From the IMG/VR virus record IMGVR_UViG_3300032373_000001: a DNA stretch of 64,000 nucleotides, one strand, 5' to 3'. Positions within the stretch are counted from its first letter, which is position 1, and each line of letters starts with the position of its first letter. Below are positions 1-64,000 of this stretch, in pieces. Both the position numbers and the translations under genes were made by a program. The notes beneath the pieces were generated by a model that worked only from the letters and a program-made list of their open reading frames with translations, was not told the DNA's origin and did not search any database. This DNA is from a virus (Duplodnaviria > Caudoviricetes).

Positions 1-76
1 AGCCCCTCGATGGTGCTCCGGTCAAAGGCGACCTCGGTTGAGGGACCTGGAGAATGCTGGCAAGGCGGGTTGGCAT
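1..76 (-). CDS. Partial CDS running off the left edge (MPTRLASILQ...)
   Basis: Not in the ORF track. ATG at 76 preceded by purine-rich AAAGGGGGA; frame is open to position 1. N-terminus resembles the RLAGIL/KLAKIL leader of neighbouring genes. Confidence 0.45.
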   Translation of the reverse strand, partial: MPTRLASILQVPQPRSPLTGAPSRG

Positions 77-94
77 TGGGGTCCCCCTTTCGGC

Positions 95-487
95 TCAACC
101 CACCAACTGGGCCAAATTGGAGAGCATGTCCACATCTTCGACGATGAAGCTCAAGTCGATCGACCCAGGCCGGACCTCCTTAGCTCCCACCCTCTCCCCT
201 TCGAGGGAAGTGATGCGGAACTCGGGCTCCACTCCGAGCCGCTCCCCGTACTCCCTCAAGACAGCGTTCTGCAGCCCCTGGAGGATGACGTTCTTGTACC
301 GCTTCAGGACCCACTCACTGAGGCCCTCGTGATGCAGGTCCGGAACCGGATCACGGACCTGCAAGAATCCGCGGACCCAGAACAAGGTCCCCCTACGGAA
401 AGGCGCGATCTCAGTGAGGGAGAAACGTGCTCCGGCAGTCCTCACCCCTTCTTGCCCCAAGATACCAGCCAGCCTCACATTGCCCAT
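95..487 (-). CDS. Hypothetical protein with leader family 1 (candidate head cargo)
   Basis: GGAGG RBS supports the start at 487 (MGNVRLAGILGQEGVRTAG) rather than 502. Confidence 0.75.
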   Translation of the reverse strand: MGNVRLAGILGQEGVRTAGARFSLTEIAPFRRGTLFWVRGFLQVRDPVPDLHHEGLSEWVLKRYKNVILQGLQNAVLREYGERLGVEPEFRITSLEGERVGAKEVRPGSIDLSFIVEDVDMLSNLAQLVG

Positions 488-520
488 AGGAACCTCCAAC
501 ACCCTTGAGGGAGAGGCTGC

Positions 521-760
521 CTATTTACGGCTCAGGGCCAGGTCCCGCTTCAGGTCCTTCAACGCCTGGGAGTAGCTCAACGCCTTCACCTGCCCCTCAT
601 CCCGGAAGAACGAGTCGCGAAGTTCCCGGCTCACGGAGCGAGGCATGTCCTCGAACAAGAATACCGCATAGTCCCCCCGCCACTCTGTTCGGAGGTACTT
701 GCAGCCGCACACCACCAAGAAGGCAGCGAAGTACAGGTTGCGGGTCTCGTACTCAGGCAT
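521..760 (-). CDS. Small DUF5659-like phage protein
   Basis: 79 aa with TRNLYFAAFL..G...Y.VFLF pattern typical of DUF5659-like proteins; GGAG RBS. Confidence 0.6.
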   Translation of the reverse strand: MPEYETRNLYFAAFLVVCGCKYLRTEWRGDYAVFLFEDMPRSVSRELRDSFFRDEGQVKALSYSQALKDLKRDLALSRK

Positions 761-785
761 GCTCCAGAGTACCCCCGCCTGCGTC

Positions 786-1175
786 TCAGGATCCGGAGTA
801 GTAGGTGTTGACTACACCCCGGTAGATCTCATAGGGCTTGTCGCCTGGGTCGTAAGCCTCCGGGTCATTCCGGAACGGGTCCAGGTACTGGAACACGGCC
901 ACAACTTCCGCCATGCCTCCCGGCCAGTAGTTCTTCTTGAAATTCGACACCAGTGCGTGAGCTTTCCGCAGCGCCTCTTGCTTCGAGGAGGCTTCGCCCG
1001 TGAGCCGAACGGCTCCGCTCGGGAACGGGACACTGATCCGCATCCGACGAAGGTCGTCGGAGGTGTAGATCTTGGGGTGTTGGCCCCAACTTGGAGGAGT
1101 CTCCTCCAAGGACCGCATCGGGACAGAGGCTTCCCGCAGTCCCTCTTGCTTCAGGATCTTCGCCAATTTGTTCAT
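786..1175 (-). CDS. Hypothetical protein with leader family 1 (candidate head cargo)
   Basis: Starts MNKLAKILKQEGLREAS; GGAG RBS. Confidence 0.75.
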   Translation of the reverse strand: MNKLAKILKQEGLREASVPMRSLEETPPSWGQHPKIYTSDDLRRMRISVPFPSGAVRLTGEASSKQEALRKAHALVSNFKKNYWPGGMAEVVAVFQYLDPFRNDPEAYDPGDKPYEIYRGVVNTYYSGS

Positions 1176-1243
1176 GATTCTGCTCCATGAAAAGGCCGGC
1201 AGTGTTTACCGCCGACCTTTGTAGAGGTCTGAGTACCTGGAGA

Positions 1244-1945
1244 TCAGGGGGCGAGGACGTTGCCGTCGGCGTCGTAGACGACCAGGGCCGCGCCAGCGGT
1301 GCCGCTGTAGGTCCAGGTCGCTGCAGCGTACTCGCTCAGGCGACCGGCACCGCAAGAGATCTGCAGCGCGCCCGTGGAGTACAGCTGACGGTACTCGGTG
1401 TCGTTGGTGAAGGAGCCGGCGACCGTCGGATCGAAGGTGCCGGTGGGGGTCTCGGTGACCGACCCAGCGGGGAGGGTGTACTCGCCACCGCTCATGATCT
1501 TCAGCAGCTCGTTCAGGTCGCCAGTGGAAGCCGAACCGCCAGCGCTGGTCAGCTCGGTGTCGGCGACGACGCCCGCGATAGCAGCGTTCACGGCGGTCAG
1601 GGTCAGCGCCCCCGAGGCGTCCAGGATGGCGATGAGGGCAGCGGCAGCGGCGTTCGCGTTGGCGTCACTGAGGGCCGAGGTACCAGCGGCCAGGCCGCCC
1701 TGCTCGACATGGTCCAGCAGGTAGGCAGCCACGCCCGTGTAGGCAGCCACAGTGACGTCATCACCACCCGAGGTGGTGGTCGCGACCGTGTCGTTGTCCA
1801 CCCGACCGAGCAGGTAGCCGCTCTGGCCGACCGGCTGGTAGATGAGGTTGCGCTGGCTGGTGTTCGGCATCAGGTCGAGCAGCTGGAGGGTTCCAGCCGG
1901 GACGTCGGTGCGCAGGCGGCAGATGTAAGCGCGGTTGGCAGGCAT
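1244..1945 (-). CDS. Probable virion structural protein
   Basis: 233 aa, Ala/Gly/Thr-rich, strongly biased codon use, AGGAGAAG RBS. Function inferred from composition only. Confidence 0.55.
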   Translation of the reverse strand: MPANRAYICRLRTDVPAGTLQLLDLMPNTSQRNLIYQPVGQSGYLLGRVDNDTVATTTSGGDDVTVAAYTGVAAYLLDHVEQGGLAAGTSALSDANANAAAAALIAILDASGALTLTAVNAAIAGVVADTELTSAGGSASTGDLNELLKIMSGGEYTLPAGSVTETPTGTFDPTVAGSFTNDTEYRQLYSTGALQISCGAGRLSEYAAATWTYSGTAGAALVVYDADGNVLAP

Positions 1946-2022
1946 TTGAGCTTCTCCTGATTGAGGTTGGGTAGACCCCTACACCTTAAAAGGTTCCTAT
2001 TTGAAGTCTACCGGGGATTCTG

Positions 2023-2712
2023 TCAGCCTTGGATGCCATTGACCAAGACAGCTGTGATCGAGAAGGTCGCAGCGGCCCCATCCCCACGGAAGCCGACCAG
2101 TGAAGTGCCAGCCTGCTTGAAGATCTTGGAGGTCCCACTGGCAACGGGGATCTCCTGGGTCCCCGGGCCCAAGCTGAAGAAGAGGTCGTTGGCTCCGTCG
2201 GTGTTGAACACCTCGACCTCGTCCGCATACTCGCTGAAATCGACCCACATGGCGGTCTGAGGCGGGAGGTTGCTTGCCAGCCCGCTCACGTTCGGGGCAG
2301 TACCGTTGAGGATCAGGCTCCTGCGCCCTGAGCTGAGGAACCCCGCTTTCGGAACGACCAAGATCGGACCGAAAGAAGAGACGCCCCCTGCTGTGTCGAT
2401 CCCCGCCACCCGAAGGAAGTGGGGTTGACCCTCACCAGGGACCGTCGCCGAAGCGTAGTCAACCGGGTCGAAAACCGCACGGGTCAGCCCCGCATTGCGT
2501 TCCAGGACCCGGTTGATGCCGGTCCGGCGAAGAGTCTTGGAACGGAAAGTAGACCCCACAGGACGGTCAAACAGTGTCACGGGGGTGGCGTAAGCTGCAT
2601 CCAGCGTGAGCGCATCCGCGAAGCGGAAGCTCACGTAGTTGGGGTTGTTTCTCACCGAGAGGGAAATGACTCCCTGGTGCCGCTCGATCAGGTTGGCCTT
2701 GAGGGTGGTCAA
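2023..2712 (-). CDS. Hypothetical (possibly structural, beta-rich) protein
   Basis: 229 aa ORF, TTG start with GGAGG RBS. Confidence 0.6.
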   Translation of the reverse strand: MTTLKANLIERHQGVISLSVRNNPNYVSFRFADALTLDAAYATPVTLFDRPVGSTFRSKTLRRTGINRVLERNAGLTRAVFDPVDYASATVPGEGQPHFLRVAGIDTAGGVSSFGPILVVPKAGFLSSGRRSLILNGTAPNVSGLASNLPPQTAMWVDFSEYADEVEVFNTDGANDLFFSLGPGTQEIPVASGTSKIFKQAGTSLVGFRGDGAAATFSITAVLVNGIQG

Positions 2713-2802
2713 GGAATCCTCCAGTACTAAGCCTGCGGAAGGATAGCCGGACTACCGCTTCAAGTCCGGGGAGGGGCGCTCCCCCGCCCCAAACTAAAGT
2801 GC

Positions 2803-3192
2803 CTATTTGTTGGACTTCTCTTTCCGGGCGAGCCTCTCATAGCCGGAGGTCTTCTTGCCCTGGTCCCGTGCGAGCTTCGCCGCATCGCTCCAGGACTCCG
2901 TCCGCTCCCCGCCCACGTTGGGGACCAGGCTCACGGAGGGGGCATCCCGCTTCATCTCGTTCTGCTTCTGAGTGAGCCTCTGGTTCTTCTTCCGCATCTG
3001 GGTGCGGATGCGGTTGTTCTTGGAAGCCCAGCCGTCCCCTTTGAAGATGGCCCCGGAAGGCAGCGAGACGAGCTTCTTCAGGTCGGCAGACCCGCACTCT
3101 TTGCAGGGGGGCGGGTCGTCCATCTCACTCATTTTGAGGCGGTGAGTGACTTCCCTTTGGCAGGACTGGCAGCGATATTCGTAGAAGGGCAT
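2803..3192 (-). CDS. FmdB-family zinc-ribbon protein
   Basis: MPFYEYRCQSC...PPCKECGS..LKKLVS...FKGDGW matches the CxxC_CxxC_SSSS/FmdB signature. Confidence 0.85.
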   Translation of the reverse strand: MPFYEYRCQSCQREVTHRLKMSEMDDPPPCKECGSADLKKLVSLPSGAIFKGDGWASKNNRIRTQMRKKNQRLTQKQNEMKRDAPSVSLVPNVGGERTESWSDAAKLARDQGKKTSGYERLARKEKSNK

Positions 3193-3201
3193 GGACGCAC
3201 T

Positions 3202-5865
3202 CTACCCCTGCTGGTGCATCGCCACCACGCGCAGAGCACTCAGGCGAGAAGCTGGGGGAGCCGTCCTCGTCTCGTGGACCCGGACTGGGGCGGAGGTCAA
3301 TTTGCGGTACTGGTCCACAAAGGCTTCCCCCCCACGTTTCCGATAAGCGCGGCCCTTTAGGACGTCCACTCCCAAGAGGGCACCCTTGATCTTGACTGGA
3401 CCAGGAACGAACTCTTCCGCATTAGTGTACTGGGGATGCTCAGAGCGCGTTGCCATCCCAAACTCAAAAGGCATCATCTTGTGGTGCTCGCGCAATTTGT
3501 TGGCGTCCAGCACCAAACGGACGGGACCATACCTGCGCAAGTCAAACCGGCGAGTCAGGCTCACTCCAGGAACGAGCCCCCGCTCTTTGAGGGCTTCTTG
3601 GAAGTTCTCGGTCGGAGAGATCACCCCGCTCTTGAGGATTCCCGCAGCCCCCTCCAGGGAAGTGAAGTGGTAGAGAGGGGCGCGGTTGGAAGCCTTCTTG
3701 CCCGGCTTATACGGAACCACGTTGTACGGACCCTTCACACGTCGGGTGAATTCCCTCAGGAACTCGTCCTCCCAGGCCAACCCGGCGCTCCAGGGGAAGC
3801 TGATCTCCGGGATCTCTGGCCGAGAGTCGATTACCCCCACCACCACGATCCGGTTCTTGCCGCTGAACCCGACAGGCTCCAGGGAACGGACATTGTGAAT
3901 GGCTCCATCACCGACGTCGGCCGTAGGCTTGAAGAACCGGCTGAATTGCTCGGTCGCGTCACGCAATTTTTGGAAGGTGCCCGTGAACATCGCAGGAGGG
4001 CCCAGCAAATCCCCCAGGGCCTCCTGCGCCTCTGGGGTCGGGGTCTCTCTCAGCATACCCACCGTGCGGGTGTAGTTCCGCCGCAAGCCCCCCTCAATCA
4101 AGTGGGCCAAGTAGGTCAGCAGCAGGTCTCGAGTGACCTGCAGAGCCTTCTGCTTCTGGCGGTCATAGCTCCGTCGAGCATTTGGCCAGCGCCCCAGGAA
4201 CTTGCGGAGGAACTTGTCCAGGAGAGGATCAAAGCTCATCCCCGACATATAGGCGGCAAGCTCCTTCAGCGTGTAGGGGTTGATAGGGTTGCGGGTGTCT
4301 TCTTGAAAGAAGCGGTCAGGGATAAAGGCTCCCCAGCGCTTTGGGATGCGACGGAAATTGCTCCCGGCCACCTCTTCCGCCACCTCAAGGATCGAGTCTT
4401 CATCTTGGATGATGTCCGGCGAGCGGGTCTCCAGGGTGGCCCCAACGATCACGGGCAAGCCTCCGCTGCGAGCAGCAGTCCGTGCAGCATCGTAGGCAAA
4501 GCGTTCCGAGAAGTAGGCCCCGCCGTAGGTCTGGAGGGAGCGCGAGCCGAGCCACTCTTCCTCCCCGTAGACCAAATCCACCCCCGACGGGAGCAGCCCT
4601 TGCTTCAGGATCCCCCGGATGTTCTTGGAGGAGGTTCCATGCCAGAAGAGCTTCCGAGCAGCCTCACGGTCGGAGGAGCCCTGCTTCTCCCTGCGGGACT
4701 GAGCCTGGAGAAGGCGACCCAGCACTGCAACCACATGCTTGCATGCCCCATGTCGGTGGTTCGGGTCCTTCTCGCGAGGGGAGGCTGCGGTCCCTCTGGG
4801 CTTCCCGTAGAGATAGCCGCCGCGCTTGGCCCAGTGCTCGGGACCCTGCCAACGCCAGAACTCGCAGGAGCAAGAGACCTTGATGGAATCTTCTCCCCGA
4901 AGGACCCGAATGCGGTGAGTACCCCCGTCAGAGGCTGCCGCCCTGTACTCCAAGACGCCCAGGCGAACTCCGATGCGAGTCAGCTTCACTTTGCGGGCAC
5001 GCTGGAAGAGGTCACGCGAGCACTTCTGGAGGATGTCTCGGAGGGTGGCCCGTTTGTTATCCGAAGCGGCCTTCGGATAAGTCAACTGCTGCCGTAGAGT
5101 GTTCTTCATGCTGTCGGGGATGACCTTGGCAGAACTGGCAGGCATGTTATTTTTATGGGTCGTGCTGTTCCCCGGCCCCCCAAGGCCGGTCGGCTCGTAG
5201 TGAGTGCCTGGGGTCGTGAAGTGGGAGGAGCCGGAAGGCTGGTAGTGCACTCCCTCTCCTGGCTGCTGCCGGCCAGGGTTCGGGTTCTCCTGCTTGTAGA
5301 GGATGATGTCCCCGGCTCGACGGTCTTCCCACAGCGCCAGCACCACTTCTGCAGCGCACCGCTCGATGGGAGTCTTCTTAGGGGTGAGGCCCTTCTTGCG
5401 CCAGTAGGCCGTGATCACCTTGGCCACGGGCCCAGCGATCTTGAACACCAAGAAGAGGTGCCGCCGGGGGTCAGCCCAGCGAATCAGCGTCCCTTTCTGA
5501 ATGGCCCGCTGGTGCTTCTTGCGCAGCTCGAAGTACAAGGGGCTCTCGTAGCGGGCCCAGAACTCTCGGAACGAGTCGCGAAGGTTTCCCAGAGTGATGC
5601 CGCGCAAGTCCATCCGAAATTGAGCGTGAGCGCTCAACCCGATGAGCTTCATCTCCGGGCCGATGCCCGCGAAGGTCCGATCCGAACGGTAGACGAGGTT
5701 GACTTCGTTCGGGGTGAGGTCCCCGGTAGCGTCCAAGCGGGCCAGCAGCGGTGCGGCATTCTTGGCGCTGAGATGCTTGTTGATGCGTTCTGCTACAGTA
5801 CAAGTCCCTCCAGGAACCCCCAGCGGAGGACGGAGGTCTTTGGCGTAAGACTCTCGGAGCATCAT
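3202..5865 (-). CDS. Polyvalent protein: DUF4258-like + SWIM zinc finger + two ADP-ribosyltransferase-like domains
   Basis: Motifs SAHAQFRMDLRGI; CSC...CKH; FWHGTS...GAYFS...DED; LYHFTS...VSLTR...AEE. Linkers KAAS, KQGS, KKAS. Confidence 0.7.
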   Translation of the reverse strand: MMLRESYAKDLRPPLGVPGGTCTVAERINKHLSAKNAAPLLARLDATGDLTPNEVNLVYRSDRTFAGIGPEMKLIGLSAHAQFRMDLRGITLGNLRDSFREFWARYESPLYFELRKKHQRAIQKGTLIRWADPRRHLFLVFKIAGPVAKVITAYWRKKGLTPKKTPIERCAAEVVLALWEDRRAGDIILYKQENPNPGRQQPGEGVHYQPSGSSHFTTPGTHYEPTGLGGPGNSTTHKNNMPASSAKVIPDSMKNTLRQQLTYPKAASDNKRATLRDILQKCSRDLFQRARKVKLTRIGVRLGVLEYRAAASDGGTHRIRVLRGEDSIKVSCSCEFWRWQGPEHWAKRGGYLYGKPRGTAASPREKDPNHRHGACKHVVAVLGRLLQAQSRREKQGSSDREAARKLFWHGTSSKNIRGILKQGLLPSGVDLVYGEEEWLGSRSLQTYGGAYFSERFAYDAARTAARSGGLPVIVGATLETRSPDIIQDEDSILEVAEEVAGSNFRRIPKRWGAFIPDRFFQEDTRNPINPYTLKELAAYMSGMSFDPLLDKFLRKFLGRWPNARRSYDRQKQKALQVTRDLLLTYLAHLIEGGLRRNYTRTVGMLRETPTPEAQEALGDLLGPPAMFTGTFQKLRDATEQFSRFFKPTADVGDGAIHNVRSLEPVGFSGKNRIVVVGVIDSRPEIPEISFPWSAGLAWEDEFLREFTRRVKGPYNVVPYKPGKKASNRAPLYHFTSLEGAAGILKSGVISPTENFQEALKERGLVPGVSLTRRFDLRRYGPVRLVLDANKLREHHKMMPFEFGMATRSEHPQYTNAEEFVPGPVKIKGALLGVDVLKGRAYRKRGGEAFVDQYRKLTSAPVRVHETRTAPPASRLSALRVVAMHQQG

Positions 5866-5894
5866 CGACCCTCGGAACAGGCGAACCTACCGAG

Positions 5895-6677
5895 TCATGC
5901 GAATAGGTCTTCCAGTGCAAAGGGCTTGGGCCACCCCACGCAGGCGAGGAATTCTTCTCGCTCGATGGTCCCCCCTGTGCGGATACGAGGAACCTTGCGG
6001 CGCTTGACCAGCTCCCAGTCCAAGCCGGGGAAGACTTCCGGTGCCCCTGAGCCGTAAGACACCAGCACCGGCACCCCACGGCTCCGGCAGCGATCGATCA
6101 GGCCCATAGTGGTTGCCGGGTCATAATCCTTCTCTCGAACGTAGCCGCCGACCGTTCCGATGTAGGGCGGGTCCAAGAAGTAGGCGTCTCCCGGCTGGGG
6201 GTCCCAGTCCTCAGCCGCTTTCTGAGTGACCTGCACCCTCCGGGCCAGAGGGAGGAGACGGATTGTCTGGAGGACTGGGAGATTGTGCTGCGGATAGTAG
6301 GTCCACGACCCCCACTGCCCCACATAGGCCCCGCAAGAGTTGAGCTTCAGGTACAAGAGTGGGCCTGGGTCCAGGCCCAAGGTCCTGATGTCGATCTTCT
6401 CTTCCTGTTGCTGGCTCCAATCCAACAGGTGGAGCAGATCCACCTCCGCCTGGGGGGAGCACAACCACTCCCAGAGGGTGATGACCTCCGCGCTCTGGTC
6501 GGAACCGCAGACCTGACCCTCGAAGCCCGCTAAGAGGGCCTGTATACTGAACGCCCCTGAGCCCAGGTAAGGCTCCACCAACCGGCGAGTCCCCGCCGGG
6601 GCCGGAAAGACTGCCCGCTCTCGGTAATTGGGGATCAGCCGGTTCTTGTTGCCTGAGTACCGAAACAGTGAGATCAA
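5895..6677 (-). CDS. Orphan DNA adenine methyltransferase (Dam/D12-like)
   Basis: FRYSGNK, LVEPYLGSGA (SAM-binding) and YFLDPPY (catalytic). TTG start at 6677 with AGAGGAG RBS. Confidence 0.85.
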   Translation of the reverse strand: MISLFRYSGNKNRLIPNYRERAVFPAPAGTRRLVEPYLGSGAFSIQALLAGFEGQVCGSDQSAEVITLWEWLCSPQAEVDLLHLLDWSQQQEEKIDIRTLGLDPGPLLYLKLNSCGAYVGQWGSWTYYPQHNLPVLQTIRLLPLARRVQVTQKAAEDWDPQPGDAYFLDPPYIGTVGGYVREKDYDPATTMGLIDRCRSRGVPVLVSYGSGAPEVFPGLDWELVKRRKVPRIRTGGTIEREEFLACVGWPKPFALEDLFA

Positions 6678-6824
6678 ACCGACTCCTCTTCTACCCTCTA
6701 TACCGGACCTGAAAAGTTCGGAAATACAACTCAAGGCGTCACGTAACTATACGCCTGCCGAGTGAAGAGCAGGAGCATGGGCGCGCTATTCCGGCCAGCC
6801 CGACAACAAGAAAGAGGTCTTACC

Positions 6825-9149
6825 ATGACGCAGCAGTACCTGCGCGGCGAGCGCAAGCTGTACCTCCTCGACCCCATCCCAAACCCCACCGAAGGCCCCA
6901 AGCCGTCCAAGAGCGTGAGCCACCACGTCCTGATCGTGGACCGGTCCGGTTCCATGTGGGGAGACATCAACGACCTGAAGGCGACCATCCTCCAGGCGCT
7001 GGCAGTGGACTCGGCCGTCAACGGCGACCCGCTGATCACGCTGGTGACCTTCAGCAACATGGTCCGCAAGGTCTTCTGCCGGGTGCCCCTGAGCCGGGTT
7101 CTCCAGCTGGGTTCCCAGGAACACCGCAGCATCCAGGCCATCTCCGCCGGGGGGCTGACCTGCATGAGCAAGGCCCTCTTCCTGGGGTTGGAGGAAGTCC
7201 GCGACGGAGAGACGACGGGCATGACCCTCTTCACCGACGGGTACGCCAACCACCCCAGCACCTACTCCGAGATCTCGAACATCGAGCGGTTCCTTGAAGA
7301 CGCCAAGCAGCGTCAGAACCTGTTCCTCAACACGGTCGGCTACCGAGACTGGTGCGACTGGACCCTGATGCGCCGCATGGCGAACACCCTCAGCGGACGG
7401 AGCGTTCGGGCTCGGAGCTTCCGGGACGTCCTGAGCATCATGCGCGACACCCAGAAGCTGTTGGCAGAAGGCAGCAGCAGGGGCGGGGCACTCTTCGAGG
7501 CACCGGGACGCAAGATCCTCGCCATCGACCAGAGCGCGGGCAACGAGCGAGTGCTCTTCGCAGAAGACAAGCTCGAAGTGCCCATCGTCGCGGACCCCTC
7601 CAAGCTCCACGTCTTCGGGGTCGTTGAGGTCGACGACCCGAAGGCCAGCGTCCACCGCGCTGCCCGCGCAATCAGCCGCGAGCAGTCCTGGATCAGCGGG
7701 GCCTTGGCGCTGGGCTACCTCCAGGCAGGAGACCTCCGCTCGGCGAAGGACATCGTGTTCAAGTCTGGCAACAAGTCCGTCTGGGCCGCTGCGAAGACCG
7801 CCCTCACCCAGACCCAGCTCCAGGCCCTGAGCGACCAACTGCACTCCTGGGCAACAGTCCCGGACGGATTGGGCACCTGGGGGTTCACCTGGGGCCGAAA
7901 CACCCACCCGCAGCACTCGATGGCCGACTTCATGTTCCGCCTCAACGCACTGCCAGATCGGAGCCTGGGGCTGGATGTCGACCGTTTCCTGAAGGACTAC
8001 AAACGTCGCACGGTCCGGCGAGTGCCCTCCGCCACGACCTCCACCAAGCTGCGGTCGCGGGACGGAGTCTACTACCTCAGGGGCATGAGCGCCAACAAGG
8101 ACGAGGCCACCCTCCAGCTCAACACCGTCACCGACGCCGAGCTCCTCAAGGACGGGGACGTCGTCAACACGGTCGAGCACGTCAGCCTGACCCAGCTCAA
8201 GGACTACCGCAGCTACACGGTGATGTCCAGCGGCGAGTACACGGTGGAGTCGCTCCCCCTGCGGGTCTACAACCAGCTGGGCTGGACGGCGGTTCAGGAG
8301 TTTATCGAGGCCAAGTACCGCTCAGGAGGCTTCGTTCCGGGCAAGCTGGTCCGCGTCAACCTCAAGCAGTTCCGGCTCGATGGGGATGCTTCTCCCGACA
8401 CCGGTGCCCTGGCTCAGACGGTCACCGAGATGCTCCAGGCTGAGGCAGAGCTTCGAGTCCTGCGGGCCGCTCAGCAGCCGGATGCGGCCAGCCCCTACAG
8501 CGCCGGTCAGGTTGCCGCGCTGCGCGCCCATGACCTCACTGCGAAGCTGTACTACAGCCCCAAGACGGGCTACAGCTACGACGACCGCGAGGACGCCATC
8601 AACAAGGGTGAGATCGACTGCTACACGCGGTACAAGATCGCCTTCGGAACGGTCGACATCCTCAGCCCCAAGAAGTACCGCTCGGGCAACGCCGCCTTCC
8701 AGCGCTTCTACCGGGTGGCGGTCGACGGCTCCGACGTCAAGAAGCCCAAACTGGCTGACTCCCTCCAGAACCGGACGGCCACCATCACCCGCAAGCCGAC
8801 GGCTTCGTCGAACAACGCCGACGCGAAGATGCTCAGCGCCTTGCGCGGGCTCGTCGGCGGCGGTCGGATGCTCCCGGCCCAGCTGGCCACCCTCCTGGAG
8901 CAGAAGGAAGAGGATGTCACCCGCCTGTACGCAGAGCACCTCCAGCCGTTGGTCTTCGAGATCGGCTGCACGGGGCTGCTCCCGGCTGAGCTGGAGCAGG
9001 ACTTCGAGCGCATGACGGCGGAGGACTTTGCCAAGTCCACCGGGGCCAAGCTCGCCAAGGCTGACCAGGAGACCATCTTCTTCCTGAACAAGGCTTCGGG
9101 CACGGTCATCTCAGTCAGCCCCACGGATGCGTGGTACTCAGTTAGCTGA
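6825..9149 (+). CDS. Large vWA-domain protein
   Basis: MIDAS residues VLIVDRSGSM, GGLT, LFTDG, followed by ~570 aa of unrecognised sequence. Start moved to MTQQY (AGAGG RBS). Confidence 0.8.
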   Translation: MTQQYLRGERKLYLLDPIPNPTEGPKPSKSVSHHVLIVDRSGSMWGDINDLKATILQALAVDSAVNGDPLITLVTFSNMVRKVFCRVPLSRVLQLGSQEHRSIQAISAGGLTCMSKALFLGLEEVRDGETTGMTLFTDGYANHPSTYSEISNIERFLEDAKQRQNLFLNTVGYRDWCDWTLMRRMANTLSGRSVRARSFRDVLSIMRDTQKLLAEGSSRGGALFEAPGRKILAIDQSAGNERVLFAEDKLEVPIVADPSKLHVFGVVEVDDPKASVHRAARAISREQSWISGALALGYLQAGDLRSAKDIVFKSGNKSVWAAAKTALTQTQLQALSDQLHSWATVPDGLGTWGFTWGRNTHPQHSMADFMFRLNALPDRSLGLDVDRFLKDYKRRTVRRVPSATTSTKLRSRDGVYYLRGMSANKDEATLQLNTVTDAELLKDGDVVNTVEHVSLTQLKDYRSYTVMSSGEYTVESLPLRVYNQLGWTAVQEFIEAKYRSGGFVPGKLVRVNLKQFRLDGDASPDTGALAQTVTEMLQAEAELRVLRAAQQPDAASPYSAGQVAALRAHDLTAKLYYSPKTGYSYDDREDAINKGEIDCYTRYKIAFGTVDILSPKKYRSGNAAFQRFYRVAVDGSDVKKPKLADSLQNRTATITRKPTASSNNADAKMLSALRGLVGGGRMLPAQLATLLEQKEEDVTRLYAEHLQPLVFEIGCTGLLPAELEQDFERMTAEDFAKSTGAKLAKADQETIFFLNKASGTVISVSPTDAWYSVS

Positions 9150-9167
9150 CCGTAGGCTACTGGGCAT

Positions 9168-9195
9168 GGCCTCTCCCGCCAGGGAGGGGCCTTTT
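9168..9195 (+). terminator. Putative intrinsic terminator
   Basis: GGCCTCTCCC-GCCA-GGGAGGGGCC stem (one G-U pair) followed by TTTT, just after the vWA gene. Confidence 0.65.
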
Positions 9196-9234
9196 CAATT
9201 GCGGGTGCACGTAAGCACCCCGCAAGAGGGAAAC

Positions 9235-9657
9235 ATGCCAAACTTCGACCGATGGACCCGCGAACAACTCATCGAGGCGGCCAAGAACAGGGCCAGCATG
9301 CCCGAGGGCTTGGAGGAGCTCTCCGACCGTCGCCTATTAGAGGTGATCGCAGTGAACCTGTTCCGGCGCAAGGAGACGGCCACCGCACTGGCTCAGGCGA
9401 CCCGATACTTCTGGGGAGTACTGGAAGAAAAAGGGCACATCAGCCTGCTCAAGGAATCAGTGATGAGGGTCCTTGCCCTTGATGTGCTTCGAGGGCTGGC
9501 TTCCGACGACTGGGACGACGAGTTCAACCTCAGTCGTCGGATCAGCCTCGACTACGCCGCATCAGTCGTCGGCATCGAAGACACCCCCGAGAACCGAACA
9601 CTCCTGCGCCGGCACCTGGAGGCCCTCCCCGAGTACATGGCGAGAAGGTTCCGCTGA
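9235..9657 (+). CDS. Hypothetical helical protein
   Basis: Start MPNFDRWTREQ with AAGAGGG RBS; 140 aa. Confidence 0.65.
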   Translation: MPNFDRWTREQLIEAAKNRASMPEGLEELSDRRLLEVIAVNLFRRKETATALAQATRYFWGVLEEKGHISLLKESVMRVLALDVLRGLASDDWDDEFNLSRRISLDYAASVVGIEDTPENRTLLRRHLEALPEYMARRFR

Positions 9658-9771
9658 ACTGTAGCGCCTACACCGTGGGGAACGAGGCAGACTACCCTGC
9701 GGAGGAACGCGGGCATTCTACAAAAGGGGGCTTGCTCTGAGGGTAAGGTAGACTGCTGCCGTGGAGGTCTT

Positions 9772-10758
9772 GTGAGCTACGATGTTGTCCTGGTCGACTG
9801 CATGAACCTGCTGCACCGAGCAGCGCATGCGTACCGTCACCTGTACGTCCAGACGCCCCAAGGGGGCATGATCGAGACGGGGCCTGCCTTCGGCTTCATC
9901 AACATGACCTTGGGCATCCACGAGAAGTTCTGCCGACCAGGCGGTCAGATGATCTTCTGCTGGGACGCAGGCTATCAGCACCGGCTGGAGATCCACCCCG
10001 GCTACAAGGCTTCTCGTCGAGAGAAGAAGGAGAAACCTCCCAAGGAGGATCGGGTCGCAATGGGTCCGCAGGTCCAAGCTGTTCGTAAGCTGATCGGACT
10101 GGCGGGATGGGCTCAGGCCAAGGCTTCAGGGTACGAGGCGGACGACGTGATGGCAGCACTCGCCGCACGACACCGCGACTCAAAGTCCGTTGCCATCTAC
10201 ACCGGGGATCAGGACCTCCACCAGAGCGTCCGCAACAACGTCCACGTCATCTCAGGCAAGTCCGGCAAGGAGACGGTGTGGACCCTGCGCGAGGTTCAAG
10301 AGAAGTGGGGGAACCCCCCGGAGCGGATCGCGGAGATGAAAGGGATCATCGGCGACCCCGGAGACGACATCCCTGGGTGCCCGAAGGTCGGGATGGTCAT
10401 GGCGAAGAAGCTGTTCGCCCAGTACGGCGGGGTCCGTAAGATTATCCAAGCCGCTCAGCAGGAAGGTGCGCTTCTCCAGGGGGAGTACAACGGGAAGTCC
10501 TGGAAGGCCAAGGCAGTGACTGCTAAGGTGGCGGCTCACGCCGAAGACATCCTCATGAGCTGGGAGCTGGCGAGGGTCATTGAGGACTGCGAAGTGCTGA
10601 TCCGTCAAGAAGACCCCAACCAGCCGGGACTGCGCAAATCCTTCAACTTCTTGGAGTTCAGCTCCCTGCTGATGCCTGACCGTTGGAACCAGATCCTTCA
10701 GGTGGCAGGCAAGGAGCCCCCCGCCCAGACAGGCCTGTTCGACCTGTTCCTGGCGTGA
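9772..10758 (+). CDS. 5'-3' exonuclease / flap endonuclease (Pol I 5' nuclease, T4 RNase H family)
   Basis: VLVDCMNLLHRA, YKASR, GYEADD, TGDQDL and H3TH motif GDPGDDIPGCPKVG; GGAGG RBS, GTG start. Confidence 0.92.
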   Translation: MSYDVVLVDCMNLLHRAAHAYRHLYVQTPQGGMIETGPAFGFINMTLGIHEKFCRPGGQMIFCWDAGYQHRLEIHPGYKASRREKKEKPPKEDRVAMGPQVQAVRKLIGLAGWAQAKASGYEADDVMAALAARHRDSKSVAIYTGDQDLHQSVRNNVHVISGKSGKETVWTLREVQEKWGNPPERIAEMKGIIGDPGDDIPGCPKVGMVMAKKLFAQYGGVRKIIQAAQQEGALLQGEYNGKSWKAKAVTAKVAAHAEDILMSWELARVIEDCEVLIRQEDPNQPGLRKSFNFLEFSSLLMPDRWNQILQVAGKEPPAQTGLFDLFLA

Positions 10759-11589
10759 TCAGCTGTCCAGCGTACTGATCTGAGTCACCGAATAGCTCAA
10801 CCGAAAGGCCGCTGTATTATCGGAGTTGGCAGTGCTCGTCTCCCCGAAGGTCATCAGCGCCAAGTAGACCGGGGAACCTTCCGGGAAGGGGGTGCCTTCG
10901 ATTCCGGAAGTGTCTGTCACGCCTTCGGACCGGACCTGAATTCGAGTCCCGTCAGGCTGGACGTTCTCAACCCCCGCGCACTTGACGGTCCGTTGCCGGG
11001 TGAAGTTGAAGTCGACATCACAATAGAAGGAAGCCGCCGAAGGGTCGTAGGAAGACCCTGATGTAGCTCCGACGCTCCTCGCAAAGGACCCATTGTTGAT
11101 CCGCTTGACAGAACAGCAAGGAAGGTTCCCCCCTGTGAGCTGAAACCCAAACCCGTAAGCAGTATCTCCGGAGACGACGGCCGAGTCGAAGATTCTGTGG
11201 GTAAGCATCGCCACCAACCCTTGGCGAGGATTGCCGTCATCCCCGAGGGAAGTGTAGCGGTCCACAAAGAGGCTGAGACGCACCTTGAAGTTGTCCCCCC
11301 AAGTGACCCCAGGAATCACCCAGTAATGGGTCCGGGCCACGGTCGGGTCCCGGCTGAACACCGCATCGTAGCTCACAGTGGAAAGCCCGGTCGATCCCGC
11401 AGTCTCCGAGTCGAGGTTGAACGCGGACGTCCCGGAGGTCGCAACGGAATCCCCGACCAACACGCGGGTCCACGAAGGGGCGGCAGCGGCTTCCCCCTCG
11501 GCCTCTTTCTCGTTGCCGTAGTCGACCGGGTTGAACCCGCCAGCGGGGTTGTTGCCTCGAAACTTGAGGTTGTAGAAGGGAACGCCCAT
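10759..11589 (-). CDS. Probable structural / beta-sandwich protein
   Basis: Ser/Thr/Gly-rich with aromatic beta-strand pattern. GGAG RBS favours MGVPFYNL at 11589. Its stop abuts the exonuclease stop (TGATCA). Confidence 0.55.
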   Translation of the reverse strand: MGVPFYNLKFRGNNPAGGFNPVDYGNEKEAEGEAAAAPSWTRVLVGDSVATSGTSAFNLDSETAGSTGLSTVSYDAVFSRDPTVARTHYWVIPGVTWGDNFKVRLSLFVDRYTSLGDDGNPRQGLVAMLTHRIFDSAVVSGDTAYGFGFQLTGGNLPCCSVKRINNGSFARSVGATSGSSYDPSAASFYCDVDFNFTRQRTVKCAGVENVQPDGTRIQVRSEGVTDTSGIEGTPFPEGSPVYLALMTFGETSTANSDNTAAFRLSYSVTQISTLDS

Positions 11590-11652
11590 GCCGTACTCCG
11601 GGAGAGTGGGGGTTGCTCTTGGTCCCCTACTCCCCATAGCCGGGCAACCGGC

Positions 11653-11811
11653 TCAGTCCCTATTGACGGACTCGCGCACAGTCTTGCAGGGAGTCTTCCC
11701 TGCAACTTCTCGGAGGGTCGTCTTGATGGCGTGGCGTTGGTCCGCCTGACGAGCAACGGCATCTTCTCCGGTGGCGTTGATCTTGATGGCGTGGTTGCGC
11801 TTCTCGTGCAT
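11653..11811 (-). CDS. Small 52-aa protein absent from the ORF track
   Basis: My translation: MHEKRNHAIKINATGEDAVARQADQRHAIKTTLREVAGKTPCKTVRESVNRD. GAGAGG RBS; fills the gap between co-oriented genes. Confidence 0.6.
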   Translation of the reverse strand: MHEKRNHAIKINATGEDAVARQADQRHAIKTTLREVAGKTPCKTVRESVNRD

Positions 11812-11820
11812 GGTATCCTC

Positions 11821-12300
11821 TCAGAGGCGGTTGTCGACAGAGTACCCGTTGAGGGCGGCTTCGTACCCATCCGCCTGTTCCGCCAGCAGGCTAACCCCAA
11901 CTTGGCGTTCTGTCGGGGGATTCGTCTCCCCCGACAGCTTGCGGAGCGCACCTACGAACTCCGGATAGTCGAATCTCCGCAAGAACTCTTCGGGGCTCAA
12001 CGGCTTCGCAGGCTCGTATGCCCCGGAGTATCCCTGGTGCTCCGAAGCGCACAAGAGGAGGGTGCCCAGCTGCCGCAGCGAAAGGCGGCTCGCAGCAAAG
12101 TCCAGCTCCGCTCCCATAGCCCCAAAAGAGTCCATGGAAAGGCTGAGGCGAGGACCCATCCCCGCATCGTACACCCGGAAGCTCACTCCCCCGTTACCGA
12201 CGTGGAAGTACCCCTCCTGAACCGTGCGACCCTGACCCGTGTTGCGTGCGACCTTGGCTACGCCCTCTTGCTCCAGGCTGTAGGCGAGCTTCTTTCTCAC
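11821..12300 (-). CDS. Hypothetical protein with leader family 1 (candidate head cargo)
   Basis: Starts MRKKLAYSLEQEGVAKVA; GTG start overlaps the upstream TGA. Confidence 0.7.
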   Translation of the reverse strand: MRKKLAYSLEQEGVAKVARNTGQGRTVQEGYFHVGNGGVSFRVYDAGMGPRLSLSMDSFGAMGAELDFAASRLSLRQLGTLLLCASEHQGYSGAYEPAKPLSPEEFLRRFDYPEFVGALRKLSGETNPPTERQVGVSLLAEQADGYEAALNGYSVDNRL

Positions 12301-12863
12301 TCGACGCCCCCGTCCTCGCTCATGTCACAGCTGATTGCCGGCAAGGTGAACAGGCCAGCCCCCGGCTCCTCGATCACAGAGATGATGTGAGGCTGGTATG
12401 CCTTCAGGCCCTCGATGAGCAGGGCTCCGACCTCGGCGACCTTCGGGTCCTCGGCGTCCTCTGCCAGCTTGCCCACCACGCTCAAGAGGGGGCTGATGCT
12501 CAGCTCCACGGCCAGGGGGATGTCCTTCCCCTCCAGTTCCTTCTCGCGGAAGGGCATGCAGGCGCTGACGTCAACGCCCACCGCCGGAATCTCGCAGACC
12601 CCGTCGCGGGCAGAGACCAAGGCAGCGCGAGAAATGTCCACCGAGGAAGAAGCGACCCCGCTGGAGACGCAGGCCACCCAGTCCTCCTGGGCGATCGCGA
12701 CTTCCTGGGCACCGACCGTTGCGGCCTTGAGGGTGGTCAGCTCCATGAGGATGGAGTTCCAGTCCTCGACGGTGCCGTCCCAGTTCTTGAGGGCCAGGAT
12801 GACTCCGACGACCGCCATCAGGGCGAGGGCCAGGGAAGGAAGATACTCGCGCAACTTTTCCAT
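12297..12863 (-). CDS. Membrane-anchored protein
   Basis: N-terminal hydrophobic helix LALALMAVVGVILAL, then an acidic domain with three Cys; AGGAG RBS. Confidence 0.7.
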   Translation of the reverse strand: MEKLREYLPSLALALMAVVGVILALKNWDGTVEDWNSILMELTTLKAATVGAQEVAIAQEDWVACVSSGVASSSVDISRAALVSARDGVCEIPAVGVDVSACMPFREKELEGKDIPLAVELSISPLLSVVGKLAEDAEDPKVAEVGALLIEGLKAYQPHIISVIEEPGAGLFTLPAISCDMSEDGGVE

Positions 12864-12904
12864 TTGGGGCTCCTGGTTTCAAGAACCCCGAGACCATAGC
12901 CAGT

Positions 12905-13369
12905 CTAATGCTGCTTGGTGTGCTCTTCCAAGTGCGGAGGAATCTGTGCATCCAAGATGCGGTAGTGGCGCGCGGCGTCCTCCGGGTCTACCAGGTCCGC
13001 TGCCTCCACCCACTCCTTGAGCCTCTCATCGAGGGGACTGAATCCCCGCTCACGGCGAAACAGGCCCTTGCCTACGCCGAGCAGCCGAGCCTGAGAACGA
13101 TGGGCGCGGTTCTGGGGGTCCCACCGCTGAAGCTCTGGGTCGTTGAGGATGCTGGGCATGCCCAGAGCCGCTGTGATGCCTGCCTCAGCATCCCCGGCGA
13201 CGTGGGACTCCACCCGGTTGCGGTAGAGAACCAGGGCCTCGGAGGCCACCTTCAGGACCCCCTCGACCAGCTGGGGGTTGCGCTCCAGGGTCTGACGAAG
13301 GTCGTCCAAGAAGTCGCGGTTCTTGCGGGCGGCAGCTAAGGTTCGGGCGTCCTGGTCGTCTTCGTACAT
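12905..13369 (-). CDS. Hypothetical protein
   Basis: 154 aa, AGGAGG RBS. Confidence 0.65.
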   Translation of the reverse strand: MYEDDQDARTLAAARKNRDFLDDLRQTLERNPQLVEGVLKVASEALVLYRNRVESHVAGDAEAGITAALGMPSILNDPELQRWDPQNRAHRSQARLLGVGKGLFRRERGFSPLDERLKEWVEAADLVDPEDAARHYRILDAQIPPHLEEHTKQH

Positions 13370-13440
13370 GGGTCGGGGCCTCCTGTTCGATGAGGCATTA
13401 CGGGTGACAGTAAACCCTCAAGCAAACCAGAGGAGGGTCT

Positions 13441-14229
13441 ATGAGAGCCAGGGAAGATCAAGTCCGAGAGCTGATCGAGGAGATCGAGCGCACCGTCAAA
13501 AGTATGGGGGCACCCTACATCTGGGGGACCTACTACCAGTACCAGACCCCCAAAAACAGGGTGCGCTACGGGCACGAAGACTGGGACAGGCAACGCATCG
13601 AGGCCGAAATCCAGAAGTACTGCGGGATACAACGGAGCTTCCTGCAGAGAACCCTCCGCATCCTGGAGGGCCCAGAAGTGGCTGCGTTCTTCGAGGCACA
13701 AGCTGAGGGGGCTGACGGGTTCCTGCGGAGCGCCCCGGACTTGGGAAAAGCCTTGGGAGCGACCCACCGCCTGTTGAATGGGGTACAGGTCGGCACCGTC
13801 GACCATGGCCGGTGGGGCAGGTATCCGACGATGCTGGACTTCAGCACGTTCCTCCATGGCATGGGGGACCTACTCAGCTACCTCAAGGGCTACAGACCCA
13901 GCGAGGGGCAGATCGAGAAGTACCACTGCCAGAAGTGCGGGAGGATGGGGGTCAAGCTGTGGCGGTACACCCACGACGGAAGCGAGGGCCTCTGCAGCTT
14001 CCACGCCACCGACCAGGCCGGGTTGAGGGACGAGATCGACGAGGTAGGGAAAATGGGCATGAAGATCCTCCCCGAGGACGAGTACGAGGAGCGGTCCGAC
14101 CAGATCTACAACCCTGAGCAGGGCTCCAACATGCTACCCTGGGTGCCGTGCCCGGTAGAAGGCACGTGGGGGTACTCCTCCGTCCCGCCAGAAGCCTGCC
14201 GATGGTGGAGGGAACTGCCCACCCGCTGA
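13441..14229 (+). CDS. Hypothetical protein with C-terminal Cys/His cluster
   Basis: GAGGAGG RBS; CQKCG...LCSFH and Trp-rich end WGYSSVPPEACRWW. Confidence 0.7.
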   Translation: MRAREDQVRELIEEIERTVKSMGAPYIWGTYYQYQTPKNRVRYGHEDWDRQRIEAEIQKYCGIQRSFLQRTLRILEGPEVAAFFEAQAEGADGFLRSAPDLGKALGATHRLLNGVQVGTVDHGRWGRYPTMLDFSTFLHGMGDLLSYLKGYRPSEGQIEKYHCQKCGRMGVKLWRYTHDGSEGLCSFHATDQAGLRDEIDEVGKMGMKILPEDEYEERSDQIYNPEQGSNMLPWVPCPVEGTWGYSSVPPEACRWWRELPTR

Positions 14230-14259
14230 GCCTACCTCCCCAGCAACGCATCGTACATG

Positions 14260-14598
14260 TCAGGGTGTACGAGGCATCGGGTCAGGGGAATGCCGCCGCC
14301 GCTCTTCGGGGGTGTCGTTCCCCCCGAACAGAGAAGCAACCTTCTCTTCCTGCTTCGAGCGCTTGACCCACCGCTCGAAGCAGCCATGCACACCAAGAAG
14401 AACGTCCAACTCCCGGACCTCGGCCGGTGTCAGGTGCCCGCGCTTCCTGTAGAGCTTGCCCAGCTGCCAACAGCGCTTGACTTCAGGGGTGGTCCCGTTC
14501 TTATGGAAGTCATGCCGCTCTTGGTCGGTCATGAATGGGGGCCAAGTGTCCTCGAAGGCCCCCATTCCAATACTCTCACGAAAGGTCCGGTTCGCCAT
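14260..14598 (-). CDS. Hypothetical protein
   Basis: 112 aa filling a gap with no better competing frame. Confidence 0.55.
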   Translation of the reverse strand: MANRTFRESIGMGAFEDTWPPFMTDQERHDFHKNGTTPEVKRCWQLGKLYRKRGHLTPAEVRELDVLLGVHGCFERWVKRSKQEEKVASLFGGNDTPEERRRHSPDPMPRTP

Positions 14599-14611
14599 AC
14601 ACAGGATTACC

Positions 14612-15136
14612 CTACTTCTTCTTCTTGCGGAGATTCTTGATACGCTTCCGCTCAGAGGCAGTCGCCCGCGTCAAGAGATGGATGTCCCCCGGCCGGTCGA
14701 TCGCCAGGTCCCAAGTACGCTGGCCTGCACCCCAAGAGGCCCGCACCGTGCAATGGTAGTCGCTGAGGGTGAGGATGGGACCTTCGGCCGCGCCGTCAAG
14801 CCAGCCATGCTCCGTGCGGGTCACCGAGACGACATCTCCGATGTTGAAGTCATCCGTGAACTTCCTCCGAGGAGTGCCGCCTGGGGGGTCAGGGAGCCTC
14901 GTGGGAATGCGACCCCCCAGCTCTGAAAAGCGGGCCGGGGGCTCTCCGACCACGTCCAGCCAGATCGAGTCCACCACCTTCCTGAGCACCTTGCGCTGCG
15001 GGCGACCGTCCGAAGTGCAAAACACTGCCACCGTCACCTGGGGGTGGTGGCCCTTCTTATCCTGCACCTCGAAGACCTTGGCGTACCAGCCCTTCTTCTG
15101 GGTATCCTTGACGATGTCTCCAACCTCGACCTTCAT
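14612..15136 (-). CDS. Hypothetical protein with two KOW/SH3-like units
   Basis: VEVGDIVKDT..GWY and FNIGDVVSVT..HGW; AGGAG RBS; basic C-terminus. Confidence 0.6.
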   Translation of the reverse strand: MKVEVGDIVKDTQKKGWYAKVFEVQDKKGHHPQVTVAVFCTSDGRPQRKVLRKVVDSIWLDVVGEPPARFSELGGRIPTRLPDPPGGTPRRKFTDDFNIGDVVSVTRTEHGWLDGAAEGPILTLSDYHCTVRASWGAGQRTWDLAIDRPGDIHLLTRATASERKRIKNLRKKKK

Positions 15137-15173
15137 CTTCCGCTCCTACGGGCGTCAGTCTGAGGTTACGGGA

Positions 15174-15815
15174 TCAGAACGTGATACGCCAAGTGATACG
15201 GAGACGAGCAGTCGCCGACTTGGTGATGACGCCGAAGGTCAGGTAGTTGCAAAGTATGTCCAGCGTGCTCAGGTCTACCGTGGTGTCCCGCGTGGGGTAG
15301 GTGTCGGGGTTCGGGTTGGTCACCAACGGGTTCGAAGAGATGGTAGCAAGGATGCCCATCTCATTCAGCGGGCCGACAGCCTCTGCCTCGTCGTAGGTGA
15401 CGGTCCAGTCCACGATGTTCGTGGGAATGGCCACCGCGTTGCCAGAGCTGTCCCGGAAGGTGTAGCTGCTGAACGCCTTCCGCTCGATCTCAGCGTTGAG
15501 CTTCCGCTGGTCCGGGTCGGGGGCGTCTGGGCTCAGGAGGGCTCCCGTTGCTCCAGTGCCCACCCCAAGCATGTTTGCCCCCAAACTGCGAGAGCTGGGG
15601 TCGGTGAACAGGATGGCCGCGAGGATGCTGGCATCGGCAGTGATGACGTTAGGGATGTGGCGAGACTCCAGGGTCTCGCCAGTCTTCCCATCGATGAGGT
15701 CAATGAAGACCTCACCCTTGGCCTTGCCGGTGAGGATCGAACCCAGCTCCGCGTAGGGCAGGGTCATCGCTACAGCGTGAGCATCACGCGCATGGGGAAA
15801 CTTGTCCTTGTGCAT
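15174..15815 (-). CDS. Baseplate / tail-fibre attachment protein (DUF3751-like)
   Basis: NVIT...LGVGTG...LNAEIERK...EAVGPLNEMGI...ITWRITF pattern typical of contractile-tail baseplate/fibre N-terminal domains. Confidence 0.7.
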   Translation of the reverse strand: MHKDKFPHARDAHAVAMTLPYAELGSILTGKAKGEVFIDLIDGKTGETLESRHIPNVITADASILAAILFTDPSSRSLGANMLGVGTGATGALLSPDAPDPDQRKLNAEIERKAFSSYTFRDSSGNAVAIPTNIVDWTVTYDEAEAVGPLNEMGILATISSNPLVTNPNPDTYPTRDTTVDLSTLDILCNYLTFGVITKSATARLRITWRITF

Positions 15816-15839
15816 ACAGGACCCTCAAGGATAGGGGAA

Positions 15840-16913
15840 TCAGCGGAGGTCGAGCGCGCTCAGGAACTTCTGGGCTTCCTTGACCACCGCCTTCGAGGTA
15901 TCTTCCCGGATGATGTAGCGGAGGTGCTGCGCCGACGTCGCGTGGTCTTGGACCGCCTTCTTTCGGGTAGCCCAGTGGCGGTCCATGTCCCAGGTGAACT
16001 TGGCATCGCGAATGGTCCGCGACACCGATTGAAAGCCCTCATCGGGGGAGGTGTCAACACGGACAGGAGACGCCTGGGCAACGGTGGCTGCCTGGGAATA
16101 GGCAGCATCGTACTTCCGCAGCAGGGCCTGGACCATCTTCTTCATGTCGGACTCCCGGTATCCGACGATGGACTCTTGGCCATCAACCCACCCTCGCAGG
16201 AACTGCGTCGAGTCCCGTGGCAGAGAGCGCTTCTCTTCCCGGTTGATGGAAGAGACCACCTGACCGTCATCCTCAGAACCCACGGTCGAGCTGCCCACCG
16301 ACACCGTGGCCTTGGGTTCCTCGAAGCGCTTGGTCTCCACTCGCTCGTAAACGCTGGTGACGGTGCCTCGCGGAGAGTTCAGTCGAGTGTTCTTGCCGAC
16401 CTCGACTGCCTCATGCTTGGCCGAGGTCTTCAGGCGACCGACCACCCGACCCTGGCCCGAGGCGGTGCCCTCCGTCTTGGAGACCTCCGCACCCGACGAA
16501 GCCATCTGATCCGACGTCTTGCCGGCGTCCTTGGCATAGCGAGTGGAGGGCACCCTCCCAGTGTTGGCCTTCCTCCGGATCGAGGAGATCGACCCTACCT
16601 CTCGGTTGTCGTCGTCCACCGTAGTGGTCTCGACCCGGCGGCGGGTTGGGGAATCACTCACGGCAGAGCGCATTTCCACCCCAGCAGCCTGCGCTTTGAA
16701 CAGGGGGGTCTTATCCCCAGTGTCCGGGACCAGCCAGGAGCCCTTGACCGCAGCTCGAAGCTGCGCCTTGGTCAAAGGTAGGGAGGCCCCGCCAGCGCGG
16801 GTGGCCTTCTCACCATTCCAGACGATGACCTCGCCCGGGTCGATGTATTCGAGGTTATCCCCGCCGATCGAAATGCGGTTCCCCAAGACCGACTTGTACC
16901 TTCCTGGATTCAC
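15840..16913 (-). CDS. Hypothetical protein (basic, low complexity core)
   Basis: 357 aa; GTG start overlaps the upstream stop. Confidence 0.7.
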   Translation of the reverse strand: MNPGRYKSVLGNRISIGGDNLEYIDPGEVIVWNGEKATRAGGASLPLTKAQLRAAVKGSWLVPDTGDKTPLFKAQAAGVEMRSAVSDSPTRRRVETTTVDDDNREVGSISSIRRKANTGRVPSTRYAKDAGKTSDQMASSGAEVSKTEGTASGQGRVVGRLKTSAKHEAVEVGKNTRLNSPRGTVTSVYERVETKRFEEPKATVSVGSSTVGSEDDGQVVSSINREEKRSLPRDSTQFLRGWVDGQESIVGYRESDMKKMVQALLRKYDAAYSQAATVAQASPVRVDTSPDEGFQSVSRTIRDAKFTWDMDRHWATRKKAVQDHATSAQHLRYIIREDTSKAVVKEAQKFLSALDLR

Positions 16914-17158
16914 TGACCATCCTCCGAATTCGTAGCGGCCGACAGCCCTCGACGGAGCTTGTCTTGCACCAGAGGCAAAAAGTCCGGTGCCACCCTCAGC
17001 CTACACACTACCCTTGCAACGGACTCTTCTCGCGAGAGCAAGCAGAAGTCCATCAGAAACTCAGACCCGTCCTGAATGATCCGCAGAGCATTGGCGTAGG
17101 TTCCTAAGATTTCCTCTTGAGGCACCTGGACCTCACAGGGGAGGTCTTCAAACTTCAT
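16910..17158 (-). CDS. DUF3467-like protein
   Basis: GTYANALRI...SEFLMDF signature. Confidence 0.7.
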   Translation of the reverse strand: MKFEDLPCEVQVPQEEILGTYANALRIIQDGSEFLMDFCLLSREESVARVVCRLRVAPDFLPLVQDKLRRGLSAATNSEDGQ

Positions 17159-17456
17159 CCCTGCCCTCCAGAGCGAGCGTCAACAGATCGCAGATGTAGC
17201 AGAAGGCTGCGGCCCCGAAGGCGAACACCACCGCTCCCGAAAGGGGGCAACCCCCAGCAGTCCAGCACACCACCCAACCTGCATGGAACCCCGTGCAGAA
17301 AGCGCACTCGAACATGCGCTCGAAGAGGTTCTTGCCTTCCTGAACCCGAACACGGAGACCGAACAGAAAACCGTTCAGGGCAGGCAATTTGCCCTGCATG
17401 AGGGCAAACGTGATGCCGTATGCTGCTAACAGCATCAGGAAATTCGATGTCGCCAT
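17148..17456 (-). CDS. Small membrane protein, DUF1360-like (holin candidate)
   Basis: Two to three hydrophobic segments around LFERMFECAFCTGFHAGW. Confidence 0.6.
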   Translation of the reverse strand: MATSNFLMLLAAYGITFALMQGKLPALNGFLFGLRVRVQEGKNLFERMFECAFCTGFHAGWVVCWTAGGCPLSGAVVFAFGAAAFCYICDLLTLALEGRDEV

Positions 17457-17483
17457 GGGGCCACCGTACCCGGCAGTACGCTC

Positions 17484-17975
17484 TCAGCGCGTCAAAGAGC
17501 GCACAATAACCGCCGCCGCCCCCAACACGACCCCGCTACTAACTCCGACTGCGACCCAAGACCGCGTCTTGTAGGTTTCGAGCTGAGACTCCAACGCCAA
17601 GCGACGGGTCCTTTCACTCTCCAGGGCTGCCGCCAGAACTGCGTCACCCTGTATCTGTTCGAGGCAGCGGTCCGCCAGCCCCAAGGTCTCATCGTACAGG
17701 TCCCAGTACTGAGCATCAAGCTCTTCGACCAACCCCTCGCAACGGCCCAGCCTCTGGGCCTTGAGGATGGCTGTGTCGTACATAGGTCCGGGGAGCAGGA
17801 AAGAGTTCTGACGGACCAACCGGGCCTCGTAGGTACCATCCCCCGCTTGGACCCACACCCAGCTCTGAGCCGGGAGCAGGAAGACTTCGTTTGGGACCGG
17901 GGGGCCCGGAGGCCCTCCGGAATCGGCCGGAGACTGAGCCAGGGCCAAGCTACCCAAAAAGATCATTGCCAGCAT
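17484..17975 (-). CDS. Secreted, C-terminally anchored coiled-coil protein (spanin-like candidate)
   Basis: Signal peptide ...SLALA/Q, coiled coil, C-terminal TM WVAVGVSSGVVLGAAAVIV. No lipobox Cys. Confidence 0.55.
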   Translation of the reverse strand: MLAMIFLGSLALAQSPADSGGPPGPPVPNEVFLLPAQSWVWVQAGDGTYEARLVRQNSFLLPGPMYDTAILKAQRLGRCEGLVEELDAQYWDLYDETLGLADRCLEQIQGDAVLAAALESERTRRLALESQLETYKTRSWVAVGVSSGVVLGAAAVIVRSLTR

Positions 17976-18273
17976 TGACCTTCTCCTGATCTGTCATGCC
18001 ACGAAGAATGTCGAGCTCTTCTCGACGGACCTGCTCTTCTTTCTTACGAGACTCCTCGACCCGTCTCCGGGTGATTTCAGCCGCAGCCTTGCTGGCCTCG
18101 ACCTCTCGAAGAGACTCGTCTCGCCTACGGGCGGCTTCTGCCAACATCGCCATCGAAACAGCCCCGGCTGCGGCCCCCTCCACCCCCTGCCCTTTATGAA
18201 ACAGGATAGCAGAGCCTGCTGCCAGGAGCAGAACAACAACAGCCACGAGGATCCATTTCTGAGTCGAAGTCAT
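17950..18273 (-). CDS. N-terminally anchored coiled-coil protein (i-spanin-like candidate)
   Basis: TM WILVAVVVLLLAAGSAILF then charged heptad region; overlaps the next gene by 26 nt. Confidence 0.55.
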   Translation of the reverse strand: MTSTQKWILVAVVVLLLAAGSAILFHKGQGVEGAAAGAVSMAMLAEAARRRDESLREVEASKAAAEITRRRVEESRKKEEQVRREELDILRGMTDQEKVNAGNDLFG

Positions 18274-18285
18274 CTCACCCTCCTC

Positions 18286-21200
18286 TCAGTTAGCTGCCTC
18301 GATCGTGCCAGTAGTGATGGTGATGCTCTTCGGAAGGACTGCGCCGCCTTCCGGGAAGAACTCTGTTCCATCCAACGGGGCACCGCCCCCGATCAGGGAT
18401 TGCGCGCTGAGGTCCACCACCCCTTGACCCCAAGGCCCCGGACGCGAGTAGGGGCTGGTGTCATCGACCAACTCGTAGGCCGCAGCACCATTGCCAGCCG
18501 TGCCGGGGGTCCCATCCGGGTTGGGGTCGGTATCCGGGTCTGCCGAAGAGGGGGGAACATTGTCCCCCATGAGGGACGACAAGAGGAAGTCGTCTTCCCT
18601 CGGGGTCACGTCCTCCAGGACGAACAGGGCCTCTTGATTGTACCCAAACCGAGGACCCGTCGGGGGTGCCTCCCACCCAGGACCGCGCGCATTGGGGTAC
18701 AAGACCGGCGTCGGCGAGGTGTTGTTCGTGAGGGCCTCGCCGCCTCCCGCAGTGGAGTTTCCTGCACCGTAGGTTCCGCCGCCAGGGATGAAGATGGAGG
18801 TCTGGTTGAACAGGACTGCAGAGCCCCGGATGACCGCCCCCTGACGAGCACCGATGCCTGCCGGCCCCCCTTCCACAGTGAACTCGTTGGCATACTGTGA
18901 GCCATCCAGCTCCAGCAGCGCCAGCTCGTCGCAAGCCAGAGAAAGGTGGACGGAATCCCCAGCTTCGTCCTCGCAGTACTCCACCCCCGCGTACAAGGAG
19001 TCCTCACCATCCTGGAACTCCACCACGTTGTAGGGGTCATTGAGGACCAGCTTCTCCGCATCCGACAAGGTAGTCGAAGGGTCATTGAGGGCGCTGCCGT
19101 TGACCAGGACCGTAGTGGTGTACTCGCCCCTGCTTTTGGGGACTGGGGGGGTCCCCTCGTTGAGAATCGTGACCGACCCTTCCAGCGGCTGGGAGCAGAG
19201 GTACTCCTTGGTCTCGGGCCGCTTCGGGGCGAAGGTTACGGTGATCGGATATCGGTTGCCGGGCAGGGCCGTGGAGAAGGAAATCTCCTGGGTAGGTTCC
19301 TCAAAGCTCCAGGCGCTGGAGCTGAGGACTGAGCCGTCCACCTGGACGTTGAAGATCCGGTCGCCCAAGACCGCCGAGTCGAACAGGTTGGCGGTCTTAC
19401 TGGTTCGAGAAGTAAACGTGCGGACCTCGGGGGTCACATCCCGAGTAAACTCGCCTGAGCGGAACGTGGTTGCCCGGTTGAGCACCATGCCTTGCGGGGC
19501 CAGGGCATACCCATCATAGTCACCCCGGAGCCTGTACCGGAGAGACTTCCAGCGGCTCTGGGAGATGGCTTCGGGGTCCACCGCACCGAATTCAACGCAG
19601 CCCCTACTGGTGGGGAGCACCGGGAGTTGGGAGTACTCCACCCAGCCCCAGGCAGCGTCCAAGTCTGTGGCCGGAGTCACCCGGCCGAGACCTGTCGCGG
19701 GGGATGGGAGGTCTGGGCGGTAGAGAGTGACTCCCCAGATCGGATCGAGCAGCAGGCGCACTTGCATGTAGGAGCGCCAATCCATCTCGACAGGTGCCGC
19801 ACTCAAGGACGAGTTGGGCTCAGTGCTGGAGTCCGAACGCGGGATCACCCAACCGTCAAGGGTAGACGCCGAACCGGAGCGCTTCCGAAGACCCAGCGTT
19901 CGACCCAAAGTGGAGCCGCTCAGGGCAACGGGCCGCAGAGGGATCAGGGAAGTGGACTCGACGCTCCAGGTCGCCGCCCCATCTCCGCGAGCCCCCAAAA
20001 TTGCTCGAGGAGACCCGGCTTGACTGGCGAAGCTGCTGAGCGCTTCCGATGCCAAGACCGCATCATCCACCACAACCACGACCGAGTCTGCGACTGGGTC
20101 CAAGCTCATTCGGTAGGTGTGGTATGCGCCATCGTCCCAAGCATAGGAGATCGAGGCGATCTCCGCCCCAGAGTTGTCCACCAAGATGAGGGCAGAGTCT
20201 TTCCACCCCAGGACCACTTCCCGCACCGTACCTGAAGAGACCTCGACCCGGCACCCGAACGTCGGACCCAGCCCGACCGAGCCGGCAGTGCCCGAAGAGA
20301 TGAGGAGCCGAGACTCACTGACTACGCCCTCGTATTCGGCAGTAGCCGGTGCCTCCAGCTCCTGACACCACTCGCCATTCTGGGCAGCGGTCTTGGTCAG
20401 GTCCAGGACCTGACCTCGAACACTCACTGTAGGAAGCGTTCCGGATCCGGCTTCCCAACCGTCGTTCAGCGGAGTAAGGAGCCCGCTCAAGGAAGCTGAG
20501 GGGAGATCCGCAACCAGCGCTCGACCAGTGGCCGAAGTTGTGTAGAGCAAGGTCGTCAGCTCTACCTCACGGCCAGTATCCGCCAGTCGGATACTGACAT
20601 CCCCAGCCCCCAAATAGCCGCTCTCAACACGGAAGTCCGCAGTGAGGTCCGTAATGACCTTGGGGTTGAGATAGGGCTCCGTGCGCTGGTAGCCGAAGCG
20701 TAGCGGGAGGGAGCCGCTCCCAGAAGTGCTCTTAAGGACCAGCTGACCCCCCGTCGAGTCGACCTCCGAATAGCCGAAGCCCCCTCGAATGTACCAAGAG
20801 TCCGTGGACTCTTGGTCGGGGAGGACATTCATCTCAGTCAGGACGTACAGGCCCCGAACCAGCCGCAGCAGGGCTTCGGGTCGTGCCCGATATTGAGTGA
20901 TGTCCCACAGGGAACTGCTGACGGCAGGACGGGAGATCGAGCCCCAGAAGGCGATGCCGTCTTTGTCCTCTGGAAGGAGCAAAGATGTCTGCGCTGGGTA
21001 GGGGGCTACCTCACTGATGGTCGCTATAGTCCCGCCGACTTCCCCGCTGAGGGTGAGTTCAATTGAGCCTTCCGGCCACTCCCCGAGTGCACTCAAGGTG
21101 ACCAGGTTCTCATCCCAAGGGACTTCGAAGAAGACCTCAAAGCCGGTGGCCCCTACCTGATCCAAGTCTGCGGGCAGCGAGGGCTCAAGGTCGATGACAA

Positions 21201-23667
21201 CCGTCACCCCATCTTCTTGAAGCTCGATGCCGCACTCAGAAATCGTGTAGATACCAGCCTGAGCCCCCTCAGCTACGCGAAGGCGACTACCCGCCCCCAC
21301 GCCCGACGGAAGAGAACTGAATGGGACGCTGACCTGAGAAGAAGCCAGGGCTGTTGCTGTCGCCTTTGGACCGATCTCCCAACTGGCTTCGAGCTGAGGA
21401 TTCTCCGCGTCTACCAGGACCCCGACATGACGGAACCCGTTGACGACCAAGGCCCCAGCCAAGAAGAGGTGATTGCCGTTGTAGAATCCGAAGGCAACGC
21501 CCGTGAACACCCCATCTGCAGTATAGCTTTCAACCTGGAACCGGGCGAACTGGTTGATCTGGGCCGGCAGAGCCAGATCAAACTCCCGCCCGTAGACCGC
21601 TGCGGTCCCTGTGGAGTAGGTGCCGGAAGAGGCATCGATGACCCGATAAGTGCCGTCCCCTACCGACCCCCCAGCATCAACACCGCTCAAGGTCCAAGGG
21701 GTAGCGGCTTCGGAAGGGGTCGCCTGACCGTCGAAACTGCCGGACTGCTCCTCGGCCTGCGCGAGAATACCACCCTCAGCATAAGCATGAGGGTTCTTGT
21801 TCAAGAGCAGGGTCGTCGGCTGATTGAGGAGCGCCGAGTACTCCTTCTGGAAGCCGATGTAGCGATGGGCGACCTTCTTCGGGGAGCTGCGAACAGCAGT
21901 CGGGCCCAAGATAGACCGCATCGGGAACCTGGCAGTACTGACTGCCCCTGGGCCTGGAGGAGAGGTCTTGTACTGAGTCCCGACCGGATTCGCCCAAGAG
22001 TTGAGGACCAGCCCCGGAGTGTTGAGCCCCGCCATCGCAAAGGTCGGATTCGGGAACCAGATGTAATCGACCTCAACCGAGAAGGTCCCCGGCGCGGCTC
22101 GCGGGATCGGAAGCGCCGGGTAGATCTCCCCGACGTAGGGGTTGACCGACGAGATCTCGATCGGAGACCCGTCCAGGCGAACCTCAACATCACCCTCCGT
22201 GGCCGGGGTAGCGTCCCCCCAACCACGGACCAACGGGCCCCGCTTGGTCCGAATGCGGTCTACTGCCAGGACGCTGCTGCCCGCAAAGCTGGAATTCAAG
22301 CCGTGGATGAAGTTCCAGGTACTGGTAAACAGGGTCGAAGAGGCACTGACGTCAACCGCGACCAACTTGAACAAGCTCACCGCATGAGCAGTACTCAAGA
22401 CCACTGCAGTGCCCGCACTGTAACTGGGCACGCCGGTAGCGGAAGCTACCGGGAAGGAGATCAGCGGAGTACCGTCCAGCAGAACGGCATAGATCCCAGC
22501 CTGTTGGTTCCTGACCAGACTCACGGTGACGGCTGCGGTGCTCCAAGAGGCGGGTGCCTGAGTCGAATAGGCACCCGAAGTGATGCCGAGGACCTTGATC
22601 CCCGCAACATCTTCCAGGCGTAGGTCTACTTGAATGGCCCCATCACTGACGCTCAAGGTGGCCAGCGTCGAGTTGAACACGGCCGGGGTGATCGCCGCAG
22701 ACGTCACGTCTACTTGGAAGTCGGCACGGTAGCTGCTGCCGGCAACGATGCGCCCAGTGTCATCCTCCAACGCCCAGCCGTAGGCGACGCCTGATGCCTT
22801 GCTCAAAATCAGGCCAGCAGGGTCCGCTACCGAAGTCCCCGTGCCGATTTCCACAGCGGTCAGGTTCGGGTCTGCCGAGGGAAGGACGCTGCCCGAATAC
22901 TGATAGACGTCGCTGGGGCCGACCGTGAGATTGTAGGTCGCGGACGTCATCGGGTGAAGGTCGAACTGCACCCTGCTGAGGACCGACGCATCCTGAGACG
23001 GACTGGACAGGGTCGGCGCGACCGGATAGGAAGTCGCGACTTCGTAGGAAGTTGTCGAGCCCACCCCGGGAGTGAACTGGGCTTCGGTCAGGAGGTCCTG
23101 AGGGTCACCGTTGGAGTCCTGGAAATCCAGTTGAACAGTACGCCCGTCGTCCGGGACGGGGAGTGAGACCTGAACCGCAGTGGTATCTCCCAGCGCGTAG
23201 AACAGCTCTGCGCCAGCGGAGAGGACATTCCCTGCGATGTCGGTCAGGTTCGAAGCGGTCAGGGAGTACTGACCGCCGAGGGTCGTGCCAGAATGGGTCA
23301 CGACTACCGAGGTGTAGCCCCCCTGAGTGCCCGCCGTGCCTCCAACAACCGAAGATGCCGTGACGGCAACGCCACTCAGCGCGACGAAGACGTAGTTAGT
23401 CCCCAAGAAGAGGGCGGCGTTGCCTGCCAACTCCTCGCTGAAGAAGACCTCGACCCGGAAACCGTCCAAGGGAACAACGGAACTGATCTCCGGAGGAATG
23501 ACATCCAGAGACCCATACGAGCCGGTCCCATACGGGCCGCCACCATAGCCGCCCGAGGCGAAAGTGGTGGGGCGTGGGAGTGCGCCGCTTCCGTAGGGGG
23601 AATATCCGTAGCTTGCACCCCCGTAACCGAGGCCCCCGAAGGTGAGCCCTGGAAGGAAGACGGGCAT
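18286..23667 (-). CDS. Large tail/baseplate structural protein with Ig-like and beta-sandwich domains
   Basis: 1793 aa, S/T/G/V-rich; Ig-like PPEISSVVPLDGFRVEVFFSEEL; lies between fibre genes and the DUF3751-like gene; AAGGAG RBS. Confidence 0.75.
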   Translation of the reverse strand: MPVFLPGLTFGGLGYGGASYGYSPYGSGALPRPTTFASGGYGGGPYGTGSYGSLDVIPPEISSVVPLDGFRVEVFFSEELAGNAALFLGTNYVFVALSGVAVTASSVVGGTAGTQGGYTSVVVTHSGTTLGGQYSLTASNLTDIAGNVLSAGAELFYALGDTTAVQVSLPVPDDGRTVQLDFQDSNGDPQDLLTEAQFTPGVGSTTSYEVATSYPVAPTLSSPSQDASVLSRVQFDLHPMTSATYNLTVGPSDVYQYSGSVLPSADPNLTAVEIGTGTSVADPAGLILSKASGVAYGWALEDDTGRIVAGSSYRADFQVDVTSAAITPAVFNSTLATLSVSDGAIQVDLRLEDVAGIKVLGITSGAYSTQAPASWSTAAVTVSLVRNQQAGIYAVLLDGTPLISFPVASATGVPSYSAGTAVVLSTAHAVSLFKLVAVDVSASSTLFTSTWNFIHGLNSSFAGSSVLAVDRIRTKRGPLVRGWGDATPATEGDVEVRLDGSPIEISSVNPYVGEIYPALPIPRAAPGTFSVEVDYIWFPNPTFAMAGLNTPGLVLNSWANPVGTQYKTSPPGPGAVSTARFPMRSILGPTAVRSSPKKVAHRYIGFQKEYSALLNQPTTLLLNKNPHAYAEGGILAQAEEQSGSFDGQATPSEAATPWTLSGVDAGGSVGDGTYRVIDASSGTYSTGTAAVYGREFDLALPAQINQFARFQVESYTADGVFTGVAFGFYNGNHLFLAGALVVNGFRHVGVLVDAENPQLEASWEIGPKATATALASSQVSVPFSSLPSGVGAGSRLRVAEGAQAGIYTISECGIELQEDGVTVVIDLEPSLPADLDQVGATGFEVFFEVPWDENLVTLSALGEWPEGSIELTLSGEVGGTIATISEVAPYPAQTSLLLPEDKDGIAFWGSISRPAVSSSLWDITQYRARPEALLRLVRGLYVLTEMNVLPDQESTDSWYIRGGFGYSEVDSTGGQLVLKSTSGSGSLPLRFGYQRTEPYLNPKVITDLTADFRVESGYLGAGDVSIRLADTGREVELTTLLYTTSATGRALVADLPSASLSGLLTPLNDGWEAGSGTLPTVSVRGQVLDLTKTAAQNGEWCQELEAPATAEYEGVVSESRLLISSGTAGSVGLGPTFGCRVEVSSGTVREVVLGWKDSALILVDNSGAEIASISYAWDDGAYHTYRMSLDPVADSVVVVVDDAVLASEALSSFASQAGSPRAILGARGDGAATWSVESTSLIPLRPVALSGSTLGRTLGLRKRSGSASTLDGWVIPRSDSSTEPNSSLSAAPVEMDWRSYMQVRLLLDPIWGVTLYRPDLPSPATGLGRVTPATDLDAAWGWVEYSQLPVLPTSRGCVEFGAVDPEAISQSRWKSLRYRLRGDYDGYALAPQGMVLNRATTFRSGEFTRDVTPEVRTFTSRTSKTANLFDSAVLGDRIFNVQVDGSVLSSSAWSFEEPTQEISFSTALPGNRYPITVTFAPKRPETKEYLCSQPLEGSVTILNEGTPPVPKSRGEYTTTVLVNGSALNDPSTTLSDAEKLVLNDPYNVVEFQDGEDSLYAGVEYCEDEAGDSVHLSLACDELALLELDGSQYANEFTVEGGPAGIGARQGAVIRGSAVLFNQTSIFIPGGGTYGAGNSTAGGGEALTNNTSPTPVLYPNARGPGWEAPPTGPRFGYNQEALFVLEDVTPREDDFLLSSLMGDNVPPSSADPDTDPNPDGTPGTAGNGAAAYELVDDTSPYSRPGPWGQGVVDLSAQSLIGGGAPLDGTEFFPEGGAVLPKSITITTGTIEAAN

Positions 23668-23693
23668 CGAAGCTCCTTAGCTTAATGAGCTGA

Positions 23694-23716
23694 CTGATAG
23701 GGGCTCTACCTATCAG
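23694..23716. promoter_or_regulatory. Perfect 8-bp inverted repeat CTGATAGG-N7-CCTATCAG
   Basis: Read directly, in the gap between two tail genes; no U-tract. Confidence 0.45.
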
Positions 23717-26625
23717 AGGGCCTCGAACACGAGGTCAAAGTAGATCCCTTCCCCGTTGAAGCTGACGCTGTCCGAAGTAAAAGCGATCGTCCAGCGCTCA
23801 CCATCCGCAAACTCCAAATCGCCGGAGACCCCTGTTAGGTCGACCGAAGTGACAGCGTCTGCGGTCAGGCTGTTCATGTCGTAGGGGGTGCTGAGGAGCA
23901 TGGTGTTCCCCGTCGCATTGTTGGTTAGGGCCATGGTGTAGTTGCCCGCCGTGTTCTTCGTGGCCATGTAGACCCGGAGCTTGGTTGCCCGGCAAGCCCC
24001 GAAGGCCCAACCCCTGTACTCCACAGTATCGTTGGCAACCTCGGGCACATCCCGGTGGTACGGGATGAGAAGACCACCGGAGGAAGAAACCACCTGGGAG
24101 GGGAGCGCATCGGACGCCCCCCTGTAGTAGAGGGCTCCTTGGGTCTCCCCGTTGGTACCATCCGAAACGTAGATGGCACCCTCCCCGGCAGCAGTCGCCG
24201 GGCGACCCGCCTCCGTGAAGATCATGCCGGTGGGGTCGATCAATCCTGGGACCGTCAGCTTGCCGGTGATGGCGTTGTAGATCAGCGGGTTGGCCCTGCT
24301 GGAGCCGATGGTGATCTCCCCATCCGCACTGACCTTCAGGTCAACCATGGAAGGCCACGTGCCAGCCACCATGCTCTGACCCGAGAAGGCGCCGAGGGCA
24401 GCATCCACCCCAGCTTCCGCATTCAAGAAGAACACCTCGGCGTTCGGACCCGAGGCAGTCGTCGTCAGTCGGAGCACTCCGCCGCCAGAGTCCGCTGCAG
24501 TGACTTCCCCTGTGGCATCGAACTTGGTGATCACGTCCCCGATGAGGTCGGCCGCATCTATCGAGATCTCGACAGCGCCCATCTCCGTAGCGAAGCGGAT
24601 AAGGCCCGTCACTCCCCCTACGAAGGCTCCAGCAGCCGTCAAGGTGGCAGCCGTTGCGTCCTCGACCCGAACAAGCTGGATGAGCCCTACGTTCCCGGCA
24701 GTGCTGCCTCCCGGGGCAACGTAGAGGCTCCCCCCATCGCCCCCGCCAGCATCAGTGCCGGTGCCGGCCTGCATGTAGACAGAAGAGGCCGTAACGGTGG
24801 GGTCCAGGGAATCCCCGCCCCGAAGAATGACGCGACCGACTTGCCCGCCCCCCGACGCCGAGCGAGTGCCGCCCCGCCAATTGTAGTTGTGTTGGGTGGG
24901 TGCTCCAGTGCTGTCAGCCAAGAACAGGGCAGAGCTCCCAAAGGCATTGTCGTTGGCCCAGATTTCCCGCCCCATCAAGAGAGAAGGCCCGTTCCCATAC
25001 GGGTTGGGATCCAAGGAGATCTCGGGCTTGTTGACGGCCCCCAGATAAAGGGAGGAGACCACCTCCAGCGACCCATTACCATTGGCTGCGGGGATCGGGT
25101 CGCTGGGGGAGGAAGCATCAACGATCTGAACGGGACCCGCCGATGCAACGATGGTCCGCCCAGAGCCCGTGATGCCAGGGTCCCCTCCGTTGTACGCATC
25201 GTCCAGCGTCAGCGTGGCGATGGCTGCCGTGTAGACCTCATCAAGTGCCTCTTGGACATCGGAGGAAGTGAGGCCGGAGGACGTGTTGTCGTAGAAGAGG
25301 GTCTTGCTTAGGACCTCGGACTCATAGGTCGCAGGAGCCCCCACCGGGAAGGTGACCGACGTGTAAACGCACGAACTCAGCTTGAGTTCATTGGTGCCCG
25401 TGCCAGTCGAATCGTAAGAGACAGTCCCCAGAGCGCTCCACCGAGCTTGAAGGATCTGATCCAAGGCAGCCGCGCTGGCTGAGGGGTTGACCGCAACGGT
25501 GCTGAGGGTTCCCCCGCTGAGTACTGCATGGTAAAGTTCAGCGGTGCCAGGGTCCACGCTCAGGGCATACTCGCCCGAAGAGGTGACCTCGCCTCCATAC
25601 ATGGTGAAGGAGCCGCTCGAGAGCAACATGCCCCGGAGCTCGATCCGGCAGTCCCTGAAGGTCGTGGTCGCCGACCCGCTCATCTGAACGCTGGTACTGG
25701 CTATCGAGGCTGCCGCGTTGCTCCGGAACGTACAGCGCCGTGCCTCGACCACTACGCTCCCGCTGACCGTCAGCGCAGGCCCTTGAGGGCTGGCAGCGCC
25801 TCCCGCCAAGACGTCGCAGTCTATCAGATAGAGGGAACCGCTGCCCGAGGCGTCGAGGACCCCACTGGCCGTGGCCGCCGTCTGCTCGAAGAAGATTCCC
25901 CGGACCAATAGGGAGTCCGCCAGGACTGGGACCGTCAGGAGGTGCGAAGAGACCGTATTGTTCCGGACCCGGACCAGACCCCCCTCCTCGTCCCCAGGCC
26001 AAGCCAAGAGGTGGACGTTGGGGAAGAACGTGAGGTCTTCCGTGTACAAGGCGGGGCGGGCCAGAACCACATACGGGTCCGAGGGCGTTGCCCCGGCAGC
26101 ATCCGCAGCGGCCATAGCAGACTGAAGGGTCTGGTAGTCCCCTTGCTCAGGGTCCACATACAGGACCTTGCCCGAAGCCTGGGCCGGACGAATCAGGCCC
26201 AGGATGCCCAGCAAGTTGCCATTCTGCTCGTCGGCCCAACCGGCCGCAGTGATGTCCACCGGCACGTTGACAGTATCGACACGCTCCCCTGCGGCGACCA
26301 GCTTCAGCGACCCGAGCTCCGTCAGCGCCCGGAGCCTCACGTACTGCTCCGTGGTGCCCGTGGCATCTGTAAACTCCAACCGAATGAGGTAGGAGCCCTC
26401 CTCGTCTACCGTGAAATCCCCTGGACTCTGGGCCGTGGAACTGCCGCTGAACGCAGCGGCGCTCCCTTCTGGCTTGTATGCGATGATCCAGGAGTACGCG
26501 GTGCCCACGTTGACCGAGGTGAGCTGGACCACATCGTTGACCTCAAGGTCATCCCGACTGGCATCCGTGACCGAAGCCTTCGGAACAGGAGCGGTGACCT
26601 CACTCTGGATAGAAGCGGTTGCCAT
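23713..26625 (-). CDS. Tail fibre/spike with PKD-like N-terminus and pectin-lyase-like beta-helix
   Basis: VLYVDPEQGDYQTLQSAM...PYVVLARPALYTEDL beta-helix cap. N-terminal ~140 aa paralogous to 26637..27377. Confidence 0.75.
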   Translation of the reverse strand: MATASIQSEVTAPVPKASVTDASRDDLEVNDVVQLTSVNVGTAYSWIIAYKPEGSAAAFSGSSTAQSPGDFTVDEEGSYLIRLEFTDATGTTEQYVRLRALTELGSLKLVAAGERVDTVNVPVDITAAGWADEQNGNLLGILGLIRPAQASGKVLYVDPEQGDYQTLQSAMAAADAAGATPSDPYVVLARPALYTEDLTFFPNVHLLAWPGDEEGGLVRVRNNTVSSHLLTVPVLADSLLVRGIFFEQTAATASGVLDASGSGSLYLIDCDVLAGGAASPQGPALTVSGSVVVEARRCTFRSNAAASIASTSVQMSGSATTTFRDCRIELRGMLLSSGSFTMYGGEVTSSGEYALSVDPGTAELYHAVLSGGTLSTVAVNPSASAAALDQILQARWSALGTVSYDSTGTGTNELKLSSCVYTSVTFPVGAPATYESEVLSKTLFYDNTSSGLTSSDVQEALDEVYTAAIATLTLDDAYNGGDPGITGSGRTIVASAGPVQIVDASSPSDPIPAANGNGSLEVVSSLYLGAVNKPEISLDPNPYGNGPSLLMGREIWANDNAFGSSALFLADSTGAPTQHNYNWRGGTRSASGGGQVGRVILRGGDSLDPTVTASSVYMQAGTGTDAGGGDGGSLYVAPGGSTAGNVGLIQLVRVEDATAATLTAAGAFVGGVTGLIRFATEMGAVEISIDAADLIGDVITKFDATGEVTAADSGGGVLRLTTTASGPNAEVFFLNAEAGVDAALGAFSGQSMVAGTWPSMVDLKVSADGEITIGSSRANPLIYNAITGKLTVPGLIDPTGMIFTEAGRPATAAGEGAIYVSDGTNGETQGALYYRGASDALPSQVVSSSGGLLIPYHRDVPEVANDTVEYRGWAFGACRATKLRVYMATKNTAGNYTMALTNNATGNTMLLSTPYDMNSLTADAVTSVDLTGVSGDLEFADGERWTIAFTSDSVSFNGEGIYFDLVFEAL

Positions 26626-26636
26626 CTATGATCTCC

Positions 26637-27377
26637 TCAAGGGGTCTGGGTTCCGATGTAGTTGCTGGACCCCAAGTGGATCAACCGGAACACGGTATAG
26701 GCCAACGCACCCGCCGCCGGACTGCCCGAACCGCCCGCCCAAGCGACGGACACAGGCCACGTGAGGCTATGACCACCGACCCCATCCTGCTGAAACACAA
26801 CACGCACTTCCGCCCCGTCCGGAGGGTCAGTGAAGGTGAAGGTGGTGTTGCCTGTGGCTTGGTAGGAATAGGTGAAGGCTGTGGCCCAGTTGATCGCTTT
26901 GGAGCCGGAGCCGGAGCCGGAGCCGGACGCCAAGAGTCCGTTGGCCCTGCGGGTCAAGGTCTCAAGGGTGAGCAAGTTGCCGTTCTGCTCATGAGCCCAG
27001 CCCACGGGATCGATGTCTACCGGGATGACACCTTCAGCGTCCCTTCGCTCACCGCCCGCAACCAGCTTCAGCCCTTCGTCCGTCAACGCGCGGAGGCGGA
27101 CATACTGAGTGGCCTCGGTGCCCAGGCCCGCATCGACCACGAGCCGGACCAGGTAGGAGCCGACCAGGTCCGCCACAAAGCTGCCAGGCGAGAGCGCGGT
27201 GGGGTCTCCGCTGAACGTGGCCGCACTGCCTTCCGGAACATAGACCAGGGTCCAGGCATAAGTGGTGGCGGAGTCCAAAGAAGAAACCGTGACGGTGTCC
27301 GTCGCGACCAAATCATCCCGGCTCTGCTCGTCGATGGGAGTAATGCCGTTGCGTAGACTTTGAATCCGAGCGGCCAT
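26637..27377 (-). CDS. Short tail fibre, paralogous anchor domain + different C-terminal domain
   Basis: Shares SRDDL, PEGSAA.FSG, QYVRLRALT, LKLVA.GER, GWA.EQNGNLL with 23713..26625; (GS)n linker; C-terminal INW...TFTFT...VFQQDGVGGHSLTWP..V.W typical of phage tail C-terminal domains. Confidence 0.75.
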   Translation of the reverse strand: MAARIQSLRNGITPIDEQSRDDLVATDTVTVSSLDSATTYAWTLVYVPEGSAATFSGDPTALSPGSFVADLVGSYLVRLVVDAGLGTEATQYVRLRALTDEGLKLVAGGERRDAEGVIPVDIDPVGWAHEQNGNLLTLETLTRRANGLLASGSGSGSGSKAINWATAFTYSYQATGNTTFTFTDPPDGAEVRVVFQQDGVGGHSLTWPVSVAWAGGSGSPAAGALAYTVFRLIHLGSSNYIGTQTP

Positions 27378-27454
27378 GGGGAAGAGTGCCTCCTGAAGTC
27401 AGGTCAAGAATAGCCCTTCGACCGGAGGGGTACTCTTCCTCGGAAGGGAGCCCC

Positions 27455-27850
27455 ATGAGTCTCGCATACGAAGTCTTGAGTGCCCAGCTGGAAGACCCTC
27501 GGAACCTGCTTGTTTTGATCCGGGAACTCCGCCGCCGCAAAGCCAATGACATGAAGTTCCTCATTGGACCCTTCAAGACCAAGTCCGGCCAGTGGGTGTA
27601 CCCGCTGCTTCGAGACTACATGGCTCAGACGCCCCCTTACAAAAGTGTCGAGGACATTTCCTTCACCTACTATATTCTCGACGACGGCGACGGGTTTTGG
27701 GTAATCAACTCCAGCGGGGAAGAGATGGGGCCGTTTGACGCGCCCCAGAAAGCCATGGAAGAGGTCAAGACGTTGGCTCGTTCGAACGGCTACACCATCG
27801 TGCAAGAAGCAGCATGGGACGGGGACGACATCAAGAACTTCCCCCTCTGA
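27455..27850 (+). CDS. Hypothetical protein
   Basis: Start moved to MSLAYEV with GGGAG RBS; divergent from the fibre genes. Confidence 0.65.
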   Translation: MSLAYEVLSAQLEDPRNLLVLIRELRRRKANDMKFLIGPFKTKSGQWVYPLLRDYMAQTPPYKSVEDISFTYYILDDGDGFWVINSSGEEMGPFDAPQKAMEEVKTLARSNGYTIVQEAAWDGDDIKNFPL

Positions 27851-27923
27851 CAGAGGACTTGGAGTTGAGCTTGGGGGCCGTAATGAGACCTGCACCCAAG
27901 CTCGACCAAAGGGAAGCCGCTAA

Positions 27924-29033
27924 ATGTCAGACCACACGATGTATGGAGCACAGCTCGACGCAGGCAAGACGTCGGAGACGCTGAGCCACCTGTTCCGCAA
28001 CAACCACGAGGCCCTGGAGAAGGGCCGGAAGGCGACCCCGGTGTGCATTTGGGGGACTCACGGCATCGGCAAGACCATGCTCGTCGAGGAGTACGCCAAG
28101 GAGCAGGGCTGGCAGTTTGCCTACGTCGCCCCCGCACAGTTCGAAGAGATGGGGGACTTGAACGGCCTGCCCGTCCTCGAAGAGAAAGAGGACGGCACCA
28201 AGACGACCAACTTCGCACCCCCGGACTGGGTCCCCACCGCCGAGGGGCCGGGCATCCTGCTGCTCGACGACGTGAACCGCGCCGACGACCGCATCCTCCG
28301 CGGCCTGATGCAGCTGCTCCAGAACGGGGAGCTGTTCAGCTGGGCGCTGCCCGACAAGTGGCAGATCGTCTGCACCGCCAACCCCGAAGGTGGCGACTAC
28401 TCCGTCACGCCGATGGACGACGCGATGCTGACCCGGATGCTGCACATCTCGATGGTGTTCGACGAGAAGCCCTGGGCCAAGTGGGCCAGCCGGAACGACG
28501 TCGACGAGCGGGGAATCGCCTTCGTGCTCACCTACCCGGAGTCGGTCACGGGACGGCGCACCACGCCCCGCTCCCTCACGCAGTTCTTCCAGCAGATCAG
28601 CAGCATCGAGAACCTGAAGGAGGAGGCCGACCTGGTGTACACGCTGGGGATGTCTTCGCTCGACGAGGTGACGGTCAGCACCTTCATGGCCTTCGTCAAC
28701 GACAACCTCCAGCAGCTCATCAACCCCGAGGACATCCTCAACGCCCCCGACTTCAGCGTCGTCGCGCGCCGCATCGAGGACCTGTCGGAGGGAGGTAAGC
28801 GGATGGACCACCTCTCGACCATCTGCACCCGGCTGCACTTGCACCTGACCCACCCCAGCTTCAAGCCCAAGGAGGCCCACCGGGAGAACCTGGTGTCGTT
28901 CCTGATGCACGAGTCCCTGCCGACCGACCTCCGCGTCAGCCTGCACCGGGACCTGGTGCGGGACGCCAGCGATGAGGTGCGGGTGATGATGCGGGACCGC
29001 CGCCTCGCAAAGCTGATGCTCGCGGGCATGTAG
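27924..29033 (+). CDS. MoxR-like AAA+ ATPase
   Basis: Walker A WGTHGIGKT, Walker B LLLDDVNRA, sensor CTANP, TTPRS. Confidence 0.88.
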   Translation: MSDHTMYGAQLDAGKTSETLSHLFRNNHEALEKGRKATPVCIWGTHGIGKTMLVEEYAKEQGWQFAYVAPAQFEEMGDLNGLPVLEEKEDGTKTTNFAPPDWVPTAEGPGILLLDDVNRADDRILRGLMQLLQNGELFSWALPDKWQIVCTANPEGGDYSVTPMDDAMLTRMLHISMVFDEKPWAKWASRNDVDERGIAFVLTYPESVTGRRTTPRSLTQFFQQISSIENLKEEADLVYTLGMSSLDEVTVSTFMAFVNDNLQQLINPEDILNAPDFSVVARRIEDLSEGGKRMDHLSTICTRLHLHLTHPSFKPKEAHRENLVSFLMHESLPTDLRVSLHRDLVRDASDEVRVMMRDRRLAKLMLAGM

Positions 29034-29042
29034 GAGAACAAA

Positions 29043-30314
29043 GTGCAAGACAACCGACGACACGCCTGGGAAGAACTGGCGCGCTGCATCAACCAGCTGA
29101 TCCTCAAGGAGCCGTTCTACGGCCACCTGCTGGGCAGCGTCATCCGGGACATCAACCCAGCCACGCCGACGATGGCGGTAGGGGCACGCGGAGCACAGAT
29201 CGTACTGCAAGTCAACCCTGACTTCCTGATGCAGCTCAAGTTCTCCCGCGACCCCGGCAAGTGCGAACGGACGGCTGTCATCAAGCATGAAGTGCTGCAC
29301 CTCATGTTCAAGCACGTCTTCCGGATGGGCAACCGGAACCACCGCCTGTTCAACTTGGCGGCAGACATCGTCGTCAACCAGTTCGTGAAGCCGTGGCGTC
29401 TGCCCGAGGGTGGGGTGACCCTGGACACCTTCCCGGACCTGAACCTCAAGCCCGACAAGAGCCTCGACTACTACTACAACAAGCTCGACGAGCTGCGCCA
29501 GAACCCCCAGTCCGCGCCCCAGAGCGCGGAGGCCCTGAGGCAGATGGGCGGCATGGGGGGCGAAGGGGAGGAGGACGCGCAAGGCGACCCCAGCGGGGAA
29601 GGCTGCGGGGGCCAAGGAGGGAAGGGTCGCGGGGACCACCGCCTGTGGGGCGAAGCCGAGGGCCTGGAACAGCAGGTCGCCGACTCGATCCTCGACCGCC
29701 TCATCGTCCAGGCCAAGGACCGCGCCGGACAGTCCGGTTGGGGGCCGCTGCCGAACCGGATCAAGGAGCTGATCCAGGCTGCCATCGAGCGGCGCAAACC
29801 CAAGCTCGACTGGCGCCGGGTGATACGGCTGTTCGCAGCGTCCAGCCGCAAGACCCGCGTGGTCAACACCATCCGGCGGCGCAGCAAGCGCTACGGCACC
29901 TACCCCGGCATCCGGGTTCAGCGCTTCCAGAAGATGGCCGTCGCCATCGACACCTCGGGGTCGGTCAACGACCGAGAGCTGGCAGACTTCTTCGGCGAAA
30001 TCCACGGCATCTGGAAGCAGGGGGCTGAGATCACCATCATCGAGTGCGATGCGGCAGTCCAACGTACCTACCAGTACACGGGGAAGCTGCCCGATGCCGT
30101 CGCGGGCCGGGGAGGCACTGCCTTCAACCCGGTGTTCGAGTACCTCAACGACAACCGCATGGTCCGCTACGACGGCTGCATCTACCTCACCGATGGCGGG
30201 GCTCCTGCCCCGACCATCAAGCCGCCGTGCCCTCTGCTGTGGGTCGTGACGTCAGACGGACATGCAGGGGAACACCTTCAGTTCGGTCGGGTCCTCCAGC
30301 TGCCTGCGGGTTGA
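29043..30314 (+). CDS. Metallopeptidase-vWA protein (DUF2201-like)
   Basis: HEVLH (HExxH), N.AADIVVN, C-terminal vWA AIDTSGSV ... GRGGTAFNPVF ... YLTDG; canonical partner of the adjacent AAA ATPase. Confidence 0.88.
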   Translation: MQDNRRHAWEELARCINQLILKEPFYGHLLGSVIRDINPATPTMAVGARGAQIVLQVNPDFLMQLKFSRDPGKCERTAVIKHEVLHLMFKHVFRMGNRNHRLFNLAADIVVNQFVKPWRLPEGGVTLDTFPDLNLKPDKSLDYYYNKLDELRQNPQSAPQSAEALRQMGGMGGEGEEDAQGDPSGEGCGGQGGKGRGDHRLWGEAEGLEQQVADSILDRLIVQAKDRAGQSGWGPLPNRIKELIQAAIERRKPKLDWRRVIRLFAASSRKTRVVNTIRRRSKRYGTYPGIRVQRFQKMAVAIDTSGSVNDRELADFFGEIHGIWKQGAEITIIECDAAVQRTYQYTGKLPDAVAGRGGTAFNPVFEYLNDNRMVRYDGCIYLTDGGAPAPTIKPPCPLLWVVTSDGHAGEHLQFGRVLQLPAG

Positions 30315-30410
30315 CCCTCTGGCAGCCCCAGGCTACCATGCACCGCCCGTCGCCTCGCTTCAGCCTACAATAGATGCTATGGCCTAAAGCCAACCTATCA
30401 GGAGCCTTGC

Positions 30411-30893
30411 TCAGTAGCCGTGCTCCGACAGCAAGCGGCGAAGCTCTTCCAGGACCTCGGCAAAGACCCTGCGCCACTGAGGGTCCGAAAAGCTCACGTC
30501 ACCGAACGAGCGGCCTGAGTAAGACTCCCAAAAAAGGGCGTTCTGGCGGGTGAGCCTCCCATACTTCCCGAAGGCGATATAGCCCGAGGCTTGATCCTCC
30601 AGCCCCACGCGACCCGGTTGGTCGAGGTAGAGGAACTTCCCGAAAGGGAGACTCAAGACGACACCGACGTAGCCGGAATTGAACGCCTTCACAGCCCCCT
30701 GGCCGGAGATCCCTGCGCCCTCGAGAACCTTCCGGAAGGCACTTGCAGCATCGAGGGTGCGGGGAGGGACCTGGAAAACTGCGGACCTGCTCGACAGACC
30801 GGCGAGGATTGCCCGGCGAGACTCATCGCCCTCGGGCAAGGAGCGGGCGAGCTTGATCAACGCGACCCGGTCTGCCCCTGAAAACTTTTGCAT
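30411..30893 (-). CDS. Hypothetical protein with leader family 2 (candidate head cargo)
   Basis: Starts MQKFSGADRVALIKLARSLPEGDESRRAILAGLSSRSA; AGGAGGAG RBS. Confidence 0.75.
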   Translation of the reverse strand: MQKFSGADRVALIKLARSLPEGDESRRAILAGLSSRSAVFQVPPRTLDAASAFRKVLEGAGISGQGAVKAFNSGYVGVVLSLPFGKFLYLDQPGRVGLEDQASGYIAFGKYGRLTRQNALFWESYSGRSFGDVSFSDPQWRRVFAEVLEELRRLLSEHGY

Positions 30894-30942
30894 TGCCTGG
30901 AACTCCTCCTACCCCGGAAGGGTGAGACCCAACCTATTGAGG

Positions 30943-31557
30943 TCAGCCCGCCTGAGTCTCCGGTCTCCTCTCCCACCCCCGTTCGGGGGTGTACTTGTAG
31001 GGTCCGACCTCCTTGTAGCCAGGACCCTGCACCAAGAAGACGCGCCGACCGAAGCTCTCGTAACCCCCGAGAGGCATCAGCAAGCTGACTGCCGAAGAAG
31101 AGGTAGAATACTGCGCCTGGACCTTCTTCAGCTTTTCTTGGTGTCGCCGCGCTCGTTCTCTGGCGGCAGCATCCGTGCGAGCTTTCTTCTGGGGGTTCTT
31201 AGGCAGACCTACCAGAGGGTCTTCCCGGAGGGGCTCCAAAAGGTCCACAAAGACGATGACACCCCGCCGGAAGCAGACCCGTGCAGACTGGCTCACCCCA
31301 CAGACCGGGCAGAACCATTCACCCCGCAGCTCGAAGTAGGGGATGGGAGGCAAGTCGGGAACCCGTTGCCCCACCAAGGTCTGCCGCCTTGAGGACTTGT
31401 AACCCTTCAGGTGCAGCCAGTAGGATATGGAAAGGAGCCCTCCCCAAGGAGGACTGGTCCATCCATCCTCCCCCCAGCTTTCAGGGACCCGGAGCCCGTC
31501 CATCTTACAGGACATGCACACATCTGCTGGGGTGTATACGAAGTCACCGACCGCCAT
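30943..31557 (-). CDS. Hypothetical protein with two CxxC motifs
   Basis: CMSC and WFCPVC motifs. Confidence 0.6.
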   Translation of the reverse strand: MAVGDFVYTPADVCMSCKMDGLRVPESWGEDGWTSPPWGGLLSISYWLHLKGYKSSRRQTLVGQRVPDLPPIPYFELRGEWFCPVCGVSQSARVCFRRGVIVFVDLLEPLREDPLVGLPKNPQKKARTDAAARERARRHQEKLKKVQAQYSTSSSAVSLLMPLGGYESFGRRVFLVQGPGYKEVGPYKYTPERGWERRPETQAG

Positions 31558-31573
31558 GAGAGCAAGTTACCCT

Positions 31574-31636
31574 AAAAGAAAAAGCCCTCGGCGCAGGGCC
31601 GAGGGCGGTTCCGAAGAGGGGCTTGCTCAGCCCCTC
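31574..31636 (-). terminator. Intrinsic terminator (tandem hairpins) after the major capsid gene
   Basis: 8-bp stem at 31616..31636 and 9-bp stem GCCCTCGGC/GCCGAGGGC at 31584..31606, followed on the minus strand by TTTTTCTTTT. Confidence 0.8.
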
Positions 31637-31641
31637 AGCGA

Positions 31642-32514
31642 TCAGCGGGTGATCGTCAGGCGGGTGAGGCCCTTCGGGTTGTAGGCACCAATACCGAGGT
31701 TCTCGAAGCACGAGAAGCCGATGGTGCGTGCCCTCGGGTCGTCGGCGCTGAGGACAGTCAGCTCGGTGCGGACCGGGATCCGGCCGAACATCTCAGGCTC
31801 GCAGCAGACGTAGACGGTGCCGACCGGAACCAGGCGGCTGACGATGATCTGAGCGCCCCAGAGGGTGCCCATCAGACCAGTCTTCAGCAGGTCGCGCTGG
31901 GACTCGATGTCGAGGATGTCACGGCCGAACTTGCGGAGGTCCGCGTAGTCGCGAGCGTTCATGAACACGCGGGCGACGCGGAGGTCGTGGCGCTCGATGA
32001 GGGCGAAGGCGTCGGCGAGGACAGCACCGCTGATCGGAGCGACGACCGGGATGTCGGGGTTCTCACCACCGGCGATCGAGTCGAAGCCTGAGGTCGCGAT
32101 CGCGTCGAGAACGGCGAACACACGCTCATCCTCAGCAGCCTGGATCTGAGCCTGGGCCAGGTCCTGGGCGCGCTCGATGAGATCGAAACGGCGCTCCTTG
32201 ATCTGGGTCAGGGGGATCTCAGGGTTCGATGCGATCTCGAACAGCGGGAAGATGACACGGCGGGGCTTGGTGATGGCGACGATGTTCTCGCCTTCCTCGC
32301 CGACCACGTAGGCCGTGACATCGGGGTCCTTGTCGTAGATCGGCAGAGCGCCGTCCGGCAGCTGCTCGACCAGGAAGGTCTTGCGGCCGACGGCCATGTA
32401 GTCGCGGCGCAGGCGCAGCGGCTGGGTCATGGAGGCGGCGAGCTTCGCGCGACCGGCTTGGGTGTTGAGGTGCGCCTTGATGAGGCGGGCCTTGACGTCG
32501 TTGGAAACGGGCAT
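31642..32514 (-). CDS. Major capsid protein (HK97 fold)
   Basis: 290 aa, very biased codons, follows protease-scaffold-decoration. IASNPEI ... AQAQIQAAEDERVF ... GTLWGAQIIVS pattern; from memory it resembles the mycobacteriophage Bxz1-type MCP (unverified). Confidence 0.9.
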   Translation of the reverse strand: MPVSNDVKARLIKAHLNTQAGRAKLAASMTQPLRLRRDYMAVGRKTFLVEQLPDGALPIYDKDPDVTAYVVGEEGENIVAITKPRRVIFPLFEIASNPEIPLTQIKERRFDLIERAQDLAQAQIQAAEDERVFAVLDAIATSGFDSIAGGENPDIPVVAPISGAVLADAFALIERHDLRVARVFMNARDYADLRKFGRDILDIESQRDLLKTGLMGTLWGAQIIVSRLVPVGTVYVCCEPEMFGRIPVRTELTVLSADDPRARTIGFSCFENLGIGAYNPKGLTRLTITR

Positions 32515-32527
32515 TTCTGATCCCTCC

Positions 32528-33199
32528 TCAGATGCGCTGATCGAAGACGATCTCGGACTGCGTGGAGTCCGAAGGCATCTTCAGAATGCCGATCGTGGTT
32601 GCCCCGCCCACCGCGGAGTTGGTAGCTTCCAGGAAGAAAGCAGAGGTCGTGGAGATGTCAGCACCGGCACTGTCGACCCGGGGGGCGAGGTAGCCGTTGT
32701 CCGAGGCAGCGAGGGCCATTCCAGCGGTGTAGGTCAGGGCAGCACCCTGAGCGTAGGCACCGGCGGCTGCGAGCGCTGCGGTCTCGAAGAGCTGCGAGGC
32801 GTAGGTGCCTTGCGAGGACATGTACGGACCCTTGCCAGAGGCGGGACCGGGGGTGTTCTCGTAGGCGTTGCCCACAGCGGTGTTGATGAAGCAGCCCAGC
32901 GGACGGATCAGCGTGGCCTGCAGGGCGGTGATGCCACCAGCAGCGACGGTGTTCGGACCGCCGATGTAGTTGGCTCCGACGTCCGGGCGGGTGAAGGCGA
33001 CCGAGCCACTCAGGACACCAAGCGTCGCAGTGTCGACGTTGTCCGAGATGGTGGAAGCGGTGGTGACGATCGGGGGGTTGGTCTGCGTAAAGGCGTCATC
33101 CGTCAGGATGCCAACCGTGTTCCGCACGCCGACGTGCAGAAGACGCAGGGCCGAGGAGCTCTCGGTCCAACCACCACTCGCCTGTCCAAGCAGAGACAT
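32528..33199 (-). CDS. Probable capsid decoration/cement protein
   Basis: 223 aa, Ala/Thr/Gly-rich, immediately upstream of MCP, biased codons. Confidence 0.65.
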   Translation of the reverse strand: MSLLGQASGGWTESSSALRLLHVGVRNTVGILTDDAFTQTNPPIVTTASTISDNVDTATLGVLSGSVAFTRPDVGANYIGGPNTVAAGGITALQATLIRPLGCFINTAVGNAYENTPGPASGKGPYMSSQGTYASQLFETAALAAAGAYAQGAALTYTAGMALAASDNGYLAPRVDSAGADISTTSAFFLEATNSAVGGATTIGILKMPSDSTQSEIVFDQRI

Positions 33200-33313
33200 T
33201 CGATTCTCCTACTCTTTGTTCACAGGTTGGGTGAGACGACTGGTGGACAACCCCCCAGTCTTGACAGCAAAAGAGCCGTCTACAGAAGAGGGAGGCTTAT
33301 TGGCACACTATTC

Positions 33314-33352
33314 AAAGAAAAGACCTCCTCTTGTGAGAAAAGAGGAGGTCTT
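33314..33352 (-). terminator. Intrinsic terminator between scaffold and decoration/MCP genes
   Basis: Perfect 13-bp stem AAGACCTCCTCTT/AAGAGGAGGTCTT (33320..33352), 7-nt loop, followed by TTCTTT on the minus strand. Confidence 0.75.
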
Positions 33353-33386
33353 ATTTATGCGACGGGGCTTGACGCCCCTTGCAAGA

Positions 33387-34583
33387 TCACTGGAAGTGGC
33401 TGGTCACGTCCGGAGCCGACTGCCAGAGCTGGCTGAGGTCCATGTCACCCTCGGCCGAAGCCTCCTTGGTGACAGTGCCCAGCGTGGACGGGCCGGTCGA
33501 AGCCTTCTTGGGCTGCGGCTTGAGGTCGAGCTCGGAGGCTTCCTTGGCCTGCTCGTCGGCGAGACGGGAGACCTCATCGCCCTGGAGCTGGGCCAGGAGC
33601 GAGCGCTCCTCCTCATCGAGTGCCATGATGTTCATGGGGTCCATGTCCATCTCGACCTCCTCTTCCTCGTAGAAGGAAGAGGGCTCGTTCTGGTCCATGC
33701 CGACATCTTCCACGGCCTCGGGCTCCATCATGCCCTCTTCGCGCATCATCTCCATGTACATGGCTTCGTAGTCGTCGCCTCCCATGGGCTCACCGCAGGC
33801 TGCCTGAGAGGCCATGCCCTCTTCGTCGCAGGCCTTCTTCTTGGCCTCCTCGTCGACCTCGACCTCGACCTCCTCCTCATCGCTGTCGTCATCGCTGTCG
33901 TCATCGCTGTCGTCATCGCTGTCGTCGTCATCATCCTCATCGCCCTCATCGTCATCCTCGGCGAGGCGCATGAGGATGCGCTCCAGGCGGGCGACGCGGG
34001 ACTCGGTGTCGTCTTCGGCAGCGAAGCGGGTCAGGACGCGCTCCAGCGTCGCGATGCGGCCTTCCAGGGAAGCCTGCTTCTCTGACTCCTCCACCCCCTC
34101 AGCCTTGTGCTCGACCTCCTCCTGGATGGTCTCAGCGGCCTCAGCCTCAGCCTTCTCTTCCTTCTCGGTGCCCGCGGCCTTGTCCTCGGCCTGCTTGTTG
34201 AGGTTCTCGAGGCTGGTGAAGATGTGGGACTCGGGCAGGTCCATGAACAGGCTGGCTTGCCTCTCGACCTTCATCACGTCGGCGTCGGTGGAGGGCTCGC
34301 CCAACATCGCCGTGGCGAGGCGCAGGCAGAGGTTGGCCTTCTCGATGGCAGCCATCTTGGAAGCCGGGTGGTCGTGGCCCTCATTCGGGACAGCGGGTGC
34401 AGGTCCGTTCGGGTACGGGCCGGGGTGCGGGTCCTCAGCCCAGGAGCTGGGGTCGCCGTTCTCGTACTTGTCAGCCTCGGGGTCGGGCTGAGAGTGAGCG
34501 GGCGATGCCGGTCCTTCGTTGGGCACGGCGGGAGCCGCCGAGCTCTTCTTGTTGTTCCAGGTCAGTCGTTGACGAGCCATCAC
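33387..34583 (-). CDS. Capsid scaffolding protein
   Basis: Very acidic, coiled-coil and low complexity; lies between protease and capsid genes. Confidence 0.8.
   Translation of the reverse strand: MMARQRLTWNNKKSSAAPAVPNEGPASPAHSQPDPEADKYENGDPSSWAEDPHPGPYPNGPAPAVPNEGHDHPASKMAAIEKANLCLRLATAMLGEPSTDADVMKVERQASLFMDLPESHIFTSLENLNKQAEDKAAGTEKEEKAEAEAAETIQEEVEHKAEGVEESEKQASLEGRIATLERVLTRFAAEDDTESRVARLERILMRLAEDDDEGDEDDDDDSDDDSDDDSDDDSDEEEVEVEVDEEAKKKACDEEGMASQAACGEPMGGDDYEAMYMEMMREEGMMEPEAVEDVGMDQNEPSSFYEEEEVEMDMDPMNIMALDEEERSLLAQLQGDEVSRLADEQAKEASELDLKPQPKKASTGPSTLGTVTKEASAEGDMDLSQLWQSAPDVTSHFQ
33877..33924. repeat. Coding tandem repeat (TCATCGCTGTCG)x4 encoding (DDSD)4
   Basis: Four exact 12-bp copies read from the sequence. 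Confidence 0.9.
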
Positions 34584-34592
34584 GAACTCCTC

Positions 34593-36047
34593 TTAGAGGG
34601 TTTGCGGGTTGTTGTTGCGCTCCCACTTGGAGAGCAAGGAGCCGACCCGGACAACAACCCGGAGTTCGGCAGAGGAAAGCTCCCTCCCCGCCGCGCGCAG
34701 GATGGCGCGCTTGTAGTCTTGCGGGGAAGTGTAGCGAACCGGGGAACCGACCTTCAGCGCCACCCGGTAGGGTGCGGGGTCGGTCGGGATGCCGTAGGCT
34801 TGGTTCAGGGTGGCGACCCCTTCCACCAAAGCCACTTGGGAAGAGGCGGTGCGGGTCAGCAGGTCCATGCTGACATGGTACGCCTTGCGAGCAAGTCGGG
34901 CACCAGCCTCTCGCTGAATCGAATCGTTGGGCTGGAATGTGACCTCCGAGTCTGCCTCGGACGCCTCATCTTCCCTCAAGTCCTCATCGATGCGGTCGTG
35001 GACCTTGTCCTTGACCTTCTCGTAGACCTTCTCGGTGAGGTCTTCGAAAGGCTTCTTCGGCTCTTCGCCCTTCGGCGCATCGCCCCCTTCCTCGTCGTCG
35101 TCCTCGAAGTCGAACGCCTTGCAGAACTTGGGGAGGGTGAGGTTGGCAGCCTTGCTCATGGCGGTGTCGGACCAGCCGGTGGGGGCCTGGGCCAGAACAT
35201 CCCGCAGAGCCTTCTTGACCTGAGCGGGAGGGAGGTCACCTGCATCGATCAGGTTGCGCATGACCGCCCCAGGGAAAGCCGGGACCTTGACCCAGCTGGC
35301 CTCGATGAAGTTCACGCCGCCCGGAGCGTCAGGGTTGTCCTTGTAGTCGATGTGGCCGCAGAGCTCTGCAACGACGCGCTTCTGTTGGCGCTCGTCCAAG
35401 AAGCTATTGAGCTTGCTGATCTTGATGTGGTCGCAGAGGTCCGTCTCATCGACCGCGACATGGCCGCACTGAGAGCAGATGGTGAAGTCTGTGGTACAGC
35501 CCATGCTGAGGGTGCCCATGACCCCAGCCCTGATGTCGCGGACCAGGGTCTCGTGCTTCCGGTCGGTGGCGACCAGAATGTCGATGTAGACCGAATCCCC
35601 GATGTCGCGGGCGACCGCATCCAGGATGCGACCCTTACTCTGGGCCTCGATCTGGACGTGCTCTTGGAAGTTGTGGCCCGCGATGAAGGTGGGGTAGCTC
35701 GCCGTCAGGACCGGACGGCTCCAGCAGTCGCCGTTGTTGTTGACGAACTGAGCCGACTTGTCGGTGATGTAGAAGTCGCCCCAACGACGGTCGATGGTCC
35801 GGGACCCGACCCGGACCCGACCCAGCTTGGCGTTGGGGGCCTGCTCAGTATCCACCGAAGCCACGATGGTGCAGTGAGTGAACAGGTACTTGTCGGGGTC
35901 CAGGCTGCCGCCCAAAATCTCCCTCGCCTGATCTGTCAAGTTGCGGTTGCTCGCACCCGAGGTTGCAGCGGTGCGCGTTCGGCTCCACTGGCGACGACTC
36001 ACGTAGGGGTGAACCACCATGGCATTGGCTTTCTTCGAGTGAGCCAT
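34593..36047 (-). CDS. Prohead maturation protease (herpesvirus/HK97-type serine protease fold) with Zn-ribbon insert
   Basis: NNNGD.W, EH..IE..SKGRILD, LSMGC..DFTICSQC...CDH, FIEASWV..PAFPGA; position upstream of scaffold and MCP. Confidence 0.82.
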   Translation of the reverse strand: MAHSKKANAMVVHPYVSRRQWSRTRTAATSGASNRNLTDQAREILGGSLDPDKYLFTHCTIVASVDTEQAPNAKLGRVRVGSRTIDRRWGDFYITDKSAQFVNNNGDCWSRPVLTASYPTFIAGHNFQEHVQIEAQSKGRILDAVARDIGDSVYIDILVATDRKHETLVRDIRAGVMGTLSMGCTTDFTICSQCGHVAVDETDLCDHIKISKLNSFLDERQQKRVVAELCGHIDYKDNPDAPGGVNFIEASWVKVPAFPGAVMRNLIDAGDLPPAQVKKALRDVLAQAPTGWSDTAMSKAANLTLPKFCKAFDFEDDDEEGGDAPKGEEPKKPFEDLTEKVYEKVKDKVHDRIDEDLREDEASEADSEVTFQPNDSIQREAGARLARKAYHVSMDLLTRTASSQVALVEGVATLNQAYGIPTDPAPYRVALKVGSPVRYTSPQDYKRAILRAAGRELSSAELRVVVRVGSLLSKWERNNNPQTL

Positions 36048-36604
36048 CAGAGCCCTCCTTCGTCCACGCAGTCCGGGTCGAGCGCCGGGGCGTTGTGGGG
36101 GTGGTTCACGATGTCGTCAGTCTTGACGAGAAACATGCAGTTCGGGCAACCCATGAGGCGAGTGCTCTTGCCGTCCCGCCTCTTGTAGATGGCCTTCTTG
36201 AGGGGGGAATTCGGACCACAACGAGGACAACAGGGGCGACCGTCCGACAACTCGTTCTTCGTCATCCGGTAGCGGCGGTCGCATTCCACCCAGTACATCG
36301 CGCGAACACCTCGACCGGACCCTCCTGCGGGGACACGAACGGTCGGGGTTCCGCCTGGTGTTGAGTTGATTCGGGTGGGGATCACGTTGCCATTCTCATC
36401 GAAGTGCTGAAGGTCCTCCGCAGGAAAGCGGCGGTTGCCCGAGCCAGGGAACTCTACGTCCACCATGCCGATGGCAGGATAAACTGCAGTGACGGTGCCA
36501 GTCATGCTTTGAACGAAGCCGAACGGAGCCGCACGGTCCCCGACCGAGAACTCACGCCCTCGCTCTTGGTAGTCGACGTAATCCGCTGCGGCTTGCCGGG
36601 TCAT
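36047..36604 (-). CDS. SH3-like + zinc-ribbon head-cluster protein
   Basis: FSVGD...GTVTAVYPAIGMVDVEF; CCPRC and GCPNC. GAGGAG RBS favours MTRQAAA at 36604. Confidence 0.7.
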   Translation of the reverse strand: MTRQAAADYVDYQERGREFSVGDRAAPFGFVQSMTGTVTAVYPAIGMVDVEFPGSGNRRFPAEDLQHFDENGNVIPTRINSTPGGTPTVRVPAGGSGRGVRAMYWVECDRRYRMTKNELSDGRPCCPRCGPNSPLKKAIYKRRDGKSTRLMGCPNCMFLVKTDDIVNHPHNAPALDPDCVDEGGL

Positions 36605-36609
36605 GAAGG

Positions 36610-37008
36610 TCACTCCTCGAAGAGGTTGAGTCCCAGGGCGGCGAACTTGGAGCCGAGGTCTTCGAGGGTGTTGCCCTCAACACGCTCCAACAGCTCCCCG
36701 CTCTCCTCGCCGTCGAAGGTGGCCATGTACGGCTCGTCGGCATCGTGCTCCAGCGGGGGCTGAACCTCAGCGATCTGGTTGGGGTCCCAACCACCGTTGG
36801 AAGCAGAGGCATCCTTGGTCTCGATCGGGAAGTTGCGGGCCGCAACCTTCTCGACGTGATCGCTGAGCAGATCCAGGCGCGTCTGCATGTCGCGTGCAAC
36901 CTTGGTGTCGATCTCCAAGACCTCGCTGGCCTCCTGGAGGAGGTCAGCGACCCGGTCGAAGAGGGCAGTGACATTGAGGGCACCCTTGCGGGTCAGCTTG
37001 TTGGCCAT
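36610..37008 (-). CDS. Hypothetical head-cluster protein
   Basis: 132 aa, AGGAGG RBS, biased codons, KVAA/KDAS sites. Confidence 0.75.
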   Translation of the reverse strand: MANKLTRKGALNVTALFDRVADLLQEASEVLEIDTKVARDMQTRLDLLSDHVEKVAARNFPIETKDASASNGGWDPNQIAEVQPPLEHDADEPYMATFDGEESGELLERVEGNTLEDLGSKFAALGLNLFEE

Positions 37009-37038
37009 CAGGGCCTCCTGCAGATTAAGATGCTACAC

Positions 37039-37060
37039 CAGGACACAAATAAGTGTCCTG
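37039..37060. promoter_or_regulatory. 8-bp inverted repeat CAGGACAC-AAATAA-GTGTCCTG
   Basis: Read directly, in an AT-rich gap upstream of the head assembly genes. Confidence 0.4.
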
Positions 37061-37088
37061 TATTGACAATCCACCGGGAGTAAAACGA

Positions 37089-40000
37089 TCAATTCCGGTG
37101 CAAATCGGACGCTTGCTTGCCGGTGGCAGTGATGAGGTTCTTCAGGTACTCCTGAACCCAATCGAGGAAGGCACGCTTAGACCGCAACTCTGTCATCTTG
37201 CGTTTAGGGGCAGCTTTGGCCCGCGCTTTCTTGGCAGCCCTCTTGTGGTCAGCGACCACTGCTTCGCGGCCGACCTCTTTGGTCACCGCCGGGTCCAAGA
37301 ACGCGGTCTCAGCCTGCATCAAGTCGATGAGGTGCTGCCGGATCTCATTGCGGTCCTCGTCGCTGAGGTAGCCTGAGCGGTCGGGGTCGGTGAGGAACTG
37401 AACCAGGGAGGCACCCGGATGGTCTTCCGGCAAGAGATCTTCCAAGTCTTGGTCCGTCAGATCCTCGTAGATGCTGCGCATCATGCGCTGGTCTGCCAGA
37501 CCCGAGCCACCGTACATGGAGAGGCCAGCCAACTTGTCCAGGGACCCAGCTTTATCTGCTGCCTGAACCAAGCGTGCCATAGAGCTGGCAACGCCCGTAG
37601 CCTTGTCCCCGTCTTGGATGGCGCTGGCCATCCCGATCCCACGCTGGATCGCCTCAAGGTGGTCCCGTTGGGCACTGTCCTCGGGAAGACCCTCAATCTT
37701 CTCTTCGACCCTTTCCCAGTGTCGCTGACGGGTATCCGCATCCAGCTTCTTGTAGGAAGAGACCGCGCTCAAGGCACGCTCCGCAGCAGCCTTCTTGCTC
37801 TCCTCGGAAGAAGCCTCACCCTTCGGAGGAAGCGGGTCTTCCAAGTCTACTGCGGGGTTGTCCAGCACGTTTTCGTAGTAGGCCATAAGCGCCAGGTTCT
37901 CCGCCAAGGTGGTGGGGTCCTTCACCGAACCTTTCTGGACCTGATCCGTCATATCCTTCAGGGCTTCCAGCAGCCGAGAACTGTCGGGGATGGCCTCTCG
38001 AACCAGCGAGGAGGACGCAGTACTGAACTGCTCCTTGAACTCCTCATACTGATCCGCCCCGAAAGAGTCCAAGACCTCGCGAGTCTTGTCGCGGGAGTCC
38101 TCGGGAACCCCCCTCAGTGCCCTGGTGGTGTACTTCTTCCGCTCCGTAAAATAGCGGTCCAGGGAGACCTCCGAGCTCTCATCCTCTTTCGGCTTGTCCG
38201 CCGAGGGAGCCTCTTTCTCGGGAGCCGCCTCATTCTGCTGGCGGAGCTTCTCTTGCTGAGACTCAGGCAGGGAACCGAACTCGACCTTGTTCCCGGTCTC
38301 TTCGGAGGTGTACTCCTTGCCCTCTGCCCAGTCAGGAACCTTCGCTGCCATACGAGCTACCCTGGCAGCGCTGGGCATGCGAGGGTAGCTTCGATCAAAA
38401 GGGTCGGGGGTCGGGACCCCCGAGGCCCGCTGTTCGCACTGACGCGACCGGATGCGGGTCTCATGTAGACCCGCATCCTTGTAGTTCTGGGAGCGGTCTT
38501 TCTTGTCCTGCTTCTCGTCGGGATCCTGATCTCCGTCGGTGTCGACCTTGCGGTTCCGGAGGTCCATGCGAGGAGGCTTCTTCTTGGGGGACTGCTGTAC
38601 CAGTTTCTCAGCTTCCCGGTCGTCCTTCTCCCCCTCGCTGAGAGTCGACTGCTTGAACCAGACTGCGGAGAGCTGACCCGACAAGGATGCCTTGACCTTC
38701 TTGCCCTTGTTCCGCTTCTCGTTGACCCACCGCCAGAACTGACCGATGGGCATGGTGGAGATCTCACCCTCCTTGAAGTATCCGGGCTTAGAGTACTGGT
38801 TCTTGTAGGCCCCGATGGCCTCCTCGACCGAGTTGAACCCCAGCATCACCTTGTCTTCATCGTACTTCCCGTCCCAAGGGTTGTGCTGATGAACCACGAC
38901 CACCAGAGAGCTGTCGTGGTTATCGCCCACATACACGTCGAGCTTGTCGCCGTCCGTACCCTCGGTGCCCCGGATCTCCCCGTAGTGGCAGATCATCTTG
39001 ACGGACCAGGGCTCCCCGTCAGGGTCCGTGCCGGAGCGGGTGCTGCCCTTCTTGTTCTCCACGTCGATCTTGACGCCCTGGAAGTCGATGAAGCCTTCGA
39101 AAGGATACTCTTTCCGCTTGGCCTTGGGGGGGAGGACCTTGACCGGGTGGAAGTTATGGGGAGACTCGACCAACTTCTGGTTGGTCGAGGCGAACTTCAC
39201 CGTATAGCCAGCAATCTGACGGGTCAGGTCCCCCACGCGATAGCTGAGGAGCTGAGCCTCTTCGTTGTCCCAGAGGTCCCGCACGTCTTCAGCAAGGTCA
39301 TCGATGCGGCGGAACAAGCGGATAAACCCGAGACCCGGCAGGGCGGGTCGCTTGCCGCTGCGGGGCTTGATGTAGCCCTCTACGACCTCCCGGAACTGTC
39401 GGTGGAGGTCGTAGAGCTTCCGGGATGCCCGGTGTGCCCCTTCTACGGCAGCCTCTGCGGCCAGCGCCTTGGTAACCGTGCTCAGATCTTCAACCTGCTG
39501 ATGGAAGGGCGACCGGATCTTGAGCGGGAACACGTCTGCAAGTTTGAGGGTCGCGAACCTCCAAGCACGCGGTCGGGCCGACCCCTTGCGCACGGACTCC
39601 ACGTGACGCATGAACTTCAGAAACTTAAAGCTCAGCGACTGAAGCTCCCAACTCGGCCAAAGCTCCGACGCCTCGTAGAGTGCCTCATCAGCCTCTTTCA
39701 TCTTCCCCAAGAAGTAGTCCCACTTGGGTTCCACGAGCGGGTTCTTGCGGGACTGCTTCATAGAGGGCTCGATGCCATCGATGAACGCGGAAGACATCTT
39801 TGCGTAGGCCCGGCCCAGCAGGGCTTCAGCGGCCTGAGCTCCAGGGTCATCCCTGAACTTGGTGCGCGACCCATGGCTGAATGCAGCGATGCGCGCCATG
39901 AGGTTGTAGGATTCCTTGTAGAGCGGGAAATACCGCCACGCCGGGTCAGCGTATCGGGGGCGCTCCTGGCCCGCATCCATGAGCTGGAGGTTGTCGTAGA

Positions 40001-41507
40001 CCCCCGAAAGCCCGGTCGCCTCCTTGGCGAGGCGGAGTTGGCAGCGGTTGTTCACGTCTACGATACGAGGGTTCTTGAGCTTGGTCGCATCGAACCACGC
40101 GGTGCTCTCGATCATCCAGCCCTCGACGAACGGGGCACCGCGCGCCGTGACGTGAACTCCGTCGTAGAAACCGGCGACCTCCGCCCAGTCGATGCGGATA
40201 TCGGAACCCTCTTCTTCGTAGTCATCCTGCTCAAAGGTCACTGGATCGAGGTAGGCGAACGGGTACACCAGCCCGAAGAGATAGTCCCTCTGAGAGTCGA
40301 TCACCAAGAGGTTCGCTGAAGGGGCCGGGTCCAGCAAGACCGCCTTCTCTCCGACCCACTCCGGCATCTCACCCTTACACCAGTCCAACCACGGAGAGAT
40401 GTTGCCCTTCAAGGTGCTGGTCCAGAACGCCTCGCGGGGCTTGAACCGGGCTACCTTCGGACTGAACATCTTCCGGAGGGTCTGGTACTGAAACTTCTGT
40501 CCGGGGCGGAGCAGGAAGACCTGAGTCCCGAGAGCCTTGGCTTGACGCTCCGAGGCGAACCGCTTCAGGAGCTCCCGGACCACCTGCTGACGGTATGCGG
40601 GCTCGGTGAGACCAGACTCCTTGACCTGCTGAGCCCAGACCCCAGCATCCTGCTCCAGCTTCGCCTGGGCATACTCCGAAAACCTGGCATAGCGCGTAGT
40701 CATAGAGGCTTCCTTGTCGAGCTTGTCCAACACCGTACCGTCCTGAAGGAAGCGGTCTACCATCCCAGGGACCAGGTACTGGCTTTTGAGCGTGCTGGCC
40801 TCATGGCCCACAGCTGCTGCCGCAATCTCCAGGGCATCGGCGAGCTCTTGCTTCAGGATAGGGTCCCGCTCTTTCCGGGGCGTGGGAAGCTCAGGACCAT
40901 CGCTGCGGATCTTCTTCAGGGCTGCACGCACCTCTTCGTTTGCGTGAAGACCCCGGAGGTCCTTGGCGGTGACCCCAAACTCCTTGAGGTAGTCGTTGAC
41001 CTCGGAGGCAGTGATGGAGCAATCCGCACCCTCGCAGAGCACCTTGTCGTCTGAGCCTTTGCCGTCGAGCGCCTTCTTCAGCGCCCCTACCAGGGCACCG
41101 TCTTCGACGGTTTTGTCGTGCTTGACGCCACTCTTCCCCACGTACTTGAAGGTGGCCTTGTTGCCCTCCACCGTGACGTGCTTCTTCAACCAGCCAGTGA
41201 CCCCGAAGTGCCCATCCTTGGCCGACTCCGGATTGCCCACCCTCTCGTAGGTGTTGTCGATGAGGGCCACAGCCAAGGCCGTAAGGCGCTTCTGAGGGTC
41301 AGAAGCGGAGAGGTCCTTCTTGTACTTCGACCGGAGCTTGCCGATGCTCTTGCGGAGCTTTTCGACGCGCTTGGCCTTGGCCTTGTTCCGATTGGACTGC
41401 TGGATGGGGCCGTACTCGTACACGGTCGTCTTCCCCGAGCCGTCTACCTTGTCGACCTCTTTCTTGTTCTTGTACTTGGCCAGGACCCGGCTCGGATCAA
41501 GTTTCAC
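37089..41507 (-). CDS. Polyvalent protein: topoisomerase IB + unknown (ART-like?) domain + inorganic pyrophosphatase-like domain + acidic helical region
   Basis: Topo IB pentad (ERVGN, GKSG, KDLR, GH-x8-Y); FQGVKIDVENKKGS.RSG.D..G...YGEI.GT.G.DGDKLDVYVG...DEDKVMLGF. GTG start at 41507 overlaps the upstream TGA, with GGAG RBS. Confidence 0.8.
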   Translation of the reverse strand: MKLDPSRVLAKYKNKKEVDKVDGSGKTTVYEYGPIQQSNRNKAKAKRVEKLRKSIGKLRSKYKKDLSASDPQKRLTALAVALIDNTYERVGNPESAKDGHFGVTGWLKKHVTVEGNKATFKYVGKSGVKHDKTVEDGALVGALKKALDGKGSDDKVLCEGADCSITASEVNDYLKEFGVTAKDLRGLHANEEVRAALKKIRSDGPELPTPRKERDPILKQELADALEIAAAAVGHEASTLKSQYLVPGMVDRFLQDGTVLDKLDKEASMTTRYARFSEYAQAKLEQDAGVWAQQVKESGLTEPAYRQQVVRELLKRFASERQAKALGTQVFLLRPGQKFQYQTLRKMFSPKVARFKPREAFWTSTLKGNISPWLDWCKGEMPEWVGEKAVLLDPAPSANLLVIDSQRDYLFGLVYPFAYLDPVTFEQDDYEEEGSDIRIDWAEVAGFYDGVHVTARGAPFVEGWMIESTAWFDATKLKNPRIVDVNNRCQLRLAKEATGLSGVYDNLQLMDAGQERPRYADPAWRYFPLYKESYNLMARIAAFSHGSRTKFRDDPGAQAAEALLGRAYAKMSSAFIDGIEPSMKQSRKNPLVEPKWDYFLGKMKEADEALYEASELWPSWELQSLSFKFLKFMRHVESVRKGSARPRAWRFATLKLADVFPLKIRSPFHQQVEDLSTVTKALAAEAAVEGAHRASRKLYDLHRQFREVVEGYIKPRSGKRPALPGLGFIRLFRRIDDLAEDVRDLWDNEEAQLLSYRVGDLTRQIAGYTVKFASTNQKLVESPHNFHPVKVLPPKAKRKEYPFEGFIDFQGVKIDVENKKGSTRSGTDPDGEPWSVKMICHYGEIRGTEGTDGDKLDVYVGDNHDSSLVVVVHQHNPWDGKYDEDKVMLGFNSVEEAIGAYKNQYSKPGYFKEGEISTMPIGQFWRWVNEKRNKGKKVKASLSGQLSAVWFKQSTLSEGEKDDREAEKLVQQSPKKKPPRMDLRNRKVDTDGDQDPDEKQDKKDRSQNYKDAGLHETRIRSRQCEQRASGVPTPDPFDRSYPRMPSAARVARMAAKVPDWAEGKEYTSEETGNKVEFGSLPESQQEKLRQQNEAAPEKEAPSADKPKEDESSEVSLDRYFTERKKYTTRALRGVPEDSRDKTREVLDSFGADQYEEFKEQFSTASSSLVREAIPDSSRLLEALKDMTDQVQKGSVKDPTTLAENLALMAYYENVLDNPAVDLEDPLPPKGEASSEESKKAAAERALSAVSSYKKLDADTRQRHWERVEEKIEGLPEDSAQRDHLEAIQRGIGMASAIQDGDKATGVASSMARLVQAADKAGSLDKLAGLSMYGGSGLADQRMMRSIYEDLTDQDLEDLLPEDHPGASLVQFLTDPDRSGYLSDEDRNEIRQHLIDLMQAETAFLDPAVTKEVGREAVVADHKRAAKKARAKAAPKRKMTELRSKRAFLDWVQEYLKNLITATGKQASDLHRN

Positions 41508-44500
41508 AGCTGACTCCAACGGAGGGACAACTCTCGCATTGCCTGAATGCTGGCGAGACGCCCGGCATCTTGAAGGGGGGTATTCGGGGGCAAGTACCCA
41601 GGACTCGAACCGAGCGGGATGTTCTCTGGGGCACCCATGCCCCAGATCTGGACGCTGTTGAAGTCCCAGGAGCCCCGGGGAGCCTCCAACCTCACTTCCT
41701 CACCTACAGGCACGTAGGCGATCGTGACGTGGGGATTCCAGCGGGGGAACGAATCCTTGACCTCGAACCCCGCCTCTTCGAGCCGTGCGCGGAGCCCATC
41801 TCTGGCCCGATTGAGGTCGCGACTGAACCGGACCCTGCTGAAGATGACCTTTTGCTCAGGGCTCAAGAAGCGGTCCAGCCCTCTCAGGGCAGCCCGGACC
41901 GGGCCGCGGACCTCACTGAACGCCTGGGTGCAGACAACCTTGAAATCTTCCTCTCGCCCCTCGGGGACCTGACCCACGTACAGGAGGGTGATGTGGGCCG
42001 GGGATGGGTCCTCACTCTTGGTCGGGTACTGAGCCGCCAACCCCTCCGGGAGGGGAATGAACAGGCCCACAGAAGTGCCCGTGGGAGGGACCACCGCAGC
42101 AGCCTGGGCGGAAGCCGTTCGGCTCTGAGGGGCGGAGGCTCGCCGGGACATAAAAGTGTGACCCCTTTCCCGGCCCGTCTCGACGAACCCGCGACGCTTC
42201 AGCATGCGAATCGCGTGAGGGTTGACTGCATCCAGGCAGAAATCCAAATCCTCGAAGGCTTCAGAGATTGCATCGTACTCGTCGATGGCATAGTCCATGA
42301 GCTTGGCCCCGAGGCCCTGCTTTTGCCTGTCGGGGCGGACTGCGATGTCGAAGGAGTAGCAGTCGTTGCTAACCTCGTCGAACAGTACCGCGACCAGCTC
42401 CCCGCCGACCATGAGCCCTGCCTTGAAGTCCTTGCCGCTGAAGATGTTGATGCCCGCTTGCTTGGCGATCTCCCAAGGGTCCGGGCCATCCCACGGAACC
42501 TCGAAGACCCACTCGACCCGATTGCTGAGCTTCAGGGCCTTTTCCTCGCCGCCTGCTGCCAAGATAAGGACACCGTCCTCTTCTTTGAGCACATCACCCT
42601 CGAACCGGGCTCCCTGAGCCGTGGTCCAAGCGACCTTGGTCTGCTGGGTCCACTTCTCCCCATCGGTATCTCGTCCAGCCTCCAGCGCGCCGAGATAGAA
42701 CCAGTGCTCTTCGATGCTGGCACGATCTGCGCCGCGAGGCAGGGCAGCCGTAGACGCCCCGTAGTCGGGTTCGGTGACCAGCTCCCAGGTGTTGGAGTAG
42801 AGGACCGGGACGCCCGCAGCGTCTTCTTTCGACTGGCCGATCGTCGGGTGGATGCTCGCAGTACGACTCATGCCCGCCCCCTTGGGCTGAGGAGAACCAT
42901 TCGCATACAACCGGGAACCCCGAACATAGCGCACCAGGTCCTGTTCTCCCAGCTGATAGGGGGTGTTGCTCAAGAGACTCATGGCCTGGGCCTTGGTCAT
43001 CAGCTTCGGACCCTTCAGGACGACGTCCTGATTCCAGGTGACCTCTTCCGAATAGGAGGGCTTGGGCATGGTGTCGGTCCGGAACCGGATTGCAACGACC
43101 GGACCCTCATCCTTGTCGATGTGGGTAGTCTGGGTCCCCGGGACGTAGTCTCCCCACACCAACGAGATGGCATACACGGCATAGCCGCCGAACTTCTTGA
43201 TTCCGGGCGGGTCAAGCAAGAGCTTCTTGGAGCGGAGAATAGAGGCAGCACGCTTGGCGGTGGTGAAGTGGACGAACTCATCCGACGCCAAGTTCATCTC
43301 ATAGACGCGGCCTTCCATGAAGGTGGTCTCGCTCGTGGGCGTCGGACCCGCAGAGCCCACCTTAACCTTCATGGTATCTCCAGTCCACTCCCCACCCTTT
43401 TCCTTGTACCACTTGGCAGCCCACCCTTGATGGAATCGGACAGGCATCTTGGGGTGCTTATCTTGGGCCGACCTCAGCGCCTCGGCCCAGAGGGCTGCAT
43501 TCTCGGGCTTGCCGAAGTCCCCCTCAAAGAACTCCCTTGAACCCTTGAACCAAGCCGCCCGAAGCTGGCGAGACGCAGCGCTGGAGAACAGGCCCGCCAC
43601 AGCCTTGTAGGCTTCCCCGATCGCCTTCCTGTACTTGCCCTGAGCAGAGGCTCCGGCCCGCTTCAGGTCATAGAAGAACGCAAGCGGATAGGTCCGGGTG
43701 TCGTGCCGGCGCTGGCCCACCATGATGCGGAAAGCTGCTGCCCGTTCCTCTATCGGGAGGGCTTCCAACCCCTCCCGCATACGCTCAATAGCGTCCGGCA
43801 ACTTGGTGTAGAACTCCCGGTCGTCCAGCGAATGCTGCGATCGGTTTTGGCCCTGCTGGCGGATGTCCGGGGTGCGGATCTTCTTGCCGGGGAGGCCCGC
43901 CTGGATCTTGTCGGAGGCGAATCCCGCCAGAGTGCTCAGGAGGTTCTGGGCATAGTGGCGCATCTCGTGCTGAAGGGCCTGCTGGATCCACTTGGCGTTG
44001 ACCTTCGGGCTAACCTCGACCTCTATGACGGCGGTGCGCGGGTCGAACTCGGCCGAGCGACGACCTCTGGTGTCGCTGAGTATCAGATTCACCCCAGGCT
44101 TCTTGGCACTCCGAAGGATGTCACGCTTCATATTCTCGATGTAGGCGAGCATGTAGTCCGGGATCGGACCTTCCGGGGGCTGGAGCTTCTTCAGGAGGTC
44201 AGCGTTTTCCTTCTCGATCAGCTCCTCAAGGCGGTCCCCGTACTTCCAACCCTTGAGGTCTGCTTCGAACCTCTTCTGAACCGGCCCGCTCAACACCACG
44301 GCTTCTGGGTGGAGCTTGCTGAGCCGTTCCCACTCCTCCCATGCAGAGTTGTCGGAGCCCATGCCTTGGGCCACGCCCTTGTCCATACGGGTTTTAGCCC
44401 AAGAAGCGACGGCCCAGCGATACATCTCGTCCAACATCGCCGGAGGAGCTTCGAGCAGACCTGCCTGCTTCGATGCAACGAAACGGTCAGGGATACCCAC

Positions 44501-46897
44501 GGGCCGGGTAGCAGCGGCGCACTTTTCAGAAGAGATCCTGACCGTCGGGAGAACCTGCCGCAACATCCCCAGGATCATATCCGGAACAGCCTTGGGGCCG
44601 AAGGCAACAAGTTTCCCCAACGCTTCACAGAAGGACTCCTCGGGGTTCTTGTTGGCGTACCCGCTGATAGGTAGCCCCGGAACGCGGACCACGGGGGGCC
44701 CGCCCCCTTCCAGATAGTCCCGGATGTCCTCTGCTGAGTCGAGGCCCTGACTCGACGCGGGGCCGTACTCCAAGGCAGAGAGTTGGAGGTGTAGGATAGG
44801 GTCCGCCTTCTTCAAGGCACTATCGATGACCCAAGAGGCACCCACAGATTCCATCTTCCGAAGAGCCCGGCGGAGGTCCAAGTCCTTGGAGGTCCCCCGA
44901 ATGAGTCCCCCCCAAGTCTTCCGGGCATCTCCGGAGAGCACCGTCTGGTAAAGGTGATGGCCCATCTCATGGGCCATCACCCAGACAAACCTGCGGATGT
45001 CCGAGCCGAGCTCCCAAGGGGTGACGTGGATCATCCCCCTCTCATAGTAGGCCCCTGCGCTGCTGGGGACCCCCGCCTCAAAATTCCACTGAATGTGGAC
45101 CGGGACCATACGTTGGAGAATGATGGGGGCGGTTTGTTGGGAACGCTCCCGAAAGAGGGCCAAGCCCTGCCGAACGATCGGGAGTTTGTCTTGGTACGGG
45201 GAGTCTTCGAAGCCTCGGAACACCACGCGGAACCCCGAGAGGCTCACGACCTCTTCCTCCGGGACCAGAAAGGGGATCGGCTCCTGACCGCCGCGCAGAC
45301 TCGCAGACCACTCTGCCAAATCCCCAAGCACCGACCACGACTTGCGCGCCTTTGCCCGGATGCGGTTGGCCCACTTTCGGGCTTCGTCTTTCCACTTGCC
45401 CAGAGCTTCCACTTCGGCTTCCTGCCGGGACCAGAGCGGACGGCGCGTCAAGTAGGACCGAGTCTGAGCCTCTGCGTCCTCTCGAGAGGACGCATATCCC
45501 CGGTCCAAGTAGAACCGGACGAGCTCTTCAAACAGTTCCTCTGGGGGTCGCCAAGGGTTCCCCGAGGAATCCTTCACCGGAATTTGAGAAGAGGGGACCC
45601 TGCCCACCTCATAGGCGAACTCCCACATCGGCTTGAGTGCTCGATCCAAGAAGGCGCGGGCATCTTGAACATTCGCAGGGGAAGTCCTCCCAGGATACTG
45701 GGAGGAGCGGATGCGGCCTTCCAAGTCCTGGCGGACAGTAGCCGTGAAGGAATCGAAGTGCTCCCGCCAACGGTTGACGGCAGCAGATACCTCCTGGGCC
45801 TGAGAGATGCTTTGAACGCGGTCAGCGGCCTTGGCCAGGGCCAAGATGTCTTTCCGAAACCTCTGGATAAGGTTCTCGTCCAGCACTTCCTTGCGGGCAG
45901 TCTTCCCCGGCCCCTTCTTGTCAGCGGCTTCCATCTGCTGGAGGATCTTCTTGACCCAAGCGAGCCCAGGGTCACCGCCCCACAGGAGCCAAGAGACGTA
46001 CCCCTTGTCGTTCCAGGGCTCGCCCTTGTGCTCTTCGGAAATGCCCTTGTTCTTCTGGTGCCGACTGAAGAAGCCGTGCATCTGCTTGATGGTGTCGGGG
46101 GCGATGTTGTCGCGGTTCTTCAGGTTGACAGCGCGCTGAACGCCGGACCCGATGCCCTCTTTGCCAGCTTCCTCGGAAGTCAGACCGCCCTTGTTCGAAG
46201 GGGACGCCTTCTGACGATACTCCAAACCCTTCTCCGCAGCTTTCGCGACCGACTCCGGAGGCTGGAAGTTGATGCCCTTGTATTTCTCCGGCACAGCCGA
46301 CCGAAAGCTAAGGGCCTGCTTGAACCTGCGTGGACTCAAAAGGGAGGCTGCGCGGGGGAAAGCAAACCGCACCGGATCCTGACTGACTCGAACAGGGAGG
46401 TCAAGACCAACATCCCTCAAGAGGGTGGAGGCCCTCGAGACCCCGCCAGCCGAAGGGACCAGGAGCCCCATCATTGCCCCGCTAACCTTGACCGGGGCAT
46501 ATTCCCGCTTGGAGACCCACTCCCCCTCATCCTTTTTCCAGAGGAAGGAGTCGAGCATCGCCTGCCCCTGAGCCTCCTCGACGCACTCTTCATCCTCCTC
46601 GCCCCACTCCTCGTCGTAGCAGCCATCAGGGATTTGGAACTGCTCATACCAACCCTCCCCCGCGATGTAGTCTGCGTGAACGGGGTGCTCCTCGGCCCAA
46701 CGCTCTGTGTATTCCACGGGAATTAGCTGGCTCCGGAGCTTAGAGGCATCCAGCACCAAGCACACATCCCGATGACTGATGTCACCGCTGAACAGAGGCT
46801 TCACCGAGAAGCTCAAGAAGGGTGCGGGACTCTTCATGACCCCCGAACGAAGAATCTTGAGCGCGTTGGACCAAGAAGTGGTGTGGTAGAGATTCAA
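41504..46897 (-). CDS. Polyvalent protein: two ART-like domains, two zincins, GNAT, 2H phosphoesterase and several small conserved phage domains
   Basis: LYHTT..LSFS..EGE; WLLWGGDPG..W; HEMGH; HEMRH; GWAAKWYK.KGG.W; VHFTT; AVRPDRQKQGLGAKL; HITL...PHVTI. TTG start. Confidence 0.78.
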   Translation of the reverse strand: MNLYHTTSWSNALKILRSGVMKSPAPFLSFSVKPLFSGDISHRDVCLVLDASKLRSQLIPVEYTERWAEEHPVHADYIAGEGWYEQFQIPDGCYDEEWGEEDEECVEEAQGQAMLDSFLWKKDEGEWVSKREYAPVKVSGAMMGLLVPSAGGVSRASTLLRDVGLDLPVRVSQDPVRFAFPRAASLLSPRRFKQALSFRSAVPEKYKGINFQPPESVAKAAEKGLEYRQKASPSNKGGLTSEEAGKEGIGSGVQRAVNLKNRDNIAPDTIKQMHGFFSRHQKNKGISEEHKGEPWNDKGYVSWLLWGGDPGLAWVKKILQQMEAADKKGPGKTARKEVLDENLIQRFRKDILALAKAADRVQSISQAQEVSAAVNRWREHFDSFTATVRQDLEGRIRSSQYPGRTSPANVQDARAFLDRALKPMWEFAYEVGRVPSSQIPVKDSSGNPWRPPEELFEELVRFYLDRGYASSREDAEAQTRSYLTRRPLWSRQEAEVEALGKWKDEARKWANRIRAKARKSWSVLGDLAEWSASLRGGQEPIPFLVPEEEVVSLSGFRVVFRGFEDSPYQDKLPIVRQGLALFRERSQQTAPIILQRMVPVHIQWNFEAGVPSSAGAYYERGMIHVTPWELGSDIRRFVWVMAHEMGHHLYQTVLSGDARKTWGGLIRGTSKDLDLRRALRKMESVGASWVIDSALKKADPILHLQLSALEYGPASSQGLDSAEDIRDYLEGGGPPVVRVPGLPISGYANKNPEESFCEALGKLVAFGPKAVPDMILGMLRQVLPTVRISSEKCAAATRPVGIPDRFVASKQAGLLEAPPAMLDEMYRWAVASWAKTRMDKGVAQGMGSDNSAWEEWERLSKLHPEAVVLSGPVQKRFEADLKGWKYGDRLEELIEKENADLLKKLQPPEGPIPDYMLAYIENMKRDILRSAKKPGVNLILSDTRGRRSAEFDPRTAVIEVEVSPKVNAKWIQQALQHEMRHYAQNLLSTLAGFASDKIQAGLPGKKIRTPDIRQQGQNRSQHSLDDREFYTKLPDAIERMREGLEALPIEERAAAFRIMVGQRRHDTRTYPLAFFYDLKRAGASAQGKYRKAIGEAYKAVAGLFSSAASRQLRAAWFKGSREFFEGDFGKPENAALWAEALRSAQDKHPKMPVRFHQGWAAKWYKEKGGEWTGDTMKVKVGSAGPTPTSETTFMEGRVYEMNLASDEFVHFTTAKRAASILRSKKLLLDPPGIKKFGGYAVYAISLVWGDYVPGTQTTHIDKDEGPVVAIRFRTDTMPKPSYSEEVTWNQDVVLKGPKLMTKAQAMSLLSNTPYQLGEQDLVRYVRGSRLYANGSPQPKGAGMSRTASIHPTIGQSKEDAAGVPVLYSNTWELVTEPDYGASTAALPRGADRASIEEHWFYLGALEAGRDTDGEKWTQQTKVAWTTAQGARFEGDVLKEEDGVLILAAGGEEKALKLSNRVEWVFEVPWDGPDPWEIAKQAGINIFSGKDFKAGLMVGGELVAVLFDEVSNDCYSFDIAVRPDRQKQGLGAKLMDYAIDEYDAISEAFEDLDFCLDAVNPHAIRMLKRRGFVETGRERGHTFMSRRASAPQSRTASAQAAAVVPPTGTSVGLFIPLPEGLAAQYPTKSEDPSPAHITLLYVGQVPEGREEDFKVVCTQAFSEVRGPVRAALRGLDRFLSPEQKVIFSRVRFSRDLNRARDGLRARLEEAGFEVKDSFPRWNPHVTIAYVPVGEEVRLEAPRGSWDFNSVQIWGMGAPENIPLGSSPGYLPPNTPLQDAGRLASIQAMRELSLRWSQL

Positions 46898-46905
46898 AGC
46901 GCCCC

Positions 46906-49323
46906 CTATACGTCGAGCTTCCAGCCACCGAAGAGGACCTCCGCCAACTTCTCCGCGGAGACCTCTTCGTCGATGAAGTCTTCCATATGAGAGGCGGTCA
47001 GGTCAAACTCCGTGGGGTCGTAGTTGTTGGCCTGGAACAGAGCAGCAGTGCGCTCCTCGTCCGGCGCGTTGGCCATCTTGATGTTGGCCTGTTTCTGAGC
47101 CTTGACGGCGACGGAGCTGGTGTCGCGGGTGAAGAGCTTGTTGTAGAGAGAGCACCGGTCCTCCCCGCTGGCCATCCGCCGCGAATGCGCGCACGTCCCG
47201 CAGCGCTCCATCTCCACCACCTTCGGGATGGAGTTTGCCCGGTGCTTCAAGGCTCCTCTCTCGCACCCAGTCACCCCGTGAGGTGAGGCATAGGCAGCTG
47301 CGTCCACGTACAAAAAGCCACTGCCTCCCTCGTGCTCCTCGCGGAGGGAGGCAATCCGGGGGGCTGCCGCCGAGAGAAGCCTCTCAGAGTAACGGTGCTC
47401 CAGGTAGTCGGTCAGGTCCTTGCCGGCCAAACCCTCTGCCATCGCCTGGCGTGCCCCCTTCAGGGCACTGAGGATCTGCCCCTCTGCGACACCCGCCTCC
47501 TTCTTCTCGGAAGCGGCGCGGGTGAACGTCGGCTGGTCGTACTGCTTGGCCTTCTGGGACTGATCAGCCAGGGCGGAGGTCTTCTTGAGCAGCGGGGCCA
47601 ACATCTTGATAGCGGCGGGGCGCTCGGACGCATCCAGCAAGTTGGAGATGAACCGTCGCAAGGTCTCCCCCCGAACGCCACGGTGCACCTCTTGTTCGAC
47701 GCGGGTGACCTTCTTCTTGAGGGTGGCCAGCTTGTTCGCTTCGCGTGCCTCAGCAGCCCTCTTCAGACTGTCTTCTTCTCGCTGGCGGGACCCAGAAGCC
47801 TTCTGGAGCGCCCACTCATCCATGTTCTGACCTGCGCCAGTCCCCTCGAACAACCGGGACCGGGACCGGGCGGCCAGCTTCGCAGCGACCTCCAGCTTGC
47901 GGCTGGGGAGGGCCGGGGAGTCCAGGATCCTCTGGGACACCGAATCCGAGAGGAACCCAGAGTCCCGCCAGCTGAGGATCTTACGCCGCGCTTCCTCTGC
48001 TTGAGCTTGCTTGTCCGCTGCCTTGCGGTTCTCTCGAATACCTTGAGCGCGGGCTTCCTGATCCCGCTCCCGTTCGGCACGCTGAGCAAGGCGGAGCATG
48101 CTCAAGGCCCGTTGCCCCTCAAGGCCCTCGGATGAGGTGCCAGAGTAGTTGCCAGAGGTGACCCTGTTCATGAGGATCTGCGCCGAACGGTAGATGTCAC
48201 CCGGCTGAGCCGAACCTTCCAGGATCCGGCGTGCGTCCTGCTCCGAGACGTGGCCCAGACGCACCAACTTGCGGAGGTGTTCCTGGGCGTCAGCTGCTGC
48301 CACTGCCTTGCGGTCTTCGCGTCGGTCGTAGACCTTGCGCTGCGGGGGCTGGTAGTTCCGCAAGACCTCTTGGGCCTCCCGAAGGCCGACACGCTGATCT
48401 GGGGTCAGGTTCCGAACGAATGCCGTCTGAGGGGCTTCCTTGTGGGGGCCACTCAAGAAGGCTGCTCGGAGCACCTCCTTGGGGTGACCCGAGGCCAGCC
48501 GGTGGCCGGCAGCCCTCAGCCGAGGGACGTAGTGAGCCAACGCCTTCTGCCAAGGTACACGGGAGACAGCTTTCTTGCCTGTGAGCTGGCAGCGCCCATC
48601 GTGGATCCAGGCGGCGTTTCGGAGCTGGTCTTCCGTCACGATCACGTAGAGGGCCTGCTTGGCGTAGCGCTTGACGTGACCGACGCTCCCCCGGTTGTGC
48701 CAGTCCGGGAAAGCCGAAGCACGGACATACACGTTCCCGTGCAGACCGTGCTCGGCCCGGATCCGGTCCAGCGAGGCGTCGAGCTTGTGAGCTTCCAGCC
48801 CCACTGCCTCGCGCGCTTGGCGAACGATCGTATCGATGTCGTGTCCGGCGATGCTACGGCGCATCGCATGGGCGAGAATCTTGCGGGCGACCCTTGCCGT
48901 GAGCTGCGCCTTCTGCTCCTGCACGTCATCTTCGAAGCGGGCGCGCTTGATGTCACGCTCCCAAGTCCGGACGCCGTCGGTGCTGCCGCCCCAAGCCTCC
49001 TCCAGCTCCGGGATGATCTGAGGAGTTTCCGGCAGCCGCTCGGGATCTTGAAGTTGGGTGGGGTCCAGCCAACTCAAGTCAGCCAACCCGTCCTCGTCCA
49101 AGAAGTCGAGGTTGAGGTTGGCGGACCCTGCGCGAGCAAGACCGTCTGGCAGGGCCGGGGCAGGGTGATGCTCCGGATCCAGCACGCCCCCCAAGACCCC
49201 CGCGCCATAATCCAAGGTGGGAAAGCCGTCCAGACCATAGTTGCTGCCCAGCGTGGGGGTCAGCAGGTCTTCGGGGATGTGGCTCTCGCCCAGGAGGTCC
49301 AGATCCGCGTTCTTGTCAGACAT
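46906..49323 (-). CDS. Large head-cluster hypothetical protein with internal repeats and C-terminal Cys cluster
   Basis: 805 aa; two G[HF].S.....RIL repeats; C...CGTC...C near the C-terminus. Confidence 0.75.
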   Translation of the reverse strand: MSDKNADLDLLGESHIPEDLLTPTLGSNYGLDGFPTLDYGAGVLGGVLDPEHHPAPALPDGLARAGSANLNLDFLDEDGLADLSWLDPTQLQDPERLPETPQIIPELEEAWGGSTDGVRTWERDIKRARFEDDVQEQKAQLTARVARKILAHAMRRSIAGHDIDTIVRQAREAVGLEAHKLDASLDRIRAEHGLHGNVYVRASAFPDWHNRGSVGHVKRYAKQALYVIVTEDQLRNAAWIHDGRCQLTGKKAVSRVPWQKALAHYVPRLRAAGHRLASGHPKEVLRAAFLSGPHKEAPQTAFVRNLTPDQRVGLREAQEVLRNYQPPQRKVYDRREDRKAVAAADAQEHLRKLVRLGHVSEQDARRILEGSAQPGDIYRSAQILMNRVTSGNYSGTSSEGLEGQRALSMLRLAQRAERERDQEARAQGIRENRKAADKQAQAEEARRKILSWRDSGFLSDSVSQRILDSPALPSRKLEVAAKLAARSRSRLFEGTGAGQNMDEWALQKASGSRQREEDSLKRAAEAREANKLATLKKKVTRVEQEVHRGVRGETLRRFISNLLDASERPAAIKMLAPLLKKTSALADQSQKAKQYDQPTFTRAASEKKEAGVAEGQILSALKGARQAMAEGLAGKDLTDYLEHRYSERLLSAAAPRIASLREEHEGGSGFLYVDAAAYASPHGVTGCERGALKHRANSIPKVVEMERCGTCAHSRRMASGEDRCSLYNKLFTRDTSSVAVKAQKQANIKMANAPDEERTAALFQANNYDPTEFDLTASHMEDFIDEEVSAEKLAEVLFGGWKLDV

Positions 49324-50038
49324 CGTAGTTCTCCAGGACCTCTTGAGTCAGTGCAGTGAACTGTCGCAGCTCTTGGAGCATCACCCCTTGCTCTGCGGAG
49401 GCCACTCGGATGTTGGGGCTCAACAAGACTGCCAGGGCCTCGCTGCTGGATTGAAGGCGGGCCATCAACACTCCACGGGCAGAGGCTTTCTTGCCGCGAG
49501 CGTTTTCGGCGTCTTCTTCCGCCTCCTCTTCCCGAGCCCACCCTTCGGGGTCTTCCTTGATGTCCTCAGCATCCTCGACGATCTCCTTGACCTCCTCTCG
49601 GTCGCGAGCGTCGAGTTTGTCTTCGGCCGGGTCCCAGTGCGGAGCCTTCAGCTCATCGTAGATGGTATCGCTCAAGGCACTCAGGACTTCGACGCAGTTC
49701 ATCAACTGGCGGCGCATGTCTGGGATCTTCTGGATGTAGCCCTTGCCCCCCAGAGCGCCGTCCGGAGAGATGTCCCGGGACTTGATCTTGACCATCCGCG
49801 CATGCGCGGAAGTTGCATGGCCCAGGGCCATCAAGGTCGACCGCATCACCACCGCCAAAGGCTTGAGGTACTTGGCGTTGAAGATGAAATCGTCATCGAT
49901 ATAACGCTCGCTGGGTCCGGTGGTGTTCCAAGCCCACTCGGACTTGTCCCCGGCACGGTCCTTGACGAACCGGACCTCACCAGCGGACTTGGTAAACCCC
50001 GCTCGGGCTACCACGCGCAGGGGGCTAACTCGGGGCAT
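49316..50038 (-). CDS. Head-cluster hypothetical protein with RVVAR tag
   Basis: Starts MPRVSPLRVVARAGFTKSAG; contains KKAS and RVAS; GAGGAG RBS. Confidence 0.75.
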   Translation of the reverse strand: MPRVSPLRVVARAGFTKSAGEVRFVKDRAGDKSEWAWNTTGPSERYIDDDFIFNAKYLKPLAVVMRSTLMALGHATSAHARMVKIKSRDISPDGALGGKGYIQKIPDMRRQLMNCVEVLSALSDTIYDELKAPHWDPAEDKLDARDREEVKEIVEDAEDIKEDPEGWAREEEAEEDAENARGKKASARGVLMARLQSSSEALAVLLSPNIRVASAEQGVMLQELRQFTALTQEVLENYDV

Positions 50039-50098
50039 AATCTTCTCCTCAAAGCAGGAGGAAGATAAACCCTCTACCGCTGGGAGACCCCGTCGGGA

Positions 50099-50716
50099 CT
50101 AAGCCTTCAGCGGCTCGCCCGTCTCATCGAACAAGCGGGTCAGCAGCAGGTTCCCATCTGCGTCCTTCTGGAAGTTCCAGAGGTCCCGATCCGCCTTGTG
50201 GATCAGGGTGTTGCCATCGCGGGCTGCCTTCACGAAGAAGTCGGTCAGGTCCCCCAACGAAGCCACACGGAAGCTCGAGACCGAAGATGCGATGCGGCCC
50301 CGCGGGTCCGCAGGCACTCCCACAGGTGCGGAAGCCTTCTTGCCTTGACCCGGGCGCAAGTACAGGGCACTCACCGTCCGGAGTTGGCCATCGTCCCACT
50401 GGACGAAGACGCGACCCTCATGGGAAGTGATGTCGCCCCCCGCACTGCGAACAGAGACCACTTCCCCGCCCATGCCGTTCCCAGGAGGGTTGTCCATGGA
50501 GAGGTAGGCTCCGAGGCTTCCGGCGAAAGTCACGCGGGTCCCTGCGGGGACGGGCAGCGACAAGGCGTGGGCCTCCCGGTGTTGGTCGGTCAGCTGGCGG
50601 ACCGACTCGAAGTCCTCTCCGAGGGCCTTGCCGCCAGCACCCTTGAGGAAGGAGTCCATCTCGGATTCCTCGCTCTGGTAGCCTGCGGCCATATCGCGCC
50701 AAAACTGATCGGACAT
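50099..50716 (-). CDS. Head-cluster hypothetical protein (SH3-like + C-terminal LIHK..DLW domain)
   Basis: GAGGAGG RBS; KKAS, RIAS, RVAS sites separate the two parts. Confidence 0.75.
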   Translation of the reverse strand: MSDQFWRDMAAGYQSEESEMDSFLKGAGGKALGEDFESVRQLTDQHREAHALSLPVPAGTRVTFAGSLGAYLSMDNPPGNGMGGEVVSVRSAGGDITSHEGRVFVQWDDGQLRTVSALYLRPGQGKKASAPVGVPADPRGRIASSVSSFRVASLGDLTDFFVKAARDGNTLIHKADRDLWNFQKDADGNLLLTRLFDETGEPLKA

Positions 50717-50750
50717 CGGAACCTCCTCTCAGCGGTGAGAGATAGTCCCT

Positions 50751-51983
50751 CTACCGGATCATCTCGTAAGAGGAGGAGCGGTCGGTGAAGTAGGGGTCCT
50801 GGATTCCCACCAACCCAAGCTGAGATACCGCCCGAAGACCGCCGAACTGGGGGTACTGCGCCAACTGCTCCTCGGAGAGGGCTGCTGCCACCTGGTCTTC
50901 CTTCACAGTATGAGGATAGACCCGGTGGATAGTGCGACCCAACGGGAGACGGAGAGACCAATCTGTGTAGACTGAGGCAGAGATGCTCCCCGTGTAGAAG
51001 TACTCTTGGGTGTTGTCGTGGTAGATCTCCTCGCCCTCACCCCCAAGACTGACGGATTCGATCTCCATGCCCTCGAAGCTGAGGCGGTCCCGCAACTTGG
51101 CCTGAATGTAGAAGAAGGTCTCGTCGGTGATATCGCTGGCAGCGTTGACGTCGCGGGCGGCGACGTCAATGTCCAGACTCATCTCGAACCTCCCCCCATA
51201 CTCCTTCGCACAGACCTCTCGGTACTTGCTGACCACGACCGCCATCTGATCGCCCTCTTGTGCCCTTCGCCCGAAGGCGAGAACGACTCCGGGGATGGCA
51301 GAATTGTTCGCCCCGTTTTCTTCCACGGCGAAGGGGCCAGTACGTGCCCCCGTGTAGTAGTAATCCACGCTGAGAGTAGTCCCCGAAGGGAGAGGCCCAG
51401 TCAGCACGATTTGGCCGGTGTCGGAATCCGCGGAGTAGTTGATGCCCTCGTACAAGGGGAGGTTGCTCGGCAGTTCAAACACATTCAAAGAACCCGGATG
51501 GAACCCTGCTTGGAGGACCTGATAGGTCCGAGGGTCCAGCTGAAGGGGGGACTCGTCGAGGGATTCGAGCAGCGGGTCCACATAGAACACCAAATACTCG
51601 CGGATGGCCCCCTGGTATTCGAACGGCTCCTCAACCACCGAAATGTAGTAGATCCCAGGGGCCGAGGGGAAGTCCCCGCCCGCCTTCTGAATGGCGCGCA
51701 CGTCTTCGCGGACCCACTCGATGCTCGTCCCAGGTCGGTTGTAGATCTGGGTCAGGGAACAATGAGAACTGACCCAGCCCTGAAAGTTGTCCGCACTGAA
51801 CTTCACAGGGTTCGCCGAACCCGCCTTGACGACGATGCCCTCTTGAGGGCGGGCCTCAAAGGAGTACTTGCCTTGGATATTGTCGACCAGGGAATCCCGA
51901 TACTTCGGGTGCTTGGCCCAGAACTCTCGGAGTTCCAAGATGAACCGACGCTTCAGGGCTGTAGTGAGGTCGAAGTGAGCCAA
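50751..51983 (-). CDS. Probable neck / tail-completion protein
   Basis: 410 aa, TTG start with GGAGG RBS, position downstream of portal, C-terminal alpha/beta pattern like tail terminators. Assignment is inference. Confidence 0.5.
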   Translation of the reverse strand: MAHFDLTTALKRRFILELREFWAKHPKYRDSLVDNIQGKYSFEARPQEGIVVKAGSANPVKFSADNFQGWVSSHCSLTQIYNRPGTSIEWVREDVRAIQKAGGDFPSAPGIYYISVVEEPFEYQGAIREYLVFYVDPLLESLDESPLQLDPRTYQVLQAGFHPGSLNVFELPSNLPLYEGINYSADSDTGQIVLTGPLPSGTTLSVDYYYTGARTGPFAVEENGANNSAIPGVVLAFGRRAQEGDQMAVVVSKYREVCAKEYGGRFEMSLDIDVAARDVNAASDITDETFFYIQAKLRDRLSFEGMEIESVSLGGEGEEIYHDNTQEYFYTGSISASVYTDWSLRLPLGRTIHRVYPHTVKEDQVAAALSEEQLAQYPQFGGLRAVSQLGLVGIQDPYFTDRSSSYEMIR

Positions 51984-52006
51984 GGGTTACCTCCTGTGGT
52001 GGAGGC

Positions 52007-52588
52007 TCAGTCGTAGATCGGGCCGCGATCGCGACGACGCTTCGGGGCACGACCGCGACGCTTGGCTCCATGCTTGTCGAGGTACTCGATGATGTCGTCG
52101 GCGGTGAGCCCCCGCTTCTCCCACTCGCGCCTGCTGAGACCCGCACCCATGTGGGGGTGCGTCAGGTCAATCTTGGCAGGCTGGCCCTTGCTCATGCGGA
52201 CTTGGTAAACCAGCCGCCCTTCCTCAGACTTGATGTCATCGGGCAACAGGCGGTCCCAGGTCAGCGCCCAACCCAAGAGCTTGGCCACCTTCTTCTCCGT
52301 GGCCGAGAGCTTGTTGAACACCGCATCCTGCTGCGCCTTGTAGATGTTGTAGGCTTCCCGCTCAACCTGGCGGAACAGGGTGCCTGTATCATACTGGCGA
52401 ATCCAGTATCCGTACCAGTCCGCCGCATCCGCGAAAGTGCGGGCGAACCCCATGGAACCCCTGCTCACGAGGTACTCGGCGAGACCCTTCGCATCCCCCG
52501 CCTGAAGGAACGCTTCGACCTTCGGGTCTCGCTCCTCAGACTGCTTGGAGAGGCCCTCTTCCCTCAAAATATCAGCCAGCTTCTTCAT
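52007..52588 (-). CDS. Hypothetical protein with leader family 1 (candidate head cargo)
   Basis: Starts MKKLADILREEGLSKQS at 52588 with GAGGGG RBS. Confidence 0.75.
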   Translation of the reverse strand: MKKLADILREEGLSKQSEERDPKVEAFLQAGDAKGLAEYLVSRGSMGFARTFADAADWYGYWIRQYDTGTLFRQVEREAYNIYKAQQDAVFNKLSATEKKVAKLLGWALTWDRLLPDDIKSEEGRLVYQVRMSKGQPAKIDLTHPHMGAGLSRREWEKRGLTADDIIEYLDKHGAKRRGRAPKRRRDRGPIYD

Positions 52589-52596
52589 GGTTCCCC

Positions 52597-54147
52597 TCAC
52601 AGGTTCTCGATGATGTACACGCCAACAGTGGCAGTGATGGCCCCCGAAGCATCGACGTCGAAGCCCGACCCAGCCTTGCTGCCTACCCCCAGAGTAGCCG
52701 TGGTTACGGGGCTCTCCAGGAGAACCGCATAATCTGCGCTGGGCTTAGGGATGTCGAAGACATACGACTCATTGGTCGAAGCCGCAAAGGCCAGGGTCGC
52801 ACGAAGGGTGCTTTCCCGTAGGGTAGGGGTGCCACCCCCATCGGTAGCAGCGCCTCGCGTACACTGCTCCAGGACCGCAGCCACGGTATCGCTCAGGGTC
52901 AAATCCCCCAGGGAGCTCCGCACGGCACTGAGCACCTGGGTGCCGCCCTGGGTCACGTCCCCGGCTTCAGGGCAGTTCTTCACGGCATAACTGCCGACGT
53001 TATTCAGGTTGACAGTCGAATCTCCCGCACGGAGGACCCCCAGGACCTCGTAGGTCGAGGTCGCCGTCGCGGGCTGGTCGTTGCCGTCGTCGTAGCTCAA
53101 CTGAAGGTTGTTGACCCACTCGATGTTGGCCAACCGGAACACCGCACAGTTGGTGATGTTGGCTTCCGAGGTGGAAGAGCTGCCCCTCCAGGAGCCTCCC
53201 CGGAAGGTCATCTCGTTGGAAGTGTCTGCCCGGACTTGGTAGCCCGTGTTGCCCGTAGCTACCAGCTCCAAGCCTTCTCCGAGGAGCCCTTCGACCAGGA
53301 CGTTCGAGCCTGCAGCCCCGCCGCCGGTGAGGGTTCCACCGCTCAGAGTGATGTCGGCGGTGGAAGTAGCCAGAGTGATGGCATTGCCGCCCGACCCCGC
53401 AGTGACTGCCGTTAGGGTGATGATGGCCCCTGCTACAGTCGCCTCCACCGTAGCGGCAAAAGAGTTCGCCACGTCGTTGATCGCCGCAGCAATCTCAGCA
53501 GCCACTGCATCTGGAGTGCCGCCAGAGACCGAAAAGTCATCGGCCCCCGAAGTGCGGGTGCTGAGTACTCCTGTGAGCACATTGCCGCTGAGGGTGAGGG
53601 TATCCCCCACGCTGAGAGGGGCAGCAGTCACCGTCGCGGTGCCCGTAGCGAAGGTGTCGGCTCCGATCACGCGAATGCACGCCTGAGCATCCTGGTCATT
53701 CTCGATCCGCAGGTTCCGCAGCTCTACCTTCTGAGGCGTAGTCGAGATGGCCGCCGAGATTTCCAGGGTGTCGCTCGCACCTGAGTTCTGAAGGGTCACC
53801 CCACCCGGTGAAGCCATCACCACCCCATCTTTCTGGAGCGTCAGGTTCTCCTGATACACTCCCGGCTGAATCCAGATGAGACTGGGAGCCGAAGAAGAGG
53901 AAGAACTGGGGACCGCATCGAGCGCGTCTTGGATTGAGGTGTATTCGGCCCCGCCCCCAGCCCGGCCGACGAGGAACACGCCCGTGACGTTCCGCAACCC
54001 CACCAGATCCTTCAAGGATGCAGTGACGTTGGGGTCACTGAAGCGGAGCCCGCCATCCGCGGTATCCCGATCGATCAACCGGGTGCCGAAGGTGGTGGTG
54101 CCAGGTTCGACCTGAACCTGGTCAGTCAAGAGCGGGGACTGAGGCAT
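52597..54147 (-). CDS. Fibre/appendage protein with pectin-lyase-like beta-helix
   Basis: GGGAEYTSIQDALDA...IWIQPGVYQENLTL beta-helix cap; Ala/Thr/Gly-rich insert. Confidence 0.7.
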   Translation of the reverse strand: MPQSPLLTDQVQVEPGTTTFGTRLIDRDTADGGLRFSDPNVTASLKDLVGLRNVTGVFLVGRAGGGAEYTSIQDALDAVPSSSSSSAPSLIWIQPGVYQENLTLQKDGVVMASPGGVTLQNSGASDTLEISAAISTTPQKVELRNLRIENDQDAQACIRVIGADTFATGTATVTAAPLSVGDTLTLSGNVLTGVLSTRTSGADDFSVSGGTPDAVAAEIAAAINDVANSFAATVEATVAGAIITLTAVTAGSGGNAITLATSTADITLSGGTLTGGGAAGSNVLVEGLLGEGLELVATGNTGYQVRADTSNEMTFRGGSWRGSSSTSEANITNCAVFRLANIEWVNNLQLSYDDGNDQPATATSTYEVLGVLRAGDSTVNLNNVGSYAVKNCPEAGDVTQGGTQVLSAVRSSLGDLTLSDTVAAVLEQCTRGAATDGGGTPTLRESTLRATLAFAASTNESYVFDIPKPSADYAVLLESPVTTATLGVGSKAGSGFDVDASGAITATVGVYIIENL

Positions 54148-54151
54148 CTAC

Positions 54152-54490
54152 TCAGCCCTTCCCGTGCTCGTCCGAGGCCCCACGGACCGGCCACCGACCG
54201 CTTGCGCGGGACTCCGTCTCAGCGCTGAGGATCTTGTCCTCATTGATCTCCTCCAGAGCCTCCAGCTCCTCGACGAACCCCTTGATCAGGGACTGAGCTT
54301 CGGGGCTCGCGGGGTCCGTGTGGGGGAAGGCACCTTCGAGGGACTTGGTCACTGCCCGAACGACCCCGCGAGAGTAGAGCGCGACCTTGTCCAAGCTGGT
54401 CAGGATCGCCCTGCGGGTCTCGTCACCCTTCGGGAGAGAGCGAGCCAGCCGCACCAGAGCCTGTCGCTCCTGCTTCGAAATCCTTTTCAT
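54152..54490 (-). CDS. Hypothetical protein with leader family 2 (candidate head cargo)
   Basis: Starts MKRISKQERQALVRLARSLPKGDETRRAILTSLDKVA; AGGAGG RBS. Confidence 0.75.
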   Translation of the reverse strand: MKRISKQERQALVRLARSLPKGDETRRAILTSLDKVALYSRGVVRAVTKSLEGAFPHTDPASPEAQSLIKGFVEELEALEEINEDKILSAETESRASGRWPVRGASDEHGKG

Positions 54491-56333
54491 CGGAGGTCCT
54501 CCTATCCAGAGTTGCCGATAAGGAAAGGATTGCTCTGGCGAGGGCCTCTATCGAGACAGTGTCGCCCGAAGCGGTCTTGAGGCTGGCGAAACGCCCTTGG
54601 CTCTCCTTGGGTTTGGCGTAGGTCAACCCCAAACCCTTCGCGAGCTGGGACACGACGTCGGAGTTCTCGACCAGCTGCCGTCCCGTGTCGCTATAGATGC
54701 CTCGCATCATCTCGTTGTATGTCGGATCGTTGACGGTCAGCCGGTCCCGCTCGACCTTCTCCCGCACAGCCACCGGATCGAGGTTCAGGAGCTCCAGGAT
54801 GGTGTCGATGTCCAGCGAGCCCTTCTGGTACAGGTTGTAGAGCGCGTCGAAGGTGTCCCGGTTGTCCCGCAGGGCAAGGCGGGTGAAGCTCAGGGAGGGG
54901 ACCAAGACAATCTTATCCCCGTCCTCGTCTTCCTCCACAAAGCCCATACGAGCACACATAGGACGCAAGAGGATTTCTTCCACCAGTTTCTGGAGCTGCT
55001 CTCGCAAGAGCATGTAGCGGGTGTTGATGGCCTCCAGGTTCACCCGGTCCCCGGAATAAGAGCCCTCTCCTGTCAGGAGGCTCTCCGTGATGCCCAGGCC
55101 CGCATACAACTGACGGTTGGTCAGCTCATACTCGCCGTCCAGGTTCAAGAGGCGCTGGTCTGCCCCCATTTCTTCCCAGCGGACCTCGAAGTTGGAGACG
55201 ATGGAATAATCCGGGTCCATCAGGGCCATATCGACCTGCTCCCGGAGGTCCTCCACGTCACCCAGGCTAAGATCTTCCCCGTACACAATGCGGATAGGGG
55301 TCATGTGCCGCGAGGCGATGGAGGTCTGAGCCTGACGGAGCTTGTCCCGATAGACCAGGGCTCGCATGCAGCACTGGAGGATCGAAGTCCCACGGGCCTC
55401 GTAGTCCGACTTCTTGTTGTAGAGGCAGTACACGAAGCTGCCAGCATACGGGTCCGTACCCAAGACCACGTTCCCACCCTTCCGGACCGCGTCGATCAGG
55501 TGGGGAGGCATGTCATCCACGACCTCCTTTGCCACCGGGTCTCCCGCTGCCGCCTGCTCGATGACCTTCTTGGTCTCGGAGTCCGGGAGCATCTCCACGA
55601 TCTTCTTGTCGGTGAAGTTAAACGTGCGGACCCTAATGTTCTCGGGGGGGAGGCAGACCAACTTGGTCCAGCCCTTGTAGTTCTTCTTCAGCCACTTGGC
55701 AGCGCGCTTGTCGGCGTCCTCGTACTTGATCCTCTTCTCTACAGCCTCACCATCTTCCGTCAAAACCCGCTGCGTGTAGTGAGTGATATCTTCCGGCATC
55801 TCCGGGTTCTTGTCCTCGCACCAGAGATACACCTCGCCGATGAGGTTGCGCTCACGGGTGATCGCCAAGAGCCGGTCCGTCAGGTCGATGCGCCGGACCC
55901 ATTTCTCACAGAAGCGCATCGCCGCCTCCGCCATCTTCCGATTCTTGGCGCGAGGGATTGCCAACCGTACCTTGCTGATCGGCAGGATGGAATGTAGGGA
56001 AATCGCCTGGCTGACGTAGGGTTCGTTCTTATCGAAGAAGCGGTAGTAGGCCCACTGCTCATGGAGGCTCTGGGGCAGCTCCAAGAAGTCCGTGGAGAGC
56101 TCCGGGGAGTAGAAGTTGCCTCCGGCTCCCATCACCGACCCGCCGTTGCCGAAGCCGCCTCCACCGTAGGATGCGGTCCGAGACTTCATCTGGCTGGAAA
56201 CCACCCGCCGAGGCGGGCCAGCCTTGGCCTTCTTCTTGCCGTCTCCGTTGGAGACCTTGTTGACCACCTGAGCATCATCTTCTTGCTGCTTGCCCAGCCG
56301 CTGGCCGAACCCCTTACGACGACCCATCTGCAA
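54423..56333 (-). CDS. Portal protein
   Basis: 636 aa two genes downstream of terL; FYSPE...YYRFFD..EPYV.QAI.LH, RGTSIL, helical C-terminal half. Confidence 0.8.
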   Translation of the reverse strand: MQMGRRKGFGQRLGKQQEDDAQVVNKVSNGDGKKKAKAGPPRRVVSSQMKSRTASYGGGGFGNGGSVMGAGGNFYSPELSTDFLELPQSLHEQWAYYRFFDKNEPYVSQAISLHSILPISKVRLAIPRAKNRKMAEAAMRFCEKWVRRIDLTDRLLAITRERNLIGEVYLWCEDKNPEMPEDITHYTQRVLTEDGEAVEKRIKYEDADKRAAKWLKKNYKGWTKLVCLPPENIRVRTFNFTDKKIVEMLPDSETKKVIEQAAAGDPVAKEVVDDMPPHLIDAVRKGGNVVLGTDPYAGSFVYCLYNKKSDYEARGTSILQCCMRALVYRDKLRQAQTSIASRHMTPIRIVYGEDLSLGDVEDLREQVDMALMDPDYSIVSNFEVRWEEMGADQRLLNLDGEYELTNRQLYAGLGITESLLTGEGSYSGDRVNLEAINTRYMLLREQLQKLVEEILLRPMCARMGFVEEDEDGDKIVLVPSLSFTRLALRDNRDTFDALYNLYQKGSLDIDTILELLNLDPVAVREKVERDRLTVNDPTYNEMMRGIYSDTGRQLVENSDVVSQLAKGLGLTYAKPKESQGRFASLKTASGDTVSIEALARAILSLSATLDRRTSDEKDFEAGATGSGAAGSLSPEG

Positions 56334-56667
56334 TCTCCTCCGCCGCCTGCTGCTCAGCCGCCCTCAAGAGGGCTTCTTCTCGCTCCTGTCGGACCCGTTC
56401 TCGGAGCTGTTGCGCCAGCTCATCCTCGGTCATCTCGTCGGTTTCTCGAGGGCCATTGCTGTAGGGGCTCACCATGCTGGGAACGTCCTGGATCATCTCC
56501 AGGAGCCCCCGGAGGTGCCGCAGGGTCCTTCGCTTCCGCTGAGGAGGTACGCCTACGGCTTCTGAGGCAGAGCGGAGTGCAGCACGGACCTCGGACTCCG
56601 CTCGACGAAGGCGGATCAGGACCTCACGGTCTTCCGCGCTACTCTGGCGGATCCGGAAACGAGTCAT
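56314..56667 (-). CDS. Hypothetical protein between terL and portal
   Basis: 117 aa, ATGA overlap with terL stop. Confidence 0.7.
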   Translation of the reverse strand: MTRFRIRQSSAEDREVLIRLRRAESEVRAALRSASEAVGVPPQRKRRTLRHLRGLLEMIQDVPSMVSPYSNGPRETDEMTEDELAQQLRERVRQEREEALLRAAEQQAAEEIADGSS

Positions 56668-58580
56668 CGACGGCGGCCTCGGGGAATGGTGCGACTACTG
56701 TGGGACCCTACCCCAGTGCGGCGCGCGGACCTTCGGGAATTCCCGAAGGGGGTCTTGCCTGCTGAAGGCAGGCCCCGGCGACCGGACGCCCCCAGCGTTG
56801 CATGCTGGTAGGTCTTGTTCTGGGTAGCGCAGAACACCATGCGAACCAAAGCGTCACTGTAGTCGTCGTGTTTCCCTTCCATCTGGGGGGCCTCGACGTT
56901 GACGATGTACTTGGACTTGTACTCCGCCTGAAGCTCCAACAGCTCTTGGATGTAGTCACACCACTCCTCGTCGTCCGCCAACGGCCAGTTGTAGAGCCGC
57001 ATCTTATGGTCCATCATGAGGTGCATGAAATTGGTGTAGACCTGGGAGTTGAAGCTGGGGTTGAACAGCTTCGACTTGATGTTCTTCAGGCCACGGCGGT
57101 TCAGCGCCTGCTCGAAAGGGATGCCAGCCCACTGGTCGAACATCCCCTCCACGATGTAGAAGCGCTTGCTCAGGTCGTAGACCCAGTCCGCGACGTGATC
57201 GAACTCCAACCGCTCGTAGTCTGCGTAGTCGCCCTCGCCAGCGCGGATGCGCTCGATGTAGTCCAAGACTACGTTGCCATCCGGGTCGTTGTGGCCAACG
57301 GCGACTGCAGAATAGTCGCCGACGAGGGCGATGTCGACGCCCATGAAGTGGGGGGCGCGAGGCTGTGCCCGGAGCTTGGGGCGCATGTCGGGGACCACGC
57401 AATCGTGCAGGTCCTTGGGGGTCTGGATCCAGCCACGAGTCTGATCGCTGAAGATCGCACCGAACTCAGTGTCGAAGACGTTGGGGTCCTTTAGGTAAGA
57501 ACCGACGAACGTCTCAGCAGGAACTGTGGGGTTGACCTCCCACGTAGGGGCCTGGATGCAGAGGAGGTTGTCTGCGGCTGCGTTGTCGCCAAAACCCAAC
57601 CGGAACTGCTTATAGAAAAGGCCCTGCTTGCCCAGCGGCGAGGAGATCATGATGATCCGACCCTCGTTCTCTCCGACAGGCTTGGTCTTGTCGTTGGGGT
57701 CCTTCTTGCTGAAGGTACGGGTAGAAGGCTCGACCGCCTGATAGACCTCGTCGGCCGACGCCTGCCCCTTGTCTCCGAAGTGAGCGACCTCATCCAGGGC
57801 AACCAGCAGGTTGGCTCCACCACGAAGGCCCTTAGCCACACAAGACCGGAAGGTCACGTTGATGCTGAACCGGGCCTTGGGGTTGTCCGCGTAGGACCCG
57901 TACTGCTCGATGTCATAGGGGGTCTGGAAGGTGGCATAGCTCTGCGTGGCGTTCGCAGCATAGGGTCGGAAGAAGTCACACTTGGTGAAGTGCCCCGAGG
58001 CCTCCCTGTAGAGCAAGGACGCCTGGTCCTTGTCGGTAGCGACCGAGATCAGCTGGATGACGTTCGATTGAGAAGAGCCGTAGTATGCCTGGGGGTTGCC
58101 CTTCAGGAGGAGCTTGTACGCCTCATAGGCGACGATGCAAGACGTGATCAGCGTCTTCCCAGAACGGCGACCAACACTGAGTACCATCTCGCGGCGCTGC
58201 CTGCCAGGGACGACCGCATCGATGTTGCAGCGGCCCTCACTGTGGAGGTACTTGATGTAGCTGGCCTCGGTGTGGTACTGAGGGTTCTGCCGCCGGAAGT
58301 CTGTGATGACCACCCGATAGACGTAGAAACCATCCGTGTCAACGAGGTCTTCGTCGTAGGCTGGGTGGTTAGTCGGGATCGGCACATCCAGCGGGAACCC
58401 GAGGGGGTTGTCGTCCAGCCCCATACCATAGTGGGCCTTGAGGATGATACGCTGAACCGGGAACAGCTTGAGGCCCAGCCCCCACTCACTCTCCACGAAC
58501 GTAATGATGTCAACCGCCGCATCGTCCGTAGAGTTAGACGAGCGGCGACCGACGCCAGCTACCAGGTTCCCCAGGCTCAT
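56664..58580 (-). CDS. terL: Terminase large subunit
   Basis: Walker A GRRSGKT, Walker B LVALDEVAH, coupling motif ISSP, nuclease FMGVDIA and HDDYSDA. Confidence 0.93.
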   Translation of the reverse strand: MSLGNLVAGVGRRSSNSTDDAAVDIITFVESEWGLGLKLFPVQRIILKAHYGMGLDDNPLGFPLDVPIPTNHPAYDEDLVDTDGFYVYRVVITDFRRQNPQYHTEASYIKYLHSEGRCNIDAVVPGRQRREMVLSVGRRSGKTLITSCIVAYEAYKLLLKGNPQAYYGSSQSNVIQLISVATDKDQASLLYREASGHFTKCDFFRPYAANATQSYATFQTPYDIEQYGSYADNPKARFSINVTFRSCVAKGLRGGANLLVALDEVAHFGDKGQASADEVYQAVEPSTRTFSKKDPNDKTKPVGENEGRIIMISSPLGKQGLFYKQFRLGFGDNAAADNLLCIQAPTWEVNPTVPAETFVGSYLKDPNVFDTEFGAIFSDQTRGWIQTPKDLHDCVVPDMRPKLRAQPRAPHFMGVDIALVGDYSAVAVGHNDPDGNVVLDYIERIRAGEGDYADYERLEFDHVADWVYDLSKRFYIVEGMFDQWAGIPFEQALNRRGLKNIKSKLFNPSFNSQVYTNFMHLMMDHKMRLYNWPLADDEEWCDYIQELLELQAEYKSKYIVNVEAPQMEGKHDDYSDALVRMVFCATQNKTYQHATLGASGRRGLPSAGKTPFGNSRRSARRTGVGSHSSRTIPRGRRR

Positions 58581-59275
58581 GCGATCTTATCCTTCATCTT
58601 GCGCTTGGCGTCTTCCTTCCAGACATCAGCGTCCACCGACTTCACGAGATTGGTAAACGTGGTCTCGATCAGCTCCTCGCGGCAACCTGCCTGAGCCATG
58701 GCATCCTTGAAAGTCTCCAGGATGAACACGAACAGCGCTTCAAAGGCCGGGGAGTCCAGGTCGACCATGTTGGCCGAGGCGATCTTCTTCCTGTTGATCC
58801 AGAGGTCCGCCATGGACTTCAAGACCCGAGCGCGCTGCGCAGCGTACTTTGGGATGTCTTCAGGGCGACCTTGACGTTGAAGCTCCAGGCGCTCGAACTT
58901 GATCATCGCCGCTTCTTCGCTGAGCGCCTTCATCATCTGGGTGAAGGCGTCATCCCCCTCAGCGTCATTTCGGAGAGACTGAACCACCCGGTCGCCTGAG
59001 ACCAAGTCCTCCCGCGCCTCTTCGATCTCTTGGACCTGGGGGTTCGCAACCGGAAGGTGCGACTTAACCTTGTTCCGGCCCGGCTTGGACCGCATGACGA
59101 TGGGGGCCTTGGGGTTTCCCTTCAAGGTCAGGATCGCGTGGTCCTGAAGGTCCACCGCATCGGGGCGAACATAGCGCTCGTTGCCATTGGCGTCCAGGAC
59201 CTTGACACGCTGAGTCCCCGCAGGCAAGTTCGCCAAGATGTCTTTGCGGTCTTGGGGGGTCTGTTTCGTTGTCAC
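58577..59275 (-). CDS. Probable terminase small subunit
   Basis: Immediately upstream of and overlapping terL; helical C-terminal half. Positional inference only. Confidence 0.5.
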   Translation of the reverse strand: MTTKQTPQDRKDILANLPAGTQRVKVLDANGNERYVRPDAVDLQDHAILTLKGNPKAPIVMRSKPGRNKVKSHLPVANPQVQEIEEAREDLVSGDRVVQSLRNDAEGDDAFTQMMKALSEEAAMIKFERLELQRQGRPEDIPKYAAQRARVLKSMADLWINRKKIASANMVDLDSPAFEALFVFILETFKDAMAQAGCREELIETTFTNLVKSVDADVWKEDAKRKMKDKIA

Positions 59276-59297
59276 AGGGAGCCTCCGACAGGTGGGA

Positions 59298-60188
59298 TCA
59301 GCGGATCAAGACCGGACCGATCGAGGGTTCCCCGCTGCCCAGGACCCGGCGGTCGGGGCTGAAGGTGAAGTTCTGAGGAGAAGCTCCACCGCCATAGAAG
59401 GAAGTCCTGTTCCCGGTCGGCCCTGCGGGACCCGTCACAGTAACAGTCGGGCCCACAACACTGGCAGTGTACCCTGGAAGGGCATCGATCGCCGCCTCCA
59501 AGCGGGAAGCGACCGCATCTACATCAACGACAGCTGTGTAGTCGATCGTGATGGTGGTGGCAGCGTCCGGGGGAAGACCCGTCGTGTCGAGGGTGATGGC
59601 CCCTGTCGTGTAGTTGATTGAAGAGCCGCCAGGGTTGCCATCGCCAGTGAACCCTCCGACCCCATCACCCACCTGGGACCGGCCCACTGCCCCCGAGGTC
59701 CAATTTAGGGTGACAGAGCCCGCTTCGACCGGAATGTTGGCGGGAACATTGATCAGGTTGGGGCCTGCGGTGCTGAATACAGCAAGGGCTCCGTTGGGGG
59801 CAGTGTCGGTGATGTCCTCACCGGCGTAAGCTACGCCAGACTCGACGTCGAAGTCGACCCCAGACTCCAGGACATACTCCCCCAACCGGATCGTCGTAGG
59901 CCCCGCAAAACTGGTCGCAGCGACCGCGATAGTTCCAGTGGCCCGGACTGGGACCGGGGAGGTGGTGTAGTCCACGTGCCCCACCCGCGTATGAACCCCA
60001 GGCGAGTTGCCCTGCTGGTTCTCGGTGCCCTGCTCGTTGCCGGGGATCTCCGGGAAGTGCTGGATCGTGAACTCGGAACGCACCTTCACCGGGTTGCCGC
60101 TGGCACCCTTCGACGGGTCGCTGCTCCCCCGAAGGTTGGCGACCAAGATCTTGAACGGTTTCTGACCGGAGATGAGCTTGCGGGACAT
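59298..60188 (-). CDS. Probable virion structural protein
   Basis: G/T/A-rich, with modules resembling those in 52597..54147 and 50751..51983; AGGAGG RBS. Confidence 0.65.
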   Translation of the reverse strand: MSRKLISGQKPFKILVANLRGSSDPSKGASGNPVKVRSEFTIQHFPEIPGNEQGTENQQGNSPGVHTRVGHVDYTTSPVPVRATGTIAVAATSFAGPTTIRLGEYVLESGVDFDVESGVAYAGEDITDTAPNGALAVFSTAGPNLINVPANIPVEAGSVTLNWTSGAVGRSQVGDGVGGFTGDGNPGGSSINYTTGAITLDTTGLPPDAATTITIDYTAVVDVDAVASRLEAAIDALPGYTASVVGPTVTVTGPAGPTGNRTSFYGGGASPQNFTFSPDRRVLGSGEPSIGPVLIR

Positions 60189-60243
60189 AGGCCCTCCTGA
60201 AACAGGAGAACCATAGGCGAGTTACCGCAAGAAGCCCCGACGA

Positions 60244-61236
60244 TCAGGAGCTGGCGTATCCGTAGAAGAGCCAGCCGCCCGGCACAGGAACCGCGAAAGC
60301 GGGTCCCCACTTGTCGTTATTGTCCCCATCCTCGTACGCGAAATTCCGAGCTTCCCTCAGCGTTCGCGGCTTCCGGTCCCGGACCTTGAATCCGTGCTTC
60401 TCTGCGATAGTCCCAGAGTAGCCCTCATAATCTTCCCCTTCCTCTTCGGCCTCGAACCGCGCTTCGCTCTCTGCCGAAGCGCGAAGGTCCTCGAAGACCT
60501 TCTTGGGGTCTGACCCCCGGCCCCAGACAGAGAAGAAGTCTGCGCCAGCAGACTTCCCCCGTGCGGCCATGTACCGGGACAGGACGCGGAGCGGGTCGAG
60601 GGAAGCAGGTCTGCCTGCACTGAGGTTTTCCCGCCTCAGACGGTCCATCGTAGGCGGCCGGCATCCAGCCATGACTTGTCTCCCTTCGGGAGTGATCTCT
60701 CTCTCGATCGCGCAGGCAACCCTGCGTACCAGATAAGAGGGCCATTTCTCCGACCACTTGCTGTAGAAGAAGTCCTCGCCGCACACGCGGACGAGCTTCT
60801 CGGGGTTGGGCATGTTGGAGTCTGCTACCCAAACACACCTGCCCGTCAGGTCCCCGTAGCCTGCACAGTAGGGGGGCAATCCCCCTTCCGGCAACCCGTC
60901 GGTCACATCGAAGACCACCGAAGCGTGGGACCAGTCTCGACCTTCGGGATTCCAGGAGATCATGACAGGGGCACCTTTGTCGGTCCACTCCCGGAGTTGG
61001 GTGACTGTGGAAGGCGTCGTCAGGGTAGCCCGACAGCCGTAGTGCTGAGCTGTGGCCAGCGCCTGCTCCCACGCAGCCCCCCGCGTCGGGGTAGCCCCCA
61101 TGACCTGATTGACCTCATCCTCATCGCACTGATGCCCCAGAGCCTGGAGCGCCATACACATCGAGGTGGCCATACAGCTAAACTGAGTTCGCTGCCGGAC
61201 AGGTTTGATCATCGCCTTTGCGAAGAAATTCCTCAC
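60244..61236 (-). CDS. C39-like papain-fold peptidase fused to a second small domain
   Basis: QRTQFSC (Q..C) and WSHASVVFD (H, D). GTG start at 61236 overlaps the kinase stop, with AGGAGG RBS. Second domain GYSGTIAEK...DKWGPA...WLFYGYASS. Confidence 0.72.
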   Translation of the reverse strand: MRNFFAKAMIKPVRQRTQFSCMATSMCMALQALGHQCDEDEVNQVMGATPTRGAAWEQALATAQHYGCRATLTTPSTVTQLREWTDKGAPVMISWNPEGRDWSHASVVFDVTDGLPEGGLPPYCAGYGDLTGRCVWVADSNMPNPEKLVRVCGEDFFYSKWSEKWPSYLVRRVACAIEREITPEGRQVMAGCRPPTMDRLRRENLSAGRPASLDPLRVLSRYMAARGKSAGADFFSVWGRGSDPKKVFEDLRASAESEARFEAEEEGEDYEGYSGTIAEKHGFKVRDRKPRTLREARNFAYEDGDNNDKWGPAFAVPVPGGWLFYGYASS

Positions 61237-63221
61237 GACTCCTCCTGTACGGGTGCCGCTGGCAAGCGGACCCAAAAAGTGCAACCCCGGCCGTGGCCAT
61301 CGCTTTCGACCCCCGCAGCACCCCCATGACGCTCGGCGATGCTTCTACAGAGCGCCAAGCCCACCCCCGTACCTTCAGACAGGTCAGGTCGGATGCGGGC
61401 ATAGAGACCCCAGATCTTGCCCTGCTCGGAGGGAGACAGACCCACCCCGTTGTCTTTCAGATACACAGTCAAAAACCCAGCGTCGATCTCTGACCAGACC
61501 GCCAAAGTCGGTTGCGGAGAAGTGTTGTACTTCGAGGCATTGCGGACGATGTTGTAGAACATTTCCCGGATCAGCCTGGAAGACCCCAAGACAGTGCAGT
61601 CCGGTGACGGTGCCATAGTGACACCCAAACCAGCCCGGCCTGCTTCTCGGACCAAAGACTCGAACAGAAAGTGCAAAGATACCGGCTCCAGCTCGTCAGG
61701 ATCCAGGTGGCGTGCCTCACTAAACCGATAGAGGCCACCGACCAAGTCCACGATCTTGCGGCCCTCCTCCGCAATCATGAGGAGCATTTCCCGGTGCTCC
61801 TCTGGGAGCTCGGGGGACTCCCAGAGGATCTCCTCGGCCAACCCCACGATACTACGCGGACCGCTCTTGAGCTGGTGTACGCTGGCAGAAGCAACGCGCT
61901 CCAAGTCCGCGTTGCTTCTGCGAAGAACTGCCAGGGCTTGGTGGGTGTCGTGAACGTCGGACCCCACAAAATAAATCTTGCCGGGGTCCGCCGAGACGGC
62001 GGACCAAGACACCCAGCGATACTCGCCGGTCTTGTGCCGCCACCGATTGCGGTACGAGGAAGAGGCACACCCGCTCAAGAGCTGGCCTTGAGCCTCGCGG
62101 GTCGTCGCCAAGTCTTCGGGGTGGATGAAGGACTCTACACCCTTAGCACAGAGCTCCCCCTCCGAAGAGGAGCCTGACCAACTCAGCAGAGCCTTGTTTG
62201 CCCAGAGGACCTTCTTGCCCTCTTGAATCCGAATAAAAGACAAAGACAGGTCGATCAACTCCTTGGCCTCTTCGCGCTCCTTGATGCGGGCGATCTCCCC
62301 CGTAACGTCTCGCCCGACCCCGTACATGTACTCCCCGATCAGGGACCCTCGCCACTCGATCGTGCGGTAAGGCCCCTTCTGGGCAGCGAGGGAGCCGGGC
62401 TTCGTCCGGTATCGGTTCCTGTATCCTTGAAGAGGAACCCCGGACTCTGACTCTTCTTTGACATGATCAGTGCCGGGGAGGTCCTCTGGGTGCATCAAGT
62501 CTTGGAAGCGGGTGGACTCGATCTCTTCGGGGGTCCACCCGAGAACGTCAGTCCAAGCCTTGTTCACACTGGTGTAGTAGTCCGAACCAGCCTTCATCAG
62601 GCCATACATCTCTGCGGCCTCGTCATAGATCGCCGAGGACAGAAACAGCCTCCGCTCGAACTCGACTTCTTGAGTGACATCGCGGGCCACCGCATAGATG
62701 TTCTTGCCGTCTAAGACAGCCCCACACCACTGAAGCCAGCGATATTCGCCCTTCTCCGCTGCGGGCGTCCCGGGCTTCGTCCGGTATCGGTTCTTGAACC
62801 GATACACGCGGGACCCGCCCTCAACATCACCCTTCTCTTCTACGGTTCGGAGGACGTCTTCGGGATGTACGAGCTCCTCCAAGAAGTTCATCGACTCAAC
62901 CTCTTCTGGAGTCCAACCCAAAACCGTTTCCCAGGCATCGTTTGGGTTCTTGAAAGAAGTGCCGCCCACCGGCATCAGGGCGTAAAGCTCATTTCCTCCC
63001 TCCAAGAGGCGTTGCATTAACAGGAGGCGCCGACCCCGCTTCTCCCCAGACTTAAACAGCTGACGCAGGACTACCAGAGAGACCAGCAGCAAGAGGGAAA
63101 CCCACCCCTGGTACACCCAAGAAGGGAAGTCCAAGAAGGGCTGCGAGATGGCCGAAAACCCCAAGACGCACACCAGCAGGTAGACCCAACCCTTGACGTT
63201 CGCGCGCAGCTCACTAATCAT
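61233..63221 (-). CDS. Membrane-bound sensor histidine kinase with three PAS/PAC domains
   Basis: Two N-terminal TM helices; three HPED...RW..W...RDV PAS units; H-box VHQLK; N-box NIVRNASKY; G1 DNGVG; G2 GTGVGLA. Confidence 0.92.
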   Translation of the reverse strand: MISELRANVKGWVYLLVCVLGFSAISQPFLDFPSWVYQGWVSLLLLVSLVVLRQLFKSGEKRGRRLLLMQRLLEGGNELYALMPVGGTSFKNPNDAWETVLGWTPEEVESMNFLEELVHPEDVLRTVEEKGDVEGGSRVYRFKNRYRTKPGTPAAEKGEYRWLQWCGAVLDGKNIYAVARDVTQEVEFERRLFLSSAIYDEAAEMYGLMKAGSDYYTSVNKAWTDVLGWTPEEIESTRFQDLMHPEDLPGTDHVKEESESGVPLQGYRNRYRTKPGSLAAQKGPYRTIEWRGSLIGEYMYGVGRDVTGEIARIKEREEAKELIDLSLSFIRIQEGKKVLWANKALLSWSGSSSEGELCAKGVESFIHPEDLATTREAQGQLLSGCASSSYRNRWRHKTGEYRWVSWSAVSADPGKIYFVGSDVHDTHQALAVLRRSNADLERVASASVHQLKSGPRSIVGLAEEILWESPELPEEHREMLLMIAEEGRKIVDLVGGLYRFSEARHLDPDELEPVSLHFLFESLVREAGRAGLGVTMAPSPDCTVLGSSRLIREMFYNIVRNASKYNTSPQPTLAVWSEIDAGFLTVYLKDNGVGLSPSEQGKIWGLYARIRPDLSEGTGVGLALCRSIAERHGGAAGVESDGHGRGCTFWVRLPAAPVQEES
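62395..62793. repeat. Exact 24-bp direct repeat CCGGGCTTCGTCCGGTATCGGTTC (62395..62418 and 62770..62793) in PAS1/PAS2
   Basis: Read directly; encodes NRYRTKPG in both PAS domains. Confidence 0.85.
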
Positions 63222-63640
63222 CGAAATTCCGGGAGCTCCGCAAGGTCCAGCCAGAAGTCCGATACTACCTGCACCAAGCTGTCCAAGTCTTGGCGGCCGA
63301 CCGGCTTCTTGAGGTAGCTGTTGGCACCTTGCTCGTACGCACGGACGATGTCCGACGGGGAGGGGGATGTCGTCAGGACCAAGACTGGGATCTTCCTCAA
63401 CAACGCATCCGTCTTTCGGAAGGCCAAGAACTCATGCCCATCCATGACAGGCATGATCAGGTCCAGCAAGATCAGCTGGGGGCGGAGACCCAGCTCAACC
63501 ATAGAGATCGCGTCTCGCCCGTGCACCGCCACCTTGACTTCCACATTCTTGGGGCCATGGCGCTCCAAAGCCTTCCGCATGAGAAAAGCGTCTGCGGGTC
63601 GATCGTCCACGACCAGCAGGACTGGGATTTGGCGAGGCAT
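63218..63640 (-). CDS. Single-domain response regulator receiver (Rcp1/CheY-like)
   Basis: LLVVDD, LILLDLIMP (phospho-Asp), VLTTS, GANSYLKKP. Start moved to MPRQIP at 63640; its stop overlaps the kinase ATG. Confidence 0.92.
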   Translation of the reverse strand: MPRQIPVLLVVDDRPADAFLMRKALERHGPKNVEVKVAVHGRDAISMVELGLRPQLILLDLIMPVMDGHEFLAFRKTDALLRKIPVLVLTTSPSPSDIVRAYEQGANSYLKKPVGRQDLDSLVQVVSDFWLDLAELPEFR

Positions 63641-63641
63641 C

Positions 63642-64000
63642 TCAGCCCCCCGCCATCTGCAAGAAGCCATAGGCTGCTGCGCCACCTACGCCGACCAACC
63701 CCGCCGCCCAGAGGAGGTACTTCCCGAAGCCTTCCCACAGCACGGAAGCTGCCTCGCGGAGTTGCCTGTTCGCCTCATCTTCCCTTCGCCGGGCTGCCTC
63801 CACTTCTCGGTCAGAGAGCTGATGCGCCCGTTCGGCGGAACGCTCCTCCCGGTCCCCAGAGTGCTGGAGCACTCTCTCGATCAGGGACTTCTGATCGGCC
63901 ATCTGGTCCTGACGCTCTTTGCGTTCTTGCGCCAAGAGCTCGTCCATCTTGCCCACAAAGCCGCTGATGGTAGAGAGCAAGGTCTCAGTGGTGACGGTCT
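63642..64000 (-). CDS. Partial coiled-coil protein with C-terminal TM helix (holin-like candidate)
   Basis: Frame is open to the window edge; charged coiled coil then YLLWAAGLVGVGGAAAYGFL. Confidence 0.6.
   Translation of the reverse strand, partial: TVTTETLLSTISGFVGKMDELLAQERKERQDQMADQKSLIERVLQHSGDREERSAERAHQLSDREVEAARRREDEANRQLREAASVLWEGFGKYLLWAAGLVGVGGAAAYGFLQMAGG

Follow-up and report, generated by a model that had tools for sequence, protein, structure and literature searches.

In bacteriophage T4, the internal proteins IPIII and IPII begin with the capsid targeting sequence (CTS) MKTYQEFIAE. [quoted passage not shown] In the giant phage SPN3US, the propeptide of gp47 and the C-terminus of gp245 are terminal segments proposed to direct proteins into the prohead, where the maturation protease removes them (PMC7411985). 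In encapsulins, short terminal cargo-loading peptides address unrelated cargo into an HK97-fold shell. These peptides are usually C-terminal and uncleaved, their motif is different from the one described below, and the cargo genes lie beside the shell gene.

We analyzed a stretch of 64,000 nucleotides from a virus of the Caudoviricetes (IMG/VR record IMGVR_UViG_3300032373_000001), hereafter called the window, which is 62% G+C and has nearly all of its coding on the minus strand. A sequence-only reading had noticed that four of its proteins with unrelated bodies start alike, and had likened the common leader, hereafter called family 1, to the T4 CTS. Both points are borne out: the CTS is the closest analogue in the literature (PMC9026906; PMC7411985), and the four genes lie exactly where they had been placed.

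95..487, minus strand: leader gene 1, 130 aa; leader MGNVRLAGILGQEGVRTAG at 431-487; ORFan body; profile score 22.1 bits
786..1175, minus strand: leader gene 2, 129 aa; leader MNKLAKILKQEGLREAS at 1125-1175; ORFan body; profile score 26.6 bits, the best match
11821..12300, minus strand: leader gene 3, 159 aa, with a GTG start instead of ATG; leader (M)RKKLAYSLEQEGVAKVA at 12247-12300; profile score 22.8 bits
52007..52588, minus strand: leader gene 4, 193 aa; leader MKKLADILREEGLSKQS at 52538-52588; profile score 24.1 bits

The family-1 motif, K-L-A-x-I-L-x-[QE]-E-G-[LV], has exactly four matches when the six-frame translation of the window is searched with a regular expression, as compared to 0.006 expected from the residue composition and none in 200 codon-shuffled windows. 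Each match begins at residues 3-6 of a minus-strand ORF with coding-like GC3. Moreover, the leader genes were called independently on public contigs, and leader gene 1 has a 130-aa gene call on the ENA contig too. These counts, the independent gene calls and the profile scores, which are clear of noise, already refute the idea that the likeness is a chance recurrence or an annotation artefact.

How many copies does the genome contain? We sampled 189 kb, consisting of the window and 125 kb more, which corresponds to about 46% of the 410,989-bp ENA metagenome contig on which the window lies; IMG/VR had no exact match to the DNA of the window. Thirteen family-1 copies are present in this sample, and the four originally noticed, although correct for the window, therefore undercount the genome by the nine found outside it. 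Three of these nine are located in the 10 kb beyond the window start: one is on a 231-aa protein, another is cut, and the third is divergent and belongs to a 345-aa protein. The other six are in G001, a 115-kb IMG/VR fragment, and include a shorter variant on a 321-aa protein; there is also a degenerate copy. We considered G001 as a second, related phage and rejected this, as one of its proteins maps to the 410,989-bp contig; it is the same genome, and its copies are thus not independent. G001 runs across the ends of this contig, which points to an assembly that is circularly permuted. We built a profile using only the leaders and scanned it against six frames of four phage genomes (about 1.48 Mb); it retrieved 12 copies at 16-27 bits, while the best non-leader score in this phage, LR745208.1, Tunturi_5 and G001 was 8.5 bits. 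The thirteenth copy, a 19-codon leader-only ORF (MNRLARILGEEGLSAKKAA; G001 (L024), about 73975-74033, minus strand), is below the size used in the profile scan, yet matches the motif. Its in-frame TAA lies exactly at the leader-body junction, directly after K-K-A-A, and the frame stays open for about 130 codons further, which a pseudogene, translational read-through or an error in the sequence could each explain. In contrast, the possible truncated fifth copy that the sequence-only reading had seen at 1..76 (MPTRLASILQ) does not belong to the family. It lacks E-G-[LV] and scores 1.8 bits, which is noise, and the corresponding 62-codon ORF (2..76, minus strand) has no gene call on the full contig.

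All 13 copies start within five residues of the start codon. The codons of the conserved residues differ synonymously among the copies (CTG, CTC and TTG for leucine; GCT, GCC and GCG for alanine; all four codons for glycine), and the DNA upstream of the leader genes is not conserved. The target of selection is therefore the peptide, rather than DNA or RNA. The family-1 tag is genuine, strictly N-terminal, selected as a peptide, and portable. Some N-terminal recognition motifs of ClpX resemble N-terminal strings of methionine, basic and hydrophobic residues. This resemblance, together with the constant placement of the tag within five residues of the start codon, would favor the idea that the tag sets the amount or timing of the protein, either by marking its N-terminus for degradation by a host AAA+ protease or by tuning translation initiation. 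We nevertheless regard this idea as highly improbable, because the synonymous variation excludes an RNA-level element, the twelve conserved positions, including the invariant E-G, exceed the needs of known degrons, and it leaves the [KR]-x-A-[SAG] linker and the tagged genes of the head module unexplained.

Next, we consider the bodies to which the tag is attached. The tag has 17 residues, and the similarity between the tagged proteins ends abruptly at residue 17. The bodies range from 82 to 345 aa; when compared by blastp in a tiny database, none resembled another (all E > 0.05), and none matched a family in Pfam or PHROG. Among three bodies compared with the ESM Atlas, two had no match and the 345-aa protein gave a sub-threshold DUF4240 lead, while a homologue search with the 52007-52588 protein found only the protein itself. 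Small ORFan bodies could conceivably have diverged past recognition, and all copies occur within one lineage. In addition, two leader genes with unrelated bodies (L002 14708-14746 and G001 57449-57487) share an identical 27-nt stretch that spans the ribosome-binding site and the first four codons, which suggests that duplication or recombination moves the leader and its translation start as a unit. These observations would suit a set of diverged paralogues of one small ancestor, in which the N-terminal helix was kept as a structural or oligomerisation element. This explanation is quite improbable, given that the likeness stops at residue 17, that one body has leaderless homologues in other phages, and that an analogous tag in phage G (see below) occurs on Pfam-distinct folds (PARP-like, ferritin-like and deoxyribosyltransferase-like).

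The body with leaderless homologues is that of the tagged 321-aa protein (G001 86940-87902, = L025 6940-7902, plus strand). Its four homologues, at 39-45% identity, begin with M-R-x-A-T exactly where the leader ends, while a 76% orthologue on the 13.5-kb contig of a relative retains the leader. The family-1 leader is thus a portable add-on. In an AF2 model of this protein (mean pLDDT 72), the leader is predicted to form a separate helix at residues 3-9, followed by a disordered segment at residues 11-19, and the fold of the body starts from about residue 21. The top PDB fold matches of the body are all ADP-ribosyltransferase (ART) folds (Tpt1/KptA, DarT and PARP10/14), with E values of 0.08 or worse, and the H-G-T-S, Y-L-T-T and E residues are conserved, consistent with such a fold. 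On the basis of these matches, we describe the body as ART-fold-like, an assignment that lies below significance.

The tag has a narrow distribution. By portal similarity, the nearest records are the uncultured 485-kb LR745208.1 (58%), Tunturiibacter phage Tunturi_5 (35%) and Bacillus phage G (26%). Family 1 was not found in any of the three, and hence there is no conserved receptor to point to. When IMG/VR, JGI metagenomes and 185,579 prokaryote genomes were scanned with degenerate DNA patterns, the N-terminal matches were confined to this phage and a single short contig of a relative from another sample, and the internal matches fall within unrelated proteins. A profile search of 1.84 billion representative proteins found, beyond the queries, one orthologue in a relative as the sole N-terminal match; the other four matches are repeat-containing proteins. 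This confinement to the lineage of the phage indicates a young, lineage-specific innovation. Moreover, a tagged 137-aa gene and its 251-aa neighbour (L055 10001-11180) are missing at the syntenic place in the relative (L079 6993-7100, 76% identity), which places tagged genes in variable, indel-prone accessory regions.

The window encodes a head module, with the following members.

56664-58580: large terminase
54423..56333, minus strand: portal protein, with R-T-A-S near the N-terminus and R-F-A-S and K-T-A-S near the C-terminus
34593..36047, minus strand: candidate prohead maturation protease (phrog_18299, E 2.8e-8)
33387..34583, minus strand: scaffold-like acidic protein with five [KR]-x-A-S, including K-E-A-S directly before the last 22 residues
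31642..32514, minus strand: major capsid protein, HK97 fold (phrog_2522, E 8.6e-51)

The candidate protease is 40% identical to its homologue in LR745208.1 and 47% identical to that in Tunturi_5. The genes between those of the portal and the protease include two that encode giant proteins, of 1797 and 1476 aa, which have enzyme-like domains and are putative cargo. The motif [KR]-x-A-S occurs 29 times in the head-module proteins, about four-fold more than the 7.1 expected, as compared to 15 occurrences against 8.2 expected elsewhere, and the scaffold-like protein alone has five against 0.3 expected. In this phage, LR745208.1 and Tunturi_5, the scaffold retains a K-x-A-S directly ahead of its last 16-22 residues, and the protease and portal of phage G have K-x-A-S close to their termini. 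These motif statistics make [KR]-x-A-S a candidate cleavage motif of the prohead protease. The scaffold site recalls the maturation site of the herpesvirus assemblin, a likeness that concerns the candidate cut site and not the tag. Herpesvirus assemblin cleaves at Ala/Ser, and thereby releases the capsid-binding C-terminal tail of the scaffold.

How often is this motif present in the leaders themselves? The sequence-only reading had the leader usually followed by [KR]-x-A. In our own tabulation of 16 family-1 leaders, seven have the full [KR]-x-A-[SAG] and four more have a looser [KR]-x-[AS], but the rest have neither, and the candidate cut site is accordingly absent or imperfect in nine. The reading of the leader as a capsid-targeting helix plus cut site thus holds in part. 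It agrees with a portable N-terminal peptide on unrelated bodies, composed of a helix and a flexible linker, but the cut site is missing in about half of the copies.

Other leader types exist in this phage and in its relatives. Family 2 is a second portable leader of the same phage, with about 37 aa arranged as helix-P-x-G-D-E-helix, and is found on three unrelated proteins.

30411..30893, minus strand: family-2 gene, near the major capsid protein gene
54152..54490, minus strand: family-2 gene, directly downstream of the portal gene
L002 10624-11004, plus strand: family-2 gene

A different N-terminal leader occurs 11 times in LR745208.1, on unrelated proteins of 93 to about 350 aa. This leader has 31 residues (M-T-T-L-R-S-K-L-I-R-L-A-H-x-N-P-x-L-R-P-x-L-L-P-L-L-K-E-A-[AG]), and most of the copies terminate in K-E-A-[AG]. 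By its coordinates, one of the genes lies between the scaffold and decoration genes. In Bacillus phage G (NC_023719.1), about 26 proteins begin with M-K-R-L-x-[KR]-K-[AS], and their bodies form 18 unrelated clusters, including seven ART-like paralogues, a ferritin-like protein and a deoxyribosyltransferase-like protein. Two of the phage G genes flank the protease gene gp19. In both phages, therefore, some of the tagged genes are in or beside the head module.

LR745208.1, e.g. 15266, 20732, 351543, 351838, 390948, 398575 and 433279: copies of the 31-residue leader
NC_023719.1, e.g. 16055, 17777, 28218, 179204 and 245994: copies of the phage G tag

In the literature searched, we found no description of the phage G tags, and a search with the phage G string gave nothing relevant. 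Three likenesses among these elements were tried and set aside. A relation of family 1 to the second half of family 2, and another to the scaffold segment M-M-R-E-E-G-M, were proposed post hoc and are not recovered by the leaders-only profile (-1.9 and 0.7 bits, respectively). The protease of LR745208.1 contains L-I-R-L-A-S in its C-terminus, and the L-I-R-L-A of the family-2 and LR745208.1 leaders resembles it; this match is seen by regular expression only and missed by profiles, and is a weak lead.

Where do the family-1 genes lie relative to the head module? Leader gene 4 (52007-52588) is located within the head operon, between the portal gene and the putative giant cargo genes; the portal gene is followed by a gene for a 516-aa protein, and 8 nt separate the latter from the start of leader gene 4. 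Most family-1 genes, however, are far from the head module, on both strands. A possible transcriptional connection is provided by a promoter-like GGTAG-N5-YTAT box, which lies 39-44 nt upstream of four window genes in or beside virion clusters (minus-strand positions 2756, 23710, 50078 and 50755) and of one leader gene (G001 57437, plus strand); it occurs on the coding strand only. Looser YTAT boxes are upstream of several other leader genes or their operons. One of them precedes the gene at 12297-12863, whose 3' end overlaps the start of leader gene 3 by four bases. The link between leader and virion genes suggested by this promoter-like box is strict for just one leader gene.

Taken together, we propose that the family-1 tag addresses accessory proteins to the capsid interior, in the manner of the T4 CTS. 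The case is circumstantial, and we assign this reading a probability of about 50%. It is based on the tagged gene in the head operon, the linker motif enriched in head proteins, the tags of the relatives, and the ART-like body; from these, we infer the capsid destination, the cleavage of the leader and the injection of the tagged proteins. A prediction of the complex of the major capsid protein, the scaffold and the leader scored 0.00, with a 40-residue alignment and no controls, and speaks neither for binding nor against it. The capsid reading does not account for the invariant E-G of family 1, and we count this against it. As for secretion, the family-1 leaders lack the hydrophobic h-region of at least 10 residues after a basic n-region that characterizes Sec/Tat signal peptides; they are amphipathic, with a mean hydrophobicity of about -0.2 and a hydrophobic moment of 0.42-0.61, and are followed by charged residues.

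The helix may instead be a docking tag for some other shared partner, such as a chaperone or hub encoded by the phage, a part of the tail or baseplate, or a target in the host. The scatter of most tagged genes outside the head module, on both strands, would suit such a partner, as would the invariant E-G-[LV], which suggests specific protein recognition without indicating by what, and the complex prediction, which pointed to no receptor. Against it stand the tagged gene inside the portal-to-protease operon, the match of the linker motif to the motif enriched in the head proteins, and the positions of the analogous LR745208.1 and phage G tags in or beside their head modules. We consider a partner of this kind rather unlikely.

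Tag architecture: The tag consists of three parts, and heads at least 13 otherwise unrelated accessory proteins, all encoded by one uncultured huge phage of about 411 kb in the phage G lineage. Residues 3-11 make up a short helix, [KR]-L-[AS]-x-I-L-x-[QE]-E, which is amphipathic. The invariant glycine caps this helix and is followed by leucine or valine. The third part is a basic, flexible linker, which in about half of the copies contains [KR]-x-A-[SAG].

Proposed docking and release: During head assembly, the helix would dock the nascent protein on an internal component of the prohead, which may be the scaffold core or the shell interior, and the docked protein would become enclosed as the head forms. 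Where the site is present, the prohead protease would cut between [KR]-x-A and [SAG], and free the body as capsid cargo. The freed cargo could then enter the host with the DNA. The tag would thus act in the manner of the T4 CTS of IPI-III and Alt.

Judged by its sequence, the family-1 tag appears T4-CTS-like in every respect that sequence can show. Each is a short, amphipathic, portable N-terminal peptide common to proteins with unrelated mature parts. As in T4, a prohead protease and a scaffold (candidates here) are encoded in the same genome, which is what a CTS-class system requires. Alt is an ADP-ribosyltransferase and the 321-aa tagged body is ART-fold-like, with a weak E value, and the T4 internal-protein loci and the family-1 genes alike are variable accessory genes. 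The two systems differ in the cut, which is (L/I)-x-E/ in T4 and would be [KR]-x-A/[SAG] here, in about half of the copies; in copy number, which is four or so in T4 and at least 13 here; and in the coexistence of several unrelated tag types in the phage-G-like clade. A direct comparison of the family-1 consensus with the T4 CTS peptide quoted above revealed no sequence similarity, and the tag is thus an analogue, rather than a homologue. The SPN3US segments differ further, in that they have about 111 residues and are each specific to one protein instead of labelling many, and their cleavage motif is A-x-E, unlike the candidate motif here. In contrast to the encapsulin peptides, family 1 is N-terminal, and most of the tagged genes are far from the major capsid protein gene; a parallel is that a ferritin-like protein bears the analogous tag in phage G.

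A broader reading, which we put forward tentatively and hold to be possible though less probable than not, is that phage-G-like huge phages share an evolvable system of address labels that loads accessory proteins into the capsid for co-injection. The labels would be lineage-specific N-terminal helices, namely families 1 and 2, the 31-residue leader of LR745208.1 and the M-K-R-L-x-K-K-[AS] of phage G, each followed by a clade-wide [KR]-x-A/S processing site. The cargo would comprise dozens of fast-evolving accessory proteins (ART-, ferritin- and deoxyribosyltransferase-like proteins and ORFans), and a label on a new gene would suffice to turn its product into injected cargo. If the tag does load proteins into the capsid, it would reveal the means by which megaphages take on large, changeable repertoires of injected proteins, by a system analogous to the T4 CTS that evolved independently and has far more copies. 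The injected arsenal of uncultured huge phages could then be read from sequence, by way of the labelled proteins, and a short peptide would be at hand for loading foreign proteins into very large capsids.

Two further observations concern the window. More than 2000 metagenomic proteins match the major capsid protein; the best 120 of these are 86-92% identical to it, and some are encoded on contigs as long as 372 kb. The near invariance of this protein in metagenomes points to a very large clade of huge phages. In addition, a YTAT box precedes the minus-strand gene at 3202-5865, which encodes an 887-aa protein with a match to the PARP catalytic domain (E 3.4e-7), possibly a large effector that is co-expressed with the virion genes.

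Follow-up and report, generated by a model that had tools for sequence, protein, structure and literature searches.

A conserved hairpin tag on unrelated proteins of one clade of uncultured huge phages, a candidate signal for loading cargo into the procapsid

The capsid-targeting sequence (CTS) of phage T4 is a peptide of about 10 residues that stands strictly at the N-terminus and is cut by the gp21 protease; the ADP-ribosyltransferase Alt is also among the proteins that T4 packages. In phage P22, the C-terminal helix-loop-helix of the scaffold protein, about 30-40 residues long and with essential basic residues, docks on the HK97-fold coat protein, and this coat-binding domain can be transplanted to load foreign cargo into procapsids. 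Encapsulin cargo-loading peptides, which fill the HK97-fold shells of cellular nanocompartments, are short, mostly C-terminal and unstructured. The packaged proteins of T4, counter-defence proteins among them, are described as diverse defence proteins with the CTS as their only common feature (PMC3012670).

The stretch of DNA analysed here (the window, 64,000 nucleotides) is part of a huge-phage metagenomic contig of 410,989 bp (ENA ERZ27251221), and two of its genes encode proteins that begin with a similar peptide of 33-37 residues, here called the tag. Like the CTS of T4 (carried there by IPI-III and Alt), the tag is a conserved terminal peptide on otherwise diverse, fast-evolving and unrelated proteins of one large myovirus, and its genes are near head genes or co-regulated with them. 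It differs from the CTS in its length, in its predicted folding into a hairpin and in being found also at internal, C-terminal and tandem positions, and the two have no likeness in sequence. The predicted hairpin with its conserved basic residues recalls instead the coat-binding helix-turn-helix of P22. However, the P22 element is C-terminal and belongs to the scaffold, whereas the tag is carried by many non-scaffold proteins and is absent, by profile search, from the scaffold candidate of the window; neither sequence nor structure gives a significant match between them. The encapsulin peptides resemble what is proposed here for the tag, in that short terminal peptides direct cargo of several kinds into an HK97-fold shell, although they are shorter, mostly C-terminal and unstructured, and without sequence likeness to it. 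By analogy, the position independence of the tag would set it apart from the T4 CTS and bring it nearer to the P22 scaffold hairpin or the encapsulin peptides. The closest known systems are the T4 CTS by function and the P22 scaffold hairpin by shape, and the tag is a member of neither. It is previously undescribed: neither Pfam nor PHROGs has a match, it is missing from deposited phage genomes, and a full-text literature search with tag strings found no paper.

Two tagged genes in a head-gene block

The terminase, portal, prohead protease, scaffold candidate and capsid genes of the window all lie on the (-) strand, and both tagged genes belong to this head-gene block (Table 1). The 160-aa protein is encoded two genes behind the capsid protein and in the same orientation, and the gene of the 112-aa protein overlaps the 3' end of the portal gene with its first 68 nt. 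The capsid protein is 85% identical to that of LR745208.1 (a 485-kb uncultured phage), 50% to that of Tunturiibacter phage Tunturi_5 and 39% to that of Bacillus phage G. The Tunturi_5 relative of the prohead protease is annotated as 'head maturation protease', and the scaffold candidate has no family match in Pfam or PHROGs.

Table 1. Positions of the tagged genes, the leaders and the head genes in the window
Feature	Position	Strand	Basis
Gene of the 160-aa protein P0001	30411..30893	(-)	
Tag copy 1, residues 1-37 of the 160-aa protein (MQKFSGADRVALIKLARSLPEGDESRRAILAGLSSRS)	30783..30893	(-)	profile 65 bits, E 6e-21
Body of the 160-aa protein, no Pfam/PHROG family	30411..30782	(-)	homologous bodies in P0005, P0006
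Shine-Dalgarno AGGAGGA, 10 nt before the ATG of the 160-aa gene	30904..30910	(-)	read from sequence
Gene of the 112-aa protein P0002	54152..54490	(-)	
Tag copy 2, residues 1-37 of the 112-aa protein (MKRISKQERQALVRLARSLPKGDETRRAILTSLDKVA)	54380..54490	(-)	profile 66 bits, E 3e-21
Body of the 112-aa protein, acidic, no known family; P0018 body homologous	54152..54379	(-)	sequence comparison
Shine-Dalgarno AGGAGGA, 6 nt before the ATG of the 112-aa gene, within the portal coding region	54497..54503	(-)	read from sequence
117-aa gene between terminase and portal; residues 8-20 (QSSAEDREVLIRL) like the first helix of the tag only	56314..56667	(-)	8.4 bits
Genes with family 1 leaders at their N-termini	786-1175, 11821-12300, 52007-52600, 95-502	(-)	N-terminal sequence
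Major capsid protein, 290 aa, HK97 fold, phage G gp27 type	31642..32514	(-)	phrog_2522, E 9e-51; PDB 6WKK gp27, E 5e-64
Portal protein	54423..56333	(-)	phrog_16240, E 3e-24
Terminase large subunit	56664..58580	(-)	phrog_2, E 3e-23
Prohead protease with C-terminal extension	34593..36047	(-)	40% identity to Tunturi_5 gp331; phrog_18299
Scaffold candidate, very acidic, coiled-coil-like, between protease and capsid genes	33387..34583	(-)	composition and position

An earlier, sequence-only reading of the window had proposed that the two proteins share about 30 residues at the N-terminus and then diverge completely. This is borne out by BLASTP: between the 160-aa and 112-aa products the single significant alignment covers residues 1-33 (E 7e-12), where 20/33 residues are identical and 27/33 score as positives. 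Homology of the bodies, which would have made the pair simple paralogues, was not detectable, since a profile-profile comparison of the two body families returns a probability of 0.2%. At the nucleotide level the two tags are identical at 61/99 positions and use different codons at 15 of the 20 identical residues, which argues that the copies are old and that it is the peptide, and no element of DNA or RNA, on which selection acts. A profile search of the window found no full copies beyond these two; a third (P0016) lies about 136 bases past its left edge, on the same contig.

The public gene call for the 112-aa protein (P0004, 100 aa) begins at a GTG (V13), which removes one third of the tag (window 54454-54490). 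Because a Shine-Dalgarno sequence precedes the ATG and residues 1-12 are conserved, the ATG is taken as the start and P0004 as a truncation of the tag. Judging from this gene, database proteins of this family may often be N-terminally truncated.

A weaker echo of the tag had also been pointed out in the 117-aa gene product. It is in the correct N-terminal register, aligning with profile positions 3-15, but it is borderline and not significant alone, and BLASTP does not find the match; this stretch may be a degenerate tag copy or a chance resemblance. The sequence 'KRAILRAAG' at the C-terminus of the protease was considered as a hidden tag and discarded, being not significant by profile search.

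Several further genes of the window have matches of their own. For the 204-aa gene between the capsid and 160-aa genes (30943-31557, (-)), the only family match is a weak one to a rubredoxin-like zinc ribbon (E 0.005). In the virion block, a 1797-aa protein (41504-46897, (-)) has weak precomputed acetyltransferase matches together with a 2',5' RNA ligase-like match; it may be a virion protein of large size that combines several enzymes. By precomputed Pfam matches on the identical contig, a histidine kinase of the PAS/HATPase_c type (662 aa) is encoded a few genes before the terminase and on its strand (61233-63685, (-)), along with a response-regulator receiver protein, and the two would form a two-component system of the phage itself. 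Next to the 160-aa gene, on the opposite strand and between the blocks of head and tail genes, are found a MoxR-type AAA ATPase (PF07728) and a DUF2201 metallopeptidase-vWA protein (27924-30314, (+)). This last pair was considered as a partner or processor of the tag and rejected for now: no homologue is present in the five tag-rich contigs described below, all of them fragments, and phage G has a homologue yet is without the tag.

Shape, portability and range of the tag

The full consensus of the tag is M-x-K-[IL]-[ST]-[AS]-S-D-R-x-A-L-I-R-L-A-S-S-L-P-x-G-[DS]-E-x-R-[RK]-A-I-L-A-G-L, with DRxALIRLASSLPxG[DS]ExR[RK]AILAGL as its short form. More than 10 positions are conserved in more than 85% of the copies; R9, R14, R26 and R27 are near invariant, the acidic D8, D/S23 and E24 are conserved, and the conservation covers every face of both helices. 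These helices are amphipathic and are separated by an L-P-x-G-[DS]-E loop. The helix-turn-helix hairpin that had been supposed from the sequence agrees with the AlphaFold2 model of P0001, which predicts helices at residues 6-18 and 24-36 (block pLDDT 85-97) followed by a linker and a body of low confidence. In P0009, a protein with two tags, both copies are modelled by AlphaFold2 as the same confident hairpin, with a pTM of 0.35 for the whole. Structure searches of the PDB with the models of the 160-aa protein and P0009 gave no match at E<=0.001, and a search of the ESM Atlas gave nothing telling.

The [KR]-x-A site after which the two proteins had been said to part is real, although loose. 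Over 174 copies, the second residue after the tag is K in 47%, the third is A, T or V in 63% and the fourth is A, S or G in 56%, and 44% conform to x[KRQ]x[ASGT]. What follows the tag can be summarised as a loose x-K-[ATV]-[AS], from which both tags of the window deviate somewhat, and residues like K-K-A-S also stand before internal copies. It is possible, on thin evidence, that the prohead protease removes the tag at this putative basic-x-small motif. As a definition of the cut site, G[LVIM]x[KR]x[AS] was rejected because its enrichment in the proteins of the window is too weak (10 matches against 6.5 expected, and 4 against 1.0 within the first 60 residues). The N-terminal AGRAKLAAS of the capsid protein, invariant within the clade, was rejected as a copy of the cut motif and is no evidence of cleavage, as its lysine is absent from phage G gp27 and the deposited chain of that protein is nearly full length (280/282 residues).

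The wider occurrence of the tag was addressed with an exhaustive search of 1.84 billion representative proteins, using an HMM built from three tag copies. It returned 1072 representative clusters at E<=1e-3, 121 of them at E<=1e-10, and positions and bodies were inspected for the best 150 of the 1072 matches. With the tag masked, BLAST sorts these 150 proteins into 94 groups, of which 78 have a single member, in agreement with the proposal of a portable label on unrelated bodies; at the level of sequence, the tag is a portable module of the peptide. Its description as an N-terminal leader holds only in part. A copy stands at the very N-terminus in 140 of the best 150, but in 47 of them the tag is repeated, internal, C-terminal or in tandem, with 2-3 copies that are often at both ends or in tandem. 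Such copies count against a simple clip-off leader and fit a docking domain better, and they suggest that the tag works wherever it is placed in a protein. One match, P0079, was discarded as a leucine-rich-repeat false positive.

The tag is carried by hundreds of unrelated proteins, most of them small. Among the tagged bodies are found an ADP-ribosyltransferase with two C-terminal tags (P0035; PF03496, E 7e-22), pentapeptide-repeat proteins and one protein with a segment like VP2, a DNA-binding protein of fuselloviruses. In P0007 the tag is joined to a third body, and the gene lies directly before baseplate genes in another contig. Two cassettes recur behind the tag: '..EALxKYLKEHPxADPxxHxV', placed just behind it in the largest body group (about 30/150 tagged proteins), and 'GCEKLPxGPMRDNCEKK', found in three-tag proteins. 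Metagenomic examples of tagged cassettes include P0010, P0014, P0021, P0024, P0025 and others.

A second leader, family 1 (M-x-K-L-A-x-I-L-x-x-E-G-L-x-[KR]-x-[SA]), is present on unrelated small proteins of the window, and its endings resemble the motif that follows the tag. The sequence-only reading had supposed that the two families are perhaps aimed at different partners. A single case speaks against this: P0005 has the body of P0001 behind 'MNKNILRRLLAQEGLTRTS', which resembles the family 1 leaders of 786-1175, 52007-52600 and 11821-12300. From this leader swap, it seems that one family can stand in for the other on a given cargo. In P0006, the same body follows a different module again.

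In IMG/VR, 30 loci carry the tag, and five large contigs hold 24, 6, 4, 7 and 9 tag matches; JGI 3300045053 and 3300041075 contain related contigs. Every one of these five encodes at least one of the related capsid protein and terminase, the capsid protein being 87-90% identical to that of the window in four of the five and the terminase 64-71% in four of the five. The capsid-protein family counts 2084 relatives, the top 120 of which are all 86-92% identical. The tag was not found in 50,697 deposited phage records, T4-like phages included, and one pattern scan of 185,579 prokaryote genomes did not find it. Profile searches of LR745208.1 and of the related cultured phages Tunturi_5 and G gave no tag. 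On these searches, the tag is restricted to one clade of uncultured huge phages with a capsid protein of the phage G gp27 type. LR745208.1 has no tag in its post-portal gene, and its protease and portal are 41% and 56% identical to those of the window; by these identities it is a distant relative, further away than the capsid protein implies. Its portal gene (406169-407851) contains one in-frame TAG, which hints at stop-codon recoding in this phage.

Procapsid loading and its alternatives

The links between the tag and the head extend to a sister genome (G001), whose head module is syntenic with that of the window, with 87% identity for the capsid protein and 37-71% for the other head proteins. 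In this genome a tagged gene follows directly after the portal gene, its body being longer than, and unrelated to, that of the window. A promoter-like motif, GGTA-N6-[CT]TAT, has 27 sites in the 97 kb of G001 that were sampled, where shuffled sequence yields about 3, and nearly all stand 25-110 nt upstream of a start codon. It precedes head-module genes as well as 8-9 tagged genes; as 5 of the 7 sampled regions of G001 were picked for holding tags, the share of tagged genes among these sites is biased, while the head-module sites are unbiased. The window has five such sites (60226, 50755, 50078, 23710 and 2756), all on the (-) strand and before genes of the virion module. Neither tagged gene of the window is preceded by one, both being inside head operons. 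A stricter form, CGGTA-N7-CTAT, is not convincing in the window (8 matches against 3.4 expected).

The explanation proposed is that the tag serves for docking wherever it stands in a protein, and that its purpose is most likely to load cargo into the procapsid; this is given about even odds (roughly 0.5). The hairpin would bind one conserved partner built by the phage. A single phage partner is suggested by the conservation on all faces, by the purifying selection, by the restriction to one clade and by the presence on unrelated proteins. The capsid protein is a natural candidate for this partner because it is the most conserved protein of the clade. Docking through the tag would gather varied cargo at the same place, most likely the interior of the assembling procapsid, and the prohead protease could then remove the tag at the loose motif behind it. 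The cargo would be packaged and would enter the host along with the DNA, as happens with the T4 capsid-targeting sequence. Likely cargoes would be the ADP-ribosyltransferase and the pentapeptide-repeat protein, of a kind able to mimic DNA. It counts against loading that LR745208.1, albeit a distant relative, has no tag despite its related capsid protein, and that most copies in G001 belong to tandem arrays of small genes a long way from the head module.

The repeated copies would also be expected if the tag were a self-associating sticker, with hairpins binding each other, for instance as four-helix bundles. Proteins with several tags would then be hubs and those with a single tag clients, and the body so formed may be an assembly or replication factory and not necessarily a capsid. 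Besides the 47 proteins of the best 150 described above, this agrees with the conservation of both helices on all faces and with one three-copy ORF of about 770-900 aa in each of three tag-rich contigs (G002:189647-191890, G004:20723-23026 and G005:36268-38865). These ORFs, one per contig, may be a conserved multivalent hub protein. However, the two hairpins of P0009 show no confident mutual packing in its low-pTM model, which is weak evidence, and the placement in the head-gene block is left unexplained. Self-association is considered unlikely.

If the tag instead bound a single conserved partner in the host (for example a chaperone, a protease adaptor, the RNA polymerase or the ribosome), every tagged effector would be delivered to the same host machine. 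The tag is conserved above most phage proteins of the clade, as if its partner evolved slowly, and cargo such as the ADP-ribosyltransferase acts on host targets. Yet the pattern scan did not find the tag in cellular genomes, a single host dock for dozens of different effectors would be unusual, and both the co-placement with head genes and the promoter motif they have in common fit virion loading better. A host partner is given a rather low probability.

The four near-invariant arginines and the helix-loop-helix shape raise the question of a nucleic-acid-binding hairpin, in which R9, R14, R26 and R27 would contact DNA or RNA and tether proteins to the phage genome; the VP2-like cargo points in the same direction. 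Against this, the loop is longer than in classical helix-turn-helix motifs and a third helix is absent, no DNA-binding family is matched in Pfam or the PDB, and the conserved acidic residues offset the charge. Nucleic-acid binding is regarded as improbable.

A tag that docks small variable domains on the outside of the capsid or tail, as decoration or adhesins, would account for the position of the P0007 gene, and the extremely conserved capsid protein could provide a constant docking surface. Still, ADP-ribosyltransferase and pentapeptide-repeat cargo have no obvious role outside the particle, and the bodies contain no Ig-like or lectin-like domains by Pfam. Display on the exterior is likewise regarded as improbable. 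That the common N-termini have no function and are leftovers of duplication and exon-shuffling-like recombination is hardly credible: the peptide stays 55-80% identical while synonymous sites are saturated, and it recurs on 94 groups of unrelated bodies, which calls for selection on the peptide as such.

Procapsid loading is the preferred reading among these. Its widest form describes a global clade of huge phages in which a structured, position-independent and sometimes multivalent tag would load dozens of swappable effectors per genome for co-injection, with the family 1 leader as an interchangeable alternative. This larger picture is put forward tentatively, as somewhat less probable than docking and loading as such.

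Significance for huge phages

If loading is the correct explanation, the tag would amount to a system for addressing cargo that differs from the T4 CTS, and to an encapsidation tag ready for use. The repertoire of injected effectors could then be listed from sequence for a whole uncultured clade, with more than 1000 protein clusters and up to 24 matches per contig, and the tag would indicate where to seek counter-defence proteins. Being compact and foldable, it could also be used to pack foreign proteins into large capsids. Huge phages carry hundreds of genes without known function. Whatever its destination, a module of 33 residues so conserved and so abundant, with no counterpart in Pfam or in deposited phage genomes, marks an undescribed interaction hub of these phages.

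Follow-up and report, generated by a model that had tools for sequence, protein, structure and literature searches.

A basic-x-Ala-Ser motif in the head module of a huge phage marks the module junctions of two giant proteins and is probably read by the prohead protease

A short motif, [KR]xAS, recurs across the head module of an uncultivated huge phage (contig of at least 411 kb) and coincides with the junctions at which two giant multi-domain proteins differ from their relatives. The motif is most likely the cut site of the phage's own head-maturation protease, and its placement suggests that the giants are made as precursors from which individual enzymes are released within the capsid. The window analysed here is a stretch of 64,000 nucleotides, in which the relevant genes are arranged as follows.

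56664-58580, minus strand: TerL (PHROGs)
54423-56333, minus strand: portal (phrog_16240), with sites RTAS 52-55 (56169-56180) and RFAS-L-KTAS 581-589 (54567-54593), the latter including RFAS 581 and KTAS 586
between the portal and the 805-aa gene, minus strand: six smaller genes, including the next two
50099-50716, minus strand: small head-module protein, 205 aa
49316-50038, minus strand: small head-module protein, 240 aa
46906-49323, minus strand: 805-aa head-module gene, no fold assigned
41504-46897, minus strand: giant 2, 1797 aa
37089-41519, minus strand: giant 1, 1476 aa
between giant 1 and the protease, minus strand: a 132-aa gene (36610-37008) and a 188-aa gene
34593-36047, minus strand: prohead protease, 484 aa (phrog_18299, head maturation protease), with sites RTAA 25-28 (35964-35975), REAG 379, RTAS 399-402 (34842-34853) and RAAG 451
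33387-34583, minus strand: acidic scaffold-like protein, 398 aa
between the scaffold and the major capsid protein, minus strand: a 223-aa gene
31642-32514, minus strand: major capsid protein (MCP), 290 aa (phrog_2522, E 8.6e-51)
3202-5865, minus strand: 887-aa polyvalent protein, outside the head module

The original prediction had placed the genes, the domains (Topo IB, InPase, GNAT, 2H and ART) and the quoted motif sites correctly throughout, including those in the scaffold, protease (RTAS 399) and portal (RTAS, RFAS and KTAS). The GTGA stop/start overlap that it described between the giants can be read directly in the sequence at 41504-41507; in a public gene call giant 1 starts at the GTG of this overlap (41507), giving 1472 aa. 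Its figure of about 14 kb between portal and protease holds for the part within 33387-50716, while the real distance is 18.4 kb. The head-module proteins scanned contained no recognisable MuF domain, as it had also stated.

We compared motif counts with shuffles that keep the composition of each protein. Across the nine head-module genes of 33387-50716, the loose form [KR]xA[SAG] occurs 60 times against about 20 expected (3-fold) and the strict form [KR]xAS 26 times against 5.7 (4.6-fold). An unbiased scan of 8000 gapped a.bc tripeptides ranked R.AS first (16 versus 3.05 expected, p 1.5e-7); a.b patterns were headed by R.A and K.A, and dipeptides by AS. The window's other 44 genes showed no comparable excess (R.A 82 versus 80 expected, AS 110 versus 102), with R.AS (10 versus 5.9) and K.AS (5 versus 2.9) only mildly above expectation. 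Ten different Ala-Ser codon pairs encode the sites, so selection is at the protein level and not on a DNA word.

The product of 34593-36047 is, as modelled, a prohead serine protease of the T4 gp21/herpes-assemblin fold. Its catalytic domain (residues 33-258; 35274-35951) was predicted by AlphaFold2 (AF2) at pLDDT 80-95 and carries LSMGC with the invariant Ser181 (35496-35510); H130 and S181 are both invariant in 41 homologues. T4 gp21 was the best structural match (5jbl, Z 10.2, rmsd 2.9 Å over 139 residues); the herpesvirus assemblins came next (Z 5-7). Motif sites flank the catalytic domain, near residues 27 (120/120 homologues), 400 (103/120) and 449 (106/120). Ala is constant at the third position of these sites and the basic and x positions vary; the homologue set as a whole contains 671 sites against 219 expected. 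AF2 places sites 25 and 379 in disordered stretches that adjoin the folded domain.

Its presumed substrates in the head carry the same motif. The scaffold has eight sites (1.0 expected, p < 0.002), three of them (KEAS, KKAS, KEAS) within its C-terminal part at 33456-33545, and its sites align with those of four relatives, two C-terminal ones included (five phages in total). The MCP has KLAA at residues 24-27 (32434-32445), near its N-terminus, and all nine relatives retain [KR]-[LI]-A-[AS]-S, alternating between KLAA and R/KIAS. In the portal, RFAS-L-KTAS lies upstream of a 52-residue C-terminal extension, and the portals of relatives end in ...GRF, exactly where RFAS starts here. The sites in the scaffold, at the MCP N-terminus and in the protease flanks are a classic protease-substrate pattern. 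Together with the gp21/assemblin fold, these conserved sites back the link to the prohead protease that had been predicted. We infer a recognition motif for this clade of huge phages of [K/R]-x-Ala-[Ser > Ala, Thr, Gly], with the scissile bond, by analogy with assemblin, linking Ala to the small residue after it (basic P3, Ala P1, Ser P1'). As the prohead matures, the protease would trim its own two ends, break up the acidic scaffold, take about 26 residues off the N-terminus of the MCP and shorten the portal tails.

The small head-module proteins would be processed as well. The 805-aa protein has 12 loose sites against 4.1 expected (p 0.002), four of the AS form, and similar enrichment is seen in its L033, L034 and L002 orthologues. 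The 240-aa and 205-aa proteins have five sites (0.69 expected) and three (1.0 expected), with KKAS, RVAS and RIAS in their variable C-terminal parts; in orthologues, too, the sites recur within variable linkers. The 132-aa protein has three (0.25 expected), and its KFAA directly precedes a conserved C-terminal NLF tail; relatives keep the positions of such sites while the residues vary (KVAA, RRAS, KTAS; KFAA, KKAS, KVAG). The pattern recurs in Tunturi 5, a relative available in culture, where gp328, gp332, MCP and protease show it. 

The domains and sites of the giants are listed below.

Giant 1, minus strand:
40782-41396: Topo IB, residues 42-246 (Pfam, E 1.6e-24)
40704-40715: site KEAS 269
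39186-39197: site KFAS 775
38724-39098: InPase, residues 808-932 (Pfam, E 2.4e-40)
38469-38480: site KDAG
Giant 2, minus strand:
residues 1-181: N-terminal domain, followed by RAAS (46343-46354)
residues 201-329: conserved block
44957-44971 and 43955-43969: two HExxH modules (residues 643 and 977)
42905-43354: ART-fold domain (structural matches, Z 5-7)
42854-42865: site RTAS 1345
42164-42418: GNAT, residues 1494-1578 (Pfam)
42110-42145: linker from RRAS 1585 to RTAS 1593
41606-42073: 2H domain, residues 1626-1733 (Pfam; structural match, Z 15.7)
41549-41560: site RLAS

AF2 modelling of residues 1100-1797 of giant 2 gave the ART fold and 2H at high pLDDT, with residues 1332-1417 disordered and 1569-1608 as coil. 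Sites 1339/1345 and 1585/1593 thus lie within predicted disordered or coil linkers. Site 1780 is directly downstream of the 2H domain. Two sites are in helices: 1216 (AS) within the folded ART-fold domain, and 1479 within helix one of the GNAT region. Giant 1 has a conserved C-terminal region, and its InPase domain matches PHROGs annotated as minor head or virion proteins, one match of this region being annotated DarB-like. Neither a capsid-targeting leader nor a MuF domain was recognised in the giants. The 887-aa protein has nine loose sites (2.9 expected); it combines a PARP-type ART with a weak HYD1-ART from residue 731 (Pfam), and KKAS 723-726 (3688-3699) directly precedes the latter.

In the two giants, seven of ten [KR]xAS sites are no more than 20 residues from a homology-breakpoint peak (13% expected, p ~1e-4). 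The largest peaks of giant 1 coincide with KEAS (n = 56), KFAS (18) and KDAG (19), and its relatives carry different modules between these breakpoints. The original prediction had assigned [KR]-x-A-[SAG] as a whole to domain borders; within the giants [KR]xAS (and xAT) does track them, while [KR]xA[AG] does not. Among 127 non-redundant related polyvalent homologues, 48% of [KR]xAS sites fall in junction zones against a background of 17.9%; most control motifs, not all, are near background ([^KR]xAS 18%, [DE]xAS 13%, [LIV]xE 18%, [AGS]xE 14.5%). The inclusion of homologous proteins inflates the p-values of these junction statistics; the contrast with the control motifs remains, and when homologous sites are collapsed 86 of 202 contexts (43%) are still in junction zones. 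The predicted enrichment at module borders was therefore found both at the giants' own breakpoints and across the homologues.

Gain and loss of domains at the sites, also proposed earlier as a check, is likewise seen among relatives. The start of the close relative P0111 corresponds to the position directly after RAAS182, and extra sequence is inserted in it at the sites near 1339-1348 and at 1593. An L034 protein has 2H at its N-terminus, starting at about the position of the RRAS/RTAS linker here. Before InPase the site reads KFAS in this phage, RTAA in L033 and KTAA in L034, in each case at a block start. Topo IB is a stand-alone protein in LR745208 and a recurrent hub overall, present in 74 of 109 homologues. 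Several polyvalent proteins and proteases also lie on contigs of the same length, suggesting that they share contigs.

These patterns could also arise if the motif were cut in structural proteins only (scaffold, MCP, protease and portal), the giants being uncut internally or merely end-trimmed, maybe unpackaged, and the motif at their joints being either a junction peptide inherited along with the modules or the conserved end of a domain such as Topo IB. We consider this unlikely, but it has several points in its favour. The C-terminal ...klD-K-x-A-[ST] of Topo IB partly resembles a conserved domain end, with the motif in 46 of 74 Topo IB homologues and KKGS or KQGS in many others. Some major junctions lack the strict motif (residues 943-948, VKAS; near residue 329, KTAR), the flanks of the sites gave no significant result in a crude test of disorder propensity (mean percentile 0.55, p 0.33), and uncut delivery is described for N4 vRNAP and several polyvalent proteins of plasmids (PMC5512222). 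Against it stand the 86 distinct junction contexts (43%, against 15-21% for most controls of the same composition), the sites in non-conserved linkers between unrelated domains (GNAT/2H, ART/beta-domain) and the dependence of the junction enrichment on a basic residue two positions before Ala, the [^KR]xAS ratio being 1.0.

There is a slim chance that the motif is instead a docking or modification signal, such as a site for a basophilic kinase, or a short helix-forming RVA-x-R-aromatic element binding the scaffold or the inside of the capsid. RVA-x-[RK]-aromatic elements do occur at genuine protein N-termini in relatives, positions that call for no cut, and some of the signal could therefore reflect docking; protease site 399 and giant 2 site 1780 are at helix ends rather than in free coil, and RRAS resembles the R-R-x-S kinase consensus. 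However, the invariant Ala and the tolerance of A, T or G for Ser fit an S1/S1' pocket better than a phospho-acceptor, no kinase was found in the head module, and a multi-site acidic scaffold that must exit the head, along with an N-terminal MCP site, matches the T4/phiKZ precedent. Processing by the embedded zincin-like (HExxH) modules or by a host protease, with the prohead protease uninvolved, seems to us very improbable. Giant 2 has two such modules, and MPTase-driven autoprocessing was proposed by Iyer et al. 2017 (PMC5512222), but HExxH is absent from giant 1 and its 87%-identical relative, occurs in just 38 of the 143 polyvalent relatives and is accompanied by no Pfam-recognised MPTase in the proteins scanned, while giant-less phages such as LR745208 also conserve the motif in scaffold, MCP and protease. 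A chance or compositional artefact of proteins rich in Ala, Ser, Lys and Arg, conceivable for a motif so short that its loose form is expected some 20 times in the block, is effectively refuted by the shuffles, the unbiased scan, the 44-gene control and the conservation of site positions in more than 100 homologues.

On balance we lean towards the complete model, in which the prohead protease reads the motif, matures the head and splits the packaged giants at their joints. The translationally coupled giants would be polyvalent head cargo, with joints separating Topo IB, an unknown module and InPase plus tail in giant 1, and the N-domain, the conserved block with zincins and ART fold, the beta-domain with GNAT, 2H and the tail in giant 2. 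About 9-10 modules would be freed within the capsid, so the 'dozens' of effectors first envisaged were an overstatement.

The closest parallels each share part of this scheme. T4 gp21 has the same protease fold, and in T4 as here a short linear motif is common to scaffold, capsid protein, protease and packaged cargo (IPI-III and Alt, which carry a capsid-targeting sequence); that T4 cargo is injected with the DNA is analogous to the delivery envisaged here. Yet gp21 cuts after Glu (L/I-x-E), a rule unenriched here in the unbiased scan and at module junctions, and its cargo is single-domain and loses a leader, whereas the giants are multi-enzyme chains with several internal joints. Small proteins here do have T4-like short shared N-terminal leaders, which were predicted to end in the motif; two of the four in the window do so and two do not. 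Herpesvirus assemblins cut an A/S bond, with the consensus V/L/I-x-A|S. They belong to the same fold class, would share Ala P1 and Ser P1' if the cut here is A|S, and combine self-release with scaffold processing as proposed for this protease; however, their P3 is hydrophobic rather than basic, they cut two site types only (own precursor and scaffold) and no enzyme polyproteins, and the likeness is structural only, at 10-15% identity. The Dar cargo of P1 (DarA, DarB, DdrB, Hdf) consists of large head-packaged enzymes, as the giants may be, with sequence relationship limited to the InPase-bearing PHROGs; for P1 we know of no common, defined cleavage motif at the joints of domains. For some Dar proteins, proteolysis precedes or accompanies packaging (PMC5512222).

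Polyvalent proteins of phages and conjugative elements, described by Iyer, Burroughs, Anand, de Souza and Aravind in 2017 (PMC5512222), resemble the giants as chains of InPase, 2H, GNAT, ART and zincin-like modules, in their position among late virion genes with predicted DNA co-delivery, and in rapid module turnover between relatives. They differ in having a MuF or MPTase hub, neither of which was recognised here, where the hub is Topo IB (a topoisomerase is mentioned once in that study), and in the processing proposed for them, by an embedded MPTase, where we propose the prohead protease acting at a defined linker motif. One prohead protease cutting packaged cargo at a short motif is known from phiKZ/SPN3US (PMC10052503). 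There, as in our model, a jumbo phage uses a single essential protease (gp175/gp245; PMC10052503, PMC5694885) and one motif for head and ejection proteins, the portal and the protease itself, with multiple cuts within propeptides and a large mass of ejected protein. That motif is A-x-E, in contrast to a basic residue with Ala-Ser; the cuts reported for SPN3US remove N-terminal propeptides (13 of 14 sites), whereas the sites here separate catalytic domains; and the clade is unrelated, the MCP here being only 290 aa and phiKZ-type inner-body homology absent.

Cargo processing by prohead proteases (T4, phiKZ/SPN3US; PMC10052503) and polyvalent proteins (PMC5512222) have both been described, so the 'undescribed system' of the original prediction claimed too much; what we propose is a variation on a known theme joined with polyvalent proteins, not a categorically new system. 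In this clade of huge phages the cleavage code would also delimit exchangeable enzyme modules: once freed, these may leave the capsid together with the DNA and act early, in counter-defence or takeover, and the cleavable joints may double as seams for module swapping between related phages.

The window (GC content 0.62) is the part of a huge-phage genome that encodes head and packaging functions. The same proteins occur in public gene calls, there on a 410,989-bp contig. Its closest relatives with a name are LR745208.1, an uncultured phage of 485 kb, and Tunturiibacter phage Tunturi 5 (309 kb; PP885688); relatives in IMG/VR include UViG 3300028177_000001 and 3300007512_000008. Genes on the minus strand follow one another in this order:

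Minus strand: TerL
Minus strand: portal
Minus strand: six smaller genes
Minus strand: 805-aa gene
41504-46897, minus strand: 1797-aa protein (giant 2)
37089-41519, minus strand: 1476-aa protein (giant 1)
Minus strand: two small genes
34593-36047, minus strand: 484-aa prohead protease
33387-34583, minus strand: 398-aa acidic scaffold-like protein
Minus strand: 223-aa gene
31642-32514, minus strand: 290-aa MCP

According to the original prediction, the giants are polyproteins of capsid cargo that the prohead protease frees at [KR]-x-A-[SAG] sites. Its sequence observations were borne out: the giants are coupled by a stop/start overlap (GTGA at 41504-41507), every tetrapeptide quoted was found at its position, and Pfam recovered the domains that had been named: for the 1476-aa protein Topo IB and pyrophosphatase (InPase), for the 1797-aa protein GNAT and 2H, and for the 887-aa protein (3202-5865) a PARP-type ART accompanied by a weak HYD1-ART. 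The giants sit between portal and prohead protease, i.e. among late virion genes, with synteny in the related phage loci L033 and L034. The window and seven related loci all have protease, scaffold, 223-aa gene and MCP in this order. With Topo IB and InPase on one chain, giant 1 has the two or more unrelated domains that define a polyvalent protein; giant 2 contains GNAT, 2H, an ART fold and two HExxH modules. As the prediction had it, no Pfam match to MuF was found in the head-module proteins scanned. The MPTase hub likewise had no Pfam match in the scanned proteins; giant 2 has two HExxH motifs. InPase relatives in PHROGs are annotated as head or virion proteins; together with the gene context, this hints that the giants may be packaged in the virion and delivered to the host.

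Motif statistics cover the window and the retrieved loci of relatives, with expectations taken from shuffles that preserve composition. Across the nine genes at 33387-50716, the loose motif [KR]xA[SAG] occurs at 60 sites (approx. 20 expected) and the strict motif [KR]xAS at 26 (5.7 expected). Unbiased enumeration in these nine genes placed R.AS first of 8000 gapped tripeptides (16 against 3.05, p = 1.5e-7), K.AS third and K.AG fourth, with R.A and K.A as the top gapped dipeptides and AS as the top dipeptide; no Glu-ending motif of T4 or phiKZ type was among the top enriched patterns. The window's remaining 44 genes have no excess of R.A, K.A or AS; R.AS and K.AS are mildly up there (15 against 8.8). 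The motif is more than chance. Ala-Ser at the sites is encoded by ten different codon pairs, so the constraint acts on the protein; a DNA-level explanation was rejected on this diversity of site codons.

Eight sites in the scaffold align with those of four relatives, and two of them directly precede the conserved C-terminal tail. MCP residues 24-28 read [KR]-[LI]-A-[AS]-S in all nine relatives, KLAA alternating with RIAS, and in the small head proteins the site positions are kept while the residues vary. The cultured phage Tunturi 5 has the same pattern in gp328, gp332, MCP (gp334, with KLAA) and protease (gp331, with KTAA and KVAS). Sites also flank the protease: of 120 homologues, all have one near residue 27 (KVAS, KTAS, RVAS, KQAS and others), 73 have one near residue 298, 103 near 400 and 106 near 449, and protease homologues hold 671 sites where 219 are expected. 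Sites 25 and 379 are predicted to fall in disordered segments of the protease.

The protease itself, modelled with AF2 from an alignment, has a confident domain at residues 33-258 (pLDDT 80-95). The modelled domain has an assemblin-type beta-barrel fold (MEROPS S77/S21-like), superposing best on T4 gp21 (5jbl; Z 10.2, rmsd 2.9 Å over 139 residues), with herpesvirus assemblins next (more than 20 entries at Z 5-7); Foldseek alone gave a weak match to gp21 (E 0.02). H130, S181 (in LSMGC), H58 and H232 are invariant across 41 homologues, and H130/S181 is a candidate catalytic pair judging from sequence. Curated families (Pfam Peptidase_S77/U9, S78 and S80; NCBIfam) gave no match even at E 5, and a PDB search with the protease sequence yielded nothing meaningful. 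Sequence matches were confined to phrog_18299 (E 2.8e-8) and phrog_2774, alongside more than 1100 unnamed homologues in metagenomes. In a low-GC relative (IMGVR_UViG_3300035696_001556; regions 9971-12889 and 3920-7375), two head genes, protease and portal, contain inteins: both are interrupted in frame by segments that have Hint/intein-splicing domains and LAGLIDADG homing-endonuclease domains.

Because the spread of the motif over scaffold, MCP, protease and small head proteins, and in Tunturi 5, matches known substrates, we infer by analogy that proteases of this family cut at [KR]-x-A-[S>A,T,G]. The pairing of enzyme and substrates, and the scissile bond, are suggested by comparison with T4, SPN3US and assemblin. 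A role of the motif as a docking or phosphorylation signal is less likely, because the Ala never varies and the Ser tolerates exchange for A, T or G.

Shared leaders had been predicted to end in the motif, and this held in part. Leader family A, L-[AG]-x-[IS]-L-x-[QE]-[EQ]-G-[LV], is common to four window ORFs; two continue with REAS or RTAG and the other two do not. The family was not found in the retrieved parts of relatives. A second N-terminal leader, unlike family A, is present in two small ORFs (54152-54490 and 30411-30893, both minus strand), with the sequences ...ALVRLARSLPKGDETRRAIL and ...ALIKLARSLPEGDESRRAIL. Three further observations concern head genes. The portal has a 52-residue C-terminal extension (54423-54593, minus strand) past ...GRF, where the LR745208 and L034 portals end; it opens with RFAS-L-KTAS and shares 68 nt with the ORF that follows. 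A 132-aa family (36610-37008, minus strand, with orthologues in L033, L034 and LR745208.1) has a conserved [KR]-x-A-[ASG]-x(2-3)-NLF tail, and its relatives have grown to 326-412 aa by long coiled acidic inserts rich in motif sites; it may be a second scaffold-like protein. Between two paralogues of this family, among the head genes of LR745208.1 (L002:18380-19240), lies an ORF with a GIY...YVG signature, read by eye, of the kind typical of GIY-YIG homing endonucleases.

In the giants, three independent lines (relatives, structure and the wider family) say that the strict motif marks module joints. L033 and L034 are syntenic IMG/VR phages with MCPs 87-90% identical, and they carry the same modules in different chains. 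The 2H domain of L034 is at the N-terminus of a 989-aa 2H-Topo IB-InPase protein whose start corresponds approximately to the window's RRAS/RTAS linker; the site before InPase, which is precisely where homology blocks start, reads KFAS in the window, RTAA in L033 and KTAA in L034. A further protein (P0111, 83% identical) starts immediately behind RAAS182, with additional segments inserted at the 1339-1348 and 1593 sites. A giant 1 homologue (87% identical) has a 163-residue insertion, which matches its extra PAP2 domain, directly before the RVA-RMAA element. LR745208 has no giants; it has a 508-aa Topo IB protein whose homology with giant 1 ends at KEAS. Modules have thus been gained and lost at the sites, as seen in the comparisons with L033, L034, P0111 and LR745208. 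Peaks of homology breakpoints in giant 1 are at KEAS (n = 56), KFAS (18) and KDAG (19), and the sites of giant 2 are in gaps between homology blocks. The claim that sites stand at domain borders held for the strict motif, seven of ten [KR]xAS lying within 20 residues of a breakpoint peak (13% expected, p approx. 1e-4), and failed for the giants' [KR]xA[AG].

In the AF2 model of giant 2 (residues 1100-1797), a confident ART-fold domain (Z 5-7 to TreTu, Tpt1, DarT1 and Arr) is followed by 86 disordered residues that contain sites 1339 and 1345, sites 1585 and 1593 are in the coil that runs from GNAT to the confidently modelled 2H domain (Z 15.7), and site 1780 comes after 2H. Sites 1215/1216 are within an ART-fold helix and site 1479 is within the first helix of the GNAT region; the low pLDDT of that region was not counted as linker because a shallow alignment gave a poor model. 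By BLASTP, the ART-fold domain (1182-1335) has no significant similarity to the N-terminal domain of giant 2 (its first 181 residues) or to the 887-aa ART protein. Disorder propensity at the flanks of 45 loose sites, a crude measure on the TOP-IDP scale, was not significantly raised (mean percentile 0.55, p = 0.33). Two large junctions without the strict motif were counted against the assignment: VKAS at 943-948 in giant 1 and KTAR near 329 in giant 2.

In the wider family, giant 1 has 109 homologues and giant 2 has 37; these polyvalent proteins are 800-3000 aa long and carry a wide variety of accessory domains. Junction zones make up 17.9% of the residues of 127 non-redundant members and hold 48% of [KR]xAS, 47% of [KR]xAT and 45% of [KR]xAA, against 18% of [^KR]xAS, 13% of [DE]xAS, 23% of AS.[KR], 18% of [LIV]xE and 14.5% of [AGS]xE (ratios of 1.0 and 0.81 for the last two). 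When homologous sites were collapsed, 86 of 202 contexts (43%) were junctional, compared with 15-21% for most controls. The relatedness of these proteins inflates the junction p-values; what stands firm is the contrast with controls matched in composition.

Several conserved elements accompany these junctions. Giant 1 residues 977-1017 (38469-38591, minus strand) form a highly conserved basic element, SPKKKPPRxDL...DEKQDKKDRSQNY-K-D-A-[GS], that ends in the motif and looks, from its sequence, like an SPKK-type DNA-binding tail. It directly follows Topo IB in most of the 74 homologues, is displaced in the window by an insertion of approximately 680 residues, and, with 21 proteins, accounts for the largest group of junction sites. 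In giant 2, conservation is highest in the block of residues 201-329 (46295-45911, minus strand), 70-91% identical in approximately 30 polyvalent proteins; this block belongs to phrog_2859, is without a Pfam family and has the strongest breakpoint peaks at its two ends (201 and 329). Precomputed Pfam lists for the homologues of the giants add Fe/Mn superoxide dismutase, carbonic anhydrase, RNA ligase, PolyA_pol/CCA-type nucleotidyltransferase, PAP2 phosphatase, NUDIX, ChaC, Ham1/ITPase and AAA_33 kinase modules. An element P-x-R-V-A/L-x-[RK]-[WFY] recurs at module starts (L034:9401-9460, L034:12370-12430, window 41480-41507 and internal junctions; variants RVAVRWA, RVARLFL, RVLAKYK, RVAAKYK and RVALRWAS). 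It overlaps the cleavage motif and may be a separate docking helix; in relatives, RVA-x-[RK]-aromatic elements occur at true N-termini besides internal joints, which was counted as adverse.

The feature in the sequence is real and well supported, and the mechanism, in which the prohead protease would cut the giants at their module joints, is probable. A bolder reading, slightly less likely than not, is that an uncultivated huge-phage clade would have made its head-protease code, [K/R]-x-Ala|Ser, into a cassette system. Enzymes such as Topo IB, pyrophosphatase, 2H phosphodiesterase, GNAT, ART, superoxide dismutase, carbonic anhydrase, RNA ligase and nucleotidyltransferases would be linked by cleavable joints into polyproteins loaded into the capsid, one protease would free them, and evolution would exchange modules at exactly these joints. 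The main rival of the probable mechanism, which we consider unlikely, is that the motif serves structural proteins alone and is merely inherited by the giants' joints. Embedded zincin peptidases, a mechanism proposed for polyvalent proteins (PMC5512222), cannot be the general processing agent here, since giant 1 lacks HExxH and only 38 of 143 relatives have it, and the motif is conserved in structural proteins of phages without giants.

In function, the predicted processing is like that of T4, where gp21 acts with IPs/Alt that carry a capsid-targeting sequence, and like that of phiKZ and SPN3US, where one protease and one motif serve many head and ejection proteins. The T4/phiKZ-type rule is a cut after Glu, in [LIV]-x-E or [AGS]-x-E, whereas assemblin cuts A|S by the rule [VLI]-x-A|S, with a hydrophobic P3. 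Glu-ending motifs are not enriched here, either in head proteins or at junctions. Ala-Ser is common to assemblin and the code here, but P3 is basic (Lys/Arg) instead of hydrophobic, and [^KR]xAS has no junction enrichment; overall, the code is closer to the herpesvirus A|S rule than to that of T4. In SPN3US, nine substrates have 14 sites that follow an AXE rule (PMC10052503). Here several internal sites would serve to separate enzymes, whereas in T4 and SPN3US a propeptide is removed. Polyvalent proteins (Iyer et al. 2017) are a further likeness, here combined with predicted processing of T4/phiKZ type; Topo IB is the recurrent hub, and no MuF or MPTase was recognised. Given this resemblance to T4, phiKZ/SPN3US and polyvalent proteins, 'undescribed system' was an overstatement. 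'Dozens of effectors' was too strong as well. In the literature covered, which is incomplete, we found no description of the motif or of enzyme polyproteins cut by a prohead protease in phages.

If true, the cassette reading would amount to a polyprotein strategy of eukaryotic-virus style in tailed phages. Confirmation of the finding would yield a code from which cleavage by a very large, still unnamed family of phage head proteases can be predicted, making mature virion proteins and packaged cargo readable from metagenomic huge-phage genomes, and a route to unpack polyvalent counter-defence proteins that have no embedded peptidase. It would also supply a reason why module exchange keeps to fixed seams, and would point to a head-packaged type IB topoisomerase in phages, parallel to that of poxvirus virions.

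Follow-up and report, generated by a model that had tools for sequence, protein, structure and literature searches.

In an uncultured 411-kb microbial-mat phage, residues 1-268 of a 1472-aa protein form a type IB topoisomerase (TopIB) that is complete although pared down. The gene lies among the head genes in the window (the whole 64-kb stretch of DNA that was analysed), and we put at about 0.5 the probability that the topoisomerase is carried in the particle, injected and active on the incoming genome. The original prediction, a type IB topoisomerase as the first module of a putative virion polyprotein, was partly borne out: the enzyme is intact and heads a giant multi-domain protein encoded in the head-gene block. 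Two points need correction: TopIB-headed proteins are not the rule among relatives, and the RVLAKY peptide is not specific to junctions.

The gene and its product

The 1472-aa protein (P0003, identical to residues 5-1476 of P0001) starts from the GTG at 41507, within a stop-to-stop frame of 37092-41699. An independent gene call on the 410,989-bp ENA contig gave the identical start and the identical 1472-aa protein. The protein is built from an N-terminal TopIB cassette, a polyvalent-type pyrophosphatase, a single KPPR element and an all-helical C-terminal region.

37089..41507, minus strand: gene for the 1472-aa multi-domain protein, GTG start (open reading frame list and translation)
41504..41507, minus strand: GTGA overlap of the gene's GTG start (41507-41505) and the TGA stop of the upstream 1797-aa open reading frame (direct sequence reading)
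40704..41489, minus strand: 262-aa TopIB module beginning with RVLAKY and ending with LDKEAS (Pfam, AF2, structure match, conservation)
39120..40694, minus strand: payload of about 525 aa between the topoisomerase module and the InPase, P0001 residues 276-800
38724..39098, minus strand: InPase domain, an inorganic pyrophosphatase of the phage polyvalent type (Pfam PF18823, E 2.4e-40)
38457..38666, minus strand: KPPR element, charged, about 70 aa, ..TLSEGE..EAEKLV..SPKKKPPR.DLR..DPD.. (custom HMM)
37110..38177, minus strand: all-alpha C-terminal region, about 356 aa (AF2 pLDDT above 90 over most of the region)

The GTGA overlap suggests that the 1797-aa and 1472-aa genes are translationally coupled. 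A programmed frameshift joining the two proteins was considered and rejected, its one point of support being some 65 codons upstream of the start that are open in both frames. The stretch occurs in three microbial-mat metagenome DNA runs from 2019, and no RNA dataset is listed as containing it.

Identity and active site of the topoisomerase module

The Pfam family Topoisom_I (PF01028) matches P0001 residues 42-246 with an E-value of 1.6e-24 (87 bits, against a cut-off of 23.7). When the sequence was searched against solved structures, Deinococcus radiodurans TopIB (2f4q, E 1.8e-14) and variola topoisomerase (2h7f, E 1.6e-8) were recovered, and alignment to both brought all five catalytic positions into register: the arginine of ERVGN, the lysine of YVGKSG, the arginine of KDLRG, the histidine of VGHEAS and the tyrosine of KSQYL. 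Residue numbers below follow the 1472-aa protein, and the codon coordinates, all assigned by alignment and conservation, were confirmed on the sequence.

41241..41243, minus strand: catalytic arginine R89, equivalent to vaccinia R130
41133..41135, minus strand: catalytic lysine K125, equivalent to vaccinia K167
40953..40955, minus strand: catalytic arginine R185, equivalent to vaccinia R223
40803..40805, minus strand: catalytic histidine H235, equivalent to vaccinia H265
40776..40778, minus strand: active-site tyrosine Y244, equivalent to vaccinia Y274, the nucleophile of the 3'-phosphotyrosyl link

The His-to-Tyr spacing of 9 that had been noted as vaccinia-like (H265/Y274) is thus found between H235 and Y244. 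The R-K-R-H-Y pentad is invariant in all 120 long relatives and in all 46 rows of alignment A1, so it is not a chance arrangement; as overall identity is only about 60%, this invariance probably reflects selection for catalysis.

Module edges were set by conservation across 120 relatives. RVLAKY (residues 7-12) and KEAS (265-268), which had been picked out as flanking peptides, do coincide with these edges. The end formerly placed at 40720 falls about 5 residues short, the conserved module extending to 40704, and RVLAKY is not specific to junctions, as free-standing versions of 260-400 aa begin with an equivalent R-V-A-A-K-Y. The module occurs only once in the 64-kb window, where the poxvirus target CCCTT is not enriched (163 occurrences against about 184 expected).

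Fold and reduced N-terminal domain

The AF2 model of the module (pLDDT 87.3, pTM 0.80) retrieved TopIBs as all of its top 22 Foldseek matches. In VIA comparisons, variola topoisomerase 2h7f gave a Z of 23.3 (rmsd 4.1, 251 residues aligned), followed by human Topo I (23.2) and the D. radiodurans enzyme (22.5). These scores bear on whether the module could instead be a telomere resolvase or a site-specific tyrosine recombinase. Such enzymes use the catalytic chemistry of TopIBs and are distant relatives in fold: Z values of 10-14 were obtained for XerH, Cre and lambda integrase. Whereas TopIBs score 20-23 over the whole module, no tyrosine recombinase exceeds 14 (XerH is best, at 14.0); moreover, Topoisom_I is the only Pfam match, the lysine lies in a beta-hairpin as in TopIBs, and the His-x8-Tyr spacing is also that of TopIBs. 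The recombinase or resolvase reading was rejected on the fold scores and is, in our judgement, hardly credible.

The poxvirus enzyme (vaccinia, variola; 314 aa) is described as the smallest topoisomerase. It has the fold, the pentad and the His-x8-Tyr arrangement in common with the phage module, which differs in being only about 20% identical, about 262 aa long, fused into a 1472-aa protein and encoded by a tailed phage of bacteria. Model residues 5-272 superpose on variola chain residues 47-314, so that the first 46 or so residues of the poxvirus N-terminal domain have no counterpart. Ahead of the catalytic domain, a single beta-hairpin is predicted (strands 14-19 and 26-31); it corresponds to the last hairpin of the poxvirus-type N-terminal DNA-binding domain, and two invariant tyrosines in it match vaccinia Y70 and Y72. 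The complete N-terminal beta-sheet domain of about 80 aa, which forms the second jaw of the DNA clamp, is not found in the module. For this reason, we class the module in a separate, pared-down TopIB clade, outside the two-domain small TopIB subgroup of poxviruses and bacteria. With most of this clamp domain gone, the module might bind DNA less tightly.

Bacterial TopIBs, such as those of D. radiodurans (2f4q/3m4a) and Pseudomonas aeruginosa, have the same catalytic-domain architecture and include the best sequence match of solved structure (24-28% identity). Unlike the phage module, they have a full N-terminal domain and are stand-alone cellular proteins, and D. radiodurans TopIB carries an asparagine where the phage module has its catalytic histidine.

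Other parts of the 1472-aa protein

The payload that follows the topoisomerase (P0001 residues 276-800) has no Pfam match and a single PHROG match (E 0.0028). Atlas feature searches with it gave either nothing or sub-threshold results, with scores of 0.81 and, at rank 66, 0.76 for an AcrIF11 ADP-ribosyltransferase cluster. An ART-like reading of its first half is a weak lead; by BLAST, that half is also present in 5 other topoisomerase-bearing proteins. The InPase domain matches PHROG families that include some named minor head protein and virion structural protein.

The KPPR element is present once per protein: the custom HMM found one copy in 181 of the 205 long topoisomerase-bearing proteins and in 6 of the 120 short ones, and it is single-copy in the window. 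Beyond it lies the helical C-terminal region, a candidate for the part that anchors the protein in the head. Its last 226 aa have 65 relatives by BLAST, and a word-indexed search with the region returned only 7 proteins, all bearing PF01028 and too few for a census. No significant match to its fold was found by Foldseek against the PDB (best E 0.24) or against BFVD (best E 0.023, at a TM of 0.11); a wide VIA search gave only helical hairpins (Z up to 7.1), TM values in the ESM Atlas did not exceed 0.25, and neither PHROGs nor tblastn against the phage collection returned anything. No known head-targeting domain (MuF, portal-binding) was detected in the 1472-aa protein by Pfam or PHROGs. MuF and MPTase profiles did not match it either, and HExxH motifs are confined to the neighbouring 1797-aa protein, which has two (HEMGH and HEMRH in the translation).

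Head-gene context

Genes in the window are ordered large terminase (TerL), portal, 1472-aa protein, protease, scaffold and major capsid protein (MCP). The 1797-aa multi-enzyme protein is encoded immediately upstream of the 1472-aa protein.

56664..58580, minus strand: large terminase gene (phrog_2, E 3.3e-23)
54423..56333, minus strand: portal gene (phrog_16240, E 3.1e-24)
41504..46897, minus strand: coupled upstream gene for the 1797-aa multi-enzyme protein (Pfam GNAT, E 1.2e-6; 2H phosphoesterase, E 2.6e-10)
34593..36047, minus strand: prohead maturation protease gene (phrog_18299, E 2.8e-8)
31642..32514, minus strand: major capsid protein gene (phrog_2522, E 8.6e-51)

This head-block arrangement is repeated in all seven related long forms examined, and the head gene order of the window recurs in L001, L004, L006, L012, L013 and L014.

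A portal-to-protease gene order is also that of phage T4 (20, 67, 68, 21, 22, 23), in which the genes between portal and protease encode prohead-core proteins. Of the T4 prohead-core and internal proteins (gp67, gp68, IPI-III and Alt), several are cut by the prohead protease and injected; the capsid-targeting signal in T4 is a short N-terminal peptide. The likeness is one of gene order, no sequence or fold relationship having been found between the two systems, and to our knowledge no T4 internal protein is a topoisomerase.

Relatives of the module

The module of about 262 aa defines a large, undescribed clade that is restricted to phages and comprises more than 150 clusters at 50% identity. 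Homologues are divided between 452 short (free-standing) and 462 long (fused) matches, with roughly nine or more switches between the two states; P0308 is a natural free-standing homologue of 260 aa. TopIB-headed proteins, for which a search in related phages had been suggested, do exist, the module being N-terminal in 30 of 120 relatives, but it is internal in the other 90. Partner domains in relatives include PAP2, PolyA_pol, 2H, GNAT, GGACT, SOD, ChaC and ART-PolyVal, the last seen in relatives only and just below the cut-off. No cultured phage is known to carry the module, and the phage collection yielded a single close match, an uncultured 485-kb genome.

A second census was blind to the topoisomerase: 44 non-redundant IMG/VR head modules were picked by a pattern scan for the KPPR element alone. 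A protease gene lies downstream in 42 of them. All 25 open reading frames with at least 300 residues ahead of the KPPR element contain the topoisomerase, and the 12 without it have at most 227 residues there. Judged from these sequences, the topoisomerase is the constant payload of the KPPR-element head protein in the clade. Together, the KPPR element and the helical C-terminal region are the hallmark of a hitherto undescribed family of head-module proteins, which accepts very varied enzymatic payloads.

Copy number was counted in 8 related large IMG/VR genome records rather than in the source phage. Each holds exactly one member of the clade, fused in 5 and free in 3; one of these free copies is a small open reading frame between the terminase and portal genes (the position of the only copy in a complete 447,761-bp relative), and two are at a distance from the head genes. 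In three relatives, the free gene has sigma-factor, RNase HII and methylase genes around it and is far from packaging genes.

These distributions bear on a reading in which the 1472-aa protein never enters the virion. It would be a multi-enzyme of the cytoplasm, produced late or split into free enzymes, whose topoisomerase serves genome replication, transcription or recombination, as the free-standing versions presumably do. Free orthologues are as common as fused ones and their copies sit in non-structural regions, the single-copy pattern implies one shared job, and the TopIBs of jumbo phages such as PaBG have been read as enzymes of DNA metabolism. However, fusion occurs at one genomic place only, in the hypervariable protein encoded after the portal gene, in all 7 long forms and all 25 payload-bearing anchor proteins. 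This restriction would be hard to explain if the fused enzyme had no link with the head; in addition, the InPase is of the type linked to virion proteins. We regard a purely cytoplasmic enzyme as unlikely.

Another possibility keeps the enzyme at the head and gives it no early role in the next cell. Tethered to the prohead or portal, it would be a late swivel that sheds twist while concatemeric DNA of more than 400 kb is packaged, and possibly also removes twist during ejection. Such a role would suit a gene within the packaging and head block, the position of the sole copy in the 447,761-bp relative, and the presence of one copy per genome record, fused or free; TopIBs are also cofactor-free and could work inside a capsid. 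Yet the free copies far from packaging genes in three relatives do not fit, the GNAT, 2H, ART and InPase partners resemble host-cell effectors rather than packaging aids, and we know of no precedent for a topoisomerase as a packaging swivel. This explanation seems to us somewhat improbable.

A proposed particle-borne topoisomerase for the incoming genome

Of the readings considered, we favour carriage of the topoisomerase in the particle, followed by its injection. By analogy with other TopIBs, Tyr244 would nick one strand, the duplex would swivel and the nick would be resealed, with no need for ATP or Mg, and positive and negative supercoils would both be relaxed. The 1472-aa protein would be taken into the prohead, perhaps by means of its KPPR element and helical C-terminal region, might be cleaved at junctions of the K-x-A-[ST] type, and would then be expelled with the DNA. 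A ready-made swivel, together with the pyrophosphatase, would thus act on the incoming 411-kb genome before the expression of any phage gene, which would make it the phage equivalent of the topoisomerase in poxvirus cores.

Loading into the prohead appears most likely because the gene sits with prohead-core genes, the InPase is part of the same polypeptide and the coupled neighbour is a GNAT/2H protein. As each record has a single copy, a late-expressed fused enzyme could act early only if it were carried in the particle. Packaging and injection, which may occur, are nevertheless deduced from gene position only. Against packaging, the same enzyme is found free among the non-structural genes of related phages, and its underlying function does not have to be linked to the particle; given the single copy per genome, late activity within the cell may be all that the fused form provides.

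An injected enzyme could also have the host as its target. As a weapon, it would relax the negatively supercoiled host nucleoid, oppose gyrase and stop host transcription and replication. TopIBs relax negative supercoils without cofactors, and the module is accompanied by enzymes of the host-takeover type (GNAT, 2H, ART-PolyVal). The strict single copy and the free copies in non-structural regions nevertheless point to housekeeping on phage DNA, there is no sign of target discrimination, and the phage genome would be equally exposed. A weapon of this kind is very doubtful.

Comparison with known systems

The model for the favoured role, delivery in the particle, is the poxvirus enzyme. That vaccinia TopIB is carried in the virion (Shaffer and Traktman 1987) and serves mainly early transcription (Da Fonseca and Moss 2003), on which the original prediction had drawn, agrees with PMC12188299, where both studies are cited.

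Stand-alone TopIBs are already known in jumbo phages such as PaBG (Iyer et al. 2021). The topoisomerase I genes of PaBG (gp84), Lu11, phiRSL1 and the Xanthomonas PhiXhv phages likewise have a capsid or connector gene within a few kb. The enzymes belong to a different clade, however, with 28-32% identity over 60% of the module, and are single proteins of 562-668 aa without polyvalent cassettes. The gene of the PaBG topoisomerase is 4 kb away from that of the capsid protein, yet mass spectrometry identified 14 proteins of the virion and the enzyme is not named as one of them, which counts against packaging.

A parallel in design is provided by the polyvalent proteins (Iyer, Burroughs, Anand, de Souza and Aravind 2017), in which many unrelated enzymatic domains, including InPase, 2H, GNAT and ART-PolyVal, are likewise combined in a virion-gene setting. 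Those that bear InPase have been argued to be packaged (Iyer et al. 2017, PMC5512222), and their logic, the delivery of pre-made enzymes with the DNA, is the one proposed here. Polyvalent proteins are recognised by at least two unrelated effector domains, here Topoisom_I and InPase in P0001; by a location among virion-morphogenesis genes, here and at 42 of the 44 loci between portal and protease; and by signature domains, of which InPase (PF18823) is present, ART-PolyVal appears under the cut-off and in relatives only, and MuF and MPTase gave no match. Unlike those polyvalent proteins, the 1472-aa protein has the KPPR element and the helical C-terminal region instead of a MuF-type domain, and the topoisomerase is a constant rather than an occasional payload in the clade. 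TopIB is absent from the main text of PMC5512222, where the word topoisomerase occurs in one reference title only, and a literature search of incomplete coverage returned no description of a TopIB within phage polyvalent or virion proteins.

Significance

If the enzyme is carried in the particle, control of DNA topology would join the functions that phage particles bring ready-made, and huge phages would directly parallel poxviruses in this respect. The module is some 50 residues shorter than its poxvirus counterpart and exists in hundreds of natural variants. It offers a minimal system for the study of clamping and DNA recognition by TopIBs, and its variants might supply cloning enzymes with new cleavage specificities. 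The presence of one copy per record, either free or fused to a head protein, amounts to a natural experiment on why a phage would turn an enzyme made after entry into one that is delivered at entry. It is also conceivable, although improbable enough to be called speculative, that a clade of huge phages, marked by a capsid protein 72-91% identical to that of the window, keeps a pared-down 260-aa TopIB inside the particle, held beside the portal by a dedicated anchor protein, as a swivel for packing and expelling 300-600 kb of DNA and then for the first transcription. If true, such a built-in particle swivel would give topoisomerases a mechanical function new to virus assembly and entry, convergent with the topoisomerase of poxvirus cores.

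A pared-down topoisomerase at the front of the 1472-aa protein

The topoisomerase is encoded at the start of a long reading frame in DNA that derives from microbial-mat metagenomes. The GTG at 41507 is the likely start codon; its overlap with the TGA that ends the 1797-aa ORF before it reads GTGA, and an independent gene call on a 410,989-bp metagenomic contig gave the identical start and a 1472-aa product. Residue numbers refer to this protein throughout, and the features of the window are as follows.

41504-46897, - strand: 1797-aa protein with GNAT, 2H and two HExxH motifs (HEMGH, HEMRH)
37089-41519, - strand: ORF with the topoisomerase module at its start (ORF list)
41472-41489, - strand: RVLAKY hexapeptide
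38457-38666, - strand: KPPR element, charged, ~70 aa, residues 948-1017, core E-x-L-V...P...K-P-P-R
37110-38177, - strand: all-helical C-terminal domain, pLDDT above 90

The original prediction of a type IB topoisomerase (TopIB) with all five catalytic positions and a vaccinia-like His-to-Tyr spacing proved correct. The protein matches Topoisom_I (PF01028, E 1.6e-24), the closest solved-structure sequences are the TopIB of Deinococcus radiodurans (E 1.8e-14) and the variola topoisomerase (E 1.6e-8), and the whole pentad, R89, K125, R185, H235 and Y244, aligns to these structures (5/5, codons checked), with H235 and Y244 nine apart as in vaccinia. Farther along lies InPase, a polyvalent-type pyrophosphatase (PF18823, E 2.4e-40).

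An AlphaFold2 model of the module, built from an alignment of 46 relatives, reached pLDDT 87.3 and pTM 0.80. The best 22 Foldseek matches were all type IB topoisomerases, and VIA-align placed the variola enzyme (Z 23.3, rmsd 4.1, 251 residues), human Topo I (Z 23.2) and the D. radiodurans enzyme (Z 22.5) well ahead of the top tyrosine recombinase, at only Z 14.0. On the variola side the alignment covers residues 47-314, so the module lacks the greater part of the poxvirus N-terminal domain; what is left of it is one hairpin with the invariant tyrosines Y30 and Y32, matched in the alignment by vaccinia Y70 and Y72. Among topoisomerases the 314-aa poxvirus enzyme usually counts as the smallest, and activity persists when it is cut down to the catalytic domain. 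The module is ~262 aa long, and the shortest free-standing proteins of its clade go down to 260 aa. The 1472-aa protein thus opens with an intact, strongly conserved, pared-down TopIB, which is predicted to relax DNA without ATP.

The reading frame also stays open for ~65 codons 5' of its start (41504-41699, - strand), over the end of the 1797-aa gene. The 1797-aa protein carries a pair of similar H-x-T-T..ILRS segments, around residues 5 and 1180, lacks a KPPR element, and has no Pfam match at its HEMGH and HEMRH motifs.

A large clade with changing partners

When 1.84 billion representative proteins were searched exhaustively with the module, without a profile, 3233 protein clusters matched at E <=0.001 and 542 at E <=1e-30. 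The best 150 clusters, the window's own protein excepted, are all 46-70% identical, in proteins of 354 to 3381 aa. This large clade is undescribed. The pentad is invariant in 120/120 long relatives. That the topoisomerase forms the first module holds for the window protein but for a minority of its long relatives, the module being N-terminal in 30/120 and internal in 90/120. Partner domains (Pfam) include PAP2, PolyA_pol, ChaC, a tRNA-ligase CPD domain, ART-PolyVal, HAD_SAK_1, GGACT/AIG2, Fe/Mn superoxide dismutase, GNAT, 2H and InPase. Short proteins (149-475 aa; 452 hits) are about as frequent as long forms. The curated phage collection holds a single close relative, in the uncultured 485-kb genome LR745208.1 (52.7% identity), and distant jumbo-phage topoisomerases of PaBG and of Xanthomonas and Erwinia phages (28-32%).

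The hexapeptide RVLAKY before the module and KEAS after it, both noted in the original prediction, were found at its two edges. The general forms are R-V-A-A-K-Y at the start and L-D-K-K-A-[ST] at the end (LDKEAS in the window protein). Among 120 relatives, the N edge matches [KR]-x-A-[SAG] in 101, and the C edge has K in 99, then x, then A/G/S/T in 115. Looser R-V-A-A-K-Y-like matches number 229 in 205 proteins (11.8 +/- 3.4 in shuffles), and roughly half of them are not near the topoisomerase. As free-standing proteins also begin with R-V-A-A-K-Y, the motif cannot be explained as a cleavage tag alone. A resemblance of the junctions to the x-x-A|S sites at which herpesvirus assemblin cuts is a lead only. 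In the giant proteins (P0003-P0225) an R-V-A-A-[KR]-[YFW]-like hexapeptide is ~19-fold enriched; further copies mark module edges and the short leader and tail segments of free topoisomerases. Many of these "free" proteins (P0226-P0233, P0235-P0253) are two-module mini-fusions: after the same K-K-A junction, ~390-aa forms have an extra ~110-aa C-terminal domain (..GDCYEAAGKF..LVHGEVAGQG..) and ~351-aa forms an extra ~84-aa domain (..PPLLFANRIIRQLVDHM..).

A constant payload of the head-gene block

In the window the order, all on the - strand, is large terminase, portal, several unassigned ORFs, an 805-aa ORF, the 1797-aa protein, the 1472-aa protein, two small ORFs, prohead protease, putative scaffold (labelled from position, with no family match), a 223-aa ORF and major capsid protein. 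The claim that the topoisomerase heads a giant multi-domain protein stands, its gene lying between portal and prohead protease. Every long form inspected (loci L001, L004, L006, L012, L013 and L014) has the same placement, whereas the short free forms L009, L010 and L011 lie amid small unassigned genes and a sigma factor, RNase HII or methylases (head-block location 7/7 long versus 0/3 short free forms). The topoisomerase is fused to other enzymes in a protein that the head-gene block encodes.

Within that block, the major capsid protein (290 aa; 31642-32514, - strand) keeps 72-91% identity (median 86.6%) across 35 IMG/VR contigs (among L015-L074), with far lower medians for terminase (44%), portal (59%) and protease (49%); it is unusually frozen in this phage clade. 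Inteins with LAGLIDADG or Hint domains split terminase and likely protease/head genes of related huge phages (L013 1-3615 and 14545-17244; L004 20155-23088).

The protein also carries the KPPR element (..ATKSxxE.EDEEAERLV.PSPKKKPPR.DLRR..DPD..QD.KDRS). An HMM of this element, run on long and short topoisomerase-bearing proteins and on the window, found exactly one copy in 181/205 long proteins, a copy in only 6/120 short ones, and a single one in the entire window. The part after it has a median length of 546 residues; in the 1472-aa protein this tail is confidently predicted as an all-helical domain whose last 226 residues have 65 relatives (BLAST). Comparison of its fold with PDB, BFVD and the ESM Atlas, and in a wide structural search, gave no significant match. 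The KPPR element seems to mark where an ancestral head protein originally began, payloads having been added in front of it.

IMG/VR was also scanned with KPPR-element patterns, topoisomerase and head genes then being sought per locus, so that loci were chosen by the element alone, independently of the topoisomerase. In the 44 non-redundant loci (protease gene downstream in 42), the topoisomerase lies within the same ORF in 25, has its own ORF in that head block in 4 and is absent from the locus in 12; the ORF is truncated at the contig end in 3. It is present in 25/25 ORFs with at least 300 residues ahead of the element, whereas the 12 ORFs lacking it have at most 227, making it a constant head-module payload in the clade, not an occasional passenger.

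Payload-less versions among loci L015-L074 carry the element at the extreme N-terminus, in a gene directly after the portal gene. In relative L004, the payload protein is likewise encoded apart from the KPPR-bearing protein, the two ORFs overlapping by 4 nt. The place at which payload and anchor are fused or split apparently recurs.

Copy number was counted in 8 large IMG/VR records (297-619 kb; two complete with terminal repeats). Each holds exactly one member of the clade (8/8), fused in the head-module protein in 5, free and far from head genes in 2, and in 1 placed as a small ORF between the genes for terminase and portal. In a tree of 335 modules, 9 free/fused changes are needed versus ~43 with shuffled labels, a descriptive count given biased sampling and labels shared by related sequences; the state is thus fairly stable, yet switched repeatedly. 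Two relatives, L054 (4113-4889) and L059 (4137-4907), of which one is a 447,761-bp genome that is complete, have as their sole TopIB a small separate gene between terminase and portal genes. The complete 435,804-bp genome G003 (record of L068) has, beside its head-module copy, a second, distant TopIB (82660-83424, 32% identity) within a 1008-aa open frame.

A packaged topoisomerase?

Phage polyvalent proteins and jumbo-phage TopIB were already known. The main text of the 2017 polyvalent catalogue makes no mention of TopIB (PMC5512222), and in a literature search no paper turned up that describes TopIB as part of a phage virion protein or polyvalent protein. InPase-bearing polyvalent proteins have been proposed to be packaged and injected (Iyer et al. 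2017, PMC5512222). The parallel originally drawn with vaccinia is sound: its TopIB is encapsidated and acts mainly in early transcription (PMC12188299, citing Shaffer & Traktman 1987, Da Fonseca & Moss 2003). Distant TopIBs of the cultured jumbo phages PaBG (L002 5086-6774, downstream of an SprT-like protease gene) and PhiXhv-15 (L003 5116-7122) also lie within a few kb of capsid/connector genes, and that of PaBG is not named among PaBG virion proteins from mass spectrometry.

Gene position and the accompanying polyvalent-type domains suggest, with a probability of about 0.5, that the topoisomerase protein is packaged and delivered. For an enzyme whose expression coincides with that of the late head genes, early action requires carriage in the particle, which argues for packaging; a rival would have it act late, as a swivel during packaging. 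Counting against packaging are the free copies elsewhere in relatives' genomes and the failure to recognise a head-targeting domain in the 1472-aa protein; the enzyme could instead be an ordinary cytoplasmic one, or serve to attack host supercoiling. If packaged and delivered, the 1472-aa protein would be built into the prohead, where it may be processed, and would exit with the DNA, providing a swivel for the incoming 411-kb genome ahead of phage gene expression.
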